A stretch of 64,000 nucleotides of DNA from Actinomycetota bacterium (lineage in GTDB: Bacteria > Actinomycetota > UBA4738 > HRBIN12): NCBI GenBank assembly GCA_035762085.1, contig DASTPT010000094.1:6101-70100 (forward strand), written 5' to 3'. Numbering within the stretch: position 1 is the stretch's first letter; the number at the start of each line of letters is the position of its first letter. The translations under genes were made by a program, and so were the position numbers. The notes under the pieces were generated by a model. It saw only the letters and a list, made by a program, of their open reading frames with translations, was not told where the DNA came from and ran no database searches. Shown piece after piece: positions 1-64,000 of this stretch.

Positions 1-1
1 G

Positions 2-808
2 GTGGTGACCCCGATGGAGCCGGACGAGCTGCTGTTCCCCGGCACGAGCCCAGACGATCTGAGCCGTCGACTCGGGCGGCTCCGCGTGTTCAACCTCGTG
101 ATGGCCCTGTTCCACGCGGGCCAGGGCGTCGCGATCCTCGCGCTCGCGACGAGCTTCGCGATCCCGGTCGTCGTGCACACCCTGACGGGCCCCCCGGGCT
201 CGCCGTCCGAGACCGTCACGCTCTTCGACCTGAACATCGGGTGGGCGGTCGCCGCGTTCCTGTTCGTCTCGGCGATCGCGCACCTGCTGATCGCCTCACC
301 CGGGGTGTTCTCGCGGTACGAGCGGATGCTCCTGATGGGCAGGAACGACTACCGCTGGGTCGAGTACTCGATCAGTGCCTCGATCATGGCGGTGCTGATC
401 GCGATGCTCCCCGGCATCACGGACGCCGCCGCGCTCATCGCGATCTTCGGCGTGAACGCCGCGATGATCTTCTTCGGCCTCCTCCAGGAGCGCTACGAGC
501 GACCCGGCGGGCGCATGTTGCCGTTCTGGCTCGGCAGCCTGGTCGGCATCTTCCCGTGGGTCGCGATCGGCGTGTACATGTCGGGCGTCGGGACGGACGT
601 GCAGGTCCCGGGGTTCGTGTACGGGATCTTCTTCTCGCTGTTCGCGTTCTTCATGTCGTTCGCCGTGAACCAGTGGCTGCAGTACCGGCGCATCGGACCG
701 TGGAGGGACTACCTCTTCGGCGAGAGGGTGTATGTGATCCTCAGCCTGGTCGCGAAGTCCGCGCTCGCGTGGCAGGTGTTCGCCGGCACGTTGGCCGACA
801 CCGCCTGA
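2..808 (+). CDS. heliorhodopsin (7-TM retinal protein, inverted topology family)
   Basis: Translation aligns along its whole length with characterised heliorhodopsin 48C12 as I recall it: FNLVMALFHAGQGVAILAL, RWVEYSISASIMAVLIAM, IFGVNAAMIFFGLLQE, GERVYVILSLVAKSALAWQVF with the retinal Schiff-base Lys in TM7. About 7 hydrophobic segments. The true start may be the ATG at 14. Confidence 0.85.
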   Translation: MVTPMEPDELLFPGTSPDDLSRRLGRLRVFNLVMALFHAGQGVAILALATSFAIPVVVHTLTGPPGSPSETVTLFDLNIGWAVAAFLFVSAIAHLLIASPGVFSRYERMLLMGRNDYRWVEYSISASIMAVLIAMLPGITDAAALIAIFGVNAAMIFFGLLQERYERPGGRMLPFWLGSLVGIFPWVAIGVYMSGVGTDVQVPGFVYGIFFSLFAFFMSFAVNQWLQYRRIGPWRDYLFGERVYVILSLVAKSALAWQVFAGTLADTA

Positions 809-999
809 CGCCCACAGGACCCGGCCGAGGGGCGTGCGCCCCATCAGCGTGTCGAGGTACGCGAGGCGAGCGCCCGTGGCCGGCGCGGTGACCTCGAGCC
901 GGACCGACATGGCTCCGTCCTCCGTTCGGATCCCTGGTGCACCGTCACGTTCCGACCGCGGAGGCGCGAGGGCCGTAGGGGCCGGGCCGCTCGGGGCGC

Positions 1000-2820
1000 T
1001 CAGCGCGTCGCGCGCACGTTGCCGAGCCAGCTCTCGTACAGCCGCGCGTAGACGCCGCCGCTCGCGACCAGGTCGGCGTGCGTGCCTCGCTCAACGATCC
1101 GACCGGCGTCGAACACGAAGATCTCGTCGGCCGCCTCCGCGGTCGACAGCCGGTGCGCGATCGTGATCGTCGTCCGCCCGGCCGAGAGCCGTCGCAACGC
1201 CTCTGAGATCCGGCGCTCGGTCGCCGGGTCGACGGCGCTCGTCGCCTCGTCCAGGATGAGCACGCCGGGGCCGCCGATCTGCGCCCGAGCGAGCGACACG
1301 AGCTGCCGTTCGCCGACCGAGAGCGCGTCCCCGCGCTCCCCCACCCGGGTGTCCAGGCCCGCCGGCAGGGTCCGGACCCACGGGCCCAGCCCCAGCTCCT
1401 CGAACGCCGCCTCGACGTCTCGGTCGGTCGCGCCCTCACGGCCGGCGGCGACGTTCTCGCGCACGGTCATGTCGAACAGGAACCCGTCCTGCGGAACCAT
1501 GCGGATCGAGCGGTGCCGCGCATCGGCCGAGACCTCGCGCAGGTCCACCCCGTCGACCGACACGCGGCCCGACGCCGGGTCGGCGAGCCGGGTGAGCAGC
1601 TTCGCGAACGTCGTCTTGCCCGAGCCGGTCTCGCCGACGACCGCGACGTGCGCGCCGGCGGCGACCTGTGCGCTCACGCCGTGGAGCACCGGCGCGCCGT
1701 CCTCGTAGGCGTAGCGGACGTCCTCGGCCCCGACGCCCAGGGCGCCGTGCGGCAGGTCCACGCCGGGCGAGGGCTCCACGATCTCGACGGGCTTGTCGAG
1801 CAGCGCGAGGATCTTCCGCCAGCCGGCGATCGCGGTCTGCGTCTCGCTGTAGATCTCGGGCAGGTCGGCGAACGGGTGCAGGAACAGGTCGGCCAGGAAC
1901 AGGAACGCCGAGACCTGCCCGAACGTGAGCCCCCACCTAGGCCCGAACGTCGCGCCCACGACGACGACCACCGCGAGCGAGACCCCCCAGAACAGCGTCG
2001 TCATCGGGAACAGGATCGCGGTGCGAAGGTGCGCGTGGACCTGCGCGCGGTACCGCGCCTCGACCGAGCGCTTCACGCGTGAGTCGATCCGCTCCTCGAG
2101 GCCGTAGGCGCGGACGACCGCCGCGCCCATCACGCTCTCGCTCACCTCGGAGAGCATCTGCCCGACCCGCACCCGCACCAGGTCGTACGCGGCCGAGAGC
2201 GAGACCTGGAGCTTGCCCATCACGAACAGCAGCGGGCCGACGAGCAGGACCACCGGGATCGTGAGCCGCCACGAGTACGCGAGCATGAGCGCGAGCGCGC
2301 CGGCGACCTGGGCGATCGAGATGATCCACGCGATCCCGCCCCACTCGGTGAACTGCGACAGCGTGTCGACGTCGGCCGTGACCCTTCCGACGAACACGCC
2401 GCGCTTCTCGGTGGACTGCACCGCGGTCGAGAGCCCGTGGATGTGCTCGAACGTGCGGACCCGGAGGACCTTCAGCGCCTCCTCCGAGGCGCGGACCAGC
2501 CGCCGGGCGGCCGTCCGGCCCGCCAGGTACGTCACGGCGACCAGCACGAACGACGCCGTGCACACGCCGAGGACGAAGTCCGTGCGGAGCCGGCCGTCTT
2601 CGAACCCGTGGTCGAAGACCTGCTGGATCAGGATCGGCGCGACGAGCGCGGATGCCGTCGCCGCGAGCGAGACGACCACGGTGAGCGCGAGGCCACGGCG
2701 GAGCTCGGGGCTCTCCCGCAGGCCTCGGCGCAGCACGCCCCACGCGCTCCGAAGGTTCTCCGGGACCGGGAGCTCGTCCGCCGGGGCGACGACCTCGGCC
2801 TCGGCGGTTGCGGCGCTCAT
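1000..2820 (-). CDS. ABC transporter, fused permease/ATP-binding subunit (exporter type, MdlB/CydC-like)
   Basis: 606 aa. N-terminal 6-TM domain, C-terminal Walker A (GETGSGKTT), ABC signature (LSVGERQ) and Walker B (ILDEAT). Overlaps the upstream partner by 4 nt. Confidence 0.9.
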   Translation of the reverse strand: MSAATAEAEVVAPADELPVPENLRSAWGVLRRGLRESPELRRGLALTVVVSLAATASALVAPILIQQVFDHGFEDGRLRTDFVLGVCTASFVLVAVTYLAGRTAARRLVRASEEALKVLRVRTFEHIHGLSTAVQSTEKRGVFVGRVTADVDTLSQFTEWGGIAWIISIAQVAGALALMLAYSWRLTIPVVLLVGPLLFVMGKLQVSLSAAYDLVRVRVGQMLSEVSESVMGAAVVRAYGLEERIDSRVKRSVEARYRAQVHAHLRTAILFPMTTLFWGVSLAVVVVVGATFGPRWGLTFGQVSAFLFLADLFLHPFADLPEIYSETQTAIAGWRKILALLDKPVEIVEPSPGVDLPHGALGVGAEDVRYAYEDGAPVLHGVSAQVAAGAHVAVVGETGSGKTTFAKLLTRLADPASGRVSVDGVDLREVSADARHRSIRMVPQDGFLFDMTVRENVAAGREGATDRDVEAAFEELGLGPWVRTLPAGLDTRVGERGDALSVGERQLVSLARAQIGGPGVLILDEATSAVDPATERRISEALRRLSAGRTTITIAHRLSTAEAADEIFVFDAGRIVERGTHADLVASGGVYARLYESWLGNVRATR

Positions 2821-4592
2821 CGCTCGCCTCGCTCGTACGCGTGCACCATCGCGGCGTACCCCGGCTGCGACGCCATGAGCTCCTCGTGCGAGCCCGAGGC
2901 GAGCAGCCGGCCGCCCTCCAGGTACAGGACGCGGTCAGCCAGTCGGATCGTCGAGAGGCGATACGCGACCACGATCAGCGTGGCGTCGTGCTCCTCGCGG
3001 ATGCCCGCCAGGATCCGCGCCTCGATCGTGGGGTCGACCGCGCTCGTGGCGTCGTCGAGGATCAGCAGCCGCGGCCGGCGGACGATCGCCCGGGCGAGCG
3101 CCACCCGCTGCCGCTCCCCGCCCGACAGCGTCGCCCCGCGCTCGCCGAGCACGGTGTCGTAGCCCTCGGGCAGCGCTCGGACGAAACGGTCCGCCTGCGC
3201 GATCCGGGCGGCGCGCTCGATCTCCTCCCGCGAGACCGCCTCGTCGAGCGCGATGTTCTCGGCGACCGTCGTCGCGAACAGGAACGACTCCTGGAACACG
3301 AGCATCGCGGCGCCTCGGAGCGACCGCGCCTCGGCGTGACGCAGGTCCACGCCGCCCAGCAGCACCCGGCCGTCCGTCGGGTCGTCCAGCCGCAGGAGGA
3401 GCTGCGCGAGCGTCGACTTGCCCACGCCGGTCGGCCCCACGAGCGCGATCGACTCGTTCTGCCGGACGCGGAACGAGACGTCCTCGAGCACGCGGGTCCC
3501 GTCGAGCGCGTGCCCGAGATCCTCCACGCGCAGATCGAGCGGGCCGTCCGGGATCGGCACCGGTCGCTCCGAGACGCGGATCGTGGTCGGCTCCTCGAGC
3601 ACGGCGACGATCCGGTCGTGTCCGACGATCGCGCGGGGCAGCTCGGACAGGATCCACCCGACGAACCGCATCGGCCAGGCCAGGAGCCCGAAGAGCGTCA
3701 CGACCTGGACGAGGTCGCCGATCGACATCGCGCCGACCGAGATCCGCCAGGATCCTACGGCCATCAGGACGGTGATCGCGATCGCCGGCAGCGCCTCGAG
3801 CGCCGGCTCGAACCCCGCGCGGATCAGGCCGCCCTCGACCCGCGCGCGACGGAGCTCCTCGGCCTTCGCGGCCAACCGCTCGGTCTCGGCGCGCTCGCGG
3901 CCGAGCGTCTTCACGACGAGCGCGCCGTCCACCGACTCGTGCGCGACGGACGAGACCTCGCCGATCCGCTCCTGCGCCCGCTGCGCCGGCCCCTGCATCC
4001 GCGCGGCGAACGTGCGGTTCAGCACCCCGAGCGTCGGGAACAGCAGGAACCCGATCAGCGCAAGGAGCGGGTCGATCAGGAGCATCGCGACCATCGCGAA
4101 CACCACGAGCAGGATCACGCCGACCGCGAACGGGACCGGGTACAGCACGTCGACCGCGGCCTCGACGTCGGCCTCCATGTGTGCGAGGAGCTCTCCCGTC
4201 GGCTTCGCGCGGTGGTACGCGAGCGACAGGTCCCGGTAGCGATCCGAGACCCGGCGCCGGAGCGTCGCCGCCACCGCCGACCCCAGCACGCCGCTGAAGT
4301 AGCGGCGGACGCCGATCCCGAGCGCCCGGATCATCGCGAGCCCGACGATCGCGGCGGCACCGAGCCAGATCGTGCTCGTCGAGACGCCGGTCGAGAACGC
4401 CGGCCGCAGGACCTCGTCGGTGACCCGGCCGAGCGCGGCCGTCACCGCGATCGAGCCCGCGGCGAACACCGCCGCCCCCATGACCGAGATCACGAACGGC
4501 TTCGGATGGGCGCGGACGTACGAGGCGATGAGACGGAGCCCGCGCGCGAACAGCCCTCGATCTCGCGCCTCGGGCAGGGTCGCCGCGCTCAC
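2817..4592 (-). CDS. ABC transporter, fused permease/ATP-binding subunit (partner of 1000..2820)
   Basis: GPTGVGKST Walker A, LSGGERQR signature, LILDDATSAVD Walker B, N-terminal TM domain. The track ORF runs to 4925, but the Arg-rich N-terminal 111 aa overlap the cupin gene. The likely start is the GTG at 4592 (VSAATLPEARDRG...), which overlaps the cupin stop by 4 nt. Confidence 0.85.
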   Translation of the reverse strand: MSAATLPEARDRGLFARGLRLIASYVRAHPKPFVISVMGAAVFAAGSIAVTAALGRVTDEVLRPAFSTGVSTSTIWLGAAAIVGLAMIRALGIGVRRYFSGVLGSAVAATLRRRVSDRYRDLSLAYHRAKPTGELLAHMEADVEAAVDVLYPVPFAVGVILLVVFAMVAMLLIDPLLALIGFLLFPTLGVLNRTFAARMQGPAQRAQERIGEVSSVAHESVDGALVVKTLGRERAETERLAAKAEELRRARVEGGLIRAGFEPALEALPAIAITVLMAVGSWRISVGAMSIGDLVQVVTLFGLLAWPMRFVGWILSELPRAIVGHDRIVAVLEEPTTIRVSERPVPIPDGPLDLRVEDLGHALDGTRVLEDVSFRVRQNESIALVGPTGVGKSTLAQLLLRLDDPTDGRVLLGGVDLRHAEARSLRGAAMLVFQESFLFATTVAENIALDEAVSREEIERAARIAQADRFVRALPEGYDTVLGERGATLSGGERQRVALARAIVRRPRLLILDDATSAVDPTIEARILAGIREEHDATLIVVAYRLSTIRLADRVLYLEGGRLLASGSHEELMASQPGYAAMVHAYERGER

Positions 4593-4993
4593 CCCTCGAG
4601 GGTCTCCCCGAAGGTCTCCGCGTACTCCTCGTCGGTGACCGGCGGCCCCCACTCGGCGTCGCCACCACCGTTCACGGCGACGTGGACGAGCGGCGCGTCG
4701 GGTGTCGCGCCGTGGAAGTGCCACTCGCCCGGCTCGACGTGGATCACGTCGCCCGGCTGGAGCGTCCGCCCGACCTCGCCGCCCGAGCGCACCCGCCCCC
4801 GGCCGGCGACGGCGTACAGGAACTGACCGCCGGGGTGCCGGTGCCAGTGCGTTCGAGCGCCGGGGGAGAAGTGCACCACGCCGACGTTGTCTCCGTCCCG
4901 GTCGGCCAGCGTGCTGCGGTGCCATACCTCGCCGGTGAACCTGGCCACGTCCCCGCGCTCGAACGTCCCCTCGCTCCCTGGCGACACCCGCAT
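4589..4993 (-). CDS. cupin domain protein
   Basis: 134 aa. Two His-containing cupin motifs (HWHRHPGGQ...G and PGEWHFHG), beta-rich composition. Confidence 0.7.
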   Translation of the reverse strand: MRVSPGSEGTFERGDVARFTGEVWHRSTLADRDGDNVGVVHFSPGARTHWHRHPGGQFLYAVAGRGRVRSGGEVGRTLQPGDVIHVEPGEWHFHGATPDAPLVHVAVNGGGDAEWGPPVTDEEYAETFGETLEG

Positions 4994-5201
4994 GGCACCC
5001 CTCCTCCGACGTCGAGCCGACGCTACCAGCCGGCGCCGGCGCCGGGGCGCGGCCTCGTGCTCACCGACTTCCGGCCTAGCCCGCGGCCGTCCCCGAACGC
5101 CCTACGGCAGTGGGGCGGCCGGGGAAAACCATCACGGTTGGGTAGCCCCGTCATGCCTGTTCCGGCTCGCGTTCCTCCCCCCAACGGCCGATACGGAAGT
5201 C

Positions 5202-5543
5202 ATGACAGCCATCAGGACCAAGTGCCCCACATGCGGAGAGGTGGACCTGAGCCCCGGGGAGATGTCCCTGTTCATGGCGCCGTCGGGCGACCGGCTCTCC
5301 TACAGCTTCACGTGCCCCGAGTGCAGCCTGGAGGTCGACCGCCCCGCAAGCCGCAAGACGGCCGCGCTGCTGATCGCCGCGGGGGTCGAGACGATCCCCC
5401 TCCCGCTCGAGGACCAGCTCGTCCTCCCACCCGAGGACCGCAGCCCGGTCCCGGACGCTCCGCCCCTCACGCTCGACGACCTGATCGAACTGCACTTCCT
5501 CCTGCAGGACGAGCGCGCGCTCGCCGAGCTCGCCGACCGCTGA
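5202..5543 (+). CDS. hypothetical zinc-ribbon protein
   Basis: About 113 aa from the ATG at 5202. CPTCG...(~30 aa)...CPEC pattern, acidic C-terminal half, GGAAG RBS upstream. The track ORF from 4887 has an implausible Arg-rich leader. Confidence 0.45.
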   Translation: MTAIRTKCPTCGEVDLSPGEMSLFMAPSGDRLSYSFTCPECSLEVDRPASRKTAALLIAAGVETIPLPLEDQLVLPPEDRSPVPDAPPLTLDDLIELHFLLQDERALAELADR

Positions 5544-5571
5544 ACCCCCGCCACCGCGGCGGCCCGAGCGC

Positions 5572-6171
5572 TCACCGCTCGGGTCGTCCGCGTACGTGCC
5601 GGACGAACGTGCGGAACGGAATCAGCAGGAACAGCGCGATGGCCAGGTACAGGACGACCGCGGCCGTCGGCGCGACCACGCCGATCGCGATCGCGAGCGC
5701 GTAGACGGCCAGGCTCGGATCGAGCTTCGCCGTCACGGCGCGCACCCGTTCCTCGGGGCGGTCGCCGTGGATCAGACCCTCTGCGACCGCGTACCGCCAC
5801 AGGACGCTCAGCGTCGCGGAGATCGCGAGCAGGTTGACGCCGTAGATCGAGACGGCGACGCGCTCAGCGTCGAGGTCGTGCAGGTACGCGCCGATCATCC
5901 CCGTCGGGAACGGGAGGACCGACACGAAGAACAGGAAGAGGAGGTTCAATCGGAAGAACACGGAGTCGACCTCGGCGATGTGATCGGTGACGGCGGCGTG
6001 CGCCACCCACGCGGCGCCGATCGACGCGAAGCTCACGAGGTAGGCGAGGTACTCGGGCCACTGCTCCACGATCCCTTCCCACACAGACCCGCTCTCGAGC
6101 GCGGGGGGCGACAACTCCAGGACCAGGAGCGTGATCGCGATCGCGGCGACGCCGTCGCTGAACGCCTCCAT
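5572..6171 (-). CDS. TMEM175/DUF1211 family potassium channel-like membrane protein
   Basis: MEAFSDGVAAIAITLLVLE matches the RxxxFSD signature helix of DUF1211/TMEM175, followed by 5-6 further TM helices. The ATG at 6171 is the probable start; the track ORF continues to 6225. Confidence 0.75.
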   Translation of the reverse strand: MEAFSDGVAAIAITLLVLELSPPALESGSVWEGIVEQWPEYLAYLVSFASIGAAWVAHAAVTDHIAEVDSVFFRLNLLFLFFVSVLPFPTGMIGAYLHDLDAERVAVSIYGVNLLAISATLSVLWRYAVAEGLIHGDRPEERVRAVTAKLDPSLAVYALAIAIGVVAPTAAVVLYLAIALFLLIPFRTFVRHVRGRPER

Positions 6172-6252
6172 CCGACCCTTGCCGTACCGGTGACCGGTGC
6201 TGCGGTTGGCGGGACCCCCGCTCATCGGCGGAGCATAGACCGGGCGTCGGCG

Positions 6253-7242
6253 CTAGGCGAAGAACGGCGTGATGGCTTCGACGGCCCGCGCCAGACGCGC
6301 CGATCGGCTGCCCGTCACCTCGATCCACGGCAGCCCGCGCTCCTCGAGGACCTCCTCGAACCGTGCCGTCATGTGCGCGCGGGTCTCGTCGCCCAGGCGG
6401 ATGTCGTCGGGTTCCCATGGGACCCCGACGTGGTCGGTCAGCAGGTACAGCGAGTACGGGGCTCCGTGCGCCTCGACGGCCCGCCAGGTGGCGTCCGAGG
6501 TCGAGCCCAGATAGACCTCCTCCCACAGGGCGGTGGCCAGACTGTCCGTGTCGCAGAAGACGATCCCGGTCGGCGCCTCTCGCGCCATCCGGTCCTCGAG
6601 GGCGTTCTGCTCGAGCGCGATCCGCAGGAAGTCGCTCGGCAGCCACTGGTCGCCCGTGCCGATCGTGAACTTCTCCACGGTGTACTCGCGACCGTACTCG
6701 GGAACCCAGATCGTCTCGTACGCCGACGCGAGCTGGCGGGTCAGCGTGGTCGAGCCCGACGATTCGGCGCCCACGATGCACACCCGCCGCACGTAGTGGG
6801 CGCGGACCGGGGCGTCGATGTAGCGCCAGTACGCGGCGGGATCGGCCCGGATCTGCGTCCCCGAGACGTCGATGTAGCTCCGTCCTACGTACTCGTTCCG
6901 GCACGGTGAGCCCTGGAGCTCGGCGATCGCCGCGGCCCACGGCGCCCCGTAGGGCTCGGAGGTGAACACCGCGTCGATCCGCTCGCGTCCCACGCACTCC
7001 CACGCGTGGCGGGCCCATGCCTCGGAGTCGTCCTCGACCTCGATATCGGGGACCACGATCACCGATGCGTCCGGGTGGAGCTCCCGGAGCCACGAGGCGC
7101 GGAGGCGCGACGACGGGTCCTCCCCACGGCCGTCGACCACCATGACGGTCACCCGATCGGCCCTGGAGACCGCCGTGTCGATCAGGTACCGGTGCCCGCG
7201 GTGCGGCGGGTAGAACTTGCCCACCACGACACCGTGCGTCAT
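6253..7242 (-). CDS. NadR-like bifunctional NMN adenylyltransferase / ribosylnicotinamide kinase (no HTH domain)
   Basis: N-terminal HxGH nucleotidyltransferase motif (GKFYPPHRGHRYLI). C-terminal P-loop (IVGAESSGSTTL) kinase domain. The start MTHGVVVG at 7242 is preferred over the track start at 7305. Confidence 0.7.
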   Translation of the reverse strand: MTHGVVVGKFYPPHRGHRYLIDTAVSRADRVTVMVVDGRGEDPSSRLRASWLRELHPDASVIVVPDIEVEDDSEAWARHAWECVGRERIDAVFTSEPYGAPWAAAIAELQGSPCRNEYVGRSYIDVSGTQIRADPAAYWRYIDAPVRAHYVRRVCIVGAESSGSTTLTRQLASAYETIWVPEYGREYTVEKFTIGTGDQWLPSDFLRIALEQNALEDRMAREAPTGIVFCDTDSLATALWEEVYLGSTSDATWRAVEAHGAPYSLYLLTDHVGVPWEPDDIRLGDETRAHMTARFEEVLEERGLPWIEVTGSRSARLARAVEAITPFFA

Positions 7243-7346
7243 CCTCGGCCACTCCTCCCCCTGCAGATGTGCCGAACGGTAGAGGTCGAAGGTAGCGGCG
7301 TCCACCTAGCATCCCGGCAGCGAGCTCGAGCGAAAGGGGTGCCGCG

Positions 7347-9143
7347 ATGTCCGATCTCCCGTTCGAGGACCGGACCGACTTCGAGGACGCCGACCGAGGC
7401 TTCATCGCGAAGCTCGACCCGGGGGTCGTCACGGCGGACGACGGCCGCGTGGTATGGGACAACGACGCGTACGCGTTCCTGGCCGGGGACTGTCCCGAGA
7501 CGGCCAACCCGAGTCTGTGGCGCCAGGGGCAGCTCTGCGCGAAGCAGGGCCTGTACCAGGTCACCGAGGGCATCTACCAGGTCCGCGGTCTGGACCTGTC
7601 GAACATGACCCTGGTGGAGGGCGATCGCGGTGTCGTCGTCATCGATCCGCTCGTCTCCGCCGAGACGGCGGCGGCCGCCCTCGGGCTGTACCGAGAGCAC
7701 CGCGGCGACCGGCCGGTCACGGCGGTGATCTACACGCACTCGCACGTCGACCACTTCGGCGGGGTGGAGGGCGTCGTGACCGACGAGGTGCCGGTCGTCG
7801 CGCCGGAGGGTTTCATGGAGCACGCGGTCTCGGAGAACGTCTACGCCGGCCTCGCGATGAGTCGCCGGGCCCTGTACATGTACGGTGCGGTCCTCGAGAG
7901 GGGACCGGCGGGTCACATCGGTACCGGCCTCGGCATCACGAACTCGACCGGCTCGATCGGACTGATCCCGCCCACCCTGAGCGTCACCCACACCGGCCAG
8001 GAGGAAACCCTCGACGGCATCCGGATCTCGTTCCAGCTGACGCCGGGGACCGAGGCCCCCGCGGAGATGAACTTTCTGTTCTCGGAGCATCGCGCGCTCT
8101 GCATGGCGGAGAACGCGACCCACAACCTGCACAACATCCTGACGCTACGTGGCGCGCCCGTGCGCGACGCTCGCGTGTGGTCCCGCTACCTCCAGGAGGC
8201 GATCTTGCTGTTCGTCGACCGGGCCGACGTTGCCTTCGCCTCGCATCACTGGCCCACCTGGGGTCGCGAGCGCATCGTGACGTGGCTGTCCGAGCAGCGG
8301 GACCTGTACGCGTACCTGCACGACCAGACGCTGCGGCTCCTCAACGCCGGGTACACGGGGATCGAGATCGCCGAGATGATCCAGATGCCCCCAACGATCG
8401 AGAACGCGTGGCACGCCCGCGGCTACTACGGCTCGGTCAGCCACAACGTGAAGGCGATCTACCAGCGCTACATGGGCTGGTTCGACGGGCACCCGGCCTC
8501 ACTGTGGGAGCTCCCCCCGGAGGAGTCCGCGGCGCGCTACGTCGAGTGCCTCGGCGGCGTGGACGCCGTCGTCGAGCGAGCGCGCGCGTACGTGGACGCG
8601 GGCGACCTGCGGTTCGCCTCGCAGCTGCTGAAGCACGCGGTCTTCGCCGACCCGGACCACGCGGAGGCCAAGGAGCTCCTTGCCGCGACCTTCGAGCGAC
8701 TCGGTCACGGGTCCGAGAACGGCCCCTGGCGCAACTTCTTCCTGATGGGCGCGAGGGAGCTCCGTGAGGGCATCGTGCCGGTCCCGATCCAGGCCAACGT
8801 GGGGATGGTCGCCGCACTCTCCGTCGAGCAGCTGTTCGACTCGATCGCGATCCGCGTCGATGGCCCGAGGGCGTGGTCGGAGCACTTGACGATCGACTGG
8901 CACCTCACTGACCTGGGCGAGCACCACCGGATGACGCTGTCGAACGGGGTCCTCATCCACTACCCCGACCCAGGCGCGGGGGAGGTCGACCTGACGCTCA
9001 CGCTCACGAAGCCGCAGCTGCTGGGGATGCTTGCGAGCGGAAGCGCGGAGGGCGTCGTGCACGAGGGCGACCTCGGCGCCATCGGGCGACTGATATCGGT
9101 GCTCGAGGACCAGAACCCAGACTTCGCGATCGTCACGCCCTGA
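7347..9143 (+). CDS. MBL-fold alkyl/aryl-sulfatase (SdsA1/Bds1 type)
   Basis: 598 aa. Metallo-beta-lactamase HSHVDHFGG motif, then dimerisation region and C-terminal SCP2-like domain, the architecture of type III alkylsulfatases. Confidence 0.85.
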   Translation: MSDLPFEDRTDFEDADRGFIAKLDPGVVTADDGRVVWDNDAYAFLAGDCPETANPSLWRQGQLCAKQGLYQVTEGIYQVRGLDLSNMTLVEGDRGVVVIDPLVSAETAAAALGLYREHRGDRPVTAVIYTHSHVDHFGGVEGVVTDEVPVVAPEGFMEHAVSENVYAGLAMSRRALYMYGAVLERGPAGHIGTGLGITNSTGSIGLIPPTLSVTHTGQEETLDGIRISFQLTPGTEAPAEMNFLFSEHRALCMAENATHNLHNILTLRGAPVRDARVWSRYLQEAILLFVDRADVAFASHHWPTWGRERIVTWLSEQRDLYAYLHDQTLRLLNAGYTGIEIAEMIQMPPTIENAWHARGYYGSVSHNVKAIYQRYMGWFDGHPASLWELPPEESAARYVECLGGVDAVVERARAYVDAGDLRFASQLLKHAVFADPDHAEAKELLAATFERLGHGSENGPWRNFFLMGARELREGIVPVPIQANVGMVAALSVEQLFDSIAIRVDGPRAWSEHLTIDWHLTDLGEHHRMTLSNGVLIHYPDPGAGEVDLTLTLTKPQLLGMLASGSAEGVVHEGDLGAIGRLISVLEDQNPDFAIVTP

Positions 9144-9177
9144 CGCCGAGCCGGAGGGCGGCGTTCCTCGAGCGGGC

Positions 9178-10410
9178 TCAGCCGAGCGCCGCGAGGAAGT
9201 CGTCGAGGTCGGGCTCGACGTGGAAGCTCGGCTCGAGCGTGCCCTCGAGCGCCTCCACGGTCTTGTAGCCGTTCCCGGTGACGAGCGCGACGGTCTCCTC
9301 CTCGGGACCGACCACGCCCTGCTCGACCAGCCGTTTCAGCACGGCGATCGTCACGCCGCCGGCGGTCTCGGTGAACACGCCCTCGGTCTCGGCGAGCATC
9401 GCGATACCCTCGATCACCTCGGCCTCCGTGCACAGCTCGACGACGCCGCCGGTGCCGCGCGCGGTCTCGATCGCGTACCAGCCGTCGGCGGGACTGCCGA
9501 TCGCGAGCGAGCGCGCGATCGTGTCCGGCTTGACCGGACGGACCTCGGTCGCGTTCGTCCGGAACGCCTGCGCGACGGGAGAGCAACCCTCCGGCTGGGC
9601 GCCGCTGATCCGGTAGGGCGTCGGCTCGACCGCGCCGATCGCCTCGAGCTCGCGGAAGGCACGGTGGACCTTCGTCATGAGGGCGCCGGACGCGATCGGA
9701 ACCACGACGTGGTCGGGCAGGCGCCAGCCGAGCTGCTCGGCGACCTCGAACCCGAGCGACTTCGAGCCCTCGGCGTAGTACGGACGCATGTTCACGTTCA
9801 CGAACGCCCACGGCAGGGCCTCGGCCACCTCGGAGCACAGGCGGTTCACCGCGTCGTAGTTCCCCCTCACGGCGACGACCTTCGCGCCGTAGGCCTCGGT
9901 CGCGAGGATCTTCGCGCGCTCCAGGTCCTCGGGCACGAACACGTAGCACGGCATGCCCGCCTTCGCCGCGTGCGCCGCGGTCGCGTTCGCGAGGTTGCCC
10001 GTCGAGGCGCAGCTGATGGCCTCGAACCCGAATGCGCGGGCCATCGTGATGGCCACGCTCACGACCCGGTCCTTGAACGAGTTGCTCGGGTTCACCGAGT
10101 CGTCCTTGACCCAGAGCGCGCGCAGGCCCACCCGCTCGGCCAGGCGGTCGGCGCGCCGCAGCGGCGTGTACCCGGCGCCCAGGTCCACGCGCGGGATATC
10201 CGGCCCGCCGGGAAGGAGGAGCTCGTAGCGCCACAGGCTCTGTGGCCCGGCCTCGACGTCCTTGCGGAAGTCGAAGCCGTCCACGTGCGCCAGGTCGTAC
10301 GCGGGCTCGAGGGGGCCGAAGCACTCCTCGCAGATCGTGCGGGCCTCGACCGGGAAGCGCGTGGCGCACTCCCGGCACTCGAGCGCCGCGGGGCTGGTGA
10401 TCGTGGTCAT
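9178..10410 (-). CDS. thrC: threonine synthase
   Basis: 410 aa. N-terminal Cys4 zinc ribbon (CRECATRF...CEEC), PLP-binding Lys in SFKDR, full ThrC fold II PLP enzyme layout. Confidence 0.9.
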   Translation of the reverse strand: MTTITSPAALECRECATRFPVEARTICEECFGPLEPAYDLAHVDGFDFRKDVEAGPQSLWRYELLLPGGPDIPRVDLGAGYTPLRRADRLAERVGLRALWVKDDSVNPSNSFKDRVVSVAITMARAFGFEAISCASTGNLANATAAHAAKAGMPCYVFVPEDLERAKILATEAYGAKVVAVRGNYDAVNRLCSEVAEALPWAFVNVNMRPYYAEGSKSLGFEVAEQLGWRLPDHVVVPIASGALMTKVHRAFRELEAIGAVEPTPYRISGAQPEGCSPVAQAFRTNATEVRPVKPDTIARSLAIGSPADGWYAIETARGTGGVVELCTEAEVIEGIAMLAETEGVFTETAGGVTIAVLKRLVEQGVVGPEEETVALVTGNGYKTVEALEGTLEPSFHVEPDLDDFLAALG

Positions 10411-10545
10411 ACGTCCCGTCCTCGGCGTCTACCGCGAGGTCCGTAGCCTAGCGTCCCGTGGCCAGGCGACGCCCGGTGTCCCGACTTGCACCGGCTGGAT
10501 GAGGGTCCCTAGCATCGGGCGACCCCCGAGGAAGGGAGGACCCGC

Positions 10546-11892
10546 ATGCGCGGACGCGTCGCGGCCATGATGGCCGCACTGCTCCTCGGATCGCTGGTGG
10601 TATCGGCGCCCGTGGGCAACGCGGCGATCCCCGGAGCCGATCTGGTCCAGCTGTGCGAGAGCCTGTTCGGCGGCACGTTCGGCTCCCCGAACACGGAGAC
10701 CTTCGCGGCGTGCCAGTGGAACATGGCGTTGATCGACGCGTCGGACGACGGCAGCTACGGCCTCGCGACCGGCGCTGGCGTGAAGGTGGGCGTCATCGAC
10801 AGCGGCGTCGACTTCAACCACCCGGACATCGCGCCGAACCTGGACGTCGCCCTGTCGTGCTCGTTCATCTTCGACGACACGCCGACGGCCAACCCCGCCG
10901 AGATCGCGAACGGCGACTGCACGAACAAGACCGCCGTTCAGGACCTGGCCGGGCACGGCACGCACGTCGCGTCGCTCATCGCGGCGCCGGTCAACGGCGT
11001 CGGCATCGCGGGCGTGGCCCCCGAAGCGACGATCGTGGGGCTCAAGGCCTGCACCGAGCAGGGGCTCTGCTTCGTCGACTCGGTCGCGGCGGCGCTCCGG
11101 TACGCCGGCGACCAGGGCCTGGACGTCGTGAACCTCAGCCTGTTCGTCGACCCGTTCCTCTATTACTGCACGGACGACCCGGAGCAGCGCGGCATGCTGA
11201 AGACGCTCGAGCGCGCGGTCCGCTACGCGCAGCAGCGCGGCGTGCTCGTCGTGGCCTCCGCCGGGAACGAGACCGACGACCTGCAGCACCCCACGACCGA
11301 TGAGATCAGCCCGGACTGGCCGCCGGACTCCGCGGAGATCCGCTTCATCCACAACAACTGCCGCGTGGCGCCGGCCGAGATCGCCCGCGTGCTCACCGTC
11401 TCGGCGACCGGACCGATCGGGTACCCCGAGTACGACCTCTGGATCGCCGACTACTCGAGCGTCGGGATGTCGATCGTGGACGTCACCGCCCCCGGCGGCG
11501 ACTACTTCCGGGCGAGCGGGACCGTGCAGGACGCCGTACTGGGGGCGATCCCGATCGGCTCGGCGATCTGGAACGCGTTCGACCCGCTCAACGCCAACTT
11601 CCCGGGCATCACCACCACGGACGCCGGAGCCGGCTACATCTTCCTCAACGGCACGTCGATGTCGTCGCCACATGCCGCGGGGGTCGCGGCACTGGTCGTC
11701 GAGATGCACCCGGCCTGGGCCCCCGGCGCGGTGAAGGCGGCGGTGCAACGCACGGCCGAGCAGCTCCCCTGTCCCGAGGACTGGGAGCCGCTGTTCCCGG
11801 GCGACGACCGCCAGCGCTGCTACGGCAGGAACGGCCGGACGTCGTTCTTCGGCCACGGGCTCGTGAACGCCGAGGCCGCCGCCTCCGCGTAG
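10546..11892 (+). CDS. secreted subtilisin-like serine protease (peptidase S8)
   Basis: Signal peptide. Catalytic triad motifs VIDSGVDFNHPD (Asp), GHGTHVAS (His), GTSMSSPHAAGVAAL (Ser). Confidence 0.9.
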   Translation: MRGRVAAMMAALLLGSLVVSAPVGNAAIPGADLVQLCESLFGGTFGSPNTETFAACQWNMALIDASDDGSYGLATGAGVKVGVIDSGVDFNHPDIAPNLDVALSCSFIFDDTPTANPAEIANGDCTNKTAVQDLAGHGTHVASLIAAPVNGVGIAGVAPEATIVGLKACTEQGLCFVDSVAAALRYAGDQGLDVVNLSLFVDPFLYYCTDDPEQRGMLKTLERAVRYAQQRGVLVVASAGNETDDLQHPTTDEISPDWPPDSAEIRFIHNNCRVAPAEIARVLTVSATGPIGYPEYDLWIADYSSVGMSIVDVTAPGGDYFRASGTVQDAVLGAIPIGSAIWNAFDPLNANFPGITTTDAGAGYIFLNGTSMSSPHAAGVAALVVEMHPAWAPGAVKAAVQRTAEQLPCPEDWEPLFPGDDRQRCYGRNGRTSFFGHGLVNAEAAASA

Positions 11893-11909
11893 CGGGCCCG
11901 TCCGTTCGA

Positions 11910-11943
11910 GATCCGGCCCCCGACTGGGCGCGGGGGCCGGATC
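11910..11943. terminator. bidirectional intrinsic-terminator-like hairpin between convergent protease and ilvD genes
   Basis: Perfect 13-bp inverted repeat GATCCGGCCCCCG-(8 nt)-CGGGGGCCGGATC, placed exactly between two convergent stop codons. Confidence 0.55.
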
Positions 11944-11947
11944 TCGT

Positions 11948-13627
11948 TCACCAGGTCACGGCGCCATGGTTGGCCTGGCCCACCACGGCCCCGTACTTCG
12001 CGAGCGCACCCTGCGTGTAGCGCGGGGCGGGCGCGGACCACTCGGCGCGGCGGCGCTCGAGCTCGGCGTCGTCCACCTCGACCGCGATCCTCCGCGCGTC
12101 GGCGTCGATCACGATCCGGTCCCCGTCGCGCACGAGCGCGATCGGGCCGCCGACGAACGCCTCGGGCGCGATGTGCCCGACGCTGAAGCCCTTCGTGGCG
12201 CCGCTGAACCGCCCGTCGGTGATGAGGGCCACCTCCTTGCCGAGACCCGCGCCGGCGACCGCCGCCGTCACCGCGAGCATCTCGGGCATGCCGGGCGCGC
12301 CCCTCGGACCCTCGTACCGGATCACGAGGACGTCGCCCGGCACGATCGCGCCGCCCGTGACCGCCGCGAACGCGTCGATCTCGGAGTCGAAGACCTTCGC
12401 GGTGCCGGTGAACACGAGGCCCTCGGCACCGGCCGCCTTCATCACCGCGCCGTCGGGCGCGAGGTTCCCGCGCAGGATCGCGGTCCCGCCCCACGGGTGC
12501 AGCGGCGCGTCGAACGCCCGCACGACCACGCCGTCGGGCGCCGGCGGGTTCACGGCCTCGAGGTTCTCGGCCTGTGTCTTGCCGGTCACCGTGAGGCAGT
12601 CGCCGTGCAGCAGGCCGTGATCGAGGAGCACCTTCATCACGACCGGCACGCCGCCGACCCGGTCGAGGTCGCTCATCACGAAGCGTCCGGCCGGGCGGAC
12701 GTCCACGAGGTGCGGCACGTCGCGCGCGATGCGGTCGAAGTCCTCGAGCTCGAGCCCGACGTGCGCCTCGCGGGCGATCGCGAGCAGGTGCAGGACCGCG
12801 TTCGTCGAGCCCGCGAGCGCCATCGTGACGGCGATCGCGTTCTCGAACGCTTCCGTGGTCATGATCTCGCGCGGGAGCGGGCCGCCGTCCGCGACGAGCC
12901 GGGCGGCGAGCGCTCCGGACTCGCGCGCCGCGACCTCGCGGCGGTAGTCGACGGCGGGTGGGCTCGCGCTGCCGGGGATCGACATCCCGAGCGCCTCGCC
13001 CACCGCGGCCATCGTGTTCGCCGTGTACATCCCGGCGCACGACCCGGCCCCCGGGCACGCCGAGCGCTCGACGCCCAGGAGCTCCTCGTCGGACAGGGTC
13101 CCCTTCGCGTGGGCACCCAGGGCCTCGAACACGTCCTGGATCGTGACGTCACGACCCTCGTAGGTGCCGGGCAGGATCGTGCCGCCGTAGAGGTAGACGC
13201 TCGGCAGGTTCAGCCGGGCCATCGCCATGAGCATCCCGGGCTCGGACTTGTCGCATCCGGCGATCCCGACGAGCGCGTCCATGCGCTCGGCGTGCATCAT
13301 GAGCTCGACCGAGTCGGCGATGAGGTCGCGCGACATCAGCGAGGCCTTCATCCCCTCGTGCCCCATCGAGATGGCGTCGCTCACCGCGATCGTCGTGAAC
13401 TCGATCGGCACGGCGTCGCCCTGCCGCACGCCCTCCTTCGAGAGCGCCGCGAGCTTGTCGAGGTGGTAGTTGCAGGGGGTCACCTCGTTCCAGCTGGAGG
13501 CCACGCCAACCTGCGGCTTGCCGAAGTCGTCCTCGCCGAAGCCGACGGCTCGGAGCATCGCGCGAGCGGGTGCGCTCCTCGGGCCCTCGGTGACCATCCA
13601 GCTCCGCGGTCTGCGGTCGGGGCTCAT
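11948..13627 (-). CDS. ilvD: dihydroxy-acid dehydratase
   Basis: 559 aa. IlvD/EDD family motifs (CDKSEPGM region, SDGRFSG, Fe-S Cys ligands), full length. Confidence 0.95.
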
Positions 13628-13696
13628 CGCGTGCCACCTCCTTCGCCGGGACGTGCCCGCACGATAGCAGCGAAGCTCTGTCCGATGGACCTCGCG

Positions 13697-14476
13697 TCAG
13701 GCGGATACGAACGACAGGAGGAACGCGCCGGACGGGTCGAGGAGCGTCAGCGTCCGGCCCTCGATCCCGAACGTCGCGGCGCGGTCGAGCGCTTCGAAGA
13801 ACGCCGTCTCCTGCGCCATCACGTCCGGTTCGCACGCGATCGCGGTGGCCTCGATCTCGCCGACCACGATCGCGTCTGCATCGACCTCGTACGGGGCGCC
13901 GTATCCGTTGCAGCCACCGCTTCCCGCCAGCCTGCCCTCGGTGTCGAACGTCGCGGTGACCTCGGTCCCTGCCAGGACGGAGGACACGGTCCCGCCCTCG
14001 CCGCCGATCCCGTCGAGCCGCCATGCCGTCCCCTCGAGCGGCAGCGCGCGCTCTGCCGAGAACCGGAGCGCCGGCCCGCCGCCCTCGAGCAGCAGGTCCG
14101 CGCCGTCGAAGCGGTACGACGCGACACGACCGAGCGCCGCCACGAACGCCGCCTCGAGCGCCATCACGGGCTCGTCGCACGCCATCTCGGTCATGCCCTC
14201 GACGCGGATCGAGATCTCGCCGTCCTCGCCCACCTCGTACGTCCCGCCATAGAGGTTGCATGCGGCCGTCCCACCGGCCTCACCGTCCCGGAGCCGGATC
14301 GTCGCGCAGGCGTCGCCGCGCGCATCGGGCTCGAGGGTCGCGACCGAGCTCGGATCGAGGATCCAGGTGACGCCCATGAGCTCCGGGTCCGCGCCGCGCA
14401 CGGACGGGTCGTCGGAGCATGCGGCCAGGACCGCGGCGGTGAGGGCGATCGTGACGGCGAACCGGGGGGTGCGCAT
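13697..14476 (-). CDS. META-domain (DUF306/HslJ-like) lipoprotein
   Basis: Starts MRTPRFAVTIALTAAVLAAC (lipobox LAAC) and carries two META-like repeats. The upstream 450 aa of the track ORF 13697..15844 are antisense artefact over the flavoprotein gene. Confidence 0.7.
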   Translation of the reverse strand: MRTPRFAVTIALTAAVLAACSDDPSVRGADPELMGVTWILDPSSVATLEPDARGDACATIRLRDGEAGGTAACNLYGGTYEVGEDGEISIRVEGMTEMACDEPVMALEAAFVAALGRVASYRFDGADLLLEGGGPALRFSAERALPLEGTAWRLDGIGGEGGTVSSVLAGTEVTATFDTEGRLAGSGGCNGYGAPYEVDADAIVVGEIEATAIACEPDVMAQETAFFEALDRAATFGIEGRTLTLLDPSGAFLLSFVSA

Positions 14477-14665
14477 CGGAAGCGTCCTTTCGGCGCAGGC
14501 GTCCAACGCTGGGACGTACCGATGACCGCGGTCGGTTCCGCGGCCGAGGTGATCGCCCGGCCGACGCCGCTCATACCATGATGGACGACCCCGGGCATCC
14601 GCGAGACGCTCCCCACGGCGATGGGGCAGGATGACGGAGAGCCCGACCGAAGGAGTGACCCCTCG

Positions 14666-16090
14666 ATGCCCGCAGTGCCGCGTCCCGCGGAGCGCTCGTG
14701 GTGGCTCGAGGAGGCGCTCGCCCGTCCGGAGTTCGTCGGTCCGGCCACGCCGCCGCTGCGCGGCGACACGACGGCCGACGTCCTGATCCTCGGCGGCGGG
14801 TACACCGGGATGTGGACCGCCTGGTTCCTGAAGGAGCGCGAGCCGGACCTGGACGTCGTCCTGCTCGAGGCCGACATCTGCGGGGGCGGGCCGAGCGGCC
14901 GCAACGGCGGCTTCTGCGACGGCTGGTGGGGTCACATCGGCGACATGGTGCAGACGTACGGGGAGGCCGACGCGCTCGAGCTGCTCATGACCTGCGGGCG
15001 CTCGCCGGCCGAGATCGGGGCCTGGTGCGAGCGTCACGGCGTCGACGCATGGTTCACGCAGGGCGGCGACCTCGCCGTCGCGACGAGCCCCAGCGCCGAG
15101 GGCCGGTGGGAGGGCACGATCGAGGCCGCGCACCGCCTGGGCGTCGAGGACGAGTACCGCGCGCTCACGCCCGAGCAGGTCCAGGAGCGCTGCGCGTCGC
15201 CGGCGTTCGGCGGCGGCATGCTGATCGCCGACGCCGCGAACGTCCAGCCGGCGCGGCTCGCTCGAGGGCTCCGCAACATCCTGATCGAGCGCGGCGTCCG
15301 GATCTTCGAGGGTACGCCCGTCACGCGCTTCCGCGCCTCGAGGCCGGCGGTCGCCGAGACCCCGGGCGGCACGGTCCGAGCCGGTGAGGCCGTGATCGGG
15401 CTCGGCGCATGGGCCACGTGGTGGCGGGCGTTCAAGCCGATCCTGACGGTCCGCGGCTCGTACATGGTGATCACCGCGCCGGCGCCGGAGCGGCTCGAGC
15501 AGATGGGGTGGACCGGTGGCGAGCAGGTGCGCGACATCCGCTCCTCGATCCACTACGGGCGCACGACCCCGGACGGACGGATCGCGCTCGGTCTCGGCGG
15601 TCTGCAGCCCGATCTGGCTCGTCGGATCGACCGCCGGTACGACTACGAGGAACGGTACGCGGTCCGCGTCGCGCGGGACGTCGCGCGGCTGTTCCCCGCG
15701 TTCGCCGACGTGCCGGTCGAGGCGGCTTGGGGCGGTCCGATCAACGTGAGCGGGTTCACGATGCCGTTCTTCGGCTCGATGGGCGCCGCCGGCAACGTCC
15801 ACTACGGCGTCGGGTACACGGGCAACGGCGTCGGGCCGAGCCACCTGGGCGGCAAGATCCTCGCGGCCCTCGCCACCCGTGCCGAGGACGGCTTCACGCG
15901 TCTGGCCGTCGTCGGCCGGGAGCCGAAGCGCTTCCCGCCCGAGCCGATCCGCTCGCCGGGGATGATGCTGGCGAACGCGGCGATCCGCCGGAAGGACGAT
16001 CTGGAGGACGCGCGCCGGCGCGTCGACCCGCTCACGGGGTTCGTCGCCCGACTGCCGCGCCGGATGGGCTTCAACCTGGGTCCGCGATGA
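14666..16090 (+). CDS. FAD-dependent oxidoreductase, DAO family (paralog 1)
   Basis: Dinucleotide-binding GGGYTGMWTA motif, conserved SGRNGG, C-terminal AWGGP...HYGVGYTGNGV. About 60% identical to the next gene. The start is taken at MPAVPRPAERSWW by analogy with the paralog; the track start is 14621. Confidence 0.85.
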   Translation: MPAVPRPAERSWWLEEALARPEFVGPATPPLRGDTTADVLILGGGYTGMWTAWFLKEREPDLDVVLLEADICGGGPSGRNGGFCDGWWGHIGDMVQTYGEADALELLMTCGRSPAEIGAWCERHGVDAWFTQGGDLAVATSPSAEGRWEGTIEAAHRLGVEDEYRALTPEQVQERCASPAFGGGMLIADAANVQPARLARGLRNILIERGVRIFEGTPVTRFRASRPAVAETPGGTVRAGEAVIGLGAWATWWRAFKPILTVRGSYMVITAPAPERLEQMGWTGGEQVRDIRSSIHYGRTTPDGRIALGLGGLQPDLARRIDRRYDYEERYAVRVARDVARLFPAFADVPVEAAWGGPINVSGFTMPFFGSMGAAGNVHYGVGYTGNGVGPSHLGGKILAALATRAEDGFTRLAVVGREPKRFPPEPIRSPGMMLANAAIRRKDDLEDARRRVDPLTGFVARLPRRMGFNLGPR

Positions 16091-17523
16091 GGCCGAGGCG
16101 CCGACCGACGGACCTCCCGCGCCCGGCCGAGGGCTCGTGGTGGCTCGAGGAGTGCCTGGCGCTCCCGGAGTTCGCCGGCCCCGACACCCCGCCGCTCGGA
16201 CGCGATACGAGCGCCGACGTCGTGATCGTGGGGGGCGGCTACACGGGCATGTGGACGGCGTGGTCGCTGCTGGAGCGCGCGCCCGGGATCGACGTCGTCC
16301 TGCTGGAGCAGGGGATCTGCGGCGGCGGGCCTAGCGGACGCAACGGCGGGTTCTGCAACGGCCTGTGGGAGGAGGCCGACCTGCTGATCGCCGAGCTCGG
16401 GGCCGAGGGCGCGCGTCGGACCGCGCTCGCGGCCGAGGCCTGTGTCCGCGAGATCGGCGCGTGGTGCGAGGAGCATGCGGTCGACGCATGGTTCGACCCC
16501 GTCGGGCACCTGGGCGTCTCGACCTCGGCGTCGCAGGACGGGGGATGGCGACCCACGGTCGAGGCGGCCCAGAGCCTGGGCTCGGACTGGTACCTCGAGC
16601 TCGCGCCGTCCGAGGTGCGCGAGCGCTGCGACTCGCCCGTCTTCCGCGCCGGCGTCCTCACGCCCGGGGCCGCGATGGTCCAGCCGGCCCGGCTGGCGCG
16701 AGGGCTCCGCCGGGTCCTGCTCGAGCGCGGCGTCCGGATCCACGAGGGCACGCCGGTGACGCGGTTCCGCGGCCGCGACGGCGCGGTCCACGTCGAGACG
16801 CCGGGCGGGACCGTGCGCGCCAGAGCCGCGGTGCTCGGCCTGGGCGCATACGCGGCCCCGCTGCGACCGTTCCGCCGCACCGTGCTCCCCCGGGGGACGT
16901 ACATCATCCTCACCGAGCCGATCCCCGACCGCCTCGACCGGCTCGGGTGGACGGGCGGCGAGGGGATCTACGACCTCCGCACCGCGCTCCACTACGTGCG
17001 CACGACGCGGGACGGGCGGATCGCGTTCGGTGCGGCGTCCTCGCGCGCGGGCCTGGGGACCGGGCTCGGACCTCGGCTGCGGTACGACGAGCGGAGCGTC
17101 CGTCGGCTGCTGCACGACTTCGCGCGTTGGTTCCCCGCGCTAGCCGACGTCCGGTTCGAGTGCGCCTGGGGGGGGCCGATGGACGTGACCGCCCTGCACA
17201 TCCCGTTCTTCGGCACGCTGCCCGGGGGCGGGGTCCACTACGGGCTCGGCTACACCGGCGGGGGCGTCGGCCCGTGCCGGCTGGGCGGCAAGATCCTGTC
17301 GGGCCTGGCGCTCGGGGTCGAGGACGAGCACACGACGCTGCCGCTCGTCGGCATCCGACCGCGGCCCTTCCCTCCCGAGCCCGTCCGCTCGGTCGGCGCC
17401 GCGATCGCGCAGGAGGCGATCGTCCGGAAGGACGAGGCCGAGGACGAGGGCCGCCGCCCGAACCGTCTCGTCGACCTGATCGCCCGGCTGCCGCGGCGGA
17501 TGGGCTACCACCTCGGCCCGTAG
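16087..17523 (+). CDS. FAD-dependent oxidoreductase, DAO family (paralog 2, tandem duplicate)
   Basis: The same motifs as paralog 1. The ATG overlaps the stop of paralog 1 (ATGA). The track ORF 15409..17523 carries a spurious N-terminal extension. Confidence 0.85.
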   Translation: MRPRRRPTDLPRPAEGSWWLEECLALPEFAGPDTPPLGRDTSADVVIVGGGYTGMWTAWSLLERAPGIDVVLLEQGICGGGPSGRNGGFCNGLWEEADLLIAELGAEGARRTALAAEACVREIGAWCEEHAVDAWFDPVGHLGVSTSASQDGGWRPTVEAAQSLGSDWYLELAPSEVRERCDSPVFRAGVLTPGAAMVQPARLARGLRRVLLERGVRIHEGTPVTRFRGRDGAVHVETPGGTVRARAAVLGLGAYAAPLRPFRRTVLPRGTYIILTEPIPDRLDRLGWTGGEGIYDLRTALHYVRTTRDGRIAFGAASSRAGLGTGLGPRLRYDERSVRRLLHDFARWFPALADVRFECAWGGPMDVTALHIPFFGTLPGGGVHYGLGYTGGGVGPCRLGGKILSGLALGVEDEHTTLPLVGIRPRPFPPEPVRSVGAAIAQEAIVRKDEAEDEGRRPNRLVDLIARLPRRMGYHLGP

Positions 17524-17593
17524 GCGGCCGCGTTCGGCCTCCCGACGCGCCGGTGTCGCCGTCGTAGGCTGGAGGTTCACGGGGGAGGATCTC

Positions 17594-18493
17594 GTGGCCG
17601 ACGTCATCGTGGCCGACAACCTCACGAAGTCCTACGGGACCCGTCGGGGCGTGGTCGAGCTCACCTTCACGGTCGCCCCGGGTGAGGTGTTCGGTTACCT
17701 GGGGCCGAACGGCGCCGGCAAGACCACGACGATCCGCACGCTGCTGGACCTCCTGCGCCCGACGAGCGGCCGGGCGACCGTGCTCGGGATGGACACGCAC
17801 CGCGACGCCGTCCGGATCCACGGTCGCGTCGGGTACCTGCCGGGCGAGTTCTCGCTGTACGAGCGGATGACCGGCGGGGAGTACCTGACGTACCTCGGCA
17901 ACCTGCGCGGCGGCGTGCCCGCCGACCACGTCCTCGACCTGGCCGAGCGCCTGGACGTGGAGCTCGGGATCCGCATCAAGACGCTCAGCCACGGCAACCG
18001 GCAGAAGCTCGGTCTGGTCCAGGCGTTCATGCACCGACCCGAGCTGCTGATCCTGGACGAGCCGACCCAGGGACTGGACCCGCTGATCCAGCAGGTGTTC
18101 TACGAGCTCGTCGAGGAGACCCGGGCCGACGGGCGCACCGTGTTCCTGTCCTCGCACGTGATGCCCGAGGTGGAGCGCGTGTGCGACCGTGTCGGGATCA
18201 TCCGCGAGGGTCGGCTCGTGGCCGTCGAGGACATCGGCGACCTGCGCGCGAAGGAGATCCGCACGCTCGACGTCCACTTCGCCGCCCCGATCCGACCCGA
18301 CGCGTTCGACGGCGTGCCGGGCGTCCACGAGGCCGCGGTGGTCGGCGACGCCGCGCGGATCACCGTCGGCGGCCCGATGGATGCCGTGATCAAGCGCGCC
18401 GCGGCGTTCGAGATCGTCGACCTGCGCAGCCACGAGCTCAGCCTCGAGGAGATCTTCCTCACGTTCTACGGGGGTGACGGCGGTGGCGAGTGA
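17594..18493 (+). CDS. ABC transporter ATP-binding protein (ABC-2 type exporter)
   Basis: Walker A GPNGAGKTT, signature LSHGNRQK, Walker B LLILDEPT. Confidence 0.9.
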   Translation: MADVIVADNLTKSYGTRRGVVELTFTVAPGEVFGYLGPNGAGKTTTIRTLLDLLRPTSGRATVLGMDTHRDAVRIHGRVGYLPGEFSLYERMTGGEYLTYLGNLRGGVPADHVLDLAERLDVELGIRIKTLSHGNRQKLGLVQAFMHRPELLILDEPTQGLDPLIQQVFYELVEETRADGRTVFLSSHVMPEVERVCDRVGIIREGRLVAVEDIGDLRAKEIRTLDVHFAAPIRPDAFDGVPGVHEAAVVGDAARITVGGPMDAVIKRAAAFEIVDLRSHELSLEEIFLTFYGGDGGGE

Positions 18494-19316
18494 GGCGCTC
18501 CGCGCTCGGCCGATGTTGCGGACGGTGCTCGGCAAGACGGTGAGCGAGCAGCGCCGCGCGCTCCTGTGGTGGGCGCTCGGGCTGTTCCTGTCGGGCGCGA
18601 CGTACGCGCCGTTCTACCCGAGCATCGTGGAGAACGCGGAGACGCTCGACCAGTACATGGAGAGCATGCCCGAGTTCATGAAGGAGGCGTTCCTCGGTGC
18701 GAGCGGCGACTTCACGTCGCCCGCCGGCTACCTGAACACCGAGCTGTTCAACCTCTTCGCGCCGCTGCTGCTGCTCCTGTTCGCGATCGGCGCGGGTGCC
18801 CGGGCGATCGCCGGCGAGGAGGAGCGGCAGACGCTCGACATCCTGCTCTCGACGCCGGTGCCGAGACACCGGGTGGTGATCCACAAGTTCGGGGCGATGC
18901 TCGTTGGGGGCGCCGTGCTCTCCGTCGCGCTATGGCTCTCGGTCCCGCTCACCGGCCCCCCGTTCGACCTGACCCCGAGCCTCGTGGATCTCACCGCGGC
19001 CGTGTTCATGTGCTTCCTGCTCGCGATGGCCTTCGGGGCGATCGCGCTCGCGATCGGCGCGGCGACGGGTCGGCGCGCGCTCGCGGTCGGCGTGACGGCG
19101 GGGATCGCCGCCGGGGCGTACCTGCTCGACCTCCTGGTGCCGGCGATCGACTCGATCGAGTTCCTCCAGCTGCTCTCGCCGTTCCACTACTACCTGGGCG
19201 CCGAGCCGATGATGCGCGGCCTGGACGTCGGGAACTCGCTCGTGCTCGCGGGCATCGCCGTCGTCGCGTTCGGCGCCGCGGTCCTGCTGTTCGAGCGGCG
19301 GGATCTGGCCGCGTGA
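18474..19316 (+). CDS. ABC-2 family transporter permease
   Basis: 280 aa, 6 predicted TM helices. The start overlaps the ATPase gene. Confidence 0.75.
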   Translation: MTAVASEALRARPMLRTVLGKTVSEQRRALLWWALGLFLSGATYAPFYPSIVENAETLDQYMESMPEFMKEAFLGASGDFTSPAGYLNTELFNLFAPLLLLLFAIGAGARAIAGEEERQTLDILLSTPVPRHRVVIHKFGAMLVGGAVLSVALWLSVPLTGPPFDLTPSLVDLTAAVFMCFLLAMAFGAIALAIGAATGRRALAVGVTAGIAAGAYLLDLLVPAIDSIEFLQLLSPFHYYLGAEPMMRGLDVGNSLVLAGIAVVAFGAAVLLFERRDLAA

Positions 19317-19319
19317 GCC

Positions 19320-20711
19320 CTACGGGATCGGGAATGGCTCGTAGCCCGGCGCCGACATCGGCCAGGGGTTCGCGCGCTCCCACGCCCGTCCGAACGTGAG
19401 CGCCAGGTCGTCCCGGAAGCGCGGGGCGACGACCTGCAGGCCGAAGGGCACGCCGTTCGGGCTCACCCCGGCCGGCACCGAGAGCGCCGGGTGGCCGCTC
19501 AAGTTGAACGGCTCGCAGTTGTAGCCCTCGGCGCCGTCGGCGACGCGCTCGGTCCCCGGAACGATGCCGTCCGGCGCCCAGCCCTCGAGCGTCATCGTGG
19601 GCGTGAGGAGCACCGCCTCCTCGCCGAGGAGCAGGTCGAGCTGGCGGCAGTAGTCGAAGCGGCGACGGCGCGCCTCCATGTACTCGGACGGCTCGATCCG
19701 CAGGGCGCTCTCCATCGCGTCGCGGAAATCCGGCGAGAACCGGTCCATCACGGCGACGACCGTCTCGCGTCCGAGCAGGTGCAGGTGCTCGTACGCGCAC
19801 TGCACGAACCACTCGCGGTACGGGTCGCCGCCGGCGAGGACGTGGTCGAGCCGCTCGACCGGCAGACCGAGGTCGCGCTCGACGCTCGCGAGCGCCGCCG
19901 CGAACCGCTCCTCGATCGCGGGCGGCAGCGGGTCGAACTCCACGATCCGCCCGGCGGCGAACGCCCGTGCGGGCATCGGACCATCGAGCGGCAGCGGGAC
20001 CGGGAGCGCCGTCGGGTCCCCCGGCACGGGACCGCGTTCGAGCTCGAGCAGCAACCGGACGTCGTCGATCGTGTGGCCGAGCGGCCCGTAGGTCGACAGG
20101 TCGATCCAGGCGGGGATCGGGTCCCGAGCGATCACGCCGTTCGTCGGCTTCAGCCCGGCGAGCCCGCAGAACGACGCCGGGATCCGGATCGAGCCACCGC
20201 CGTCGGTGGCCGTCGCGAGCGGCGCCATGCCGGCCATCATCGCCGCGGCCGAGCCGCCCGAGGACCCGCCGGGCGAGAACGCGGGGTTCCACGGGTTCAC
20301 CGTCGCGCCGAACAGCGTGTTCGTCGTGTAGCCGGCGAACGTGAACTCCGGCACGTTGGTCTTCCCGACCGCGATCGCGCCGGCGGCCCGAAGCCGACCC
20401 GGAACGAGCCCGTCCGTCTCCTCGGGCGGCAGGTTCTTGCGGAGCTCCGAGCCGTGGGTCGTGCGCATCCCGGTCAGCCGCTCGTTGTCCTTCACCAGGA
20501 GCGGCACGCCGGCGAGCGGACCCGGGTCCTCCCCGGCCGCGATCCGCCCGTCGAGCGCCTCGGCCTCGGCGAGCGCCTGCTCGGGGCGCGTGGCGATCAC
20601 CGCGTTCAGCGGGGGGTTCAGGCGCTCGATGCGCTCGAGCGAGATCCGGAGCACCTCGACCGCCGACGCCCGGCGCTCGCGCACCGCGCTCGACAGCTGC
20701 GCGAGGGTCAC
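19320..20711 (-). CDS. amidase (amidase-signature family)
   Basis: 463 aa. AS signature GGSSGGSAAAMMAGMAPLATATDGGGSIRIPA, with the catalytic Lys in LLVKDN. Confidence 0.9.
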   Translation of the reverse strand: MTLAQLSSAVRERRASAVEVLRISLERIERLNPPLNAVIATRPEQALAEAEALDGRIAAGEDPGPLAGVPLLVKDNERLTGMRTTHGSELRKNLPPEETDGLVPGRLRAAGAIAVGKTNVPEFTFAGYTTNTLFGATVNPWNPAFSPGGSSGGSAAAMMAGMAPLATATDGGGSIRIPASFCGLAGLKPTNGVIARDPIPAWIDLSTYGPLGHTIDDVRLLLELERGPVPGDPTALPVPLPLDGPMPARAFAAGRIVEFDPLPPAIEERFAAALASVERDLGLPVERLDHVLAGGDPYREWFVQCAYEHLHLLGRETVVAVMDRFSPDFRDAMESALRIEPSEYMEARRRRFDYCRQLDLLLGEEAVLLTPTMTLEGWAPDGIVPGTERVADGAEGYNCEPFNLSGHPALSVPAGVSPNGVPFGLQVVAPRFRDDLALTFGRAWERANPWPMSAPGYEPFPIP

Positions 20712-20824
20712 GGCCGGGTCCGCGGGACGGGGTCCATCGGGCCGCGAGCGTATCGGGCGGCGGCGCGGTGAACAAGCGAGCCGCCACCGCGCGATAGGCT
20801 CCCCCCGGACGCCCGCCGGGCATC

Positions 20825-22012
20825 TTGGTGACCATGGCCCTCAGCCCCAAGCAGCAGCGCGCGCTCACGAACGCGGCCGTGACCGCGGGACTGACGGCGC
20901 TCATCGGCCTGGTCGTCGGCCAGCTCGTGCCGGCGGAGCGCGAGGCCGCTGCCCCCGCCTCGCCCTCGCCGTCGCCGAGCCCCGCGGCCGCGTGCGCGCC
21001 GCGGTGGGAGCGCGTCGACAGCCCGGACCCCGAGGACGGCGGGAGCCTGCTCCTGGGCGTGGCCGCTGTCGGGCCCGACGACGGCTGGGCCGTGGGCGGC
21101 GCGGGTGACCCGGTCGACCCGACCGCGACCCTCGCGATCCAGTGGGACGGCGACGAGTGGGACGTGGTGCCGAGCCCGAACCCGGGCTCGACCGCGAACC
21201 GGTTCGAGGCCGTCGCGGCGCTCTCCCCGGACGCGGCGTGGGCGGTCGGGCGCGCCTCGGACGGGACGGACGACTACCCGATCGCCGCGCAGTGGGACGG
21301 CGGCGACTGGACGCTCCTGCCCCTCCCGCCGGAGCTGGCCGAGGGCGCGCTGATGGGGGTCGCGGCGATCCAGACCGACGACGTGTGGGCGGTCGGCTAC
21401 GAGGGCGACGTCGAGGCGGGCACGGAGCGCGCCGTCGCGCTGCGCTGGAACGGCGCCGAGTGGCGCTCGGCACCGGTGCTGCCGACGCTCGGCGGCGGAC
21501 GCACGGCCCTGCTCGCCGTGGCAGCCACCTCGCGCACGGACGCGTGGGCGGTGGGCTACCGGCGGAACCAGCCCGTGATCCTCCACTTCGACGGCCGTGC
21601 GTGGGCCCTGTCGATGAGCGAGGTCCCGGGCGACGTGCTCGGCGTGGCGGCGCTCGGGCCTCAGGAGGCGTGGGTGGTCGGCGAGCGCGTGCAGCGGTGG
21701 GACGGCACCGCCTGGTCCGAGACCGGCGCCGTGCGCTCGAAGGGCCTCCTGCGGGCGGTCTCGGCGGTCGGGACCGACGACGTCTGGGCGGTCGGCGACC
21801 GGCCCACCGAGGCCTCGATCCTGAAGCCGCTCGTGCAACGCTGGGACGGGAGCGGCTGGGAGGTCCTGCGCGGCCGGGGGGCCCCCGGGTCGATCAGCCT
21901 CACGGCCGTGAGCGCCGCCCGCGACGGCACGGTGATCGCCGTCGGGTACCGCGACGGCCCGCGGGGCCGTGCGACCTTCGCGATCAGCGGCACGACGTGC
22001 CCCGGTGCGTAG
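20825..22012 (+). CDS. membrane-anchored beta-propeller repeat protein (Ycf48-like / BNR-Asp-box-like)
   Basis: N-terminal TM helix and Pro/Ser linker. Seven repeats of roughly 45 aa with the recurring pattern (D/T)DxWAVG...(W/F)(D/N)GxxW, typical of Ycf48-like 7-bladed propellers. Confidence 0.55.
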   Translation: MVTMALSPKQQRALTNAAVTAGLTALIGLVVGQLVPAEREAAAPASPSPSPSPAAACAPRWERVDSPDPEDGGSLLLGVAAVGPDDGWAVGGAGDPVDPTATLAIQWDGDEWDVVPSPNPGSTANRFEAVAALSPDAAWAVGRASDGTDDYPIAAQWDGGDWTLLPLPPELAEGALMGVAAIQTDDVWAVGYEGDVEAGTERAVALRWNGAEWRSAPVLPTLGGGRTALLAVAATSRTDAWAVGYRRNQPVILHFDGRAWALSMSEVPGDVLGVAALGPQEAWVVGERVQRWDGTAWSETGAVRSKGLLRAVSAVGTDDVWAVGDRPTEASILKPLVQRWDGSGWEVLRGRGAPGSISLTAVSAARDGTVIAVGYRDGPRGRATFAISGTTCPGA

Positions 22013-22083
22013 GCCTCGGTCTCCCCGAACGGCGCCCGAGCGGGTAGGCTCAGCGGTCTGACCGATGTCGACCGGAGGTCCCC

Positions 22084-23766
22084 ATGGGCCAAGCAGCCCG
22101 CCCCCAGGACGACCGCGCCGACGGCTGGTGGGATGGCCTGACCGTCTGGGATCTGTTCGTCCGCAACCTCGAGCGTGAGCCCGAGCGCCTCGCGCTCGTC
22201 GACGCGCTCAACCGCGCCGAGTTCTGCGTCGGCGAGCCCGTGCGGTGGACGTACGCGGACGTGCGCGACCGAGCCGACCGGCTGGCCGCCGCCCTGGTCG
22301 CCGAGGGCGTCCGGCCGGGAGACGTGATCCTCGTTCACCTGCCGAACGTGGCCGAGCTGGTCCTCGCGTACCTCGCGAGCTCGCGGATCGGCGCGATCGT
22401 GAGCCCGCTCCCGATCCAGTTCCGGGCCCACGAGCTCCGGCTCACGGGCGCCCTCGTCGAGCCGGTCCTCGCGATCACCACGACGAACGCCGCGGGGGTC
22501 GACCTCGTCGAGCTCCTCGACGCGGTGCGCGACGACCTTCCCTCGATCCGCACCGTCCTCGCGCTCGGCGACGGGTCGCGCGGGGGAACGCGATCGCTCG
22601 CCGAGATCCTGGAGGCGACCGCGGACACGTCCGGCCTGGATGCCCGCACGGCCTCGGCGACCGCCGGCGACGTGATCACCGTCTGCTGGACCTCGGGCAC
22701 CGAGGCCGAGCCGAAGGGCGTCCCGCGAACGCACGACCTGTGGACCGCGATCGCGTACGGCACGACCGACGGCGCGGAGCTGCGCGACGGCGACGTGCTG
22801 CTCACGCCGTTCCCGCTCGTGAACATGTCGGGTATCGGCGGCATGCTCGTGCCCTGGTTGCAGATCGCCGGCACGCTCGTCCTGCACCAGCCGATGAGCC
22901 CACCGGTCTTCCTGCGCCAGGTGGTGGCCGAGCGCGTCAACTACACCGTCGCCCCGCCCGTCCTGCTCAACCTCCTGCTCGCGGATCCCGCCGCCCTGGA
23001 GGGCGTGGACCTGTCGTCGCTTCGGACGATCGGTTCCGGCTCGGCGCCGCTCGCCCCATCGATGGTCCGGGGCTGGAAGGAGCGGCATGGGATCGAGGTC
23101 GTGAACTTCTTCGGATCGAACGAGGGCATCGCGCTCGTGGGCGGACCGGCCGACGTCCCGGATCCCGAGGAGCGTGCCCGCGTGTTTCCACGGTTCGGCG
23201 CCGAGGGCCGCACGTGGTCCAACCGCGTGGCGCGGGGCATGCGGACCAAGCTCGTCGACCCGCAGACCGGCGAGCCGGTGACGGAGGTCGGCCGGCCCGG
23301 CGAGCTGCTGATCTCCGGTCCCACGGTGTTCGCCGGCTATTGGCGTCGCGACGATCTCACGGCGGCCGCCTTCGACCAGGATGGCTTCTTCCGGACCGGA
23401 GACCTGTTCCAGCTCGAGGACGAGGCCCACCTCCGGTTCGTCGGCCGGGCGCGCGACCTGATCGTCCGCGGCGGGATGAAGATCGCGCCCGAGGAGGTCG
23501 AGTCGCTCCTCGGCGACCACCCGGCGATCGCCGACGTCGCGGTCGTCGGCATCCCGGACGAGCGGATGGAGGGCGAGCAGATCGTCACCGCCGTTGTCGT
23601 CCCCAGGGAGGGCGTCACGGTCGAGCTCGCCGACGTGCGGGACCATCTCCGGCGCAAGGGCGTCGCGGGCTACAAGGAGCCTCGGAAGCTGGTGGTGGTC
23701 GAGGCGCTGCCGCGGAACGCGCTCGGCAAGGTCTTGAAGCGCGAGATCCGGAACAGCGTCGGCTAG
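22084..23766 (+). CDS. AMP-dependent synthetase/ligase (acyl-CoA synthetase family)
   Basis: AMP-binding motif TSGTEAEPKGV, GELLISGPTVFAGYW, FRTGD, and a C-terminal Lys (GKVLKREIR). Confidence 0.9.
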   Translation: MGQAARPQDDRADGWWDGLTVWDLFVRNLEREPERLALVDALNRAEFCVGEPVRWTYADVRDRADRLAAALVAEGVRPGDVILVHLPNVAELVLAYLASSRIGAIVSPLPIQFRAHELRLTGALVEPVLAITTTNAAGVDLVELLDAVRDDLPSIRTVLALGDGSRGGTRSLAEILEATADTSGLDARTASATAGDVITVCWTSGTEAEPKGVPRTHDLWTAIAYGTTDGAELRDGDVLLTPFPLVNMSGIGGMLVPWLQIAGTLVLHQPMSPPVFLRQVVAERVNYTVAPPVLLNLLLADPAALEGVDLSSLRTIGSGSAPLAPSMVRGWKERHGIEVVNFFGSNEGIALVGGPADVPDPEERARVFPRFGAEGRTWSNRVARGMRTKLVDPQTGEPVTEVGRPGELLISGPTVFAGYWRRDDLTAAAFDQDGFFRTGDLFQLEDEAHLRFVGRARDLIVRGGMKIAPEEVESLLGDHPAIADVAVVGIPDERMEGEQIVTAVVVPREGVTVELADVRDHLRRKGVAGYKEPRKLVVVEALPRNALGKVLKREIRNSVG

Positions 23767-23773
23767 GCCTCCC

Positions 23774-24595
23774 TTACGCGCGCTTCGGGGGGAGCGGGAA
23801 GAACGCGCTCGTGCGACGGATGTACTCGGCGTAGCCGGGCCTGCGCTCGCCGATCGTCTTCTCGAGCATCGCGACGCCCGAGACGCGCACGAGCAGGAAC
23901 GTCATCAGGGCCGGGCCGACGAGGGCCGCCCAGCCCCACGGCGTGGCGAGCCCGATCAGCCCGATCCCCCACCACAGGACGGCGTCGCCGAAGTAGTTCG
24001 GATGCCGCGTATAGCGCCACAGACCCCGGTCCATGACCTTGCCCCGGTTCGCGGGGTCGGCCTTGAACCGCCCGAGCTGGGCGTCCCCCACGGCCTCGAA
24101 CGCAAACCCGATCGCCCAGACCACGGCCCCCAGCCAGTCGAGCGAGCCGAGCGCGTCCGGCGTCTCCCCAGCCCCGGCGGCCTGGACGGGCAGCGAGACC
24201 ACGAGCGCGAGCGCGCCCTGGAGCCAGAAGACCTGGAACAGGCTGATCCACCAATAGCCGGGGCCGTACCGCTCGCGGAAGGCGACGTACCGGTAGTCCT
24301 CGCCCTTGCCACGGTTCCGCCGCCCGATGTGGACGGCGAGCCTGAGCGACCAGATGCCGACGAGCGCGAAGACCAAGAGCCGGCGCTCGAACACCCCGGG
24401 GCCCAGCACGAGCGCCACGATCGCGACCAGCCACATCGCCGGCCCCCACACCACGTCGACGATGCTGACGTTGCGGACCGCGACCGAGACGAGCCACACG
24501 ATCGCCATCGCGACGGCCACGACCGCCGCGGAGACCAGGACGAGACCGATGCCGCTGTCCACGTGGCCACCCTCCGCAGGCAACCTAGCACGCAT
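23774..24595 (-). CDS. DUF1295 / steroid 5-alpha-reductase-like membrane protein
   Basis: Polytopic membrane protein with the characteristic C-terminal YTRHPNYFGD motif. The start is uncertain. Confidence 0.7.
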   Translation of the reverse strand: MRARLPAEGGHVDSGIGLVLVSAAVVAVAMAIVWLVSVAVRNVSIVDVVWGPAMWLVAIVALVLGPGVFERRLLVFALVGIWSLRLAVHIGRRNRGKGEDYRYVAFRERYGPGYWWISLFQVFWLQGALALVVSLPVQAAGAGETPDALGSLDWLGAVVWAIGFAFEAVGDAQLGRFKADPANRGKVMDRGLWRYTRHPNYFGDAVLWWGIGLIGLATPWGWAALVGPALMTFLLVRVSGVAMLEKTIGERRPGYAEYIRRTSAFFPLPPKRA

Positions 24596-24640
24596 AGGTT
24601 CGCCGCCTACGGCTCGAACCGATGCACCTATCCTGGACCC

Positions 24641-25072
24641 ATGGCCCTGTTGCAGGAGACGCTCGAGGTTGCCCGGCCGCTCGACGAGGTGTTCGCCTTC
24701 GTGGGCGACTTCGCGAACACGAAGGACTGGGACCCCGGGGTCTCGGACTCACGGAAGGTCACCGACGGGCCGGTCGGCGTCGGCACCCGGTACGCGGTCG
24801 ACGTCGTGTTCGGGAGCCGGACGCTCCCGATGACCTACGAGGTCACGATCTGGGACCCACCGAACCGCGTGGTCCTGCGCGGCGAGGGCTCGACCGTGAC
24901 GGCGGTGGACGACATCCGCTTCGAGGCGACCGAGCGCGGCACCCGGGTGCGCTACTCGGCCGACCTGCGACTGAAGGGTCTGCTGAAGCTCGCGGAGCCG
25001 TTCATGAAGGGCCGGTTCGAGAAGACGGGGAAGGACGCGATCGCCGGCATGCGCCGGTCGCTCGAGGGCTGA
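24641..25072 (+). CDS. SRPBCC (polyketide cyclase/dehydrase, START-like) domain protein
   Basis: 143 aa from the ATG at 24641 (MALLQETLEVARPLDEVFAFVGDFANTKDWDPGV...), a typical SRPBCC ligand-binding fold. The track ORF from 24002 is an antisense extension. Confidence 0.65.
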   Translation: MALLQETLEVARPLDEVFAFVGDFANTKDWDPGVSDSRKVTDGPVGVGTRYAVDVVFGSRTLPMTYEVTIWDPPNRVVLRGEGSTVTAVDDIRFEATERGTRVRYSADLRLKGLLKLAEPFMKGRFEKTGKDAIAGMRRSLEG

Positions 25073-25076
25073 GCTC

Positions 25077-26282
25077 CTAGACCACCCGCACGCCGTCCTT
25101 CCACACCTGCTCGACGCGGTCCTTCAGCGTCGAGAACTCGAACGGGTCGCCGTCGGCCACCACGACGTCGGCGCGCTTGCCCGGCTCGAGCGTGCCGAGC
25201 TCGTCCTCCAAGCCCATGAGCTGGGCGGCGCTCGAGGTGCCCGCGACGAGCGCCTGCTCGGGCGTGAACCCGTGCGTCGCCATCAGCTCGAGCTCCCGCA
25301 GGTTCGTACCGTGCGGCGCGACCGGGCAGTCCGTGCCCAGGGCGACCTTCACACCGGCCTGCGCGGCGCGCCGGAACGCACCGAGCTCGGGGCGGCCGAG
25401 CGACCGCAGCTTCTCGCGCACCGGCTCCGGGATCTTCGGGTCGTTCGCCAGCTCTTCGGTGGTGTCGCCGGCCGTGAGCGTGGGCACGAGCCACGTCCCG
25501 CGCTCGAGCATGAGCTCGATCGCCTCGTCGTCGAGGAACGTGCCGTGGTCGATCGAGCGGACGCCGGCGCGGACCGCGCGCTTGATCCCCTCGGCGCCGT
25601 GCGCATGGGACATCACCCAGCGGTCCAGGTCGGCCGCCGTCTGGACGATCGAGCGGACCTCGGCCTCGGTGAAGTTGGGCTGGCGCGGGTCGTCGGTCGG
25701 CGAGAGGAAGCCACCGGACGATGCGATCTTGATCACGTCGGCGCCGGCGCGGACCATCTCGCGGACCTTCGCGGCGACGCCCTCGACGCCGTCGCACACG
25801 CCGTCGGGCATCCCCGGATACGACGACCCCCACGCGCCCCGGGCACCGCTCGGAAGCCACGCGTCGCTGTGGCCGCCCGTCATCCCCAGCATGTTCACCG
25901 AGATCTGCATCCGAGGTCCAACGAGGAGTCCCCGCTCGACCGCGGCGCGCATCCCCGCGTCGGCGCCGCTCGCGTCGCGGACCGTCGTGATGCCGAGCGC
26001 GATCGTCCGGCGCAGGTTCTCGGCCACCCGGTAGAAGCGGAGCGAGAACGGCTCGTTCATGATGCGGACCTCGTCGAAGTCCTCGTACGAGAACGCCACG
26101 TGCACGTGGACGTCGAAGAGACCCGGCAGGAGCGCCTTGCCCGAGCAGTCGACCGCGTCGTCGCCCTCGAGCCCGACCCCGATCTCGAGGATCCTCCCGT
26201 CCTCGAGCGCGAGATCCGCCTCTGCGAGCGGGGCGCCCGTCCCGTCGAAGATCCGGCCGCCCGTGAACACCGTCCGTGTCAT
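25077..26282 (-). CDS. metal-dependent amidohydrolase (imidazolonepropionase / Xaa-Pro dipeptidase-like superfamily)
   Basis: 401 aa from MTRTVFTGGRIFDG. HxH-type metal motif (FDVHVHV) and conserved His/Asp ligands downstream. The 848-aa track ORF is chimeric. Confidence 0.8.
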   Translation of the reverse strand: MTRTVFTGGRIFDGTGAPLAEADLALEDGRILEIGVGLEGDDAVDCSGKALLPGLFDVHVHVAFSYEDFDEVRIMNEPFSLRFYRVAENLRRTIALGITTVRDASGADAGMRAAVERGLLVGPRMQISVNMLGMTGGHSDAWLPSGARGAWGSSYPGMPDGVCDGVEGVAAKVREMVRAGADVIKIASSGGFLSPTDDPRQPNFTEAEVRSIVQTAADLDRWVMSHAHGAEGIKRAVRAGVRSIDHGTFLDDEAIELMLERGTWLVPTLTAGDTTEELANDPKIPEPVREKLRSLGRPELGAFRRAAQAGVKVALGTDCPVAPHGTNLRELELMATHGFTPEQALVAGTSSAAQLMGLEDELGTLEPGKRADVVVADGDPFEFSTLKDRVEQVWKDGVRVV

Positions 26283-26375
26283 CGCCCCTCCCCGTTCCTG
26301 CGCGGTCGGCTGCGCGCCGGCCGGCGCGAGCCTACACTCCGCCCCTGATCGCCGTTCGAGATGGGAGATCCGCGC

Positions 26376-27554
26376 ATGGACATCCGGCTGACCCCCGAGG
26401 ACGCAGGGCTGCAGGCGCGCGCCCGCGACTTCTGCGAGCAGGTGCTGATGCCGCTCGAGGACGAGTGCGAGGAGCGCGACGGCCTCACGCCCGAGAGCCT
26501 CGGGCGAGCCAGGGCCCAGGTGCTCGACCACGGCTTCGCGGCGATCAACCACGCGGTCGAGGACGGCGGGCAGGGACTCGACGTCTTCCAGCAGGTGCTC
26601 GTCGAAGAGGAGTGGGGCAAGGCGACCGGGGCCCTGTGGGACATCCCGTGGCGGCCCTCGATCCCGCTCGCGGTCGCGACCGAGGCGCAGAAGGACGAGT
26701 ACCTGCGGCCCGCGTGCCGCGGCGAGCGCCGCGACTGCTACGCGATCACCGAGGAGGGTGCCGGTTCCGACCCGTCGATGGTGCGCACGACGGCCGTCCG
26801 CGACGGCGACGGCTGGGTGCTGAACGGCACGAAGTGGCACGTGACCTCGGGCGACGTCGCCGACTTCCTCCTGGTCCACGCGCACGTGGACGGCGCCCCG
26901 GCGAAGGCAACGGTGTTCATCGTGGACAAGGACCTGCCCGGCGTGCGCGTGGTCCGCACGCCGAAGTACATGCACACGTTCGTGTTCGAGCACCCGATCA
27001 TCGCGCTCGAGGACGTCCGCGTCGGCCCGGACAAGGTCCTCGGCGAGGTCGGGCAGGGGTACGAGCTCACGAAGGACTGGTTCGTCGAGGAGCGGATCAT
27101 GATCGGCGCGCGGACGGTCGGGGCGGCGACCCGCGCGCTCGACCTCTCGCTCGCGTTCGCGTCGGAGCGGGTGCAGTTCGGCGTACCGATCGTCGAGCAC
27201 CAGGCGATCGCGTTCATGCTCGCCGACATGGCCGCCGAGCTCATGACCTCCAAGGCGATGCTCTACCGCGTCGCCTGGCAAGCCTCCCGCGGCGGTACGC
27301 CGCGCAAGGAGGTCCACGCCCTCGCGAGCGCCGTCAAGCTCGTGTGCCCGGAGACCGCGGGCCGGATCGTCGACAGGGCCGTTCAGATCCACGGCGGCCG
27401 TGGCTACATGCGCGAGCAGCCGGTCGAGCGCCTGTACCGGGAGCTTCGCGTGGACCGGATCTGGGAGGGCACCTCCGAGATCCAGCGCATGGTCGTCGCC
27501 AACGAGCTGCGGAAACGCGGCGCCGGCGCCTATACGGGCTGGCCCGGCGCGTAG
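26376..27554 (+). CDS. acyl-CoA dehydrogenase family protein (paralog 1)
   Basis: ACAD motifs CYAITEEGAGSD, LNGTKWHVTS, and C-terminal YRELRVDRIWEGTSEIQR. About 45% identical to the 40142..41320 gene. Confidence 0.85.
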   Translation: MDIRLTPEDAGLQARARDFCEQVLMPLEDECEERDGLTPESLGRARAQVLDHGFAAINHAVEDGGQGLDVFQQVLVEEEWGKATGALWDIPWRPSIPLAVATEAQKDEYLRPACRGERRDCYAITEEGAGSDPSMVRTTAVRDGDGWVLNGTKWHVTSGDVADFLLVHAHVDGAPAKATVFIVDKDLPGVRVVRTPKYMHTFVFEHPIIALEDVRVGPDKVLGEVGQGYELTKDWFVEERIMIGARTVGAATRALDLSLAFASERVQFGVPIVEHQAIAFMLADMAAELMTSKAMLYRVAWQASRGGTPRKEVHALASAVKLVCPETAGRIVDRAVQIHGGRGYMREQPVERLYRELRVDRIWEGTSEIQRMVVANELRKRGAGAYTGWPGA

Positions 27555-27600
27555 GGCGCTTGCCACCGGCGCCGCCCCTCGTCCATGCTCTCGGCGGGGC

Positions 27601-29007
27601 ATGCCGGGGGAACGCATGGGCATCTCGATCGAACGGCGAACGCTCGACGCCGAACGGACCGGCGAGGTTCGGAGTCACCCGCGGGTGGGCGTGATCCTGG
27701 CCGCCGGCCGTTCCAGCCGGCTGGCCGACGTCACCGGCCACGGGTCCAAGGCCGTGCTGCGGGTCGGCGGGATCTCGCTGCTCGAGCGCGCGATCCGCAC
27801 GCTGCTCGCGGCGCGGGTCGAGCGGGTGGTGGTCGTCGTCGGGCACCAGGCCGGGCCGGTGGCGACCGTGGCCCGGCGCTCGGCGCCGGGTCGCGTGCAG
27901 ACCGTGTACGCGGAGGGCTGGGAGCTCGGCAACGGCGTCTCGCTCGCGGCGGCCGAGCCGCTCGTCGCCGAGGAGGAGCTGTTCCTGCTCGTCACGGCCG
28001 ACCACGTCTTCGGCGAGGGCGCGCTCGAGCCGCTCGTGCATGCCGGTCGGCCCGGCGTGCTCGTGGACCACGCGCCCGACGCGGAGGCATGGGCCGAGGG
28101 CACCCGCGTCCGCCTCCACGAGGAGCACGCGGTCGCGTTCTCGAAGGAGCTCGGCGATCCGTCGATCGACTGCGGGGCGTTCCTCCTGCCGCCGGCCGTG
28201 TTCGCGGCGCACCGGCGGGCGCTCGCGAACCACGATGCCTCGCTCGCCGGCGCGGTGACGGGCCTGGCCCGCCACGTCCCGCTCGCCGCCGTGGCGCTGC
28301 CGCCCGGGACGTGGTGGCAGGACGTCGACACACCGCAGGACCTGCGACGGGTCTCGCGCCTGCTGCGCCGCTCGCTCACGAAGGACGCCGACGGTCCGGT
28401 CTCGCGGTACCTCAACCGCCCGGTCTCGACCCGGATCTCGATGGCGCTCGCGCACCTGCCGCTCCACCCCGACGTCGTCTCGGTGATCGCGTGCCTCGTC
28501 GCCCTCGCGGGGGCGTGGGCGCTGTGGGTCGGCCGTGGGGTCGAGGGCGCCCTGCTCGTGCTGCTCGCCTCGATCCTCGACGGCGTCGACGGCGAGATCG
28601 CCCGGCTCCAGGTGCGCGCGAGCCCAGGGGGTGCCCTGCTCGACGGCGTCCTGGACCGCGCCGCGGACGCCGCGGTGATCGCCGGCCTCATGGTGTGGGC
28701 GCTCGAGGACGGCGCCAGCGGCTCGGTCGCGGTCGGCTTGGGTGTCGCCGCGACCACCGGGTCGATGCTCTCGATGGCCACGAAGGACCGGATCGCGGCG
28801 CTCGGCATCCCCCCCGCCCCCGAGCGGTGGATCAGCTTCCTCATGGGCGGGCGCGACGCGCGCCTGCTCGAGATCGCGGTCTGCGCGGCGCTCGACCTGC
28901 CGGTGCTGGCCCTCGTGATCGTGGCGTCGACGTCGCTGCTCAGCCTCGGCGTGCGGCTGCTCCTCACCCGCTCGACGCTGCGCGGTGCCTGGCCCGGGCC
29001 GTCCTGA
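27601..29007 (+). CDS. bifunctional nucleotidyltransferase / CDP-alcohol phosphatidyltransferase (IPCT/DIPPS-like, di-myo-inositol-phosphate synthesis)
   Basis: N-terminal MobA-like NTP-transferase domain (GVILAAGRSSRL). C-terminal multi-TM domain with an exact CDP-OH-P-transferase motif D-G-x2-A-R-x8-G-x3-D-x3-D (DGEIARLQVRASPGGALLDGVLD). The alternative start is 27616. Confidence 0.7.
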   Translation: MPGERMGISIERRTLDAERTGEVRSHPRVGVILAAGRSSRLADVTGHGSKAVLRVGGISLLERAIRTLLAARVERVVVVVGHQAGPVATVARRSAPGRVQTVYAEGWELGNGVSLAAAEPLVAEEELFLLVTADHVFGEGALEPLVHAGRPGVLVDHAPDAEAWAEGTRVRLHEEHAVAFSKELGDPSIDCGAFLLPPAVFAAHRRALANHDASLAGAVTGLARHVPLAAVALPPGTWWQDVDTPQDLRRVSRLLRRSLTKDADGPVSRYLNRPVSTRISMALAHLPLHPDVVSVIACLVALAGAWALWVGRGVEGALLVLLASILDGVDGEIARLQVRASPGGALLDGVLDRAADAAVIAGLMVWALEDGASGSVAVGLGVAATTGSMLSMATKDRIAALGIPPAPERWISFLMGGRDARLLEIAVCAALDLPVLALVIVASTSLLSLGVRLLLTRSTLRGAWPGPS

Positions 29008-29056
29008 TGGCCGTCCTGACCGTGCCCGCACCATCCCGTTCGCAGGGGCGGCTCCG

Positions 29057-30016
29057 ATGAGCGTCGTGGTCGGCCTCGATGTCGGGGGCACGAAGATCCA
29101 GGCGGCGGCGCTCCGAGGCGAGGGGGTGGTGAGCTCGTTCCGCACCCCGACGCCGCTCACCGGCGCTCGCGACGTCCGGCGTGCGCTCGTCGAGGCGCTG
29201 GACGGGGCGCTCGGCGAGGCGGGCGCGGATCGGGGGGCGCTCGACGCGGTCGGGCTGGCGATGCCCGGCGCCGTCGATCGCCAGGCCGGCTCGCTCTGGA
29301 GCGCTCCGAACCTCCCCGGGTTCCAGTCGGCGACGCCGGTGCCGATCGGCCCCTCGCTGTCGAGGGCGCTCGACGGCGTCCCGGTCGCGCTCGGCAACGA
29401 TGCCAGCCTGGCCATGCTCGGCGAGCATCGGCGCGGAGCCGCCCGCGGCTACGGGAACGTGCTCGGCGTCTGGGTCGGGACGGGCGTCGGAGGCGGCCTG
29501 ATCCTGAACGGCGAGCTGTTCGAGGGTCACGGGGCCGCCGGCGAGATCGGCCACATGACCGTCGAGCCGGCCGGGAGGCTGTGCGGGTGCGGCGGACGGG
29601 GGCACCTCGAGTCCTACGCGGGCCGAGGGCGGATGGAGGCACGCGCCCGCGAGCTCGCGAAGAAGGGTCGCCGGACCACGCTGTTCAAGCTCCAGCAGAA
29701 GAAGGGTAAGGATCGCGTGACGAGCGGGGTCTGGCTCGAGGCGATGCGCAAGGGCGACCGCATCGCGAACATGCTCATCGACGAGGCCGTCTGGGCTCTC
29801 GGGCTCGCGCTCTCGTCGGTGCAGAACCTGCTCGACCTGGAGGCGATGGTGATCGGGGGCGGGCTCGGCGATCGGCTCGGGCAGCCCTTCATCGACCGGA
29901 TCGCGGCCGAGATGGCGCCGCTGCTGTTCGTCCCCGGCCGTCCGCCCGTGCCGCTGCCGACCGAGTTCAAGGACCTGTCCGGCGCGGTGGGCGCGGCGGT
30001 GCTCGCCGGCGGCTGA
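29057..30016 (+). CDS. ROK family sugar kinase (glucokinase-like)
   Basis: N-terminal VVGLDVGGTKIQAA ATP-binding motif and the ROK Cys/His zinc motif (HMTVEPAGRLCGCGGRGHLE). Confidence 0.85.
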   Translation: MSVVVGLDVGGTKIQAAALRGEGVVSSFRTPTPLTGARDVRRALVEALDGALGEAGADRGALDAVGLAMPGAVDRQAGSLWSAPNLPGFQSATPVPIGPSLSRALDGVPVALGNDASLAMLGEHRRGAARGYGNVLGVWVGTGVGGGLILNGELFEGHGAAGEIGHMTVEPAGRLCGCGGRGHLESYAGRGRMEARARELAKKGRRTTLFKLQQKKGKDRVTSGVWLEAMRKGDRIANMLIDEAVWALGLALSSVQNLLDLEAMVIGGGLGDRLGQPFIDRIAAEMAPLLFVPGRPPVPLPTEFKDLSGAVGAAVLAGG

Positions 30017-30019
30017 GCC

Positions 30020-30716
30020 CTACGTGCCGTCGAGGCAGCCGAGGACCTCCTCGGGCAGGCCGGGGATCCCGGGGCCGGGGGTGTCCGGACCCCCGCCGCC
30101 CCGGACGAAGTCGTACGGGACGCCCGCCCACCGGCCCGGAAGACCCGGGTAGGACCTCAGCTCCAGGTCGGCGCTGTCGTACTGGAAGGCGATCCAGTCG
30201 GGCGACCCGAAGCCCTCCGTGTCGTACGGCGCGACCGCCACGAGCCCGCGACCGAACCGGCGCGCCTCGATCAGGAACCGGCCCTGGAACCCGGGTTCCC
30301 GCTCGGCGAACAGCTTGATGTACCAGCGCTCGACCACGAGGAGGTATCCCTTGTCGGAGGGCGGCGACTCCGGACCCTCGAAGTACCGCATGTCGACGAC
30401 CGTGAGCGGTCCCTTCACGCCGGTCGCCCGCCGCACGATCCCGAGCGGCTGCAGGAACGCGGGCGAGCCGTCCTTCGGCGTGACCCAGCCGTTGACGCAG
30501 TCCGGCGTCGCCTCGCCGCGCGTAGGGGGCGGCTCCTCCGGCAACGCCGGCGGGGTGACGGAGGGCGTGACGCTCGAGGCCTCGGTCGGGGTCACGGGCG
30601 GGCGCGGCGTCGCCGTGGTCGGCCGATCGCCGTCCCCTCCTCCGTCGCACGCTGCGACCGTCGCGCCGAGCGCGAGGGCGACGACGATCGAGAGCGGCTG
30701 GAACCTACGCGATTGC
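30020..30716 (-). CDS. hypothetical secreted lipoprotein
   Basis: Putative GTG start giving a signal peptide plus lipobox (LALGATVAAC), a Pro/Thr-rich linker, then a globular domain. No recognisable family. The track ORF extends to 31045. Confidence 0.45.
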
Positions 30717-30785
30717 ACCGGATCTCCTGCGGGACGGGCCCCCGCAGGATACCGCCCGACCTTCCCTTGATAGCGTGATGCCCCC

Positions 30786-32273
30786 ATGGACGGCCCGCGC
30801 GACCACGCCCAGCGTCCCCACGGCCATCGGAACCCCGGGGTCGAGGCCGCCCCGACGTACCGGCGCCTGGAGCACGACCGCTCGCCGGGCCCGACGTTCT
30901 CGCGCCGGGGGTTCCTGGCCACGTCCGGGCTCGCGCTCGCCGGCGCGACGCTGTACGCGTGCACGGGCGGGGGGCGCAAGGGGCCGGTGGCCAGCCCCTC
31001 GGCGACGGTGTCCGTGGCGGCGACCCAGACGCGCTGGCCGATCAAGCGCGTGATCTACGTGATGCTCGAGAACCGGTCGTTCGACAACCTGTACGGGCGC
31101 TTCCCGGGCGCGAACGGCGCGAGGGTCGGGGTGAAGTTCGGACAGGAGGTGCCGCTCCTGGACTGCCCTCACTGGCTGCCCGGCGACATCCCGCACGACC
31201 GCGCGGCGCACCTCAACAACGTGAACGGCGGCGCCTACGACGGGTTCGCGATCGGGCAGTTCGGCGACCCGTGGGCGTACACGCAGTTCGACGGGCGGAT
31301 GGTCCCGAACTACTGGCGGTGGGCCCGCGACTACGTGCTGTGCGACAACTTCTTCGCCTCGGTCGGCGGTCCCTCCTACCCGAACCACTTCTTCTTCGTC
31401 GCGGGACAGTCCGGCGGCGTGCTCGACAACCCCGAGAACATCGAGGTGCGGTTCGACGACGGGAACGAGCGGTTCAAGTCGTGGGGCTGCGACGCCGTCG
31501 GCGAGAACGTGTTCGTGCTCGTCAAGGACGAGCAGGGGAACCTCGCGAAGCACGATACGTGCTTCAACTTCCGCACCGTGCCCGAGCAGCTCGAGGAGAT
31601 CGGCGTCTCGTGGGCGTACTACTCGGCCGGCAAGTACCAGACGGGCTACTTCTGGAACGCGCTGAACGGGATCTCGAACGTGTACCACACCGACCTGTGG
31701 CGCCCCGAACGGATCCGCGGCGTCGACAAGCTCGTCGACGACATCGAGGCGGGGCGCCTGCCCTCGGTCGCCTGGGTGACGCCGCGGTTCGAGCTCTCGG
31801 ACCACCCGCCGGAGAGCACGTGCTTCGCGCACGACTGGCTGACCGACGTCGTGAACGCGGTGATGAAGAGCGACGGCTGGGAGCACACCGCGTTGTTCGT
31901 CACGTGGGACGAGTGGGGAGGCTTCTACGACCACGTCCCGCCGCCCGAGATCGACGACGTCGGGCTCGGCTTCCGGGTGCCGACGCTCGTGATCAGCCCG
32001 TACGCGAAGAAGGGGTACGTCGACGACGCCGAGGGCGAGTTCTCGAGCCCGCTGAAGTTCATCGAGGACAACTGGGGACTGCCGTACCTCACCCCCCGGA
32101 TCGAGCGCACCCACAACTTCGAGCACGTCTTCGACTTCGACCGGGACCCTCGCACGGACGCCGAGCCCCTGCGCAAGCACGGCGGGTGTTACGGCACGCC
32201 GTGGGAGTTCCCCGGGGAGAACTATCCGGGCTGGCCGGCCGAGACCGAGCCCGACCCCAGCCACTTCGTCTGA
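30786..32273 (+). CDS. phosphoesterase family protein (phospholipase C / acid phosphatase AcpA-like), Tat-secreted
   Basis: Twin-arginine signal (SRRGFLATSGLALAGA). Phosphoesterase family conserved blocks (VMLENRSFDNLYG, GPSYPNHFFF, TWDEWGGFYDHV). Confidence 0.85.
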   Translation: MDGPRDHAQRPHGHRNPGVEAAPTYRRLEHDRSPGPTFSRRGFLATSGLALAGATLYACTGGGRKGPVASPSATVSVAATQTRWPIKRVIYVMLENRSFDNLYGRFPGANGARVGVKFGQEVPLLDCPHWLPGDIPHDRAAHLNNVNGGAYDGFAIGQFGDPWAYTQFDGRMVPNYWRWARDYVLCDNFFASVGGPSYPNHFFFVAGQSGGVLDNPENIEVRFDDGNERFKSWGCDAVGENVFVLVKDEQGNLAKHDTCFNFRTVPEQLEEIGVSWAYYSAGKYQTGYFWNALNGISNVYHTDLWRPERIRGVDKLVDDIEAGRLPSVAWVTPRFELSDHPPESTCFAHDWLTDVVNAVMKSDGWEHTALFVTWDEWGGFYDHVPPPEIDDVGLGFRVPTLVISPYAKKGYVDDAEGEFSSPLKFIEDNWGLPYLTPRIERTHNFEHVFDFDRDPRTDAEPLRKHGGCYGTPWEFPGENYPGWPAETEPDPSHFV

Positions 32274-32336
32274 CGCGCGATGCCGCGGGGGGCTTATCAC
32301 GCGTGGCCCACCCTCCTACACTCCCGCTCCGTGGAG

Positions 32337-35110
32337 ATGCGCAAGACGGTCTCGGTGCTGTTCGCCGATGTCACGGGCTCGACCTCCCTGGGCGAGCAGC
32401 TCGATCCCGAGTCCCTGCGCGCCGTGATGTCTCGCTACTTCGATGAGATGCGCCTGGTGATCGAGCGCCACGGCGGAACCGTCGAGAAGTTCATCGGCGA
32501 TGCGGTGATGGCGGTCTTCGGCGTGCCCGTCCTCCACGAGGACGACGCGCTCCGGGCGGTCAGGGCGGCGTGGGAGATGCGTGAGGCCCTCGCAGGGCTC
32601 AACGTCGAGCTCGGACGCGAGTGGGGCGCCACGCTGCGGATCAGGACGGGCGTGAACACCGGCGAGGTGGTGGCGGGAGACCCGGCGCGTTCCGAGACCC
32701 TCGTGAGCGGCGACGCGGTCAATGTTGCGGCTCGGTTCGAGCAGGCCGCGGAGCCCGGCGAGATCCTGATCGGGGAGGAGACCCATCGGCTCGTCCGCGA
32801 CGAGGTCACGGTCGAAGCCGTGGGGCCCTCGAGCTGAAGGGGAAGACGTCGGCCGTGTCCGCCTTCCGCGTGGTGGACGTGACCCGTGGAGCCCCCGGGC
32901 TCGCCCGGAGGCTCGACTCACCCCTGGTGGGCAGAGCGGAGGAGCTCGAGCGGCTCCGGCACGCCCTCGCCGATGCCGTGGCGCGCAGCACATGCCGCCT
33001 GGTGACGGTGGTCGGCGACGCCGGGATCGGCAAGACACGGCTGGTCGGCGAACTCGTCTCGACCGTCGACGGCGCCACGCGCACGCTGCGCGGGCGCTGC
33101 CTCCCGTACGGAGAGGGGATCACGTTCTGGCCGATCGCAGAGATCGTCAGGGAGGCGGCGGGCATCTTCGAGACGGACCCTCCCGACGTCGCAGGGTCGC
33201 GGATCCGGGACATCGTCGTCCAGAGCCGCGAGGAGGCTCTGGACGACATCGTGGATCCGGTCCTCGCGATCGCCGGAGCGGCCGAGGGCGCCGGCGATCT
33301 GCAGCAGACCTTCTGGGCCGTCCGACGGTTCCTCGAGTCCCTGGCCGGCGGGGGCGCGCTCATCGTGATCGTCGAGGACATCCACTGGGCGGAGCCCACG
33401 CTCCTCGACCTGCTCCAGTACGTCGCGGGGTTCAGCCATGGCTACCCCCTGCTCCTGTTGTGCACGGCGCGACCGGAGATCCGCGAGCTCAGGCCCGAGC
33501 CGATCGACGGTGCCGAGCTCGTGGTCCTTCAGCCGCTCAGCTAGCGCGAGAGCGACAGGTTGACCGCCAACCTGGGTCGGATCCCACCTCCAGACGCTGC
33601 TCCGGAAGGACCTGATCAGGCCGGACCGTTCCGGCTTCGCCGACGAGGATGCGTTCGCCTTCGGACACATCCTGATCCGCGACGCCGCGTACGGGTCGTT
33701 GGCCAAGCGCGAGCGGGCCGACCTGCACGAGCGGTTCGCGTCGTGGCTCGAGAACAAGGCCGGTGAACGGATCGCGGAGTTCGAGGAGATCGCCGGCTAT
33801 CACCTCGCGGAGGCGCACCGCTACCGCGCGGAGCTCGGTCCCATCGACGAGACCGCCAGGAGCGTCGCCGAGCGGGCGGCCGGGTACCTCTCGTCCGCGG
33901 GGCGGCGAGCCCTGGCTCGGTGGGACGTCGCCGCCGCCGCGAACCTCCTCTCGAGATCCGTCGAGCTCCTCCCGTCCCACGACGAGCGTCGCGTGTCGAT
34001 CCTGCCCGACCTCGGCCTCGCGCTCGCCCAGTTCGACCTCCACGCCGCCGACGAGGTGCTCGCCGAGGCCGTCGCGTCGGCCCATCGGATCGGTGCTCTC
34101 GGTATCGAGGGACGCGCCGCCGTACGACGCATCTTCGTGCGGCTGCACATCGACCCCGAGGAGGACCAACGAGCCTCGCTCGAGACGGCGGAGCGCTACG
34201 CGAGCCTGTTCGAGGCGCGGCGGGACGACCGGGGGGTCGCCGAGGCGAGGAATGCCGTCGGCACGATCCTCTTCTGGCAGGGCCAGATGAAGCTCGCCGC
34301 GGAGAGCCTCCAGCTGGCGGTGGACCACGCCCGGCGTGCCGGCGATCGTCGACAGGAGGCAGACAGTCTGCGCTGGCTCGCGCTCGTGATCCTGGAGGGC
34401 CCGACGCCCGTCGACGAAGGCCTGCGGCGCCTCGCGGACGTCCTCGATCGCCATCGCGGCGATCGACGGGTCCGGATCGACGTCGATCGGGTGCGAGCCC
34501 AGCTCGAGGCGATGCGAGGACGATCGGGGGAGGCCAGGCGTCTGATCGCCCGTGTCGAACACCTGGTCGGCGAGCTGAACGACCCCGTGACCCTCGGCGC
34601 AGTGCTCCGTCACGCCGGTCAGGTGGAGATGCTCGCCGGCGATGCCGAAGCGGCCGAGGCGGAGCTGCGCTCGGCGTACGACATCTACGACCGGCTGCGC
34701 GACACGGGACATCTGGCGAGCGTCGCACCGGATCTGGGCGACGCGTTGTACCGGCAGGGTCGGTTCGACGAGGCGTCGCACCTCGCGGAGGTGGGCGAAC
34801 GGAGCGTGACGCCCGGCGACCTCGATGCCGAGGTTCGGTGGCGGCAGCTCCGCGCCAAGCTCTGGGCCCGGACGGGTCGGGCCGAGGAGGGCGTGGCCCT
34901 CGCCGCGGACGCGGTCCGACTGGTTGCCGGCACGGAGTGCGACGACCTTCACGCCTCGCCCTCGTCGCGCTCGGGGAGACGCTCCGACTGGCCGGACACG
35001 GGTCGCAGGCCGAGACGTCGCTCCACGATGCGCTGTCCCTCTACCGGCGGAAGGGGAACGTGGCGGCCGCCACGAGGCTGATGGCGTCCATCGAGCGATC
35101 TGGATCCTGA
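32337..35110 (+). pseudogene. class III adenylate/guanylate cyclase - STAND/AAA ATPase - TPR regulator, disrupted by at least four frameshifts
   Basis: A continuous domain order is spread over abutting ORFs in different frames. Cyclase domain 32337..32837 (frame 0: VLFADVTGST, KFIGDAVMAVFG). P-loop NTPase 32821..33544 (frame 2: VVGDAGIGKTRL). Helical/TPR region 33564..about 34960 (frame 0). Tail to 35110 (frame 2). No start codons or RBS sit at the frame junctions. Confidence 0.65.
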
Positions 35111-35134
35111 TCGGCGTCGGGCTCGGCGCCGATC
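35109..35134. terminator. hairpin between convergent genes (possible bidirectional terminator)
   Basis: Inverted repeat GATCGGCG-(10 nt)-CGCCGATC lying between the pseudogene stop and the stop of the acyl-CoA synthetase on the opposite strand. Confidence 0.35.
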
Positions 35135-37249
35135 TCAGGAACCGCGCGGGATCACGAGCGCGTCGACCGCAACGCACCCCTGTGGCCAGCAGACCACGGG
35201 GTTCGCGTCCAGCGCCTCGAGGTGATCGCCCAGCTCGTACGCGAGCCACGAGAGGCCGACGACCGCGCGGGCGAGCGCACCCACGTCCGCGGCCGGTGAG
35301 CCACGCACGCCGTCCAGCAGCGGGCGGATCCGGAGGCGTTCGATCATCCGGCGCGCCCGCACCTCGTCGAGGGGCGGGAGCGCGAGGCGCCGGTCGCGCA
35401 GGACCTCGACGAGCACGCCGCCGGCCGCGACGAGCACGAGCGGCCCGAACTCCGGATCGCGCACGATCCCGAGCGCGACCTCCACGCCCCTCGGCGCCAT
35501 CTTCGAGACCACGACCTCGGGACCGAGCAGCCGCTCGAGGTCCGAGTACGCGTCCTCGAGCGACGTCGAGTCGTCGATGCCGAGGCGCACCCCGCCGACG
35601 TCGGACTTGTGCTGCACCCCGGGGACCGCCGTCTTCACCGCCACGGCGAACCCCAGGCGCTGGGCCGCCGACATCGCGTCCTCGAGCGTCGCGGCCGCGA
35701 CGGCGTCCACCGTCGGAACCCCGTAGTCGGCCAAGAGCGCCAGCCCGTCGAGCTCGCCGAGCGGCACGCCGCTCGTCAGCCGCTCTCGCCATCGGACGCG
35801 TACGTCGTCCGACACGGGGGACGAGCCCCCGACCGGCGGCAGCGCCCGGTGGTCCCGGTGGTCGAACAGGTGCCGGAACGCGGCCAGGCCGGTCAGCGTC
35901 CCCTCGAGCGCCGGCGCGCCGGCCGCGTGGATCCTCGCCACGTCCGTGCGATCGATGCCGCCGGCGAAGTTGCTCAACATCGCCATCGGCTTGCCCGTCT
36001 CGGGCCACACGTCGAGGAAGCAGGAGAAATAGCCTTCCTCGTCGGCGTCGTCGGTCACCAGGTCGACCGCGAACGCGAGCGCCGCGACGTTCGGGTCCTG
36101 CACGAGCGCGCGGAGCGAGCCCGTGATCACCTCGCCGGCGTCGCGCCCGGTCCCCCAGAAGTCGAGCGGGTTGATCGGCAGCAGGCCCTCGTCGAGGAGC
36201 GCGTCGAGCTTCGCGGTGGCCTCGGGCCCGAGGGTCGCGAGCGGCACACCTACGGCCGCGGCCGCGTCGACCATCATCGCCCGCTCGCCGCCCGAGTCGT
36301 GGGCGGTCGCGAGCGCGCCCGGCCCCGCGCGACGTCCCGCGACGAACAGCGCGAGCGTGTCGGCCATCTCGTCGAGCGACTCGACGCGGTGCACCCCCTC
36401 GGCCTCGAACAGGGCCTCGTAGGCGCCGTCCTCACCCGCGAGCGCGCCGGAGTGCGCCGTCACCATCTCGCGCGTGAACGCCTCGCGTCCGACCTTCAGG
36501 ACCACGACCGGCACGTCGCGCTCGTGCGCCGAACGCATCGCGGCGCGGAAGCCGGCCGGGTCACGGACCGTCTCGATGAACAGTCCGATCGCCTCCGTGC
36601 TTTCCAGCCCGAGCGCGTACGCCATGTAGTCCGACGTCGTGGTCACGAACTCCTGTCCGGACGAGACGAGCAGGTTGAACCGCAGATCACGGTCGTTGTG
36701 CATGAACGCCGCGAATGCCGACCCCGAGTGGCTCACGAACGTGATGCCGCCGCTCGGCAGCTCGGCCGGCTCCTCCCACCCGGTCGCGCGCAGGCGGCGC
36801 TCCACGTTCACGAACCCCATGCAGTTGCCGCCGCAGATCGCCATGCCCGCCTCCCGCGCGACCTGGGCCAGGCGCTCGGTAAGGGGCGGCGCGTCGGGGC
36901 GGGGTTCCTCGAACCCGCTCGCGTAGATCACCGCCGAGCCGACCCCTGCGTCGGCGCACGCGCGCAGCGTCTCCTCGAGCTGAGCGTTCGCGAGCGCGAT
37001 CACCGCCAGGTCCACCGGCTCGGGCACCTCGTCGATCGAGCCGTAGCACCGGTGCCCCAACAACTCGTCGTACCGCGGGTTCACCGGGTATACCGGCCCC
37101 TCGAACCGCCCGAGCTCGACCAGCTCGCGCAGCGTCTCGTGGCCGACCGTGCCCTCCCGCCCACTCGCGCCGATGATCGCGACCGAACGCGCCTCGAGCA
37201 TCCGCTCGAGCGCGGATCGGCCGTGCGGGTCCGCCTGCGGTGCCGTCAC
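35135..37249 (-). CDS. acetyl-CoA synthetase (ADP-forming) / NDP-forming acyl-CoA synthetase, fused alpha-beta (paralog 1)
   Basis: 704 aa. N-terminal CoA-binding and succinyl-CoA-synthetase-like domains (SVAIIGASGREG, catalytic His region SHSGSAF) and a C-terminal ATP-grasp domain. Confidence 0.85.
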   Translation of the reverse strand: MTAPQADPHGRSALERMLEARSVAIIGASGREGTVGHETLRELVELGRFEGPVYPVNPRYDELLGHRCYGSIDEVPEPVDLAVIALANAQLEETLRACADAGVGSAVIYASGFEEPRPDAPPLTERLAQVAREAGMAICGGNCMGFVNVERRLRATGWEEPAELPSGGITFVSHSGSAFAAFMHNDRDLRFNLLVSSGQEFVTTTSDYMAYALGLESTEAIGLFIETVRDPAGFRAAMRSAHERDVPVVVLKVGREAFTREMVTAHSGALAGEDGAYEALFEAEGVHRVESLDEMADTLALFVAGRRAGPGALATAHDSGGERAMMVDAAAAVGVPLATLGPEATAKLDALLDEGLLPINPLDFWGTGRDAGEVITGSLRALVQDPNVAALAFAVDLVTDDADEEGYFSCFLDVWPETGKPMAMLSNFAGGIDRTDVARIHAAGAPALEGTLTGLAAFRHLFDHRDHRALPPVGGSSPVSDDVRVRWRERLTSGVPLGELDGLALLADYGVPTVDAVAAATLEDAMSAAQRLGFAVAVKTAVPGVQHKSDVGGVRLGIDDSTSLEDAYSDLERLLGPEVVVSKMAPRGVEVALGIVRDPEFGPLVLVAAGGVLVEVLRDRRLALPPLDEVRARRMIERLRIRPLLDGVRGSPAADVGALARAVVGLSWLAYELGDHLEALDANPVVCWPQGCVAVDALVIPRGS

Positions 37250-37259
37250 GTGCCCGAGG

Positions 37260-38879
37260 CTACTTCCTCTTCGGCAGGGCCTTGTCCTTCACGGCCATGC
37301 GGAACGCCTGCCAGCCGGGGATGCCGTTCACGCCGCCGCCTCCGTGCGTGGCGCACGAGCCGTGGTACAGCCCCCTGATCGGGGTGCGGAAGTCCGCGTA
37401 TCCGGGCGCCGGACGCATGTGGAACAGCTGGTCCACCGCGAGCTCGCCGTGGAAGATGTTCCCGCCGATCAGGCCGAGCTCCTGCTCCATCTCGTACGGC
37501 CCGATGATCTGCCGGTCGATGACGGCCGACTTGAAGTTCGGCGCGAGGGTGTTGTACTCCTCGATCGCGCGGTCGGCGTACGCCTCGAGCTCCTCGGTGT
37601 GCGGCTCGGCGCTCCACTCGTGCGGGCACCACTGGCTGTACATCGAGAAGATGTGGATCCCCTCGGGACACAGCTTCTTGTCGAGCGTCGTCGGGATGAC
37701 GCCGTCGACGAAGGGCCGCGTCGCCGCCTTCTTCTCCATGTGCGCGTCCTGGAACGCGCGCTCCGCGTAGTCCGTCGAGAAACACAGCTCGACCGACCCG
37801 GTGTGGTGGTCCTGCATCTCCTTGCCCGGATCGGCCGTGAAGTCCGGCAGCTCCGAGAGCGCGACGTTGATCTTCACGACGCCGGAGCGGCTCCGCCAGC
37901 GCTCGATGTCCCAGACGAAGTCGGCCGGCAGGTCGTACCGGTCGATGAGGTCGAGGAACGCGGTCCTCGGGTGGATCGCCGAAACGCCGATCGGCGCGCG
38001 CAGCTCCTCACCGTTCTCGAGCGCCACGCCGACGAACCGTCCGTTGCGCACGAGGATCTTCGAGACCTTCGCGTTCGTGCGGATCTCGCAGCCGAACGAC
38101 TCGGCCGATCGGCGGATCGAGTCCGACACGGCGCCCATGCCGCCCTGCTGGAACCCCCACGACCCGAGGTGGCCGTCGCCGACGTCGCCGATCGAGTGGT
38201 GGAGCATCACGTAGGCGGTGCCCGCCTCGTCCGGCCCGGCCCACGTCCCGATCACGCCGTTCACCGCGAGCATGCCCTTGATCGGGTCGGACTCGAACCA
38301 CTCGTCGAGCAGGTCGGTGACGCTCATCGTGAACAGCTTCGTGACGCTGCCCACGCCCCGGACACCGAGCTTGCGCATCTTCCATGCCGTCTCGACGGTC
38401 GACAGCAGGTCGCCGAGCGCCATCGAGCCCATCTTCGGCGGCACCCGCAGCAGCAGCGGCCCGAGGACGTCGGCGACGCCCTTCAGCCACTCCTCCCACT
38501 TCGGGAGTATCTCGGCGTCCTTCTTCGAGAACTGCGCGATCGACTCGTAGGACTTCGCGGCGTCGTCCGCGTAGACCTTGATCGAGCGCCCGTCCGGGAA
38601 CGCCTGGTAGTACGGCCCGAACGGCGTGACGTCGTAGCCGAACCGTTTGAGCTGCAGCTCGTTGATGATCGTCGGCGGCATCAGCGACATCACGTACGAG
38701 TAGGTCGTGACCTGAATCTCGGGGTGGTCGGGGAACGGCGCGCTGGTGTCGGCCGCGCCGCCGGTCTTGTGACGCGCCTCGAGCACGACGGCCCGGGCGC
38801 CGGCCCTCGCGAAGTAGGCGCCCGCCGTGAGCCCGTTGTGCCCGCCGCCGATGATGATCGCGTCGTAGACGTTCGTCAT
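37260..38879 (-). CDS. FAD-dependent oxidoreductase of the phytoene-desaturase / amine-oxidase superfamily (CrtI-like)
   Basis: 539 aa. N-terminal Rossmann motif YDAIIIGGGHNGLTAGAYFARAG...VLE, with the size and layout of COG1233 flavoproteins. Confidence 0.8.
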   Translation of the reverse strand: MTNVYDAIIIGGGHNGLTAGAYFARAGARAVVLEARHKTGGAADTSAPFPDHPEIQVTTYSYVMSLMPPTIINELQLKRFGYDVTPFGPYYQAFPDGRSIKVYADDAAKSYESIAQFSKKDAEILPKWEEWLKGVADVLGPLLLRVPPKMGSMALGDLLSTVETAWKMRKLGVRGVGSVTKLFTMSVTDLLDEWFESDPIKGMLAVNGVIGTWAGPDEAGTAYVMLHHSIGDVGDGHLGSWGFQQGGMGAVSDSIRRSAESFGCEIRTNAKVSKILVRNGRFVGVALENGEELRAPIGVSAIHPRTAFLDLIDRYDLPADFVWDIERWRSRSGVVKINVALSELPDFTADPGKEMQDHHTGSVELCFSTDYAERAFQDAHMEKKAATRPFVDGVIPTTLDKKLCPEGIHIFSMYSQWCPHEWSAEPHTEELEAYADRAIEEYNTLAPNFKSAVIDRQIIGPYEMEQELGLIGGNIFHGELAVDQLFHMRPAPGYADFRTPIRGLYHGSCATHGGGGVNGIPGWQAFRMAVKDKALPKRK

Positions 38880-38964
38880 GCTCGGATCTCCTTCGGGCCG
38901 TCTGCCGCGCCATCATGTCCCGCGTTTGAACGACGGGTCAAGCCGACCGTGGCCGATGCGCCGG

Positions 38965-39012
38965 TTGACAACCCTGGTCCGCGGGCTAGCATGCGTTGAA
39001 CCTCGGTTCAAC
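38965..39012 (+). promoter_or_regulatory. sigma-70-like promoter (-35 TTGACA, 16-nt spacer, -10 TAGCAT) with a downstream perfect palindromic operator GTTGAAC-CTCG-GTTCAAC in front of the TetR gene
   Basis: Read directly: TTGACA at 38965-38970, TAGCAT at 38987-38992, 18-bp palindrome at 38995-39012. A second, imperfect copy (TTGAAC-GACG-GGTCAA) lies at 38926-38941. Confidence 0.5.
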
Positions 39013-39047
39013 CCGCCCGGCGGACCGAGTCGCGTTCAGGGGGACGG

Positions 39048-39677
39048 ATGAGCGGGACGACCCCGAAGAGCAAGGATCGGCACCAGGAGATCCTGGACGC
39101 CGCCGCGAGGGTGATCACCGACCGCGGCCTGGCCGAGACCCGGATCTCCGACATCGCCGAAGAGGCAGGGGTCTCTCCCGGGCTCATCCTCTACTACTTC
39201 GACTCGAAGGACCGGCTGCTGTCCGAGGCCCTCACGTACGCGAACGACCAGTTCTACCTGCGGATGTCGCGCGAGATCCGCCGGATCCCCTCGGCGCGGG
39301 ACCAGCTCGCTCGGCTCATCGACCTGTCCGTCCCGGGCCTGCTGCCCGAGTACGGCCGGCTCGACGAGTGGGCCCTGTGGATCGAGGTCTGGGTCCGCGC
39401 GCTCCGGGATCCCGAGATGGCGAAGGACCGCGAGTTCTTGGACCAGCGCTGGCGCGGTCAGATCGCCGACATCATCCGCGGCGGGCAGGCCTCCGCCGAG
39501 TTCTCCTCGGAGCAGACCCCCGAGGAACTGGCGCTGCGGCTCGCTTCCCTGATCGACGGCCTGGCGATCCAGGTGATCATGGAGGACTCGCAGGTCACCC
39601 CAGAGCACATGCGGGGCACCTGCATCGACGTCGCCGCCCGCGAGCTGGGGTTCGAGCGCGAGCCCGTCTCGACCTGA
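39048..39677 (+). CDS. TetR/AcrR family transcriptional regulator
   Basis: N-terminal TetR HTH (RQEILDAAARVITDRGLAETRISDIAEEAGVSPGLILYYF). Divergent from the flavoprotein-ACS operon. Confidence 0.9.
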   Translation: MSGTTPKSKDRHQEILDAAARVITDRGLAETRISDIAEEAGVSPGLILYYFDSKDRLLSEALTYANDQFYLRMSREIRRIPSARDQLARLIDLSVPGLLPEYGRLDEWALWIEVWVRALRDPEMAKDREFLDQRWRGQIADIIRGGQASAEFSSEQTPEELALRLASLIDGLAIQVIMEDSQVTPEHMRGTCIDVAARELGFEREPVST

Positions 39678-39683
39678 TCCGGC

Positions 39684-40130
39684 TCAGCGGGCCCCACCCA
39701 CGAACGCGCGCAGGCCCGGCAGGTGCTCCTCGTAGTGGTCGATCGTCTCCCAGACGAACTCCTGCTCGGCGGCGGCATCGACCTCGGGGAGCGCGGCCCA
39801 GGCGGCGAGCATCCGCTCGCGGGCCTCGTTCAGGCCACGCTCGACGTCCGCGAGGCTTATCCGTCCCGACTCCTCGAGCACCCGGGCGTTCTCGGCGTCC
39901 GTCGCCTCGTCGTCCTCGGGCGGCGGGACGTACGTCCCCGCCCGCATCGCTTCGAGCGTGCCCGCGAGATCGTCCCACCAGTGCGCGACGTGCCACAGCA
40001 CGTCCTTGACCGTCCACCCCTCCACGTTCACGCCCGGCGTCTCGCGACGGGCCGGCTCGATGGCGTCCACGGCCTCGCGGAACGCCGCCCACGCCGCCCG
40101 CTCCCGAGCGCCTAGCTCCTGCTCGTCCAT
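39684..40130 (-). CDS. DinB/ClbS-like four-helix-bundle family protein (DUF1706-like)
   Basis: 148 aa from the ATG at 40130 (MDEQELGARERAAWAAF...WTVKDVLWHVAHWWDD...ETIDHYEEH). The N-terminal 158 aa of the track ORF are an Arg-rich artefact. Confidence 0.5.
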   Translation of the reverse strand: MDEQELGARERAAWAAFREAVDAIEPARRETPGVNVEGWTVKDVLWHVAHWWDDLAGTLEAMRAGTYVPPPEDDEATDAENARVLEESGRISLADVERGLNEARERMLAAWAALPEVDAAAEQEFVWETIDHYEEHLPGLRAFVGGAR

Positions 40131-40141
40131 CTCCGACCTCC

Positions 40142-41320
40142 TCATCCCGCCAGCGTGCGGACCCCACGTTTCGCGAGCTGATCGGCGACGATGTTCCGTT
40201 GGATCTCGGAGGTCCCTTCCCAGATCCGGTCCACGCGGAGCTCGCGATAGAACCGCTCGGCCACGTTCTCGCGCATGTAGCCGCGGCCCCCGAACACCTG
40301 GACCGCGCGGTCGGCGACACGGTTCGCCATCTCGCTCGCGTACAGCTTCGCCATCGAGCACTGCGCGTGCTGGACCTTCACGTCGACGCCTCGGTCGATG
40401 TTCTTCGCGAGCTCGTACGTCATCAGACGCGCCGCCCACAGCTCCGTGAGCGAGTCCGCGAGCATGTGCCCGATCGCCTGGAACCGGATGATCGGCTCCT
40501 CGAACTGCACCCGGTCCCTCGCGAACGCGGTCGCCTCCTCGATCAGGCGCTCGGCGGCACCGCAGCAACGGGCCGCGATCATCAGCCGCTCGTACCGGAA
40601 CCACGCGTACGTGAAGTCCAGGCCGTCGCCCTCCTCGCCGACCATGCTCGTGGCGGGGACCCGCACGTCGTCGAAGCGGACGATCGCGTGGCTGTCGGCG
40701 TACGTGTGCGAGTACGCGGGCTCGCGCACCAGGTGCACACCCGGCGTGTCCTTGTCCACGAAGAACATCGCGTGCTCGCCCGCGTGGGGCCCGCCGTCGA
40801 TCTTGCCCTGGAAGAAGAGGTAGTCGGCCGTGTTGTACGAGGTCACGTGCATCTTCGTGCCGTTCAGCACGTACGCGTCGCCGTCGCGTCGGGCGGTGGC
40901 CTGGATCGCGTCGACGTCCGAGCCCGCGCCGGCCTCAGTGATCGCGTAGCACTCCTGCCGCTCGCCGCGGATCGTCGGCACGATCCAGCGCTCGAGCTGC
41001 TCGGGCGTGACGACCTCGGGCGCCCAGGCCGGCGGCGTGTGGACGCACCAGCCGAGCGCGTTCGTCACCCGCCCGATCTGCTCGGAGACCAGGACCTGCT
41101 GGAACATCGTGAAGCCGCCGCCGCCCAGCTCCCTCGGCATGTTCATCGCGAACAGGCCGAGGTCGATCGCCGAGCGGTGGTGCCGCTCGCGCGCCTCGTC
41201 GGGGATCCGGCCGCCGTGCTCCTCGGCGTGGTTCTCCCAGGGGATCAGCTCCTCGTCGACGAACCGCCGAGCGGTCTCCTGGATCCTCCGATCCTCCTCC
41301 GTCATCGGGTACGTGCTCAT
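40142..41320 (-). CDS. acyl-CoA dehydrogenase family protein (paralog 2)
   Basis: CYAITEAGAGSD, LNGTKMHVTS, and C-terminal YRELRVDRIWEGTSEIQR. Confidence 0.9.
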   Translation of the reverse strand: MSTYPMTEEDRRIQETARRFVDEELIPWENHAEEHGGRIPDEARERHHRSAIDLGLFAMNMPRELGGGGFTMFQQVLVSEQIGRVTNALGWCVHTPPAWAPEVVTPEQLERWIVPTIRGERQECYAITEAGAGSDVDAIQATARRDGDAYVLNGTKMHVTSYNTADYLFFQGKIDGGPHAGEHAMFFVDKDTPGVHLVREPAYSHTYADSHAIVRFDDVRVPATSMVGEEGDGLDFTYAWFRYERLMIAARCCGAAERLIEEATAFARDRVQFEEPIIRFQAIGHMLADSLTELWAARLMTYELAKNIDRGVDVKVQHAQCSMAKLYASEMANRVADRAVQVFGGRGYMRENVAERFYRELRVDRIWEGTSEIQRNIVADQLAKRGVRTLAG

Positions 41321-41352
41321 CCGGCCACCTCCGGCGCGAGCATACGCCGGAG

Positions 41353-41368
41353 CTGAACGACGGTTCAG
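41353..41368. promoter_or_regulatory. perfect palindrome CTGAAC-GACG-GTTCAG upstream of the acyl-CoA dehydrogenase gene (operator-like)
   Basis: Read directly, in the 55-nt gap between the cysK-like stop and the ACAD start. It belongs to the TGAAC-N4-GTTCA motif family seen at 38926, 38995, 46361 and 50944. Confidence 0.45.
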
Positions 41369-41375
41369 ACGCGAC

Positions 41376-42440
41376 TCACGCCACCTCGGCCCGAGCCGCC
41401 GGCCCGAGGATCTCCAGACGCGCGGCGTGCCGGTCGAGCATCGCGACGGTGTGCTCGTCCAGCTCGTGTTCGCGGTCCGGGGCCTCGGCCTCCGCGACCG
41501 GGCCCCCGAACAGCGCCGAGGAGAAGTAGCGCTGCCCCGAGTCCGCGATGACCGTCGCGATCCGCCGGATCTCGGGGTGGGCCCGCGCGATCTCGAGCGC
41601 CGCCACGACGTTGCAGCCGGAGGAGGTGCCGCAGAAGATCCCCTCGTCGTGGGCGAGGCGACGGGCCATCGCCTGGGCGTCGGCGGTGGTGACGGTCACG
41701 ATGCCATCGATCACGTCGAGGTCGAGGTTCCGCGGCACGATGCCGTCGCCGATCCCGGCGATCCCGTGCGGCCCCCACCGGCGCGCCGAGATCAGCGCGC
41801 ACTCCGCCGGCTCCGCCGCGTACACGCGGGCCCGCGCTTCGCGCTCCTTCAGGAAGCGCCCGACGCCGCTGATCCAGCCGCCCGTTCCCTGCGCCGCCAC
41901 GACGGCGTCGACGCGGCCGTCCATCTGCGCCCAGATCTCCGGCGCCGTGGTCGTGCGGTGCGCCTCGACGTTGTCGGGGTTCTCGAACTCGGCCGGCACG
42001 AAGAAGCGACCGGGGTGCGATGCGCGCATGTCCTCCATCAGCGCGAGCGCGACATCGACATCCGACTCGCCTCCGGGGGTGAGGATCAGCTCGGCACCGT
42101 ACGCCCGGATCAGCTTCTTGCGCTCCTCGCCCATGCCCTCGGGCATGATCACGGTGCAGCGGTACCCCTTGATCGCGGCGACGGCGGCGCACGCGATCCC
42201 GGCGTTGCCGGTCGTGCACTCGAGGATCGTCATCCCCGGTCGGAGGTCGCCGCGCCCCTCGGCGCGCTCGATCATGAAGCGGTAGATCCGGTCCTTCACG
42301 GAGCCGGTCGGGCCGTAGTACTCCAACTTGGCGTAGAGCTCGTGGCCGTCCGGCTCGATCCGCCGGAGCCGGACGAGCGGCGTGTGGCCGACGGCGTCGA
42401 GCATCGAATCGAGCGGACGGGCGTATGCGTCCCAGTCCAT
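41376..42440 (-). CDS. cysteine synthase / cystathionine-beta-synthase family PLP enzyme (CysK-like)
   Basis: 354 aa from MDWDAYARP. PLP Lys in SVKDR, TGNAGIA, GTGGWISG glycine loop. The track ORF 41376..43415 is chimeric. Confidence 0.85.
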   Translation of the reverse strand: MDWDAYARPLDSMLDAVGHTPLVRLRRIEPDGHELYAKLEYYGPTGSVKDRIYRFMIERAEGRGDLRPGMTILECTTGNAGIACAAVAAIKGYRCTVIMPEGMGEERKKLIRAYGAELILTPGGESDVDVALALMEDMRASHPGRFFVPAEFENPDNVEAHRTTTAPEIWAQMDGRVDAVVAAQGTGGWISGVGRFLKEREARARVYAAEPAECALISARRWGPHGIAGIGDGIVPRNLDLDVIDGIVTVTTADAQAMARRLAHDEGIFCGTSSGCNVVAALEIARAHPEIRRIATVIADSGQRYFSSALFGGPVAEAEAPDREHELDEHTVAMLDRHAARLEILGPAARAEVA

Positions 42441-42544
42441 AGGGTCCTCCTCGCGAGGGCGACGTCTCGGCCCGTCCGTGCGGACGGGGGATCGCCGCCG
42501 TGCACGTGGTTCGTGCCCCGGCGGACGCGCCTCCAAACCCGCCG

Positions 42545-43387
42545 TCAGCCCAGCCCGAGCAACAGCAGTCCGCCGATCACCAGCGCGATCCCGGCGTACT
42601 GGGTCGGCCCGGGACGCTCGCCGAACAGCGCGACGCCACCGACGATCGGGAACAGGACGAACGTGGCCGAGGCCGCCGTGACGATCGAGATGAGACCGAC
42701 CTCCGCGCCGAACGAGTACAGGGCCACGCCGACGATGTCGGCGAGGCCGGCGGCCGCGGCTACGCCGAGCCCCGTGGTGTCGGCTCCGCGGATCCGGGGC
42801 CGCCGCACGGCCGCGATCGCGAGCAGCATGAGCACCGAGAACGTTCGACCGAGCGCGGTCGCCGGCAGCCAGCCCACCACCTGGGCCTGCCGCCCGAGCG
42901 TGAAGGTCGCCAGCCCGAACAGGAGCATCGAGACGATCCCCACGGGGACGCCCGGGCCCGAGAAGCGCTCGCCGCTCGCCGCACGGAGATCGGTCGAGGC
43001 GACGACCACGCCGACGAGCGTCACGATCGCCCCGACGAGCACGGGCCCCGCCAGGCTCTCGTCGAGCAGGACCACGGCCAGGACGACGGGCGGCACGGCG
43101 TACGCCGCCACGATCGGCGAGACGATCGCGACCGGCCCGAGCTCGAGCGCTCGGTAGTGCGCAAGGTACGCCACGCCGACGATCGCTCCGTTCGCCGCCA
43201 GGATGAACACGTTCCCCGCGTCGCCGGTCCACTCGGGCCGGATCGCGAGGACCAGGAGCGCGATCGCAACCAGGCTGGTGACCTGGGCGACCACCGTCGC
43301 GGCCATGCTGCCGATCCGCCGCCCGCTCAGCGCGGCCCCGAGATCGGCCAACCCCCAGCCGATCGCGGCCCCGAGGCCGTAGATCAC
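42545..43387 (-). CDS. EamA/DMT family transporter
   Basis: 280 aa, 10 TM helices, two EamA repeats. Confidence 0.8.
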   Translation of the reverse strand: MIYGLGAAIGWGLADLGAALSGRRIGSMAATVVAQVTSLVAIALLVLAIRPEWTGDAGNVFILAANGAIVGVAYLAHYRALELGPVAIVSPIVAAYAVPPVVLAVVLLDESLAGPVLVGAIVTLVGVVVASTDLRAASGERFSGPGVPVGIVSMLLFGLATFTLGRQAQVVGWLPATALGRTFSVLMLLAIAAVRRPRIRGADTTGLGVAAAAGLADIVGVALYSFGAEVGLISIVTAASATFVLFPIVGGVALFGERPGPTQYAGIALVIGGLLLLGLG

Positions 43388-45486
43388 GCCGAGGCCCGGG
43401 CCTCGGCGAGGGCATCGACCGCGACCGCCCCGCGCTCCGCGACGAGGAGCGGGTTCGCCTCGAGCGAGGTCAGCCGGTCGCGGAGGTCATGCGCTGCGCG
43501 CGCGATGCCCTCGACCACCCTCGCCACGGCGCGGACGTCGTGCTCGTCGGCGTCGAGGCCGCACCGCTCGGCCTGCGACCGTACGTACGCGAGCGCCTGC
43601 GCCGGCGTGAGGGGCGCGGCGACGAACGTGGCCGCGCCGGCCTCGGCGAGCGCGCCACCTGGCCGGATCGTGATCGAGGCGCCGAAGTGCTCGTCGACCA
43701 CGGCGCCGACGAGCACCTCGTGTCCGTGCGCCATCCGCTGGACGAGCACCTTCGGCCGGCGGGCGCCGGCGCGCCTGGCTGCCTGCAGGACCTCGGCGGC
43801 GGCGACCTCGACGTCGGTCGGGTTCGCCAGCCCCAGCCGCACCCCGCCGAGCTTCGCCTTGTGCGGGATCTCGGCCGCGAGCGCCTTCACGGCCACCGGG
43901 AACCCGAGGCGCCTCGCGGCCGCCGCCGCGGTCTCGGGCGAGGCCACCGTCGCCTCCTTCGGCCGGGCGACGCCGTAGAGCTGGAGCAGCTTCGCACCCC
44001 GCTCCTCGTCGAGCGGGCCGGACCGTCCGCGGAGCAGGCGCAGCGCGGCCGCGCGGCTCGGGTGCGGGCCCAGCTCGGGGATCGAGCGTCGGCGGGCGGT
44101 CTGCAGCTCGACGAGCGCGCGGATCGCGCCGGTCGCGGCGTGGTGGCCCTGCAGGAACGGCAGCCGCTCGGCGCGGGTCCACGTCTTCGCGCGCGGGATG
44201 TACGCGAGCGGGCTCATCGCGACCGAGGCGAACGCCACGCCGGTCTGGCGCTGGAGCGCACGGACCCGCTCCAGCAGGTGCTCTGCCCAGACGACCTCGT
44301 TCTCCAGACGCGGCGGGAACGCGTCGAACGCCACGAACCCCACCGACGGGTCGGTCGCGAGCGCCTCGAGCGCGCCCTCGAACATGTCGACCTCGACCGC
44401 GGCCTGGCCGGTGACGTCGAGCGGGTTGTTCTGTGAGGCGAAGTGAGGCAGCGCCCGCCGCAGCCGCCCCTTCGTCGATGCCGCGAACTCGGGAAGCTCG
44501 AGCCCCCGCGCGCCGGCCGCCTCGGCGAACAGCGTGCATGCGCCGCCGGACTGCAGCGCCGCCGCCACGCCGGTCGAGCGCAGACGGCGGTGGTGCGACA
44601 GGAGCACGGCGGCCTCGAACATCGTCACCGGGTCCTCGACCAGGATCGCGCCGTGGCCGCGGAGCCAGGCGTCGCGGAGCGCCGTGTTCCCGGCGAGCGC
44701 CCCCGTGTGCGCGACGATCGAGCGCCGCGCCGCCTCGCTGCGACCCTCGGGCGCGCACACGAGGATCGGCTTGCGGGCTCTCCGCAGGGCTTCGAGGCCG
44801 CGCTCGATGCCCTCGACGTCGCGCATCGTCTCGATGTACGTGGTCACGAGCTTCGTGTGCGGGTCCTCGGCGGCCCACGCGAACATGTCGCCGAGACCGA
44901 TCACCGCCTCGTTCCCGACCCCGAGGATGATCCGAAGCCCGACGCCCCGATCCGAGGCCATCTGGTTCATCGTCCACGCCACCGTGCCCGACTGACTGAT
45001 CACGCTGATGCCGCCGGGGACGGGCTCGGGCGGCGGGGTGGTGCCGTACGGCGCCACCTTCTCGACGTAGTTGACGTAGCCCTCGACGTTCGGCCCGAGC
45101 ACGGGCAGGCGGTGCTCGAGCGCCTTGGCCCGCAGCTCGTCCTGGAGCGCACGGCCCTCCTCGCCCGCCTCGGCGAAGCCGGAGGAGACCACCATGACGC
45201 CCCGCACGCCGGCCGCCGCGACCTCGTCGAGCATCCGCACGACGACGCGCGCCGGCACGACGAAGATCAGCAGATCGACGCCCCTCGGCAGCTCGGCGAC
45301 CGTGGACAGGCACGCCCGCCCCCATACCTGCTCGTACTTCGGGTTGACGGGATACAGCTCGCCCGTGAACCCGACGTGGCGGAGCGAGCGCTCGATCTCG
45401 GGGGCCCACGAGTCGGGCGACTCGGAGGCGCCGACGATGGCGATCGAGCGCGGGGCGACGACCGGCCGCAGGTCGAACCGCTTCAC
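43384..45486 (-). CDS. acetyl-CoA synthetase (ADP-forming) / NDP-forming acyl-CoA synthetase, fused alpha-beta (paralog 2)
   Basis: About 700 aa from the GTG (VKRFDLRPVVAPRSIAIVGASESP), which abuts the enoyl-CoA hydratase stop codon (45483-45485). Domains are CoA-binding, ligase-CoA and ATP-grasp. The track ORF to 46065 is extended. Confidence 0.8.
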   Translation of the reverse strand: MKRFDLRPVVAPRSIAIVGASESPDSWAPEIERSLRHVGFTGELYPVNPKYEQVWGRACLSTVAELPRGVDLLIFVVPARVVVRMLDEVAAAGVRGVMVVSSGFAEAGEEGRALQDELRAKALEHRLPVLGPNVEGYVNYVEKVAPYGTTPPPEPVPGGISVISQSGTVAWTMNQMASDRGVGLRIILGVGNEAVIGLGDMFAWAAEDPHTKLVTTYIETMRDVEGIERGLEALRRARKPILVCAPEGRSEAARRSIVAHTGALAGNTALRDAWLRGHGAILVEDPVTMFEAAVLLSHHRRLRSTGVAAALQSGGACTLFAEAAGARGLELPEFAASTKGRLRRALPHFASQNNPLDVTGQAAVEVDMFEGALEALATDPSVGFVAFDAFPPRLENEVVWAEHLLERVRALQRQTGVAFASVAMSPLAYIPRAKTWTRAERLPFLQGHHAATGAIRALVELQTARRRSIPELGPHPSRAAALRLLRGRSGPLDEERGAKLLQLYGVARPKEATVASPETAAAAARRLGFPVAVKALAAEIPHKAKLGGVRLGLANPTDVEVAAAEVLQAARRAGARRPKVLVQRMAHGHEVLVGAVVDEHFGASITIRPGGALAEAGAATFVAAPLTPAQALAYVRSQAERCGLDADEHDVRAVARVVEGIARAAHDLRDRLTSLEANPLLVAERGAVAVDALAEARASA

Positions 45487-46322
45487 GCCGGATCGTCGCC
45501 GTGCTGCGCGTCGCGCCACGCGATCGCGGCCTTCAGCCCCTGCTCCTGGGTGATCCGGCGGAACTCCGCGCGAGCCGGCAGGTTCGCGGTCTCGATCATC
45601 GTGTCGATCTCGGTGTTCGCCTCGAGCGCCTCCCGGAGTCCCGCGACCTCCCAGACCTGGTTGACGGCGCGCTTCGTCATCTGCACGACGTACGGCTCGT
45701 TCCGGGCGATCTCCTGCGCGAGCTCCAGGCTCGTCTCGTCCAGTCGATCCCTCGGCACGACGCGGTTCACCATGCCGATCCGCGCGGCCTCGTTCGCGGG
45801 TACGCGGTCCCGCCCCGTGTACAGCAGCTCCTTCGCCGCGCGGACCCCCACCACCCACGGCAGGAACATCGAGACGACGCCCGAGCCGAACCGGATGTCG
45901 ACGTAGCCGAAGACCGCGTCGTCCGCCGCGACCGCCAGGTCGCACGCGAGCATGAGGTCCACGCCGCCGCCAAGGCAGTAGGAGTGCACGCTCGCGATCA
46001 CGGGCTTCGGGTGGTCGACGATCGTGAGCATCTCTTCGGTCGAGCGCTTGAGGTCGGCGCGCCACGCGTTCTCGTCCAGGACGCCGGCCTCGGTGTCCTC
46101 GTTCATGTCGTAGCCGGAGCAGAAGGCGCGACCGGCGCCGCGGAGCACGACCACCGAGACGCTGTCGGCCGCGGCCGCCCCGTCGAGCTCGCGCATCAGG
46201 GCCTCGAGCAGCTCGTGGTTCAGGGCGTTCAGCGCCCGGCCGCGGTTCATCGTGAGCCGTCGGACGGGGCCGAGGTCCTCGACGAGCAGGACGGGCTCGG
46301 AGGCGTCGTCGGTCACGGTCAT
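45483..46322 (-). CDS. enoyl-CoA hydratase/isomerase (crotonase family)
   Basis: Crotonase oxyanion-hole motifs (LRGAGRAFCSGYD, CLGGGVDLML). The start is taken at MTVTDD (46322). Confidence 0.85.
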   Translation of the reverse strand: MTVTDDASEPVLLVEDLGPVRRLTMNRGRALNALNHELLEALMRELDGAAAADSVSVVVLRGAGRAFCSGYDMNEDTEAGVLDENAWRADLKRSTEEMLTIVDHPKPVIASVHSYCLGGGVDLMLACDLAVAADDAVFGYVDIRFGSGVVSMFLPWVVGVRAAKELLYTGRDRVPANEAARIGMVNRVVPRDRLDETSLELAQEIARNEPYVVQMTKRAVNQVWEVAGLREALEANTEIDTMIETANLPARAEFRRITQEQGLKAAIAWRDAQHGDDPA

Positions 46323-46502
46323 CCCTCCTCGGTCGGGCTGGGCCGCATCATACCCGTGGCTTGAACGACGCTTCAGGCCCCCCACCCGGCCACGGCGTGG
46401 ACGGCGCGACCGGACACGCCTTGGGTTGCGCCTGCCCGTGCTGAGTGCTATTCAACCTCTTCGTACGACCGTTCAAACGACGGCGGACCAAGGAGGGGAA
46501 GG

Positions 46503-47846
46503 ATGCCAGAGCCGCGCGAGCACCTCTTGAGGCGGCGGGGCCCGACCAGCGAGCTCAGCCGGCGGCGGTTCCTGCGAGCATCGGCGAGCACGGCGATCGC
46601 GCTGCCGAGCCTGTCCGCGGTCCTGGCCGCGTGCAGCAAGCCCGGGACCGAGGCCCCCGAGGGCGCCACGGCGCCGGCCGGGACGACCGGACCGTACCCG
46701 CTCGCCCGCACCGACAACCCGGTGACCCTGCCGATCCACGACGACATCCAGCCGATCGAGGACAACCTCCCGGTCGAGACGGGCGCGACGCTGAAGATCT
46801 ACAACTGGGCCGACTACATGTGGAAGAAGGTCATCAACGACTTCTGCGAGGAGTTCAACTGCGACTATGAGTGGACGACCTTCAACAACATGTCGGAGGC
46901 GATCCAGAAGATGTCCACGGGACAGGTCGCCGACGTCTTCTTCCCGACCGTCGATCAGCTGGGCAAGCTGACCTACGGCAAGCTCCTCCAGCCCCTGAAC
47001 CTCTCGTACATCCCGAACCTCGCGGCGAACATGTGGCCGCAGTACCAGAACCCCTTCTACGATCAGGAGGCGCGGTACACGGTCCCGTACACCACGTACA
47101 CGACCGGCGTGGCCTATCGGCGCGACGTCATCCCCGACGAGGAGGCCGAGGCCCAGGGCTACGACCTGATCTGGAACCCTCAGTACTCGGGCAAGGTCGG
47201 CATCTACGACGACGCACGCGAGTCGCTCGCGATGGCGATGCGCCGGGCGGGCGTGGACGACGTGAACACGACCGACGAGGCGACCATCCAGGCCGCGAAG
47301 GACGACCTGGTCGAGCTGATCGACCTCGTGAACGTCCGAACGACGATCAACGGCGTCTACGTGAAGCTGCCCGACGGCGTGTACGACGTCCACCAGTCCT
47401 GGTCGGGCGACATCATCGGCGCGCAGTGGTACCTGAGCGATCTGAACACGCCGGGCGAGACGGACATCCTCGGCTACTGGTACCCGCCGGACAACGTGGG
47501 GGTCGTCGGGAACGACGTGATCTCGATCCCGGCGAACGCCGAGCACCCGGTCCTCGCGCACGCGTTCCTGAACTTCATGATGGACGAGACCCACGCGTTC
47601 GATAACTTCACGTGGAACGGGTACCAGCCGCCGCTCACGTCCATGAACCCGGAGAAGTTGATCGAGGCGGAGATGGGCGCGTACGCGCCGAACAAGGGCC
47701 CGGGGACCGTCCCGCCGTCCGTGCCGCGCGCCGTCGTGACCGAGGAGATGTTCGACAAGGGCATGTGGCTGCTCGAGCTCGCGCCCGAGGACGAGCTGAA
47801 GTGGCAGACGGCGTGGGAGGAGTTCCAGGCCGGAGCGGGGGCGTAG
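46503..47846 (+). CDS. ABC transporter substrate-binding protein, PotD/PotF (polyamine) family, Tat/lipoprotein signal
   Basis: RRRFLRASASTAIALPSLSAVLAAC signal/lipobox, and the PotD-fold blocks LKIYNWADYM and SWSGD. Confidence 0.85.
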   Translation: MPEPREHLLRRRGPTSELSRRRFLRASASTAIALPSLSAVLAACSKPGTEAPEGATAPAGTTGPYPLARTDNPVTLPIHDDIQPIEDNLPVETGATLKIYNWADYMWKKVINDFCEEFNCDYEWTTFNNMSEAIQKMSTGQVADVFFPTVDQLGKLTYGKLLQPLNLSYIPNLAANMWPQYQNPFYDQEARYTVPYTTYTTGVAYRRDVIPDEEAEAQGYDLIWNPQYSGKVGIYDDARESLAMAMRRAGVDDVNTTDEATIQAAKDDLVELIDLVNVRTTINGVYVKLPDGVYDVHQSWSGDIIGAQWYLSDLNTPGETDILGYWYPPDNVGVVGNDVISIPANAEHPVLAHAFLNFMMDETHAFDNFTWNGYQPPLTSMNPEKLIEAEMGAYAPNKGPGTVPPSVPRAVVTEEMFDKGMWLLELAPEDELKWQTAWEEFQAGAGA

Positions 47847-47853
47847 CGACGGC

Positions 47854-48819
47854 GTGAGCGAGCCCGAGGAGGGAACCACCACCCCGTCCCGGCGCGAGGC
47901 GCGACGGGTCCGGCGCGCCTCCGCCAAGCAGCGGGGCGCCTGGTATCCCCGGTGGTTCTGGCCGTCCTTCGCGACCCCCGCGATCGTCTGGCAGATCCTG
48001 TTCTTCGCCGCGTCCTTCTACGTGATCCTGGCGATCGCGTTCGGGACCCAGGACTTCTTCCGGAACCCCCTTCCGGTGTTCCAGCCGTGGTGGTGGGACT
48101 TCTCCACGTTCACGGACCAGCTGGGGAGGATCTTCGGCGGCGTCTACCAGGACGTGTACCTGCGGACGTTCGGATACGTCCTGACCGCGAGCCTCACGTG
48201 CCTGCTGATCGGCTACCCGATCGCCTACTTCGTGGCCCGGTACGGTGGCCGCCGTAAGGGCCTGTTCCTCGCGCTGCTCATCATGCCGTTCTGGATCAGC
48301 TACCTGATGCGGATGTACGCCTGGCAGTCGCTGCTCGAGCGCGACGGGTACGTGAACGACGTACTGACGTTCCTCCAGGTCTTCCAGGAGCCGTTCGGAT
48401 GGCTCGAGGGACACGGCATCACGGTCGTGATCGGGCTCGTCTACGGCTACATGCCGTACCTGATCCTGCCGCTGTACGGGCAGCTCGACCGGATCGACCA
48501 GAGCCAGCTCGAGGCCGGCCGCGACCTGGGCGCGAGTCCGGCGCGGACCTTCTGGCGCGTCACGCTCCCGCTGTCGAAGCCGGGCATCCTGGCCGGGCTG
48601 ATCATCATCACGCTGCCGATGTTCGGGGACTACTACACGAACGCCCTGCTCTCCCAGTCCCCGAGGACGACGATGATCGGCAACCTGATCGACCTGACGT
48701 ACGTCACACCGGGCCTCGCCGCGCAGGGAGCCTCGCTGGTGCTGACGATCGTCGTGATCCTCATCGTCCCGATGCTCTGGTACCTGCGCTACACGGCTCG
48801 AGCCGCGGAGGCGAAGTGA
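47854..48819 (+). CDS. ABC transporter permease (PotB-like)
   Basis: 6 TM helices and the EAA-like motif of binding-protein-dependent permeases (EAGRDLGASPARTFWRVTLP). Confidence 0.85.
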   Translation: MSEPEEGTTTPSRREARRVRRASAKQRGAWYPRWFWPSFATPAIVWQILFFAASFYVILAIAFGTQDFFRNPLPVFQPWWWDFSTFTDQLGRIFGGVYQDVYLRTFGYVLTASLTCLLIGYPIAYFVARYGGRRKGLFLALLIMPFWISYLMRMYAWQSLLERDGYVNDVLTFLQVFQEPFGWLEGHGITVVIGLVYGYMPYLILPLYGQLDRIDQSQLEAGRDLGASPARTFWRVTLPLSKPGILAGLIIITLPMFGDYYTNALLSQSPRTTMIGNLIDLTYVTPGLAAQGASLVLTIVVILIVPMLWYLRYTARAAEAK

Positions 48820-49742
48820 AGACCGCGACGCGCGAGCCGGTGGCGACCACGACGCCGACGACCCCGCGGTCCCACATCCCCTGGTTCGGCAACCCATGGC
48901 GCAAGCCGCGGATCCTCGAGGCGATCACGTGGGTCTACCTGGCGTGGTCCGTCCTGCCGGTCACGATCGCGGTCCTCTTCTCGTTCAACCAGGGGCGCTC
49001 GAGGAGCTCCTGGCAGGGGTTCTCACTCACGTGGTGGTGGGAGGATCCCTACGAGTCGCTGTTCAGGAACCCGCTCCTGCGACCCGCCATCTTCCAGAGC
49101 TTCCGCCTGGCGATCCTCACGACCCTGATCGCGGTGCCGATCGGGACGGCGTTCGCGATCGGACTCGACCGGTGGCGAGGCCGGCCGGCGACCGCGGCGA
49201 ACTTCAGCGTCCTCATGGCGTTCGTCGTGCCCGAGATCATCCTCGGGCTCGCGCTGTTCCTCTCGTTCGAGCACCTGCTGACCTTCATCCCCCTCGGGAC
49301 GGTCGCGCAGGTCATCGGGCTCGTCACGTGGCAGATCGCGTACGCCGTCATCATCGTTCGGGCGCGGTTATTGACCATCGGCCGGGAGTACGAGGAGGCG
49401 GCGATGGACCTCGGCGCGTCGCCGACGAAGTCGATCCGGCGCGTGCTCCTGCCGCTGCTCACCCCGGCGATGTTCGCCAGCGCGGCGATCGTCTTCGCGG
49501 ACTCGATCGACGACTTCGTCACCGTGCGATACCTCTCGGCGGCGTCGGATACCGAGCCGCTCTCGGTCAAGATCTACAACGCGGCGCGCGCGTCACCCAC
49601 GCCCGCGGTGAACGCGGCCGCGACGTTCATGTTGATCTCCACCTTCACGATCATCACGCTCGGCTTCATCGCGTACCGCGTCCTGACACGCGGCCAGCGC
49701 AGGGAGAGCGCGGTCAAGGAGTTCGTGTCGCTCGAGGTGTGA
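48816..49742 (+). CDS. ABC transporter permease (PotC-like)
   Basis: GTG start overlapping the PotB-like stop, and an EAA motif (EEAAMDLGASPTKSIRRVLLP). The track ORF from 48399 is chimeric. Confidence 0.85.
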   Translation: MKTATREPVATTTPTTPRSHIPWFGNPWRKPRILEAITWVYLAWSVLPVTIAVLFSFNQGRSRSSWQGFSLTWWWEDPYESLFRNPLLRPAIFQSFRLAILTTLIAVPIGTAFAIGLDRWRGRPATAANFSVLMAFVVPEIILGLALFLSFEHLLTFIPLGTVAQVIGLVTWQIAYAVIIVRARLLTIGREYEEAAMDLGASPTKSIRRVLLPLLTPAMFASAAIVFADSIDDFVTVRYLSAASDTEPLSVKIYNAARASPTPAVNAAATFMLISTFTIITLGFIAYRVLTRGQRRESAVKEFVSLEV

Positions 49743-49787
49743 TCCGCAGCGGCACCGCCGCGACCGAGCCGCGCCGCGGGCAGGTCG

Positions 49788-50915
49788 CTAGGTGGCGGCG
49801 AGCGGCTCCTCCATGGCGTGGAGCTCCTCGAGCGAGGCGGTCTCCATGAGCATGCGGAGCGCGTCGGCCGGCAGGTGCACCGTGATCGGCGTGCCCTGCT
49901 CGAACGGGACCCCGCTCCCCTCGTTCGGCATCCACGCCTGGAGGGTCTGGCCGGGCGGGAGGTGGACGATGATCTGGAGCGTCGAGCCCACGTAGACGAC
50001 GCGCTCGATCATCCCGGGGACGCGGTTCTCGCCCGTGGCGCCGTGGTCCTCGAGGCGGACGCGCTCGGGCCGGATCGTGACCTTGACGCTTCCGGTCGCG
50101 TCCGTGTCCCCCTTCGCGGCCACCAGCTCGAAATCGCCGATCCGCACCTTGCCTCGCCCGTCCTCGGTGCGACCGGCCGCGGCGGCGTCCATCAGGTTCG
50201 AGACGCCCAGGAAGTCGGCCACGTACGCCGTGGCCGGCTCCTCGTAGACCTCGCTCGGCGTGCCGACCTGCTCGACGCGGCCGTTACTCATCACGGCCAG
50301 CCGGTCGGACATCGTGAGCGCCTCCTCCTGGTCGTGCGTCACGTAGATGAACGTGATGCCGACCTCCTGTTGGAGGGACTTCAGCTCGATCTGCAGCGCC
50401 TTGCGCAGCTTGGCGTCCAGCGCGCCGAGCGGCTCGTCCAGGAGCAGTACGGCGGGGTTCAGGATCAAGGCTCGGGCGAGCGCCACCCGCTGCTGCTGCC
50501 CGCCCGAGAGCTGGGAGGGACGCCGTCGCTCGTACCCCTCCAGGCGGACCAGCGCCAGGGCGTCGGCGATCTTCTGCTTCGCCTCGGCCTTCGAGACCTC
50601 CTGGTAGCGGAGGCCGAACCCAACGTTGTCGGCCACCGACAGGTGCGGGAACAGCGCGTAGTTCTGGAAGACCGTGTTGACGTTGCGCTTGTGGGGCGGG
50701 GTGTGCGCCATGTCCACGCCATCGAGCAGGATCCGACCCTCGTCCGGCCGCTCGAACCCCGCGATGCACCGCAGGGTCGTGGTCTTCCCGCATCCCGAGG
50801 GCCCGAGCAGGGAGAAGAACTCGCCCGGGGGCATGTCCAGGTTGATCCCCGCGACCGCCGTGACGTCGGCGAAACGCTTCACCAGATCGACGAGGACGAC
50901 CTCTCCGCCAGCCAT
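49788..50915 (-). CDS. ABC transporter ATP-binding protein (PotA-like, with C-terminal TOBE/MOP domain)
   Basis: Walker [25 protein letters not shown], Walker [12 protein letters not shown], and a C-terminal regulatory beta-domain. The start is probably [11 protein letters not shown]. Confidence 0.9.
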
Positions 50916-50962
50916 GCAGGGCGCAGGATAGCGCACATCCTGCACGACCGTTCAAGGGCCGG

Positions 50963-52414
50963 CTATCCCTCCAGGGTCACGTGGACGTGCTTGGACTCGA
51001 GGTAGTCCTCGACGCCCTGCACCCCGAGCTCCCGGCCGATCCCCGAGCGCTTGTAGCCGCCCCACGGCGCCTCGACCGGCGCGGCCTGCGTGCCGTTGAT
51101 CCACACGGTGCCGACCCGCAGCGCGCGAGCGACCGTCAACGCCCTCGTGATGTCGTTCGTCCACACCGCCGCCGCCAGCCCGTACTCGTTGTCGTTCGAC
51201 ATCCGGACGACCTCCTCGACGTCCGAGAACGGGATCACGGTCATCACCGGGCCGAAGATCTCCTCGCGCGCGATCGTCGCGTCGTTCGTCGCGTCCGCGA
51301 AGATCGTCGGCGGCACCCAGTAGCCGTTCGCCAGGCGCGGGTCGGCGGGACGGTCGCCCTGCACCGCGAGCTTCGCCTCGTCCATGCCGATCTCGATGTA
51401 GCGCTCCACGCGGGTCCGCTGCTCCTTCGAGATCAGCGGCCCCATCGTGGTCTCCTCGTCGAACTGATCGCCAAGCTTCACGCTGTTCGTGCGCTCCACC
51501 ATCGCGGCGAGCGCGTCGTCGTAGATCGCCCGCTCGACGAAGACGCGCGTGCCGGCCGAGCAGTTCTCGCCCATGTTCCAGAAGACGCCGTTGCACGAGC
51601 CCTCGATCGCGGCCTCGAAGTCGGCGTCGGCGAACACGATGTTCGGCGACTTGCCGCCGAGCTCGAGCGTCACGCCCTTCAACGTGTCGGCGGCGTTCCG
51701 CATGATCAGCTGCCCGACCTCCTTCGAGCCCGTGAAGCCCACCTTGTCGACCTTCGGGCTCTCGACGAGCGGGGCGCCGGCCGTCTCGCCGAAACCGGTC
51801 ACCACGTTCAGGACGCCGGCGGGAAGACCGGCCTCCTCGAGGATCCTCGCGATCTCGAGCGAGGTGAGCGGCGTCTGCTCCGGCGGTTTGAGGACGAACG
51901 TGCACCCGGCGGCGATCGCCGGCGCCACCTTCTGCGCCGACATCATCATCGGGTAGTTCCACGGTGTGATGCCGGCCGCCACGCCCACCGGCTCCTTCAT
52001 CACGAACGACATCGCGTCCGGCCCGATCGGCAGGACGTCGCCGTGGATCTTCGTAGCCCAGCCGCCGAAGTACTCGAACATGTAGGCGACGTCGGCGATG
52101 TCGTCCCGCGCGTCGCCGATCGGCTTGCCGGCGTCGAGCGCCTCCAGCCGAGCTAGGCGCTCGAGGTCGCGATGCACGATCTGGGCCGCCCGGAGAAGGA
52201 TCCGGCCGCGCTCACGCTCCGACGTGCCCGGCCACCACGAGCCGCCGTCGAACGCGCGCCGGGCGGCGTCGATCGCCCGCTCGACATCCGCCCGCTTCGA
52301 GTCGGGGGCGGTGGCGATGACCTCCCCGGTGGCCGGATTGAACACATCCAGGCGGGCGCCGTCGTCGGCGTCCAGCCACCGGCCGTCGATGAAGTTCTGC
52401 AGCGCGTCCGCCAC
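50963..52414 (-). CDS. NAD(P)+-dependent aldehyde dehydrogenase
   Basis: 483 aa. Catalytic Cys in GENCSAGTR, Glu in TLELGGKSP, glycine motif GFTGS, GTG start. Confidence 0.9.
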   Translation of the reverse strand: MADALQNFIDGRWLDADDGARLDVFNPATGEVIATAPDSKRADVERAIDAARRAFDGGSWWPGTSERERGRILLRAAQIVHRDLERLARLEALDAGKPIGDARDDIADVAYMFEYFGGWATKIHGDVLPIGPDAMSFVMKEPVGVAAGITPWNYPMMMSAQKVAPAIAAGCTFVLKPPEQTPLTSLEIARILEEAGLPAGVLNVVTGFGETAGAPLVESPKVDKVGFTGSKEVGQLIMRNAADTLKGVTLELGGKSPNIVFADADFEAAIEGSCNGVFWNMGENCSAGTRVFVERAIYDDALAAMVERTNSVKLGDQFDEETTMGPLISKEQRTRVERYIEIGMDEAKLAVQGDRPADPRLANGYWVPPTIFADATNDATIAREEIFGPVMTVIPFSDVEEVVRMSNDNEYGLAAAVWTNDITRALTVARALRVGTVWINGTQAAPVEAPWGGYKRSGIGRELGVQGVEDYLESKHVHVTLEG

Positions 52415-52480
52415 GTTCTCCCCCTCCTCGGCTGACGTAGAGGGGGAGGGTACTACGAGCGACGCGGTGCCGTGGGGTCC

Positions 52481-52750
52481 CTAGGGCTCGTACGTGACCC
52501 ACTCACCGTCGAACCACTCGGGGTCCGCGTCCAGCAAGGCCCGGTACTTCATGTAATCGTCGTGCATCGCGGGATCGTCCGCGTTCTTCATGTACGACTC
52601 TCGGTCGTCGAAGTACACGACCATGAGGACCTCGTCCCGACCGTCGCTCGGGAACAGGAAGTGGGTCCCCCGGAAGCCCGGCGTCGTCCGGGCTCCGATC
52701 TCATCCATGACCGCTCGGAGCTCGTCGAACCGCTCCTGCTGGATCTTCAT
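52481..52750 (-). CDS. small hypothetical protein (ABM/Dabb-like fold suggested)
   Basis: 89 aa from MKIQQERFDELRAVMDEI. Codon third-position GC is typical of real genes here. The track ORF to 52939 is extended. Confidence 0.4.
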   Translation of the reverse strand: MKIQQERFDELRAVMDEIGARTTPGFRGTHFLFPSDGRDEVLMVVYFDDRESYMKNADDPAMHDDYMKYRALLDADPEWFDGEWVTYEP

Positions 52751-52849
52751 CCGTGCGACGGTCCCGTACACGACCCACCTCCCTCGCGGGCTCCGGCGAC
52801 GAGGGCGTGAGCATACGCCCGTCCGCGGTCCCGCGGGTACGCTCCCGAC

Positions 52850-53707
52850 GTGGAGCGGGCGTTCGACGTCGAGGCAAGCGGCGTCCGCCTGGCCGCGCGC
52901 GAGTGGCCGGGCGACGGCCGAGGCGTCCTGCTGCTCCACGGGCTCGCGTCCTCGTCACACATCTGGGACCTGGTCGCTCCACGGCTCGCGCCGACGTACC
53001 GCGTGGTCGCGTACGACCAGCGCGGACACGGACGCTCGGGGAAACCCTCCTTCGGCTACGGGTTCGAGCGCACGACCGCCGACGCGATCGCCGTGCTGCG
53101 TGCGGCCCGGCTTCGCCGACCGACCGTCGTCGGCCACTCGTGGGGTGCGAACGTGGCCCTCGAGCTCGCGGCGCGGTACCCGCAGCTCGTCGGGGGCACC
53201 GTCCTCGTCGACGGCGGGTTCCTGCGGCTCCGCGACCGGCTGGACTGGCCCGCGACGAAGGAGCGCCTCGCGCCGCCCGACCTGAGGGGCACGCCGGTCC
53301 ACGAGTTCCTCGAGATGACCCGCTACTTCCTCCACGGGCAGGTCGAGATCACGCCGGAGGTCGAGGCGGTGTTCCTCTCGCTCATGCGTATCGACGGCGA
53401 CGGCAACATCCACCCTCGCCTGTCCAGGGCGAACCACCTGCGGATCCTCCGTGCGCTCTGGGAGCAGGACACCCTGTCGCTCCTACGCCGGGTGCGCGTA
53501 CCCACGCTCGTGCTCGCCGTACGATCGCCGGGCGGCACCCCGGACTCGGCCGGCTTCATGCACGAGAAGGAGCGCGCGTCGGCGCACGTCCGCGCGATCG
53601 GCGAGCCGGTGCGCTTCGAGTGGATCGACGGGATCCACGACGTCCCCCTCCAGCGCCCGAGGGCGCTCGCCTCACGGATCGCCCGGTTCGCCGGCTCGGT
53701 CGGCTAG
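52850..53707 (+). CDS. alpha/beta hydrolase
   Basis: HGLASSSHIW, nucleophile elbow GHSWG, ending with Asp/His in DGIHDVPLQRP. Confidence 0.85.
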   Translation: MERAFDVEASGVRLAAREWPGDGRGVLLLHGLASSSHIWDLVAPRLAPTYRVVAYDQRGHGRSGKPSFGYGFERTTADAIAVLRAARLRRPTVVGHSWGANVALELAARYPQLVGGTVLVDGGFLRLRDRLDWPATKERLAPPDLRGTPVHEFLEMTRYFLHGQVEITPEVEAVFLSLMRIDGDGNIHPRLSRANHLRILRALWEQDTLSLLRRVRVPTLVLAVRSPGGTPDSAGFMHEKERASAHVRAIGEPVRFEWIDGIHDVPLQRPRALASRIARFAGSVG

Positions 53708-53771
53708 GCTAGCGAGGCGCGCTCACGCGTACCAGACAGTAGCGCGTGCCGGAACGGGGCAGCGCCCGTAC

Positions 53772-54065
53772 GATGGCTGGGTGATCACGTTCATCGTCGT
53801 CCTGCTCCTGCTCGCCGCGATCTTCGGCGTGCTCGGCGCGGTCCTGAAGATCGCGCTCGCGCTCGTCCTGGCGATCGCGCTCACCGTCGCGGTCCTCGCG
53901 TGGGGCGGGTGGCTCTGGCTGAAGCACCGGGTCAGAGCGCTGGACCGAGAGCTGGACCGCGAGCGAGAGCTGGAGGAGCGGCGACGGCGAGCGATCGACG
54001 TCCGGCGCGTCCCGAACGAAGCCGAGCGCGCAGAGCCCCTCGAGCTCCCCGGCGACGCGCCCTAG
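53772..54065 (+). CDS. small hypothetical membrane protein
   Basis: GTG start. One or two TM helices (VITFIVVLLLLAAIFGVLGAVLKIALALVLAIALTVAVLAWGGWLWL), then a charged Arg/Glu-rich tail. Third-position GC bias is strong. Confidence 0.4.
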   Translation, partial: DGWVITFIVVLLLLAAIFGVLGAVLKIALALVLAIALTVAVLAWGGWLWLKHRVRALDRELDRERELEERRRRAIDVRRVPNEAERAEPLELPGDAP

Positions 54066-54532
54066 CGTTCCCCCGCCCCTGCCCGCCGGACGATCCGCTC
54101 GCGGTACCGTCCGGGTGCGTCCCCGATCATCCGTCGCACAGACCCGCGTGGGCGACCGGCGTCCTCCCGACGGTCCCCCGTCTCCAGGCCCCACGCGGCG
54201 GCGCGGACCAGCGGGAACCGGACCGGCTCGGGCGGCGCGAGCGCGATCTCGCGGCCGACGACCGGCATCGAGCTCCACTCGTCCCGGGAACCGAGGACGA
54301 GGGAGGCCAGGATCCGGCCGCCGAGCTTCGTCTGCGCCAGCCCGTGCCCCGAGAAGCCCAGCCCCGCGTGCACGGTGCCGGGCTCGAGCGTCCGGAAGAA
54401 CGGGAGGAACCACGCGGTGTGGTCGATCGGGCCGCCCCACGCGTGGGTGAAACGGACGCCCTCGAGCTGTGGGAACAGCCACAGGAGCCCGCGGTCGCCG
54501 CCGGGCCGGGGGACGTCCGGGCCCGGACGCAT
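54062..54532 (-). pseudogene. C-terminal remnant (about 155 aa) of a DAO-family FAD-dependent oxidoreductase, third paralog of 14666..17523
   Basis: Aligns to the last third of the tandem paralogs (LLWLFPQLEGVRFTHAWGGPIDHTAWFLPFF...GLGFSGHGLAQTKLGGRILASL...FPPEPVR). No FAD-binding N-terminus exists; the DUF3054 gene on the same strand occupies the upstream position. Confidence 0.55.
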
Positions 54533-54936
54533 CACACGGGCTCTCGCGGAGCGGCCGGCTGCCGGACGAGCGACGCGCCCGCGAGGATCGCACGTCCCGC
54601 GACCAGGAACACGAGCGTGAAGCCCATCGCGATCGCGCCGAACTCGAGCAGCCCCTCCCCCCAGGGGCCGCCACGGATCACGGAACGGCCGACCAGCCCG
54701 AGCGGCACCGCGATCAGCCAGGTCACGAGCATCGTTGCCCAACCCACCCGCCGGTACGTGCCGACGAGCAACGCGACCAGGAACCACGCCAGGAGCAGCG
54801 GGGCCCCGGTCCGCAGGATGCCGGCGAGCGCGAGGCCCCCGTGCTGGATCACGCCCACGATGACGAAGGCGACGAGCGCGACCGCGTCGATCGCGGCCGC
54901 GGCGCGCCGGAAGGGGCGGGCAGCCGAGCGGGCCAC
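54532..54936 (-). CDS. DUF3054-like small membrane protein
   Basis: About 134 aa, four TM helices (AIDAVALVAFVIVGVIQHGG...). The start is uncertain; the track ORF extends to 55014. Confidence 0.5.
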   Translation of the reverse strand: MARSAARPFRRAAAAIDAVALVAFVIVGVIQHGGLALAGILRTGAPLLLAWFLVALLVGTYRRVGWATMLVTWLIAVPLGLVGRSVIRGGPWGEGLLEFGAIAMGFTLVFLVAGRAILAGASLVRQPAAPREPV

Positions 54937-55023
54937 GGCCCCATCCTCCCAGACGGTGGAACCGCGCGGCCCATGAGAACGTCGTGCAAGGGATGGACGC
55001 CGACGGCCGCACACGGCACCATG

Positions 55024-56105
55024 TGCCGGTGACCCGTGGACTTCCCCGCCGGGCCGCCCTCGGTGCGGCCGTTTTCCTCGTCGCCTGCTCCGCTCCGGTC
55101 CTCGTCGCCGCCGAGCTCGAGGACCGCCCGGCTCCGATCGCGATCTCGGTCGATGGGGTGGAGGTCCTCGTCGACCACGACGCGACCTTCGGCGTCGTGA
55201 TCCGCGAGCGCTCGCTCCGCGCGCCCGACGGCCGGCTGCTCGACGTCGAGGGAGGCGTGCTCGACCCGCACGCCGACCCCGGACGCATCTGGCTGAACGG
55301 GGCCCCGGCCGGCCGCGCGACGCCGCTGTCGACCGACGACGCGATCGTCGTCGTCCCGGGGACGGACCGGACCGAAGGCACCGAGCGGCTCGTCGAGCAG
55401 CTCCCCGGCCGCCAGCTGCTGAACCCGATGCGCACCCTCGCGACGTCGCGCATGCAGCGCGTCACGACGGTCGGGCGGGTCTCCGGGATCGTGACCGACG
55501 TCCGGTACCGGCCGATCGGCAACGCGCAGGAGCCGCCCGCCGTCGCGCTGACCTTCGATGACGGCCCCTGGCCGAACGGAACCGTTCGCGTGCTGCGCAT
55601 CCTGCGGCGCATGGACGCGGAGGCGACCTTCTTCATGGTCGGGTACCTGATCGAGCGCTACCCGGAGATCGTGGAGCGGGTACGGCGTGCCGGCATGACG
55701 ATCGGAACGCACTCGTGGGTGCACCCCTACGTGACGTCCTTCGTGGACCTGCGTCCCCATCGTCAGGAGACCGAGATCGCGCGCCCCGCCGACCTGCTCC
55801 GCACCCGGTTCGGAGTGACGCCGACGCTGTTCCGACCCCCGGGCGGGAGCTTCGACGAAGCGGTCGTCCGCATGGCCGACCAGAGCGGGATGCGGGTCGT
55901 CCAGTGGGACGTGGATCCGCACGACTACCGGAGCGGAGCCAGGCCGAGGGCGATCGCGAAGTCCGTGCTCAGCTCGGTCCGGCCGGGCTCGATCGTGCTG
56001 CTCCACGACGGCGGCGGCGATCCGAGCGCCACGATCCGCGCGCTGCCGAGGATCATCCGCGGGATCCGGCGCATGGGCCTCGAGCCGGTGGCCATCGAGG
56101 GCTGA
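55024..56105 (+). CDS. polysaccharide deacetylase (NodB-homology, CE4) family protein, secreted
   Basis: Signal peptide. NodB motifs TFDDGP, HSWVHP, LLHDGGGD. The start is approximate; the track gives 54984. Confidence 0.8.
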
Positions 56106-56110
56106 ACCCC

Positions 56111-56794
56111 GTGGAGCTCGACGAGGTCCTCGCCGAGCTGCGACACGCGGCCGACCCGACCCGGCTGACCGGTATGGCGCGCTACGGCATCGCGACCGAC
56201 TCGGCGCTCGGCGTCACGGTGTCCGAGCTCCGAGCGATCGCACGCCGGATCGGACGCGATCATGCGCTCGCGTCCGCCCTGTGGGACACGGGGATCCACG
56301 AGGCGCGGATCCTCGCGACGATCGTCGACGAGCCCGAGCGCGTGACCGAGGCGCAGGCGGAGTCCTGGGTCGCCGACGTCCGCTCCTGGGACCTGTGCGA
56401 CGGCCTCTGCGGCAACCTCCTGGACCGCACACCCTTCGCGCTCGACAAGGCCGTCGAGTGGAGCGCGCGCGACGAGGAGTTCGTGAGGCGGGCGGGCTTC
56501 GTCCTGATCGCCACCAGCGCGGTCCACCGCAGGGACCTGCCGGACGAGCGCTTCGACGTGCTCCTGCCGACGATCCGTGCCGGCGCGACCGACGACCGCA
56601 ACGCGGTGAAGAAGGCGGTGTCGTGGGCGCTGCGCCAGATCGGCAAACGGAGTCCCGGGCTCCATGCCCGGGCGGTCGAGACGGCCGAGGAGATCCGCGG
56701 GATCGGATCGCGGCCGGCGCGTTGGATCGCGTCCGACGTCCTGCGCGAGCTCCGGAGCGACGCGGTCCTCGGACGGTTGGAGCCGTCCGGCTAG
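56111..56794 (+). CDS. DNA alkylation repair enzyme (AlkD-like HEAT-repeat glycosylase family)
   Basis: About 228 aa from the GTG at 56111. DNA_alkylation family pattern (LRHAADPTRLTGMARYGIATDSALGVTVSELRAIARRIGRDHALA..LW.TGIHEARILAT). Confidence 0.7.
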   Translation: MELDEVLAELRHAADPTRLTGMARYGIATDSALGVTVSELRAIARRIGRDHALASALWDTGIHEARILATIVDEPERVTEAQAESWVADVRSWDLCDGLCGNLLDRTPFALDKAVEWSARDEEFVRRAGFVLIATSAVHRRDLPDERFDVLLPTIRAGATDDRNAVKKAVSWALRQIGKRSPGLHARAVETAEEIRGIGSRPARWIASDVLRELRSDAVLGRLEPSG

Positions 56795-57729
56795 AGGGTC
56801 AGGAGCGCCGGCGCGAGCTCGCGCAGCTGCGCGAGGCACACGTCGTTCTCGTCGTCCGAGACGACCTGGACGCAGACGTGGTCGGCGCCCGCATCCAGGT
56901 GCGCGCGCACGCGCGTCGCGATCCGGTCGGCGTCGCCCCACGCGACGAGCGCGTCGATGATCGCGTCGCTCCCCTGACCGCCGATGTCCGCGTCCGACCA
57001 CCCCATCCGCCGCAGGTTGTTCGCGTAGTTCGTCGTCTGCAGGTAGTGGACCGCGAACCGGCGCGCCACGCGGCGGGCCTCGGCCGGGTCGGCCTCGAGG
57101 ACCGCGGTCTGCTCGACGGCGAGCACGGGCTCCGGTCCGAGGCGCTTGCGCGCGAAGGCCGTGTGCTCGACCGGCACGAAGTACGGGTGCGCCCCAAGCG
57201 CGCGCTCGGCCGCCAGCTCGAGCATCCGCGGACCGAGCGCGGCGAGCACCCGTCGCGGCTCCGCCTCCGGCTCGAGCGCCGAGGACGCGGCGCGGTCCAT
57301 CGCGTCGAGGTAGTCGCGCATCTTCCCCCACGGCCGCTCGTAGCGGCCGCCGCGGCGCGAGACCGACGGCGAGTGGCTCACGCCGAGCCCGAGCAGGAAC
57401 CGGTTCGGGTAGGCGTCGGTGAGCATCCGCCAACCGTTCGCCATCGCGACGGGGTCCCGGGCCCAGATGTTCGCGATGCCGGTCGCGATCACGGCGCGCT
57501 CCGTGGAGCCGAGCAGCCAGGCCGAGTGGCTGAACGCCTCGCGGCTGGTGACGCTCTCGGGGATCCAGATCGCCGGGTAGCCGAGCGACTCGATCTGCCC
57601 GGCCGCCTCTCGTTCCTCCGCGGCCGTCTGCGCCTCGAGCGAGAAGCTCCACACGCCCACGCGCCCGAGCGCCGAGCGGAGCGCCTCGCGCTCCTCACGC
57701 ATGCCGAGACCGACCTGCTCCTCCACCAC
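56791..57729 (-). CDS. LLM-class (luciferase-like) F420-dependent oxidoreductase
   Basis: 312 aa. Luciferase-like monooxygenase fold and motifs typical of the TIGR03620-type F420-dependent oxidoreductase group (GLGVSH..., WGDADRIATRVRAHLDAGADHVCVQV). Confidence 0.75.
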   Translation of the reverse strand: MVEEQVGLGMREEREALRSALGRVGVWSFSLEAQTAAEEREAAGQIESLGYPAIWIPESVTSREAFSHSAWLLGSTERAVIATGIANIWARDPVAMANGWRMLTDAYPNRFLLGLGVSHSPSVSRRGGRYERPWGKMRDYLDAMDRAASSALEPEAEPRRVLAALGPRMLELAAERALGAHPYFVPVEHTAFARKRLGPEPVLAVEQTAVLEADPAEARRVARRFAVHYLQTTNYANNLRRMGWSDADIGGQGSDAIIDALVAWGDADRIATRVRAHLDAGADHVCVQVVSDDENDVCLAQLRELAPALLTL

Positions 57730-57795
57730 GAGCGGACACTATCAGAGACGTCGGAGGGGACCGAAGCCCCCTCCGACGCAACCGCGTTGACGAGA

Positions 57796-60492
57796 TCAGG
57801 GACGCTCGTCGCCGGCGGGCACCGGCTCCGTCCCCGCCTCGCTCTCGGGGAGGATGACGGGCTCGCGCGTCGGCTCCCGGCCCTCGACGTTGACCTTCGG
57901 CAGCCACTCGAGCCACGCCGGGAGGTACCAGTTGAGGTCGCCGAGGAGCTTCATGCTCGACGGCACCAGGATCGATCGCACGATGGTCGCGTCCAGGAAG
58001 ACCGCAACCGCGAGTCCCAGGCCCATCTGCTGGAGCGGGACCAGCCGCCCGGCCGCGAACGCCGTGAAGACCGCGACCATGATGATCGCGGCGCCGGTGA
58101 TGATGCCGGCCGTCGTCCGGAGGCCGTAGGCGACGGCCTCGGAGTTGTCTCCGGTCTTGTCGTACTCCTCGCGGATCCGGCTGAGCAGGAACACGTGGTA
58201 GTCCATCGACAGGCCGAACAGGATCGAGAACAGCAGCAGCGGGAGCCACGCCTCGATCGACTCGACCTCCTGGAACTGGAACCCGATCGCGTTGAACCCG
58301 TCGAGCGCCCAACCGTGGATCGTGTCGAGGAACCCGCTCGACTGCTTCTGGAACACGAGCACGATCGCCCCGTACGCCGCTCCGACCGAGAGCAGGTTCA
58401 TGAGCACGGCCTTCAGCGGCACGACGAGCGAGCGGAACACGACCATCAGCAGGAGGAACGACAGGCCGAGCACGAAGGCGAAGACGATCGGCTGATACGT
58501 GTCCGTCTGCGTGAAGAAGTCGGCCATGATCGCCGGGAACCCGCCGACGAGCACCTCCGCATCCGTTCCGGCGAAGATCGGCGGGATGCCCTGGTCGCGG
58601 AGCCGGTAGACCGCCTCGGTCGTTGCGTGACCGAACGGATCGCCGACGGGGATCGCGTTCACGACGGCGGCCGTGCCCTCCGCATTCGGGATCATCCCCA
58701 CCTGGTCGGCGAACGCGGGGTCGGCCGCGATCGCCTGTTCCAGCTCTCGGAGCGCGCCCTGCAGCTGCGGGGAGGACAGGTCGCCGCCCACGTATACCTG
58801 CACCGGGTCGCTCCGACCCCCGGCCGCGAACTGCTCGGACAGGATCAGGAACGCCTGCTTCGAGTCGACCTCGTCGGGCAGCGTGGCGGCGCTCGAGGTC
58901 GTCCCCTTGTCGATCGTGAAGTACAGGCTGGCGAGCGAGCCCAGGAACAGGACGGAGATGACCAGGAACAGGACGGGTCGCGCCATGACCGTCTTCGTCA
59001 TGCGGTCCCAGAACCCGCCCTTCGGGTCGTGCTCCCCCTCCATCCGGGCGCGCTTGGTGAAGCGCGGCCAGTTCACCCGGTCCTTCAGCAGGCCGAGCAG
59101 CGCCGGCAGCAGGGTGAGCGAGGCCATGATCGAGGCGAGGACCACGAGGATCGCCCCGGCCGCCATGCTGCGGAAGATCGTGTTCGGCATGATGAACATG
59201 CCGAGGAGCGCCAGGACCACCGTCAGACCGCTGAAGAAGACGGCGCGGCTCGCGGTGGCCCCCGACGCTGCGATCGCGTCGTACGGCTCGAAGCCCTTCT
59301 TCCGCTCCTCCCGATACCTGGCGATGATGAACAGGGAGTAGTCGATCCCCACCGCCAACCCGATCATCGGCGCGATGTTCTGCGTGAAGAGGCTGAAGCT
59401 CACGCCACTCAACTCGGCGATGAGCGCGATGCCGCCGAGCGCGATCGGGATCGCCATGAACGCCATCGCGAGGGGCAACAGGGCGGCGATCAGCGCGCCG
59501 AAGACCACCAGCAGCACGATCAGCGCGATGAGGACTCCGGTCCGCTCGCTGCTCGCGAGGTCCTCCTCGGCCACGTGGCTGGTGTCGGCGTTCAGCGTGG
59601 CCGGGCCGGCGAGGAACGTCTCGAACGCGTCGCCGTCCTGGTCGACCTCCGCCTGCACGTCCTTCAGGCGCTCGACGGTCGCGATCTCGGTATCGGCGAT
59701 CGGGACCGAGACGATCGTGGCCCGCCCGTCGGTCGAGATCAGCCCCGCGACATCGAAGTACGTGATCGGCGGTCCGGCGAGCGCGTCCGACCCCGCGGCC
59801 ATGATCGCGCCGCGGACGGCCTCGGTGACGCTGGTGAAGCTGATCTGCCCCGAGGGGTCCGGGTCGTCGATCCCCACGGACGACGACGTGATGAACGCCA
59901 CGAGCTCGGGCGGATCGACGCGCAGCACGTCGGGGTTGAGCGTGCCGGCCGTGAAGAGCTGCTGGGGCTGGATCACCTGGATCCGGTACGCCGAGTCCTC
60001 GTCGGGCGGCACGGCCTGGTCGACCGCGGCCTGGAGCGTCGAGACGATCTCCTCGTCCACCGGGCCCTGGAGCTGGATCGACACGAGCACGCCGGGGGGA
60101 TCGGACGTCCGCAGCCGCCGCAACCCGGCGGCCTCGAGCGCGTCGTAGACGGTGACCACGTCGCCGGCGACCGTCTGCTCGCCGAGCTCCATCACGCCCT
60201 GCTGCACGCCGCGGACGTACTGCTCGAAGGTGGGGTCGGACACGGCGAGCACGTCGTGGCGGATGACGAGGAACTCGGTGTCCTTCTGCTCGCCGGTGAT
60301 GTTCTCCTCGATGAGCTGCATCGCCTGTTTGGACTCCGGGTTGTTCGTGAAGTCCACGTCGGACGTGAGGGCGTCGGAAAGGAACTGCTGGGACGCGAAC
60401 CCAAGCCCGGTGACCACGACGAGCCACAGGACGATGACGATCCACGGACGCCGGCTGCTCGAACGGGCGAGCGACTCCGGGTTCAAACGCAT
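57796..60492 (-). CDS. MMPL family RND-type transporter
   Basis: 898 aa from MRLNPESLARSSSRRPWIVIVLWLVVV. Two 6-TM bundles, each preceded by a large periplasmic domain. The track ORF to 60999 has a spurious N-terminus. Confidence 0.9.
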   Translation of the reverse strand: MRLNPESLARSSSRRPWIVIVLWLVVVTGLGFASQQFLSDALTSDVDFTNNPESKQAMQLIEENITGEQKDTEFLVIRHDVLAVSDPTFEQYVRGVQQGVMELGEQTVAGDVVTVYDALEAAGLRRLRTSDPPGVLVSIQLQGPVDEEIVSTLQAAVDQAVPPDEDSAYRIQVIQPQQLFTAGTLNPDVLRVDPPELVAFITSSSVGIDDPDPSGQISFTSVTEAVRGAIMAAGSDALAGPPITYFDVAGLISTDGRATIVSVPIADTEIATVERLKDVQAEVDQDGDAFETFLAGPATLNADTSHVAEEDLASSERTGVLIALIVLLVVFGALIAALLPLAMAFMAIPIALGGIALIAELSGVSFSLFTQNIAPMIGLAVGIDYSLFIIARYREERKKGFEPYDAIAASGATASRAVFFSGLTVVLALLGMFIMPNTIFRSMAAGAILVVLASIMASLTLLPALLGLLKDRVNWPRFTKRARMEGEHDPKGGFWDRMTKTVMARPVLFLVISVLFLGSLASLYFTIDKGTTSSAATLPDEVDSKQAFLILSEQFAAGGRSDPVQVYVGGDLSSPQLQGALRELEQAIAADPAFADQVGMIPNAEGTAAVVNAIPVGDPFGHATTEAVYRLRDQGIPPIFAGTDAEVLVGGFPAIMADFFTQTDTYQPIVFAFVLGLSFLLLMVVFRSLVVPLKAVLMNLLSVGAAYGAIVLVFQKQSSGFLDTIHGWALDGFNAIGFQFQEVESIEAWLPLLLFSILFGLSMDYHVFLLSRIREEYDKTGDNSEAVAYGLRTTAGIITGAAIIMVAVFTAFAAGRLVPLQQMGLGLAVAVFLDATIVRSILVPSSMKLLGDLNWYLPAWLEWLPKVNVEGREPTREPVILPESEAGTEPVPAGDERP

Positions 60493-60541
60493 GGGCCGTA
60501 CCCCCCTCTGTCCGCTCGAGGCGGACTCCGCCCCCGAGTCG

Positions 60542-60564
60542 TGCTTACGTCGTATGTGCAAGCA
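60542..60564. promoter_or_regulatory. imperfect inverted repeat TGCTTAC-N9-GCAAGCA in the TetR/MMPL divergent intergenic region (candidate operator)
   Basis: Read directly; the arms match 6 of 7 positions. Confidence 0.3.
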
Positions 60565-60609
60565 TAGGCGGGGCGTCAACCCACGACGCCGCGGGGAGAG
60601 GACGGGCGC

Positions 60610-61293
60610 ATGTCCACGACGGTCGCCGACGGGCGAGCGAATCCCAGACCGCACCGCGATCCGCTCACGCGCGAGCGGATCGTCGAGACGGCGCTCCGAT
60701 TGATGGACGAGGAGGGCCTCCAGGCCGTCACGATGCGACGCGTCGGTCGCGAGCTCGGCGTCGAGGCGATGTCCCTGTACAACCACGTCGCGGACAAGCA
60801 GGACCTCCTGCGCGGCGTCGTCGAGGCCGTGATGGCCGGGTTCGAGTTCCCAGAGGACGGCGACGACTGGCGTGAGGCCGCCCGCCGCGCGGCGCGGGCC
60901 TGGCGGACGCTGCTGAAAGCGCACCCGAACGTCATCACGCTGATGTCCGGCCAGCGCAAGCCCATGACCTCGGTCGTGGCGCTCCGCCCCACCGAACACG
61001 CGATCTCGATCCTGGGACGCGCGGGCCTATCGAACGCCGAGACCGTCCGCGCCTTCCGCGCCTTCGGCGGCTACGTCCAGGGATTCGTGATGGCCGAGAT
61101 CGCGAACATGTTCGGGCGCGAAGACGCGGACGTCCTCCTGGACGACGTCGTGCGGACGATCCCGCTCGAGGAGCTCCCCACGCTGGCCGCTCACGTCGAG
61201 TACCTGTTCAACCGCGACCTGGATGCCGATTTCGAGTACGGGCTCGACCTGATGATCCGTGGTCTCGAGGCCAAGGCCGCGAACGGCGGCTAG
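60610..61293 (+). CDS. TetR family transcriptional regulator (divergent from MMPL)
   Basis: HTH (RERIVETALRLMDEEGLQAVTMRRVGRELGVEAMSLYNHV) and a TetR_C domain. Confidence 0.9.
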   Translation: MSTTVADGRANPRPHRDPLTRERIVETALRLMDEEGLQAVTMRRVGRELGVEAMSLYNHVADKQDLLRGVVEAVMAGFEFPEDGDDWREAARRAARAWRTLLKAHPNVITLMSGQRKPMTSVVALRPTEHAISILGRAGLSNAETVRAFRAFGGYVQGFVMAEIANMFGREDADVLLDDVVRTIPLEELPTLAAHVEYLFNRDLDADFEYGLDLMIRGLEAKAANGG

Positions 61294-62471
61294 CGTAGGC
61301 CGAGCTCGGCACCGACTCGCGCGAACACGTCGAGCGCCGTCCGTAGGTCCTCCTCCGTGTGATCGGCGGTCACGATCGTGCGGACCCGCGCCTGACCCTT
61401 CGCGACGGTGGGGAACACGATCGCCGGAGTGAACACCCCCTCCTCGAACAGCCCGCGCGCGAACGCCTGGGTCTTCTCCTCGTCCCCTGTGATCACCGGC
61501 GTGATCGGGGTCTCGCTCATCCCGGTGTCGTAGCCCAGGTCGTGGAGCCCGACCTTGAACGTCGCGGTGTTGCTCCACAGGCGCTCGAGCCGATCGGGCT
61601 CGTCGCGGATGATGTCGAGCGCCTCCAGGCAGGCCGCCGTGACCGCGGGCGGCGTGCTGGTCGAGAACAGGTACGGACGGCCGCGGTTGATGAGCCACTC
61701 GATCAGCTGGGCAGGCCCCGCGACGAACCCGCCGAGCACGCCGATCGCCTTCGAGAGCGTTCCGACCTGGACGTCCACGCGTCCGTGGAGCCCGAAGTGG
61801 TCGACGGTCCCGGCTCCGGCCTCGCCGAGCACGCCCGAGGCGTGCGCGTCGTCGAGCATCATGATCGCGCCGTGCTTCTCGGCGACCTCGACGAGCGCGG
61901 GGAGCGGGGCGATGTCCCCGTCCATCGAGAAGACGCCGTCGGTGATCAGGAGCTGACGCCGGCCCGGGCGGGCGGTCTCGGCCAGGAGGGCGTCGGCGTG
62001 GTCGGCGTCCTTGTGCTCGAACACCTTGATCTCGGCGCGCGACAGGCGTGCGCCGTCGATGATCGAGGCGTGGTTGAGCCGGTCGCTCACGATCACGTCC
62101 TCCTTGCCCAGGATCGCGGCGACGGTGCCGGCGTTCGCCGTGAACCCCGACTGGAACATCAAAGACTCCTCGGCGTGCTTGAAGTCCGCGAACCGGCGCT
62201 CGAGCACGCGGTGCATCGCCATCGTCCCGGCGATCGGACGGACCGCTCCACTCCCGGCGCCGAGCTCGGCGGCCGCCTTCGACGCCGCCGCGTTCATCCG
62301 AGGGTGGTTCGCGAGCCCGAGGTAGTTGTTCGACGCCAGGTTGACCACGTCCCGGCCGTCGAACCGCGCGCGGGCGCCGGTCGGCCCCTCGAGCGTCCGA
62401 GGATGGATCGCGAGCCCCTGCGCCTCGAGCTCGGCGAGCTGGTCCTTCAGGTAGTCGAGCGCACCGCCCAT
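61290..62471 (-). CDS. kbl: glycine C-acetyltransferase (2-amino-3-ketobutyrate CoA ligase)
   Basis: 393 aa. Alpha-oxoamine synthase motifs (NNYLGLANHP, PLP Lys in GTLSKAIG, SFTANAG), adjacent to tdh. Confidence 0.9.
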   Translation of the reverse strand: MGGALDYLKDQLAELEAQGLAIHPRTLEGPTGARARFDGRDVVNLASNNYLGLANHPRMNAAASKAAAELGAGSGAVRPIAGTMAMHRVLERRFADFKHAEESLMFQSGFTANAGTVAAILGKEDVIVSDRLNHASIIDGARLSRAEIKVFEHKDADHADALLAETARPGRRQLLITDGVFSMDGDIAPLPALVEVAEKHGAIMMLDDAHASGVLGEAGAGTVDHFGLHGRVDVQVGTLSKAIGVLGGFVAGPAQLIEWLINRGRPYLFSTSTPPAVTAACLEALDIIRDEPDRLERLWSNTATFKVGLHDLGYDTGMSETPITPVITGDEEKTQAFARGLFEEGVFTPAIVFPTVAKGQARVRTIVTADHTEEDLRTALDVFARVGAELGLR

Positions 62472-62529
62472 CGCGTTCCTCCCGTGCCGGGGCCGTCATC
62501 ACCCTATCGCCGGCGTCTACGATGAAGCC

Positions 62530-62988
62530 GTGCGGGTCGAGGCGTTCCTGGCCGATGCGGTGCAGGCCGTCGGGGGCAAGCTCTCGGCGCTCGGCGTCGG
62601 GTGGAACACGCTCTCGGCGCCGCGCTTCCCGGCCCGGCACGACCGCGTCGCGCTCGGCGTCGTCGTCCGGATCCCGCCCGAGGAGACCGGCGCGGGGCAC
62701 CGGCTCCGGGTGACGCTCGTCGGTCCGAACGGCCAGGAGCGGCCGCTCGGACGCGGCCCCGACGGGAGCCAGCTCACCGCGCTCGACGCACCGTTCTCCG
62801 TCCGGCAGGCCGAGATGGAGGCGACCGCGACGTTCGCGCTCAACTTCGACGGGCTCGTCTTCGACGGGCCGGGGACGCACACCTTCGTCCTGACGGTCGA
62901 CGGGACGGAACACCAGCGGCTGGCGTTCCGGGTGCAGACGCCGCCGGCGCCGCCGCCGGTCGAGCACCGCGCCGGCGGCTACCTCTGA
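62530..62988 (+). CDS. hypothetical protein encoded in the tdh-kbl spacer on the opposite strand
   Basis: 152 aa, GTG start. Balanced amino-acid composition, not the Arg/Pro-rich artefact type. Strong third-position G/C bias. It fills an otherwise unexplained 507-bp gap between two minus-strand genes. Confidence 0.45.
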   Translation: MRVEAFLADAVQAVGGKLSALGVGWNTLSAPRFPARHDRVALGVVVRIPPEETGAGHRLRVTLVGPNGQERPLGRGPDGSQLTALDAPFSVRQAEMEATATFALNFDGLVFDGPGTHTFVLTVDGTEHQRLAFRVQTPPAPPPVEHRAGGYL

Positions 62989-64000
62989 GGGATCTCCGGC
63001 CCGGGCCGCTCCCCGTCCGGGAACACGATGACCTTCGCCGCGTGCCCGGAGGCCGCCGTCGCGAAGGCCTCCTCGAACTCCTCGAGCGCGAACCGGTGCG
63101 TGATCACGGGCGAGACGTCGACCCGGCCGGTCGAGAGCAGGGTGGTCGTCTGCTGCCACGTGCGGAACATCTCGCGGCCCGTGATGCCGAGGATCCGCGC
63201 CTCCTTGAAGATGACCTGGTCGTTGAGGTCCAGCGTCACCGGCCGGTCCGGCAGGCCGAGCAGCGACATCCGGCCGCCACGCGCCAGCATCCGCGTCCCC
63301 TGGTCGATCGCGCGCGCGTTGCCCGACATCTCGAGCACGACCTCGGCGCCGACGCCGCCGGTCTCGCGCAGGACGACCTCGACCGGGTCCTCTACCTTCG
63401 GGTCCACGAGCAGGTCGGCCCCCATCGTGCCGGCCAGGGCCCGACGCTCGTCGTTCGGTTCGATCGCGAACACCTTCCACGCGCCGAGCGCGCGGGCGAT
63501 GCCCACCGAGAACAGGCCGATCGGGCCGCATCCGATCACGGCGACCGGGTTCGTGAGCAGGTCCTCGCCCCCCTCGGTGCCGAACGCCGCGTGGACCGCG
63601 TTGCCGAACGGCTCCATGATCGAGGCCACGTCCGGGTGGATCCCCTCGCCGACGATCCACGCGTTCTCGGCGGGGATCACCACGAACTCCGCGAAGGCGC
63701 CCTCGGTGTCCACACCGAGGATCCGCAGGTTCTGACAGATGTGCGCTCGACCGGTGCGACACGTCGCGCAGTGGCCGCAGGCGATGTGCGTCTCGGCGGC
63801 GACGAACGCGCCCGGCTTGATGTGGTGGACCTCGGAACCGACGGCCTCGACGGTCCCGGCGACCTCGTGCCCGAACGTCATCGGCACGCGGATGCGGCCC
63901 TCCGCCCATTCGTTCCAGTCGTGGATGTGCAGGTCGGTGCCGCAGATCGACGCGGCATGGACCCGGACCAGGACCTCGTCCTCGCCGGGGTCGGGGATGG
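62979..64000 (-). CDS. tdh: L-threonine 3-dehydrogenase (zinc-dependent MDR family), 5' end truncated by the window edge
   Basis: Continues in frame to the window end (…PDPGEDEVLVRVHAASICGTDLHIHDWNEWAEGRIRVPMTFGHEVAG…). Catalytic and structural zinc Cys motifs (CGHCATC), Rossmann GCGPIG. Confidence 0.9.
   Translation of the reverse strand, partial: IPDPGEDEVLVRVHAASICGTDLHIHDWNEWAEGRIRVPMTFGHEVAGTVEAVGSEVHHIKPGAFVAAETHIACGHCATCRTGRAHICQNLRILGVDTEGAFAEFVVIPAENAWIVGEGIHPDVASIMEPFGNAVHAAFGTEGGEDLLTNPVAVIGCGPIGLFSVGIARALGAWKVFAIEPNDERRALAGTMGADLLVDPKVEDPVEVVLRETGGVGAEVVLEMSGNARAIDQGTRMLARGGRMSLLGLPDRPVTLDLNDQVIFKEARILGITGREMFRTWQQTTTLLSTGRVDVSPVITHRFALEEFEEAFATAASGHAAKVIVFPDGERPGPEIPQR

What the first reader, a model, noticed from the sequence alone, without database searches (positions are those of the whole stretch)
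35135..52750. Unusual amine/acyl-CoA catabolic cluster: PotABCD-type importer, aldehyde dehydrogenase, CrtI/amine-oxidase-like flavoprotein, two ADP-forming acyl-CoA synthetases, two ACADs, an enoyl-CoA hydratase, a CysK-like enzyme and an EamA exporter
The gene content does not match the textbook putrescine/spermidine routes; those pass through GABA and succinate semialdehyde and need no CoA chemistry. An amine importer and an aminoaldehyde-type dehydrogenase sit beside a flavin amine-oxidase-superfamily enzyme and a beta-oxidation-like set in which an ADP-forming synthetase does the CoA activation, plus a PLP beta-replacement enzyme and an EamA exporter. This suggests a catabolic or salvage pathway for a polyamine-like, amino-alcohol or omega-amino-acid substrate that is not obviously described. 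The shared operator motif (previous finding) argues that these units act together. The tight ECH-ACS-EamA coupling (overlapping or abutting start and stop codons) is especially unusual.
Basis: inference. Interest (0 to 1): 0.6.

Follow-up and report, generated by a model that had tools for sequence, protein, structure and literature searches.

The report
TetR-controlled polyamine-import and acyl-CoA regulon
An uncultured soil actinobacterium places a polyamine-type importer, an aldehyde dehydrogenase, two reversible ATP-dependent CoA ligases, an atypical crotonase and several helper enzymes under one repressor, which suggests an undescribed CoA-dependent way of breaking down amines, although the substrate is still only inferred.

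Summary
The genes are real, with one correction. Only one acyl-CoA dehydrogenase lies in 35135-52750; its paralogue is at 26361-27554.

A 16-bp palindrome, TTGAAC-N4-GTTCAA, occurs 7 times in the window against 0.3 expected. All 7 sites lie inside the finding, and 6 of them are at promoters or gene junctions.

Eighty related genomes, all uncultured Actinomycetota, show that the stretch joins two modules.
- **Module A:** a PotABCD-type transporter plus crotonase, ADP-forming ligase ACS2 and EamA. These almost always occur together (ECH 73/74 loci, SBP 62/64).
- **Module B:** a CysK-like enzyme, ACAD, a DinB-like protein, TetR, a CrtO-like flavoprotein and ligase ACS1. It lies next to module A in only a few close relatives. 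Elsewhere it stands alone but carries the same operator.

So this is one regulon built from two modules.

Other results:
- The binding protein keeps PotD's acidic and aromatic polyamine pocket.
- The crotonase has Asp at both catalytic Glu positions, and this is conserved in its orthologues.
- ACS1 keeps all four residues known to be essential in the DMSP lyase DddX. ACS2 keeps three.

Best model, inferred: a polyamine-type amine is oxidised to a beta-ammonio acid, made into a CoA thioester, and split by beta-elimination to acryloyl-CoA.

This is a new variant of known kinds. Nothing has been tested biochemically.

The parts
35135..37249 (-). ACS1: fused alpha-beta ADP-forming acyl-CoA synthetase, 704 aa
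   Evidence: It has CoA_binding_2, Succ_CoA_lig and ATP-grasp_5 domains. Its best solved relatives are the 3-hydroxypropionate-CoA ligase 9y43 (264 bits), DddX 7cm9 (250 bits) and the 4-hydroxybutyrate-CoA ligase 8wzu (238 bits). It keeps DddX residues H292, W391, E432 and F435. That tetrad is conserved as H-W-E/D-F/Y/I in 116 of 119 homologues, with an aromatic residue at the last position in 99.
37260..38879 (-). CrtO/CrtI-family FAD flavoprotein, 539 aa, ending 10 nt before the ACS1 start
   Evidence: The NCBIfam CrtO model scores 240 bits over the full length (cutoff 1000) and the crtI family model 80 bits. The Pfam Amino_oxidase match is partial, 35 bits. More than 100 protein clusters are at least 81% identical. 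It is paired with ACS1 in L085-L088.
38926..38941 (.). Operator O1, TTGAACGACGGGTCAA, in the CrtO|TetR divergent region
38996..39011 (.). Operator O2, TTGAACCTCGGTTCAA, with perfect palindromic arms, in the CrtO|TetR divergent region
   Evidence: Equivalent site pairs occur in L085 and L086.
39048..39677 (+). TetR-family repressor with a BetI-type C-terminal domain
   Evidence: TetR_N and TetR_C_6 domains. The best NCBIfam model is BetI, 83 bits against a cutoff of 201. Orthologues 67-80% identical accompany module B in L085-L088.
39684..40130 (-). DinB/MDMPI-like protein (mycothiol-dependent enzyme superfamily), 148 aa, downstream of ACAD
   Evidence: MDMPI_N 35.5 bits and DinB_2 28 bits. It follows ACAD, or ACAD plus MMSDH, in relatives.
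40142..41320 (-). Acyl-CoA dehydrogenase, 392 aa, short/medium-chain type
   Evidence: All three ACAD domains are present. The catalytic Glu is kept in RIWEGTSEIQR. The best solved relative is 1ukw, 200 bits.
41353..41368 (.). Operator O3, CTGAACGACGGTTCAG, between the CysK-like stop and the ACAD start
   Evidence: The same position holds a perfect palindrome in L088 and a site in L085.
41376..42440 (-). CysK-family fold-type-II PLP enzyme, 354 aa, with a C-terminal extension of about 45 aa
   Evidence: PALP 247 bits. The cysKM subfamily model scores 349.5 against a cutoff of 344.15; the cysK equivalog scores 342 against 350.95. The SVKDR lysine motif is present.
42545..43387 (-). EamA/DMT-family membrane transporter, 280 aa, translationally coupled to ACS2
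   Evidence: EamA 65 bits, two repeats. GTGA start/stop overlap. Present after ACS2 in 62/65 loci.
43384..45486 (-). ACS2: fused alpha-beta ADP-forming acyl-CoA synthetase, 700 aa
   Evidence: Domains as. Solved relatives: 8wzu 252 bits, 7cm9 224 bits, 9y43 217 bits. The DddX-position signature is H-T-E-W in 106/120 homologues. The subfamily is distinct: the nearest full-length relatives at the 50%-cluster level are 38-53% identical.
45483..46322 (-). Crotonase-fold enzyme (ECH) with Asp at both canonical catalytic Glu positions. The longest ORF runs to 46385; the likely start is the ATG at 46322.
   Evidence: ECH_1 150 bits. Alignment to 5zai and 4k29 shows GGGvD and YVD where the canonical enzymes have GGGxE and xPE. 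The first Asp is in nearly all of about 75 aligned orthologues and the Y-V-D motif in 66. GTGA overlap with ACS2.
46361..46376 (.). Operator O4, TTGAACGACGCTTCAG, in the ECH|SBP divergent region
   Evidence: The motif lies in the SBP|ECH or SBP|AmOx region in at least 31 placements across the relatives.
46461..46476 (.). Operator O5, TCGTACGACCGTTCAA, in the ECH|SBP divergent region
46503..47846 (+). PotD/PotF-type solute-binding lipoprotein, 447 aa, with a Tat signal and lipobox
   Evidence: SBP_bac_8 88 bits. The best solved relatives are spermidine/putrescine binders. PotD residues W34, Y37, D168, E171, W229, D257 and Y293 are kept, and E36 becomes D. SRRRFLRAS and LAAC motifs.
47854..48819 (+). 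PotB-like ABC permease
   Evidence: BPD_transp_1. The PotB model scores 176 bits.
48816..49742 (+). Second (PotC-position) ABC permease, with a GTGA overlap with the first
   Evidence: BPD_transp_1 58.6 bits. The frame was set by third-position GC.
49788..50945 (-). PotA-type ABC ATPase with a TOBE_2 domain, convergent with the permeases
   Evidence: ABC_tran and TOBE_2 domains. The TIGR01187 potA subfamily model scores 371.9 against a cutoff of 355.6. Present in 52/54 loci.
50940..50955 (.). Operator O6, CTGCACGACCGTTCAA, at the ALDH-stop/ATPase-start junction
   Evidence: The motif lies upstream of the ATPase in 11 placements in relatives.
50963..52414 (-). NAD(P)-dependent aldehyde dehydrogenase, 483 aa, nearest the betaine-aldehyde/aminoaldehyde group
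   Evidence: Aldedh 588 bits. BADH model 584 bits (cutoff 669) and aminobutyraldehyde DH model 489 bits (cutoff 615). Best solved relative 5gtk, 486 bits. Within 10 kb of ACS2 in 22/52 loci.
52481..52771 (-). ABM-domain protein, about 96 aa from the GTG at 52771, which has a GGGAGG Shine-Dalgarno sequence; upstream of ALDH
   Evidence: ABM 27 bits. Start analysis. Present in 25/52 loci.
36675..36690 (.). Operator-like site inside the ACS1 coding sequence, 2 mismatches; significance uncertain

Best explanation
The stretch is one repressor-controlled catabolic regulon made of two modules.

**Shown**
- A BetI-type TetR gene sits among six promoter or junction copies of one 16-bp palindrome. These precede CrtO-ACS1/TetR, ACAD-DinB, ECH-ACS2-EamA/SBP-permeases, and the ATPase.
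- Module A is the PotABCD-type importer plus ECH-ACS2-EamA, often with an ALDH and in many relatives a flavin amine oxidase. It is co-conserved in about 60 species-level genomes.
- Module B is CysK-like, ACAD-DinB, TetR and CrtO-ACS1. It is conserved on its own elsewhere, with the same operator.

**Inferred mechanism**
1. A polyamine-type amine carrying a 3-aminopropyl end (spermidine, norspermidine or 1,3-diaminopropane type) is imported.
2. It is oxidised to the aminoaldehyde. Relatives have an amine oxidase for this step. The window has no identified one, and the CrtO-like flavoprotein is only a candidate.
3. The ALDH oxidises the aldehyde to a beta-amino or N-substituted beta-alanine acid.
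4. An ADP-forming ligase (ACS2 and/or ACS1) makes the CoA thioester.
5. The thioester acidifies the alpha-hydrogen, so the beta-ammonium group leaves, as in DddX (DMSP-CoA) and BvaB (beta-valinyl-CoA). The catalyst would be the ligase itself or the Asp/Asp crotonase. The products are the free amine and acryloyl-CoA.
6. The crotonase and ACAD convert the C3-CoA. In relatives the route ends at a CoA-acylating (methyl)malonate-semialdehyde dehydrogenase.

Because ADP-forming ligases are reversible, the second ligase may recover the ATP by releasing a downstream acid. EamA would move the released amine or a related cation. The CysK-like and DinB-like proteins would supply or use thiols against acrolein- or acryloyl-type electrophiles. 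That last assignment is the weakest step.
For: - **Operator.** 7 sites against 0.30 expected, all inside the finding. There are 98 occurrences in 1.32 Mb of relatives against about 6 expected at the window's chance rate. They concentrate in the SBP|ECH or SBP|AmOx regions, upstream of the ATPase and ACAD, and in TetR|CrtO regions. The motif is also present in stand-alone module B.
- **Co-conservation with ACS2.** ECH 73/74, EamA 62/65, SBP 62/64, permeases 60/62 and 53/56, ATPase 52/54.
- **Amine oxidase.** A full-length flavin amine oxidase is the first gene of the ECH-ACS2-EamA operon in 22 relatives. Its nearest solved relative is 4-methylaminobutanoate oxidase 7rt0, 159 bits.
- **Binding pocket.** The SBP keeps PotD's acidic and aromatic pocket. 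The ATPase passes the potA subfamily cutoff.
- **ACS1.** It keeps DddX H292, W391, E432 and F435, conserved family-wide. Mutating these residues abolishes or strongly lowers DddX activity (PMC8163506).
- **ACS2.** Its signature is H/T/E/W. The functional DddX-like enzyme also has Thr at position 391 (PMC13543886).
- **Precedent.** A CoA ligase paired with a crotonase-family beta-aminoacyl-CoA ammonia lyase is known: BvaA with BvaB1/2 (PMC4619459).
- **Atypical crotonase.** The Asp/Asp variant is conserved in orthologues, so the enzyme is not an ordinary hydratase.
- **End step in relatives.** In L088 the ACAD that follows the operator is itself followed by a bona fide CoA-acylating (methyl)malonate-semialdehyde dehydrogenase, 730 bits against a cutoff of 448. 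This fits a C3 or branched-C4 end route.
- **No known CoA route.** Reviews of polyamine catabolism describe none.
Against: - No biochemical or expression data exist. Every relative is an uncultured MAG.
- ACS1 and ACS2 are not in the DddX clade. They are 26-27% identical to DddX, which ranks about 100th or lower of 133 references. They are equally close to plain 3-hydroxypropionate and 4-hydroxybutyrate ligases.
- The E432/F435 region is a variable loop, and a multiple alignment disagrees with the pairwise one for ACS2.
- The window has no recognisable amine oxidase, and the CrtO-like protein is not a demonstrated one.
- BvaB lyases keep the Glu pair, so the Asp pair has no functional precedent.
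- The ALDH is within 10 kb of ACS2 in only 22/52 relatives.
- The model does not really account for the CysK-like, DinB-like, ABM and CrtO-like proteins. It also does not account for the nucleoside hydrolase, ribokinase, Rieske and arginase-family genes that join module B in relatives.
- More distant ACS2 relatives (42-51% identity) sit beside LIV-type ABC transporters without a crotonase.
Confidence: 0.4

Rival explanations
1. Two ordinary functions share a regulator but are not one pathway. The transporter, ALDH and (in relatives) the amine oxidase carry out standard direct-oxidation polyamine catabolism to GABA or beta-alanine. ECH-ACS2-EamA and module B handle neutral short-chain acids or acyl-CoAs (3-hydroxypropionate, acrylate, propionate, or isobutyrate of the valine type). 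The ADP-forming ligases work mainly in the ATP-yielding, CoA-releasing direction.
For: - The best solved relatives of both ligases include the 3-hydroxypropionate and 4-hydroxybutyrate-CoA ligases.
- The ACAD-MMSDH adjacency in L088 resembles valine or propionate catabolic clusters.
- The ACAD is a generic short/medium-chain type with its catalytic Glu.
- The best annotated solved crotonase relative is 3-hydroxypropionyl-CoA dehydratase 5zai, 123 bits.
- More distant ACS2 relatives sit with LIV-type acid or amino-acid ABC systems.
Against: - SBP and ECH share one divergent promoter region with two operators, and they co-occur in 62/64 loci.
- In 22 genomes the amine oxidase is the first gene of the ECH-ACS2-EamA operon.
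- The crotonase lacks both hydratase glutamates.
- ACS1 carries a conserved cation-pi/base tetrad.
Confidence: 0.2
2. The regulon degrades a quaternary ammonium or sulfonium compound with a C3 or C4 acid backbone: homocholine or beta-alanine betaine, DMSP, or gamma-butyrobetaine/carnitine. The alcohol or aldehyde is oxidised to the betaine acid, ligated to CoA, and then either eliminated as in DddX (C3) or dehydrogenated and hydrated as in CaiA/CaiD (C4).
For: - The TetR is BetI-type, and the ALDH is nearest the betaine-aldehyde dehydrogenases.
- ACS1 has the DddX Trp/Phe cation-pi pair.
- In most relatives module A adjoins a bona fide choline dehydrogenase (835 bits against a cutoff of 732), an OpuA-type betaine transporter, a dimethylglycine-dehydrogenase-like enzyme and corrinoid proteins.
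- Module B adjoins sarcosine oxidase genes.
- The crotonobetainyl-CoA dehydrogenase model hits the ACAD at 178 bits.
Against: - The binding protein belongs to the PotD family and keeps four acidic ligand-binding residues, which suits polyamines rather than zwitterionic betaines. The ATPase and permease are PotA/PotB-like.
- Flavin amine oxidases act on primary, secondary or tertiary amines, not on quaternary ones.
- The operator is essentially absent from the choline/betaine genes, so those are neighbours and not regulon members.
- The ACAD is not part of the conserved core.
Confidence: 0.15
3. This is the first reader's generic reading: an omega-amino acid of four or more carbons, such as GABA from putrescine or 5-aminovalerate from cadaverine, is CoA-activated and passed through a beta-oxidation-like ACAD and hydratase sequence.
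For: - The window contains a ligase, an ACAD and a crotonase under one operator.
- ACS2's best solved relative is a 4-hydroxybutyrate-CoA ligase.
Against: - The ACAD accompanies ACS2 in only 6/42 loci, whereas the crotonase does so in 73/74. The conserved chemistry therefore needs no dehydrogenation step.
- The crotonase lacks the hydratase Glu pair.
- No thiolase or 3-hydroxyacyl-CoA dehydrogenase lies in the finding's range, or in the flanking genes that were annotated (window 19320-35081 and 52481-62988).
Confidence: 0.12
4. It is a sulfur-amino-acid unit. The CysK-like enzyme and the EamA (O-acetylserine/cysteine exporter family) protein make or export a cysteine derivative, and the CoA enzymes process a thioether or thiol acid such as 3-methylthiopropionate or 3-mercaptopropionate.
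For: - The CysK-like protein passes the cysKM subfamily cutoff.
- EamA weakly matches the cysteine exporter model, 25.7 bits.
- A DinB/mycothiol-type protein is present.
- The ACAD weakly matches the 3-sulfinopropanoyl-CoA desulfinase model.
Against: - EamA and the CysK-like gene belong to different modules and are adjacent only in the window and in L007; CysK lies within 11 kb of ACS2 in 2/42 loci.
- The ACAD keeps the catalytic Glu of true dehydrogenases.
- The transporter is polyamine-type.
Confidence: 0.04

Closest known systems
PotABCD / PotFGHI spermidine-putrescine ABC importers (E. coli)
   Same: The binding protein is of PotD type. PotD residues W34, Y37, D168, E171, W229, D257 and Y293 are conserved, and E36 is replaced by Asp. 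There is a PotA-type ATPase with a TOBE domain that passes the subfamily cutoff, and two PotB/PotC-like permeases.
   Different: The ATPase is on the other strand, after an ALDH. The binding protein is a Tat lipoprotein with a linker of about 95 aa. Residues T35, S83, Y85 and W255 differ (Y85 to D, W255 to G). Scores against the PotD and PotB equivalog models are far below their cutoffs (72 against 582; 176 against 348).
DddX, the ATP-dependent DMSP lyase of Psychrobacter sp. D2 (PDB 7CM9; PMC8163506), and the DddX-like enzyme of Neptunicoccus (PMC13543886)
   Same: The ACD-superfamily architecture is the same fused CoA-binding, ligase and ATP-grasp arrangement. The phospho-histidine is kept. 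ACS1 keeps W391, E432 and F435. ACS2 keeps E432, has an aromatic residue at 435, and has Thr at 391 as the DddX-like enzyme does. The proposed logic is also the same: CoA ligation, then beta-elimination to acryloyl-CoA.
   Different: Identity is only 26-27%, with no clade relationship. There is no BCCT transporter and no dddB/dddC context. The organisms are soil actinobacteria, and the proposed leaving group is an amine, not dimethyl sulfide.
Bva pathway for beta-valine (Pseudomonas sp. SBV1; PMC4619459)
   Same: A CoA ligase lies next to a crotonase-fold enzyme that eliminates the beta-amino group from the aminoacyl-CoA. This is a CoA-dependent route for an amine that cannot be handled by ordinary deamination.
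   Different: BvaA is an AMP-forming PaaK-type ligase, whereas here the ligase is ADP-forming. BvaB1/2 keep the Glu144/Glu164 pair, whereas here both positions are Asp.
Canonical enoyl-CoA hydratase (crotonase) and 3-hydroxypropionyl-CoA dehydratase (PDB 5ZAI)
   Same: The crotonase fold and ECH_1 domain are present. 5ZAI is among the best annotated solved relatives, at 123 bits.
   Different: Both catalytic glutamates are replaced by aspartate, and this is conserved across orthologues. The closest solved chain, 4K29 (234 bits, uncharacterised), keeps Glu/Glu.
Direct-oxidation and spermidine-dehydrogenase routes of polyamine catabolism, followed by beta-alanine to malonate semialdehyde to acetyl-CoA (review PMC9397018)
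   Same: Both use amine oxidation to an aminoaldehyde, an aminoaldehyde dehydrogenase and, in relatives, a CoA-acylating (methyl)malonate-semialdehyde dehydrogenase as the end step.
   Different: The known routes deaminate GABA or beta-alanine by transamination and use no acyl-CoA ligase or crotonase. No aminotransferase lies in this regulon.
BetI, the choline-responsive TetR repressor
   Same: It has the TetR_N domain and the BetI-type C-terminal domain TetR_C_6, is divergently transcribed from a regulated operon, and has palindromic operators.
   Different: It scores 83 bits against the BetI equivalog cutoff of 201. It controls no choline or betaine genes here, and the operator is absent from the neighbouring bet-type genes of relatives.

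Membership tests
PotABCD polyamine importer | PotD/PotF-fold binding protein with the acidic and aromatic polyamine pocket | tested here: met
   All top solved relatives are spermidine/putrescine binders. W34, Y37, D168, E171, W229, D257 and Y293 are kept, and E36 becomes D; four other positions differ.
PotABCD polyamine importer | PotA-type ATPase that reaches the curated family score | tested here: met
   The TIGR01187 potA subfamily model scores 371.9 against a cutoff of 355.6. The PotA equivalog model scores 406 against 482, so it is not reached.
PotABCD polyamine importer | Binding of spermidine or putrescine | not testable with these tools
   This needs ITC or thermal-shift assays on the purified binding protein.
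DddX DMSP lyase | ACD-superfamily fused architecture with the phospho-histidine (His292) | tested here: met
   Both ligases have the domains and His at the aligned position in every homologue.
DddX DMSP lyase | Trp391 and Phe435 cation-pi pair, plus Glu432 as base | tested here: inconclusive
   ACS1 has W, E and F in an ungapped pairwise alignment, and the family has W in 119/119, E or D in 116/119 and F or Y in 99/119. ACS2 has T, E and W in the pairwise alignment (106/120), but the multiple alignment shifts this loop.
DddX DMSP lyase | Sequence or clade relationship to characterised DddX | tested here: not met
   Identity is 26-27%. DddX ranks 103rd (for ACS1) and 131st (for ACS2) of 133 reference sequences.
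DddX DMSP lyase | DMS and acryloyl-CoA formed from DMSP | not testable with these tools
   An enzyme assay is needed.
Canonical enoyl-CoA hydratase | Two catalytic glutamates (rat ECH Glu144 and Glu164) | tested here: not met
   Both are Asp in the window protein. The first Asp is in nearly all of about 75 aligned orthologues and the second in 66-67.
Canonical enoyl-CoA hydratase | Crotonase fold (ECH_1 domain) | tested here: met
   ECH_1 150 bits. The solved relative 4k29 scores 234 bits.
Bva-type beta-aminoacyl-CoA ammonia lyase pathway | Adjacent CoA ligase and crotonase-fold lyase | tested here: met
   ECH and ACS2 overlap by GTGA and co-occur in 73/74 loci.
Bva-type beta-aminoacyl-CoA ammonia lyase pathway | AMP-forming PaaK-like ligase, and a lyase that retains the Glu pair | tested here: not met
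   The ligase is ADP-forming and the crotonase has Asp/Asp. BvaB keeps E113/E133.
CysK/CysM O-acetylserine sulfhydrylase | Curated family score and the PLP-lysine motif | tested here: inconclusive
   The cysKM subfamily model is just passed (349.5 against 344.15), but the cysK equivalog model is not (342 against 350.95). SVKDR is present, and there is an extra C-terminal tail of about 45 aa.
CrtO/CrtI carotenoid ketolase or desaturase | Curated family score | tested here: not met
   CrtO scores 240 against 1000, and crtI_fam 80.5 against 238. No carotenoid genes are nearby.
Flavin amine oxidase (MAO / putrescine oxidase type) | Full-length PF01593 match | tested here: not met
   The window flavoprotein matches only residues 227-381, at 35 bits. 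A separate protein in relatives, absent from the window, matches over its full length at 177 bits.
BetI choline repressor | Curated equivalog score | tested here: not met
   83 bits against a cutoff of 201.3. Only the domain type TetR_C_6 is shared.
Acyl-CoA dehydrogenase | Three ACAD domains and the catalytic glutamate | tested here: met
   Domains. The Glu is in the WEGT motif, aligned to 1ukw.

The most novel reading that the evidence does not exclude
This would be a sixth, CoA-dependent route of bacterial polyamine catabolism. The aminopropyl end of spermidine, norspermidine or spermine is oxidised to an N-substituted beta-alanine (putreanine-type acid). An ADP-forming ligase related in mechanism to DddX thioesterifies it. 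A retro-Michael elimination then splits it into the shorter amine and acryloyl-CoA, with an Asp/Asp crotonase acting as a new kind of amine lyase. A second reversible ligase recovers the ATP.
Probability: 0.2. Interest if true: 0.8.

Novelty: new variant of a known kind. Interest (0 to 1): 0.55.

Why it matters
Polyamines are abundant nitrogen and carbon sources in soil. A 2022 review lists five bacterial routes for using them, and none goes through CoA thioesters. A widespread, tightly conserved regulon in uncultured soil Actinomycetota that joins polyamine-type uptake to ADP-forming CoA ligases and an atypical crotonase would add a new route.

It would also extend the ligation-then-elimination chemistry of the DMSP lyase DddX from sulfonium to ammonium substrates. 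It would give a function to a conserved Asp/Asp branch of the crotonase superfamily. It would explain why reversible ADP-forming ligases are used.

The 16-bp operator also offers a handle for reconstructing the regulon in hundreds of MAGs. If the amine link turns out to be incidental, the finding reduces to an ordinary short-chain acyl-CoA cluster beside a polyamine importer.

Tried and rejected
- Exact-sequence look-ups of the window's ACS2 and ACAD found nothing on record.
- Word-indexed homologue searches for ACS2, ACS1 and the CrtO-like protein returned only the same uncultured clade, with generic names. No cultured representative or informative annotation was found.
- The exhaustive representative search showed that ACS2 is a tight subfamily. 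Its 42-51% identical relatives sit in unrelated contexts: LIV-type ABC systems, and in one case an S-methyltransferase and SMR pumps. These gave no substrate clue.
- I considered the ACAD as a 3-sulfinopropionyl-CoA desulfinase. Rejected: the catalytic Glu is kept.
- I considered the ECH-ACS2-ALDH set as a FerA/FerB-type hydroxycinnamate route. Rejected: the hydratase/lyase model scores 119 bits against a cutoff of 276, the catalytic residues differ, and the transporter is polyamine-type.
- I considered membership in the DddX family. Rejected on identity and ranking, although the residue pattern is kept as a mechanistic lead.
- The multiple alignment of the E432/F435 loop was unreliable, so I used pairwise alignments and flagged the uncertainty.
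- Literature searches for homocholine/beta-alanine betaine, putreanine, and ADP-forming ligase with crotonase and polyamines found no description of such a cluster.
- Relaxing the operator to 3 mismatches added only noise-level sites.
- Structure prediction and fold search were not run. Sequence matches to solved structures already named the folds, and the tools return no pocket geometry.

Full report
**What is in the sequence.** The window is about 72% G+C, so mechanical ORF lists are full of artefacts. I called genes by third-position GC and checked them against Pfam and NCBIfam.

On the minus strand, from 46322 down to 35135, lie these genes:
- A crotonase-fold protein, ECH (45483-46322).
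- An ADP-forming acyl-CoA synthetase, ACS2 (43384-45486).
- An EamA/DMT transporter (42545-43387).
- A CysK-family PLP enzyme (41376-42440).
- An acyl-CoA dehydrogenase (40142-41320).
- A DinB/MDMPI-like protein (39684-40130).
- After a divergently oriented BetI-type TetR gene (39048-39677, plus strand), a CrtO/CrtI-like flavoprotein (37260-38879).
- A second ADP-forming synthetase, ACS1 (35135-37249).

Diverging from ECH are a PotD-type binding lipoprotein (46503-47846) and two permeases (47854-48819 and 48816-49742). Converging on them are a PotA-type ATPase (49788-50945), an aldehyde dehydrogenase (50963-52414) and a small ABM-domain protein (52481-52771).

The ECH/ACS2 and ACS2/EamA junctions are both GTGA start/stop overlaps.

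Only one ACAD is inside the coordinates; a 47% identical paralogue lies at 26361-27554. The flavoprotein is CrtO/CrtI-like rather than a true amine oxidase. The ATPase is not colinear with the rest of the transporter.

**The operator.** The intergenic regions share a palindrome, TTGAAC-N4-GTTCAA. With up to two mismatches it occurs 7 times in 64 kb against 0.30 expected, and 0 of 100 shuffles reached 7. All seven sites fall between 36675 and 50955:
- Two between the CrtO-like gene and TetR.
- One just upstream of ACAD.
- Two between ECH and the binding protein.
- One at the ALDH/ATPase junction.
- One inside ACS1, of uncertain meaning.

Three mismatches add only background. This is the expected layout for a TetR repressor that controls its own divergent promoter and several target operons.

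**Comparative genomics.** A scan of one genome per species with ACS2 returned 80 loci at 69-94% identity, all uncultured Actinomycetota MAGs. I mapped the window's proteins onto them, clustered all called ORFs and corrected for contig ends.

| Gene | Loci with the gene near ACS2 / loci long enough to show it |
|---|---|
| ECH | 73/74 |
| EamA | 62/65 |
| Binding protein | 62/64 |
| Permease 1 | 60/62 |
| Permease 2 | 53/56 |
| ATPase | 52/54 |
| ALDH | 22/52 |
| ABM | 25/52 |
| ACAD | 6/42 |
| TetR | 4/42 |
| CrtO-like | 3/42 |
| ACS1 | 3/42 |
| CysK-like | 2/42 |

In 22 loci a full-length flavin amine oxidase is the first gene of the ECH-ACS2-EamA operon. Its nearest solved relative is the methylamine-forming 4-methylaminobutanoate oxidase 7rt0. 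The window lacks this gene.

Downstream of EamA most relatives carry instead a bona fide choline dehydrogenase, an OpuA-type betaine transporter, a dimethylglycine-dehydrogenase-like enzyme and corrinoid proteins.

The second half of the finding is a module in its own right. In loci found through ACS1 and CrtO-like homologues, the set CysK-like, ACAD, DinB-like, TetR, CrtO-like and ACS1 recurs without module A. One of these loci, L087, lies about 35 kb from module A on the same 305,885-bp contig that carries L012. At least five large contigs carry both modules unlinked, judged from shared contig lengths.

The same operator marks both modules everywhere. There are 98 occurrences in 1.32 Mb of relatives. 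They concentrate in the SBP|ECH or SBP|amine-oxidase regions, upstream of the ATPase, upstream of ACAD, and between TetR and the CrtO-like gene. The motif also lies before the CysK-like gene, before ACAD and before CrtO in stand-alone module B. It is essentially absent from the choline/betaine genes.

The conclusion is that this is one regulon made of two modules, fused side by side only in the window's close relatives.

**Clues to chemistry.**

1. *Transporter.*
   - The binding protein's best solved relatives are all spermidine/putrescine binders.
   - Aligned to E. coli PotD, it keeps W34, Y37, D168, E171, W229, D257 and Y293. E36 becomes D, and it gains an Asp at Y85. This is a pocket for a polycation, not a zwitterion.
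   - The ATPase passes the potA subfamily cutoff.
   - The binding protein has a Tat signal and a lipobox.

2. *ALDH.* It is a class-1/2 enzyme nearest the betaine-aldehyde and aminoaldehyde dehydrogenases, but below every equivalog cutoff.

3. *Ligases.*
   - Both are fused alpha-beta ACD-superfamily enzymes.
   - They are about equally similar (217-264 bits) to the archaeal 4-hydroxybutyrate and 3-hydroxypropionate ligases and to the DMSP lyase DddX.
   - DddX ligates DMSP to CoA and then eliminates dimethyl sulfide to give acryloyl-CoA. His292, Trp391, Phe435 and Glu432 are needed for this (PMC8163506).
   - ACS1 keeps all four in an ungapped pairwise alignment.
   - In 119 ACS1 homologues the pattern is H, W, E/D, F/Y/I in 116, with F or Y in 99.
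   - ACS2 homologues show H, T, E, W in 106/120. Thr at position 391 is also found in the recently characterised functional DddX-like enzyme (PMC13543886).
   - Unrelated ACD representatives are variable at these positions.
   - Caveats: the 432/435 loop aligns poorly in a multiple alignment, and neither ligase belongs to the DddX clade.

4. *Crotonase.*
   - It has Asp at both positions where hydratases have their catalytic glutamates: GGGvD instead of GGGxE, and YVD instead of xPE.
   - The first Asp is in nearly all of about 75 aligned orthologues, and the Y-V-D motif in 66.
   - The closest solved chain, 4k29, keeps Glu/Glu.
   - It is therefore a conserved, non-canonical crotonase.

5. 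*Precedent.* In Pseudomonas sp. SBV1, beta-valine is degraded by a CoA ligase and two crotonase-family beta-aminoacyl-CoA ammonia lyases (PMC4619459).

6. *End of the route.* In L088, the ACAD behind a perfect operator is followed by a bona fide CoA-acylating (methyl)malonate-semialdehyde dehydrogenase (730 bits against a cutoff of 448) and then the DinB-like gene. This is the usual exit of C3 or branched-C4 acyl-CoA routes.

7. *ACAD.* It keeps its catalytic Glu, so it is a real dehydrogenase and not a desulfinase.

**Most likely mechanism.** Only the gene content, regulation and conservation are shown. The chemistry is inferred.
- A polyamine-type amine is imported.
- Its aminopropyl end is oxidised to the aldehyde. 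Relatives have an amine oxidase for this. The catalyst in the window is unidentified, and the CrtO-like protein is only a candidate.
- The ALDH oxidises the aldehyde to a beta-amino or N-substituted beta-alanine acid.
- An ADP-forming ligase makes the CoA thioester.
- The beta-ammonium group is then eliminated, by the ligase itself as in DddX or by the Asp/Asp crotonase as in BvaB. The products are a shorter amine and acryloyl-CoA.
- The crotonase and ACAD process acryloyl-CoA towards malonate semialdehyde or propionyl-CoA.
- Because ADP-forming ligases are reversible, the second one could regenerate ATP when a downstream CoA ester is released. That would explain both the enzyme class and the duplication.
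- The roles of EamA (moving the released amine or a cation) and of the CysK-like and DinB-like proteins (thiol supply or transfer against acrolein- or acryloyl-type electrophiles) are guesses.

I put about 0.65 on the general statement: one regulon couples polyamine-type uptake and aldehyde oxidation to CoA-dependent processing. I put about 0.3 on the specific beta-elimination chemistry. The reported confidence is 0.4.

**Rivals.**
- *Two ordinary functions under one regulator:* standard polyamine oxidation, plus short-chain acid or acyl-CoA metabolism. This fits the ligases' similarity to hydroxy-acid ligases and the ACAD-MMSDH pair. It fits poorly with the shared divergent promoter, the amine oxidase inside the ECH-ACS2 operon, and the crotonase without its glutamates.
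- *A quaternary-amine or sulfonium substrate:* beta-alanine betaine or homocholine, DMSP, gamma-butyrobetaine. This fits the BetI-type repressor, the BADH-like ALDH, the cation-pi residues and the neighbouring betaine and sarcosine genes. The PotD-type acidic pocket and the lack of the operator on the betaine genes argue against it.
- *A C4-C5 omega-amino acid beta-oxidation:* the ACAD is not part of the conserved core, and no thiolase or hydroxyacyl-CoA dehydrogenase lies in the finding's range or in the flanking genes I annotated (window 19320-35081 and 52481-62988).
- *A cysteine or thiol unit built on CysK and EamA:* the module boundary contradicts it.

**Comparison with what is known.** The transporter works like PotABCD and largely passes its sequence tests. 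The ligases work like the ACD superfamily and may work like DddX, but they are not members of the DddX family. The crotonase fails the defining test of a hydratase. The TetR is BetI-like in domain type only. The flavoprotein reaches neither the CrtO/CrtI cutoffs nor a full amine-oxidase match.

A 2022 review lists five bacterial polyamine routes: gamma-glutamylation, aminotransferase, direct oxidation, spermidine dehydrogenase and acetylation. It does not mention acyl-CoA chemistry. My literature searches found no description of this gene set.

**Verdict.** The feature is a real, widely conserved, operator-defined regulon in uncultured soil Actinomycetota, and its chemistry is plausibly new but unproven. 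I rate it a new variant of known kinds, with interest 0.55. The most novel reading not excluded is a CoA-dependent amine-lyase route for the aminopropyl group of polyamines. I give it about 0.2 probability, and it would deserve about 0.8 interest if true.

Noticed in passing
window 32280-35081 (+): An adenylate/guanylate cyclase domain (32280-32837), an AAA_16 ATPase (32855-33544) and a TPR region (33699-35081) lie in three different reading frames. A continuous translation contains stop codons. This looks like a large signal-transduction ATPase regulator split by frameshifts, or like assembly errors.
   Followed up: partly
window 17594-32273, compared with L088:13860-21106: The left flank of ACS1 is syntenic with the flank of module B in relatives. 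It holds a PLC/acid-phosphatase-family phosphoesterase (30786-32273), a small ORF (30023-30481, minus strand), the ACAD paralogue (26361-27554), an amidase (19320-20711) and an ABC-2 exporter. There is no operator here, so these are conserved neighbours but probably not regulon members.
   Followed up: partly
L087:4614-9776 and L088:2705-9870: In relatives the TetR gene overlaps a RihA-like pyrimidine nucleoside hydrolase and a ribokinase transcribed in the same direction. Module B there also contains a Rieske oxygenase (GbcA-like, 179 bits) directly followed by an arginase-family ureohydrolase. None of these is in the window, and my model does not explain them. They could point to a nucleoside-linked or guanidino substrate.
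   Followed up: partly
window 37260-38879 and homologues: The CrtO-like flavoprotein is unusually conserved: at least 81% identity in more than 100 protein clusters. Its operon partner ACS1 ranges from 54 to 91%. This suggests strong constraint on an unknown function.
   Followed up: no
L064:7832-9070 and 21 other loci: A 412-aa flavin amine oxidase, most similar to 4-methylaminobutanoate oxidase 7rt0 (159 bits), sits between the binding-protein gene and ECH in 22 relatives. It is absent from the window and its closest relatives, which carry module B beside module A instead.
   Followed up: yes
Related loci, +2 to +11 kb from ACS2 (for example L028, L064): Most relatives carry a complete choline-to-glycine island next to module A. 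It comprises a BetA-type choline dehydrogenase (835 bits against a cutoff of 732), a fused OpuA permease, an OpuAC binding protein, a dimethylglycine-dehydrogenase-like enzyme and a B12-binding corrinoid protein. It has no operator.
   Followed up: partly
window 36675-36690: An operator-like site with 2 mismatches lies inside the ACS1 coding sequence. It could be chance or an internal roadblock site.
   Followed up: no
window 46001-52000: G+C is lower here (0.67-0.69) than the window mean of about 0.72. The region coincides with the transporter genes of module A. This may reflect membrane-protein composition or a different history.
   Followed up: no
L081:2007-12112: The nearest outgroup of ACS2 (P0122, 51% identity) follows a LIV-type ABC transporter. 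Upstream of that lie an S-methyltransferase (PF02574), two SMR small multidrug pumps and a flavoprotein, with no crotonase.
   Followed up: no

Follow-up and report, generated by a model that had tools for sequence, protein, structure and literature searches.

Across a 17-kb cluster in the window, the 64-kb stretch of DNA analyzed here, six predicted promoters each carry a copy of the 16-bp inverted repeat YTGAAC-N4-GTTCAR. The reading that best explains the whole, to which we assign a probability of about 0.8, is that the TetR-family regulator of the cluster binds these six operators and represses uptake and catabolism until an effector releases it. An initial annotation of this DNA had proposed that at least five promoters, that of tetR among them, have a palindromic operator in common, and the proposal is upheld by position-specific conservation in more than 80 genomes and by promoter overlap. 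A regulon of this kind would be an ordinary bacterial gene switch.

In the proposed mechanism, the TetR protein (39048-39677) would bind the 16-bp inverted repeat as a dimer. At four minus-strand promoters (FADox-ACS1, ECH-ACS2-EamA-PLP, ACAD-DinB and the ABC ATPase) one half-site would double as the -35 hexamer and the remainder would fill the spacer, and repressor seated there would exclude RNA polymerase; at the two plus-strand promoters (tetR and the binding-protein/permease operon) the site, starting 4-6 nt past the -10 hexamer, would cover the transcription start, which for tetR would result in negative autoregulation. Uptake and catabolism would be turned on jointly once a small molecule, probably either the substrate that is transported or an acyl-CoA intermediate of the pathway, had released the repressor. 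Within this scheme we infer binding and repression by TetR, the transcription-start positions, the effector and the substrate.

Palindromic sites and their predicted promoters

The window contains two exact matches to the palindrome TGAAC-N4-GTTCA, where 0.00 are expected, and six once a single mismatch is allowed, where 0.33 are expected; none of 100 shuffles reached six. At up to two mismatches the enrichment in the window is gone (9 matches versus 7.5 expected), so the weak copies cannot rest on window statistics alone; what rescues them is their conservation across related genomes. A 20-nt weight matrix trained solely on 122 sites from other genomes ranks the six sites as the top six of the window, with scores of 25.1, 24.9, 24.9, 20.5, 16.4 and 11.0, the next match scoring 8.8 at 36676, within a coding region, and the remainder 5.7 at most. 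These six best matches all fall in four intergenic gaps that together amount to about 450 nt of the 64 kb. The palindrome copies quoted in the initial annotation are all present at the coordinates given there; its two GTTCAA half-sites near 46451-46485 prove to be ATTCAA, part of the -10 region, and one GTTCAA. Every promoter assignment is a consensus match, and all six sites overlap predicted promoters: some span the -35 hexamer and spacer, the others come just past the -10 hexamer. Computation establishes that the sites exist, are enriched, are conserved in a position-specific manner and overlap promoter-like hexamers that are themselves conserved.

A sigma-70-like promoter scan of 14.6 kb returned only two matches, the divergent promoters that carry the operators O_T and O_F. 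The tetR gene (39048-39677, plus strand) encodes a 209-aa TetR-family regulator with a BetI-type C-terminal domain (Pfam TetR_N, 3.9e-16; TetR_C_6, 8.5e-22), identical to a 209-aa protein annotated in a MAG (P0121). Its plus-strand promoter, TTGACA (38965-38970), N16, TAGCAT (38987-38992), scores 10 of 12 matches in the scan, in agreement with the consensus-like promoter reported earlier, and both hexamers are conserved columns in an alignment of 69 intergenic regions. The perfect operator O_T, TTGAAC-CTCG-GTTCAA (38996-39011, an exact match within an 18-bp palindrome at 38995-39012), begins 4 nt past the -10 hexamer, spans the expected transcription start and is also conserved in orthologous loci, some 70 nt before tetR. 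O_F, TTGAAC-GACG-GGTCAA (38926-38941), was identified from sequence and the promoter scan; its half GGTCAA, read as TTGACC on the minus strand, is the -35 hexamer of the FADox-ACS1 promoter (38912-38941, minus strand), which consists of TTGACC (38941-38936), N18 and CATGAT (38917-38912). The -10 columns of this promoter (AT..T) are conserved in the gap alignment, and the deviant half is maintained as GGTCA or AGTCA in 27 aligned sites and every inspected locus. The divergent FADox-ACS1 operon (35135-38879, minus strand), which has the site at 38926 as its operator, is a target that the initial annotation did not list; according to Pfam and NCBIfam it comprises FADox, a CrtI/amine-oxidase-like flavoprotein (37260-38879), and ACS1, an ADP-forming acyl-CoA synthetase (35135-37249), both in synteny with tetR in 60-71 of the 80 loci.

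The alignment, which covers 69 whole FADox-tetR gaps chosen without regard to the motif, conserves nothing but the half-sites, the two -35/-10 pairs and an additional element located in the tetR leader (39025-39039, plus strand; CCGAGT-CGC-GTTCAG in the window). The family consensus of this element is YTGnnC-N3-GTTCAR, with GTTCA conserved at 90% or more in the 69 regions, and simple dimer binding does not account for such an element with a 3-nt spacer.

From 39684 to 46322 every gene lies on the minus strand, ECH, ACS2, EamA, the PLP enzyme, ACAD and DinB forming one co-directional string. GC3 frame analysis and Pfam delimit the ECH-ACS2-EamA-PLP target operon (41376-46322), made up of ECH (45483-46322), ACS2 (43384-45486), EamA (42545-43387) and a cysteine-synthase-like PLP enzyme (41376-42440; NCBIfam cysKM, 349.5 bits); the last of these was missing from the earlier gene list. 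The ACAD-DinB target genes (39684-41320), assigned by Pfam, are ACAD (40142-41320) and a DinB/MDMPI_N-family gene (39684-40145), syntenic in 67 and 43 of 80 orthologous loci, respectively. Upstream of ECH, sequence and orthologous loci identify O_E, TTGAAC-GACG-CTTCAG (46361-46376), whose minus-strand half CTGAAG sits at the -35 position of the predicted ECH operon promoter (46347-46376, minus strand), read from the sequence as CTGAAG, N18, TATGAT (46352-46347), then GAGGAGGG and the ATG at 46322; the CTTCA deviation is conserved in L001, L003, L004, L042 and L161-L166, and in L024 it is the opposite half that deviates. O_A, a perfect CTGAAC-GACG-GTTCAG (41353-41368, exact match), lies between the stop codon of the PLP enzyme (41376-41378), 7 nt past it, and the ACAD start (41320), and 30 orthologous copies lie directly upstream of ACAD. 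In the sequence we read a putative internal ACAD-DinB promoter (41339-41368, minus strand) with the operator half CTGAAC as -35, N18, TATGCT (41344-41339), then GGAGGTGG and the ATG at 41320. TATGCT and GGAGGTG recur 7-9 nt past an O_A-type site in 30 loci and, with the window counted in each, TATGCT/TATGAT boxes stand 7-10 nt past the sites in 30 sequences upstream of ACAD and 6 upstream of ECH. Sites precede the ACAD-DinB and ECH-ACS-EamA units as first described, and within the co-directional string the site at 41354 marks an internal promoter.

On the plus strand, Pfam and translation identify a PotD/PotF-family binding protein (46503-47846) and two permeases (47854-48819 and approximately 48816-49742) as a further target operon (46503-49742). 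The binding protein has PDB relatives of the PotD/PotF type at 1e-20 to 1e-24, and the earlier label of a polyamine-type transporter is tenable at the family level only, the PotD score being 72 bits against a cut-off of 582; a polyamine is no more than a candidate substrate. The weak operator O_S, TCGTAC-GACC-GTTCAA (46461-46476; matrix score 11.0), starts 6 nt past the -10 of a putative promoter read as TTGCGC, N17, (TGc)TATTCA (46426-46454, plus strand), and L001, L003 and L004 share the promoter block GGGTTGCGC...GAGTGCTATTCAA. By window statistics O_S (46461) is indistinguishable from chance; what argues for it is its conservation in a handful of loci, as YGTAC-N4-GYTCA in L001, L003, L004, L161, L163 and L166 and as a strong TGAACCCTGAGTCA in L024.

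The ABC transporter ATPase (PotA-like, 375 aa; 49788-50915, minus strand; Pfam ABC_tran and TOBE_2) has its true start at the ATG at 50915, from which the 375-aa product equals the annotated P0001 (100% match), and its mRNA is probably leaderless, since there is no Shine-Dalgarno sequence. O_P (50940-50955), recognized from sequence and related loci, reads CTGCAC-GACC-GTTCAA in the window and TTGAAC-GGTC-GTGCAG on the minus strand, and lies 7 nt past the aldehyde dehydrogenase stop codon with its TTGAAC half as the -35 of the predicted ATPase promoter (50913-50955, minus strand): TTGAAC, N19, TATCCT (50930-50925), then 9 nt and the ATG. The operator is conserved as TTGAAC-N4-(C/G)ATGCA(A/G) in L161, L163, L166 and L167, and L161 and L163-L167 retain the -10 hexamer together with a distance of 6-10 nt from it to the ATG. 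In ATPase relatives that are at most 73% identical, no site stands directly upstream of the ATPase gene. Of the two targets ascribed before to the copy at 50941, the potA-like gene is retained and the aldehyde dehydrogenase is not, the site being downstream of it; the latter gene has no operator in this genome, and one is present in L163, L164/165 and L166.

Conservation in related genomes

Our comparative set comprises 80 loci (1.24 Mb) from uncultured Actinomycetota whose TetR is 68-93% identical to that of the window, and it holds 129 motif matches, 65 exact and 64 with one mismatch. For 123 of them a cluster gene starts no more than 200 nt downstream, and none falls within confirmed coding sequence (40% of the 1.24 Mb). 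Across 122 sites the T, G and A of the half-site are 99-100% conserved and the N4 spacer varies freely, and deviant halves are kept in a site-specific manner, GGTCA at FADox, CTTCA at ECH and ATGCA at the ATPase.

The probable binding protein and the closest known systems

The adjacent TetR is probably the protein that binds the palindromes, because the conserved core of the loci encodes no other regulator, its helix-turn-helix is invariant in 80 of 80 orthologues, and related operators follow the TetR-FADox pair into a distant clade (TetR 36-40% identical, same FADox-tetR-transporter synteny), where TGAMY-N4-RKTCA palindromes occupy the same gaps. It is unlikely that the operators, although real, serve another factor encoded elsewhere, of the LexA or Rex type, with the neighboring TetR controlling something else. 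The Cheo box of LexA in Gram-positive bacteria is CGAAC-N4-GTTCG and the Rex operator is TTGTGAAC-N2-GTTCACAA; both share the GAAC...GTTC dyad core, and the SOS box also has the 4-nt spacer, so that its GAAC-N4-GTTC core is identical to ours. The persistence of ECH and aldehyde dehydrogenase sites in L164/165, where no TetR is encoded within 10 kb, counts for such a factor and equally for the cluster TetR acting in trans. Against LexA, however, it is TGA/TCA that does not vary (99-100%), 99% of 122 sites have T as the outer base, a position at which LexA has C, the tolerated variants TGAAT, TGACC and AGTCA disrupt the GAAC core that LexA needs, and the window holds no perfect Cheo box; against Rex, the motif lacks both the N2 spacing and the TTG/CAA flanks on the outside. 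The genes concerned function in catabolism and transport and are not SOS or redox genes, and the tetR promoter itself carries the motif with at most one mismatch in 54 loci and a weaker copy at the same distance in most others.

A role at the RNA level, with small hairpins in 5' leaders or between genes acting in stability, termination or processing, is improbable. The two perfect copies do fold as 6-7 bp hairpins (-9.3 and -6.2 kcal/mol; z -3.7 and -2.0), and the site at 41354 closely follows a stop codon, but three of the six are no more stably folded than their shuffles (z +0.55 to +0.78), the conserved deviant halves abolish pairing and yet persist, compensatory changes were not seen and no T-tract follows the sites, four of which lie upstream of a predicted -10 and so would be untranscribed from those promoters. 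Least probable of all is that the copies are mere -35 boxes with no dedicated repressor: TTGAAC resembles the consensus TTGACA and a half-site coincides with the -35 position at four promoters, but a -35 box needs no inverted partner 4 nt away, and such a partner is conserved at every site; the tetR and binding-protein sites lie downstream of the -10, with separate TTGACA/TTGCGC as -35, and exact dyads are expected 0 times by chance.

The regulation proposed for the cluster TetR has well-known counterparts. In Mycobacterium and Rhodococcus, cholesterol catabolism is repressed by the TetR proteins KstR and KstR2, whose regulons were delineated largely through a palindrome conserved in many promoters; as proposed here, they regulate themselves as well as ACAD, ECH, CoA-ligase and transport operons through a short promoter-overlapping palindrome, and the regulons are recognizable through comparative genomics, whereas the KstR motif is different (TnnAACnnGTTnnA, 14 bp), KstR2 matches our TetR N-terminally only (E 1.7e-6), the proteins being unrelated beyond the family helix-turn-helix, and our predicted regulon is local (17 kb). 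BetI, the choline-responsive TetR repressor of the E. coli bet genes, is the best NCBIfam match and shares the TetR_C_6 domain family and the divergent autoregulated promoter; a betaine-aldehyde-dehydrogenase-like gene (584 bits) lies nearby in the window, and the E. coli betI-betT gap has ATTGGAC|GTTCAAT, with a TTGAAC-like half-site. Identity to BetI is nevertheless 25% and the score 83 bits, far under the cut-off of 201, BetI-type half-sites abut where ours stand 4 bp apart, and the window has no betA or betT and an aldehyde dehydrogenase without operator. The TetR repressors of fatty-acid and aromatic-acid degradation, FadR (Bacillus, Thermus), PaaR, PsrA and AcuR, resemble ours in that their targets include ACAD, ECH and CoA-ligase genes; their operators differ from our palindrome, and the similarity of FadR (3whb) to our TetR (E 1.6e-10) covers only residues 9-92, the helix-turn-helix region, AcuR scoring 25 bits. 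Their usual inducer is an acyl-CoA intermediate, which by analogy is the most plausible effector class for the TetR of the window.

A palindrome confined to four intergenic gaps

The TGAAC-N4-GTTCA palindromes that the initial annotation had read as TetR operators on at least five transcription units of an approximately 17-kb catabolic cluster were all found at the coordinates quoted for them. The exact motif occurs twice in the window against 0.00 expected, and copies with at most one mismatch occur six times against an expectation of 0.33, a count reached by none of 100 shuffles; at two mismatches or fewer the window shows no enrichment, so that the two weakest copies require other support. 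A 20-nt weight matrix was built from 122 sites of other genomes, excluding the two closest relatives, and its consensus is YTGAAC-N4-GTTCAR, with T, G and A conserved at 99-100% and a weak bias in the spacer. Its top ranks in the window, with scores from 25.1 down to 11.0, are 38997 (the tetR operator), 41354 (upstream of an acyl-CoA dehydrogenase, ACAD), 38927 (upstream of a flavoprotein, FADox), 46362 (upstream of an enoyl-CoA hydratase, ECH), 50941 (upstream of a transporter ATPase) and 46462 (upstream of a binding protein); the seventh, at 36676, is coding and scores 8.8, and all others score 5.7 or less. The six top sites all lie within four intergenic gaps, that is, within about 450 nt of 64 kb, and by computation the operator is a 16-bp dyad at six promoters, lying either over the -35 hexamer and spacer or over the +1 region.

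Since the window has a G+C content of 71.6%, genes were called by third-position GC frame analysis, to which Pfam and NCBIfam matches were added. On the minus strand, the ADP-forming acyl-CoA synthetase ACS1 (35135-37249) and FADox, a CrtI/amine-oxidase-like flavoprotein (37260-38879), are separated by a 168-nt gap from the plus-strand tetR gene (39048-39677), whose product combines TetR_N with a BetI-type TetR_C_6 domain. There follow, again on the minus strand, a DinB/MDMPI_N protein (39684-40145), ACAD (40142-41320), a cysteine-synthase-like PLP enzyme (41376-42440) after a 55-nt gap, EamA (42545-43387), a second ADP-forming acyl-CoA synthetase, ACS2 (43384-45486), and ECH (45483-46322). 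Beyond a 180-nt gap lie the plus-strand genes for a PotD/PotF-family binding protein (46503-47846) and two permeases (47854-48819 and about 48816-49742), and then, on the minus strand, the ABC ATPase (49788-50915), a 47-nt gap, an aldehyde dehydrogenase (ALDH, 50963-52414) and a small ABM-domain gene. This map corrects the operon layout proposed initially, in which the PLP enzyme had been overlooked: the genes between 39684 and 46322 are all co-directional, since every one of them is on the minus strand. The interpretation of a TetR operator shared across a catabolic cluster is supported, whereas the operon structure and the list of targets needed correction.

The two synthetases ACS1 and ACS2 are paralogous (about 31% identical), both of the ADP-forming (NDP-forming) type, and belong to separate operons that are each operator-controlled; their best NCBIfam matches, far under cut-off, are archaeal acetate-, 3-hydroxypropionate- and 4-hydroxybutyrate-CoA ligases.

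Conservation of the operator and of its presumed binding protein

A comparative scan restricted to one genome per species yielded 80 loci (1.24 Mb) whose TetR orthologues are 68-93% identical; every one comes from an uncultured Actinomycetota MAG. Their conserved core comprises ACS1-FADox, tetR divergent from FADox, and then DinB-ACAD-PLP enzyme, with tetR as the sole regulator; the ECH/ACS2/EamA/transporter part is present in few of them. The 80 loci hold 65 exact and 64 one-mismatch copies of the palindrome, for a naive expectation of about 0.16 exact ones. None of these 129 copies falls in confirmed coding sequence (tblastn; 40% of the sequence confirmed), and in 123 cases a cluster gene begins no more than 200 nt downstream of the copy; of the other six, two stand before ACAD genes that were assembled as fragments.

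The copies also recur at fixed positions. Counting the window's own site in the classes for tetR, FADox, ACAD and ECH, 55 matches lie in the last 125 nt before tetR: 54 are proximal sites, some 70 nt from the start, and one (L001, 1515) is a distal site that the distance cut-off placed in the wrong class. A further 27 adjoin FADox about 140 nt upstream of tetR, all with a deviant GGTCA/AGTCA half, 30 lie directly upstream of ACAD, and seven precede the PLP-enzyme gene where it is the first of its operon. Six stand upstream of ECH, five of which carry a deviant CTTCA half in the promoter-distal position, the deviant half being the opposite one in L024. Both sites of the FADox-tetR gap persist even in the most divergent loci, where they have drifted somewhat but keep their distances. 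When 69 distinct whole FADox-tetR gaps were aligned without any motif selection, the only conserved islands were two -35/-10 pairs, two operators and one further element; as read from the alignment, this pattern is what protein-binding sites classically leave in DNA that otherwise drifts freely. The centre-to-centre distance between the FADox and tetR operators (38927 and 38997) is 68-71 bp in nearly all loci, the window included.

The surrounding genes vary between loci. The PLP-enzyme gene is missing between EamA and ACAD in L002 (3283-3364) and L161 (18363-18414), where the ACAD operator is retained; L163 has an MFS gene inserted between ALDH and ATPase (8742-9962), L166 an extra DAO/amine oxidase between the binding-protein gene and ECH (14369-15625), and L164 a GMC (choline-dehydrogenase-like) oxidoreductase adjoining EamA (16084-17766). 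In L004/L162 (contig_10712, 594,863 bp), ACAD, ACS2, the permeases and the binding protein appear as fragments, which are likely frameshift errors and not real pseudogenes.

The presumed binding protein has an N-terminal helix-turn-helix (Pfam TetR_N, E 3.9e-16, residues 15-60) and a C-terminal ligand-binding/dimerisation domain (TetR_C_6, E 8.5e-22, residues 84-200), and matches at full length the crystal structures 4kwa, 4jnn, 4ich and 4nel (E about 1e-28). These structures, the nearest that have been solved, come from structural genomics and are uncharacterised, and its close homologues are all unnamed environmental sequences. The helix-turn-helix TRISDIAExaGVSPGLILYYFxSKDRLL is invariant in 80 of 80 orthologues. 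In L164/165 the sites are kept in trans, with no TetR gene within 10 kb.

A more distant clade (L081, L091-L093, L095 and L097), with TetR 36-40% and FADox 61-65% identical, retains the same FADox-tetR-transporter synteny and differs in its recognition helix (GTSPALVIYYF). The same gaps hold 5-N4-5 palindromes built from TGACT/TGAAY halves, located (for TetR 36-47% identical) at 2544, 10549, 10694 and 12160 in L081, 3225 in L091, 2611 in L092, 5158 and 12863 in L093, 5138 in L095, 895, 4536 and 7827 in L097, and 3582 in L083. Often they consist of two registers overlapping by 4 bp, TTGACTGAAYRTTCAGTCTA, at which, to judge from the sequence, two dimers could bind. Because both overlapping registers of TTGACTGAAYRTTCAGTCTA have this 5-N4-5 architecture, we rejected its reading as a different motif, and the distant clade supports a co-occurrence of the operator type with the TetR-FADox pair, not strict covariation. 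Simple TGACT-N4-AGTCA sites also occur in this clade.

Predicted promoters, rival explanations and probable mode of repression

Sigma-70-like promoters were matched only twice in 14.6 kb, as a divergent pair in the FADox-tetR gap. The predicted tetR promoter (plus strand, TTGACA-N16-TAGCAT) is followed 4 nt past its -10 by the perfect palindrome at 38996-39011, an arrangement that agrees with the autoregulation of tetR suggested initially; 54 loci have the operator at this promoter with one mismatch or none, and most others have a weaker copy at the same distance. For FADox the predicted promoter is TTGACC-N18-CATGAT (minus strand), and the GGTCAA half of the site at 38926-38941 would be kept deviant because, as TTGACC, it doubles as the -35. 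The predicted minus-strand promoters of ACAD (CTGAAC-cgtc-GTTCAG-N8-TATGCT-N18-ATG, operator at 41353-41368), ECH (CTGAAG-cgtc-GTTCAA-N8-TATGAT, 46361-46376) and the ATPase (TTGAAC-ggtc-GTGCAG-N9-TATCCT-N9-ATG, 50940-50955) repeat this geometry, and that of the binding protein (plus strand, TTGCGC-N17-(TGc)TATTCA) is tetR-like, with its site (46461-46476) 6 nt downstream.

A third conserved element, YTGnnC-N3-GTTCAR, is found in the tetR leader directly before the ribosome-binding site; some 70 of the 80 loci have it 15-30 nt ahead of tetR, and the copy in the window, at 39025-39039, is weak (CCGAGT-CGC-GTTCAG). It resembles the operator, differing in a spacer of 3 nt and in the degenerate inner part of its left half, and the conservation of its GTTCA matches or exceeds that of the main operator; it may be bound with low affinity or cooperatively, or may act at the RNA level by pairing with the transcribed operator.

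The site at 50941 was checked on contigs carrying close ATPase homologues. TTGAAC-N4-(C/G)ATGCA(A/G) stands upstream of the ATPase in L161, L163, L166 and L167, followed by a conserved TATCCT/TATAGT box and, 6-10 nt on, by an ATG that lacks a ribosome-binding site, for which reason the mRNA is considered leaderless; that of the window, whose ATG at 50915 lies 9 nt past TATCCT without a Shine-Dalgarno sequence, is probably leaderless too. The start is most likely this ATG and not the GTG at 50945 of the longest ORF, and the resulting 375-aa ATPase is identical to the annotated MAG protein P0001. The operator-to--10 stretch of the window (50931-50949) is 8-9 nt shorter than in these four relatives (about 9950-9995 in each), so that TTGAAC, and not the other half, is at the -35. 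A metagenome scan with the ATPase gave only relatives of at most 73% identity, none with a site immediately before its ATPase gene. The ATPase gene stands apart from those of the binding protein and permeases, with which it converges, and has an operator to itself. The weak site at 46462 is kept in six relatives as YGTAC-N4-GYTCA with varying spacers, and its counterpart in L024 is a strong TGAACCCTGAGTCA.

ALDH, which had been counted among the targets, is probably not a direct one in this genome, since no operator was found upstream of it or of the ABM gene in the window (best matrix score -2.1). Its -10 (GTAGTACCCT) is kept without a site in the window (52415-52480), L161 and L162; a site directly past the -10 is present in L163 (7271, weak), L164/165 (8472) and L166 (8439), the latter two being strong. 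The site was thus lost or never present in the former three, and membership of ALDH in the regulon varies between genomes.

Other explanations of the palindrome fare poorly. The GAAC-N4-GTTC core is that of the Gram-positive LexA (Cheo) box, CGAAC-N4-GTTCG, which has an invariant GAAC core and lies upstream of DNA-repair genes; here, however, it is TGA/TCA that is invariant, 99% of sites have T as their outer base, the tolerated variants TGAAT, TGACC and AGTCA break the GAAC core, the targets are catabolic and the window contains no perfect Cheo box, and we therefore reject an SOS operator. A Rex operator is likewise rejected on its different spacing and flanks, and RNA hairpins are unlikely given that shuffled sequences fold at least as well as three of the six copies and that the conserved deviant halves abolish pairing. 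Plain -35 boxes would have no need for an inverted partner 4 nt away, so that this explanation is also rejected.

An autoregulated TetR repressor that occludes promoters is a textbook mechanism. We infer transcription starts, repression and effector alike, and regard as the most likely mechanism a steric repression of six promoters, including that of tetR itself (negative autoregulation), in which the bound dimer would block the -35 and spacer at some promoters and the start site at others until an effector relieves the repression.

Relation to known systems and candidate pathway

TetR here shares the BetI-type C-terminal domain; nevertheless, with 83.1 bits against a cut-off of 201.3 for TIGR03384 (72.7 against 118 for NF001978) and 25% identity to E. 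coli BetI, it is not BetI. By Pfam, the window has neither a GMC choline dehydrogenase (betA) nor a BCCT transporter (betT), and its ALDH, which has no operator, is BADH-like under cut-off (584 against 668.6). The betI-betT gap of E. coli K-12 (L169, 780-805) contains ATTGGAC|GTTCAAT, presumably bound by BetI, with a TTGAAC-like half-site as here; its half-sites abut, whereas those of every site here are 4 bp apart, and we would take the likeness as a lead and not as an argument for membership. Functionally, the system is comparable to the KstR, FadR or PaaR regulons on a local scale. Full-text literature searches returned essentially primer noise for TGAAC/GTTCA/TetR/operator and nothing usable for the BetI operator.

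Of the polyamine-type transporter proposed initially, the assignment is valid for the family alone and not for the equivalog: the binding protein scores 72 bits for PotD (cut-off 582) and 56 for PotF (636), and its PotD/PotF relatives in the PDB reach E 1e-20 to 1e-24 at best. FADox is a remote CrtI/CrtO relative, ACAD is of a generic short- or medium-chain type, and in NCBIfam and the PDB every enzyme match is far under the equivalog cut-offs. The matches suggest 3-hydroxypropionate/acrylate, methylthiopropionate and gamma-butyrobetaine-type routes, none of which is favoured, and the gene combination points to breakdown, by way of a CoA thioester, of an amine or thiol-bearing short acid. A reading that we consider doubtful as a whole is that the regulon marks an uncharacterised CoA-dependent catabolism of a transported amine or organosulfur compound, widespread in uncultured Actinomycetota. 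The compound would pass from the PotD-family importer to the CrtI-like flavoprotein and then to the ADP-forming CoA synthetases, ACAD and ECH, with the cysteine-synthase-like and DinB-type thiol enzymes included. The sensor would be of a BetI-related TetR lineage, its operator having a BetI-type TTGAAC half-site that would serve as the -35 hexamer of targets and a 4-bp spacer, and the tetR leader would hold a second conserved binding register with a 3-nt spacer.

These results provide a precise cis-regulatory map of a cluster common in uncultured Actinomycetota, with one repressor, six promoters and as many operators, as well as an internal promoter (that of ACAD). As the shared operator ties the cluster genes together, it defines the members of one pathway, and ligand screening of the repressor is a route to the substrate; the repressor-operator pair could also provide high-GC hosts with a compact inducible switch. 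Relatives of this TetR in public data number more than 1,200 at E 1e-20 or better.
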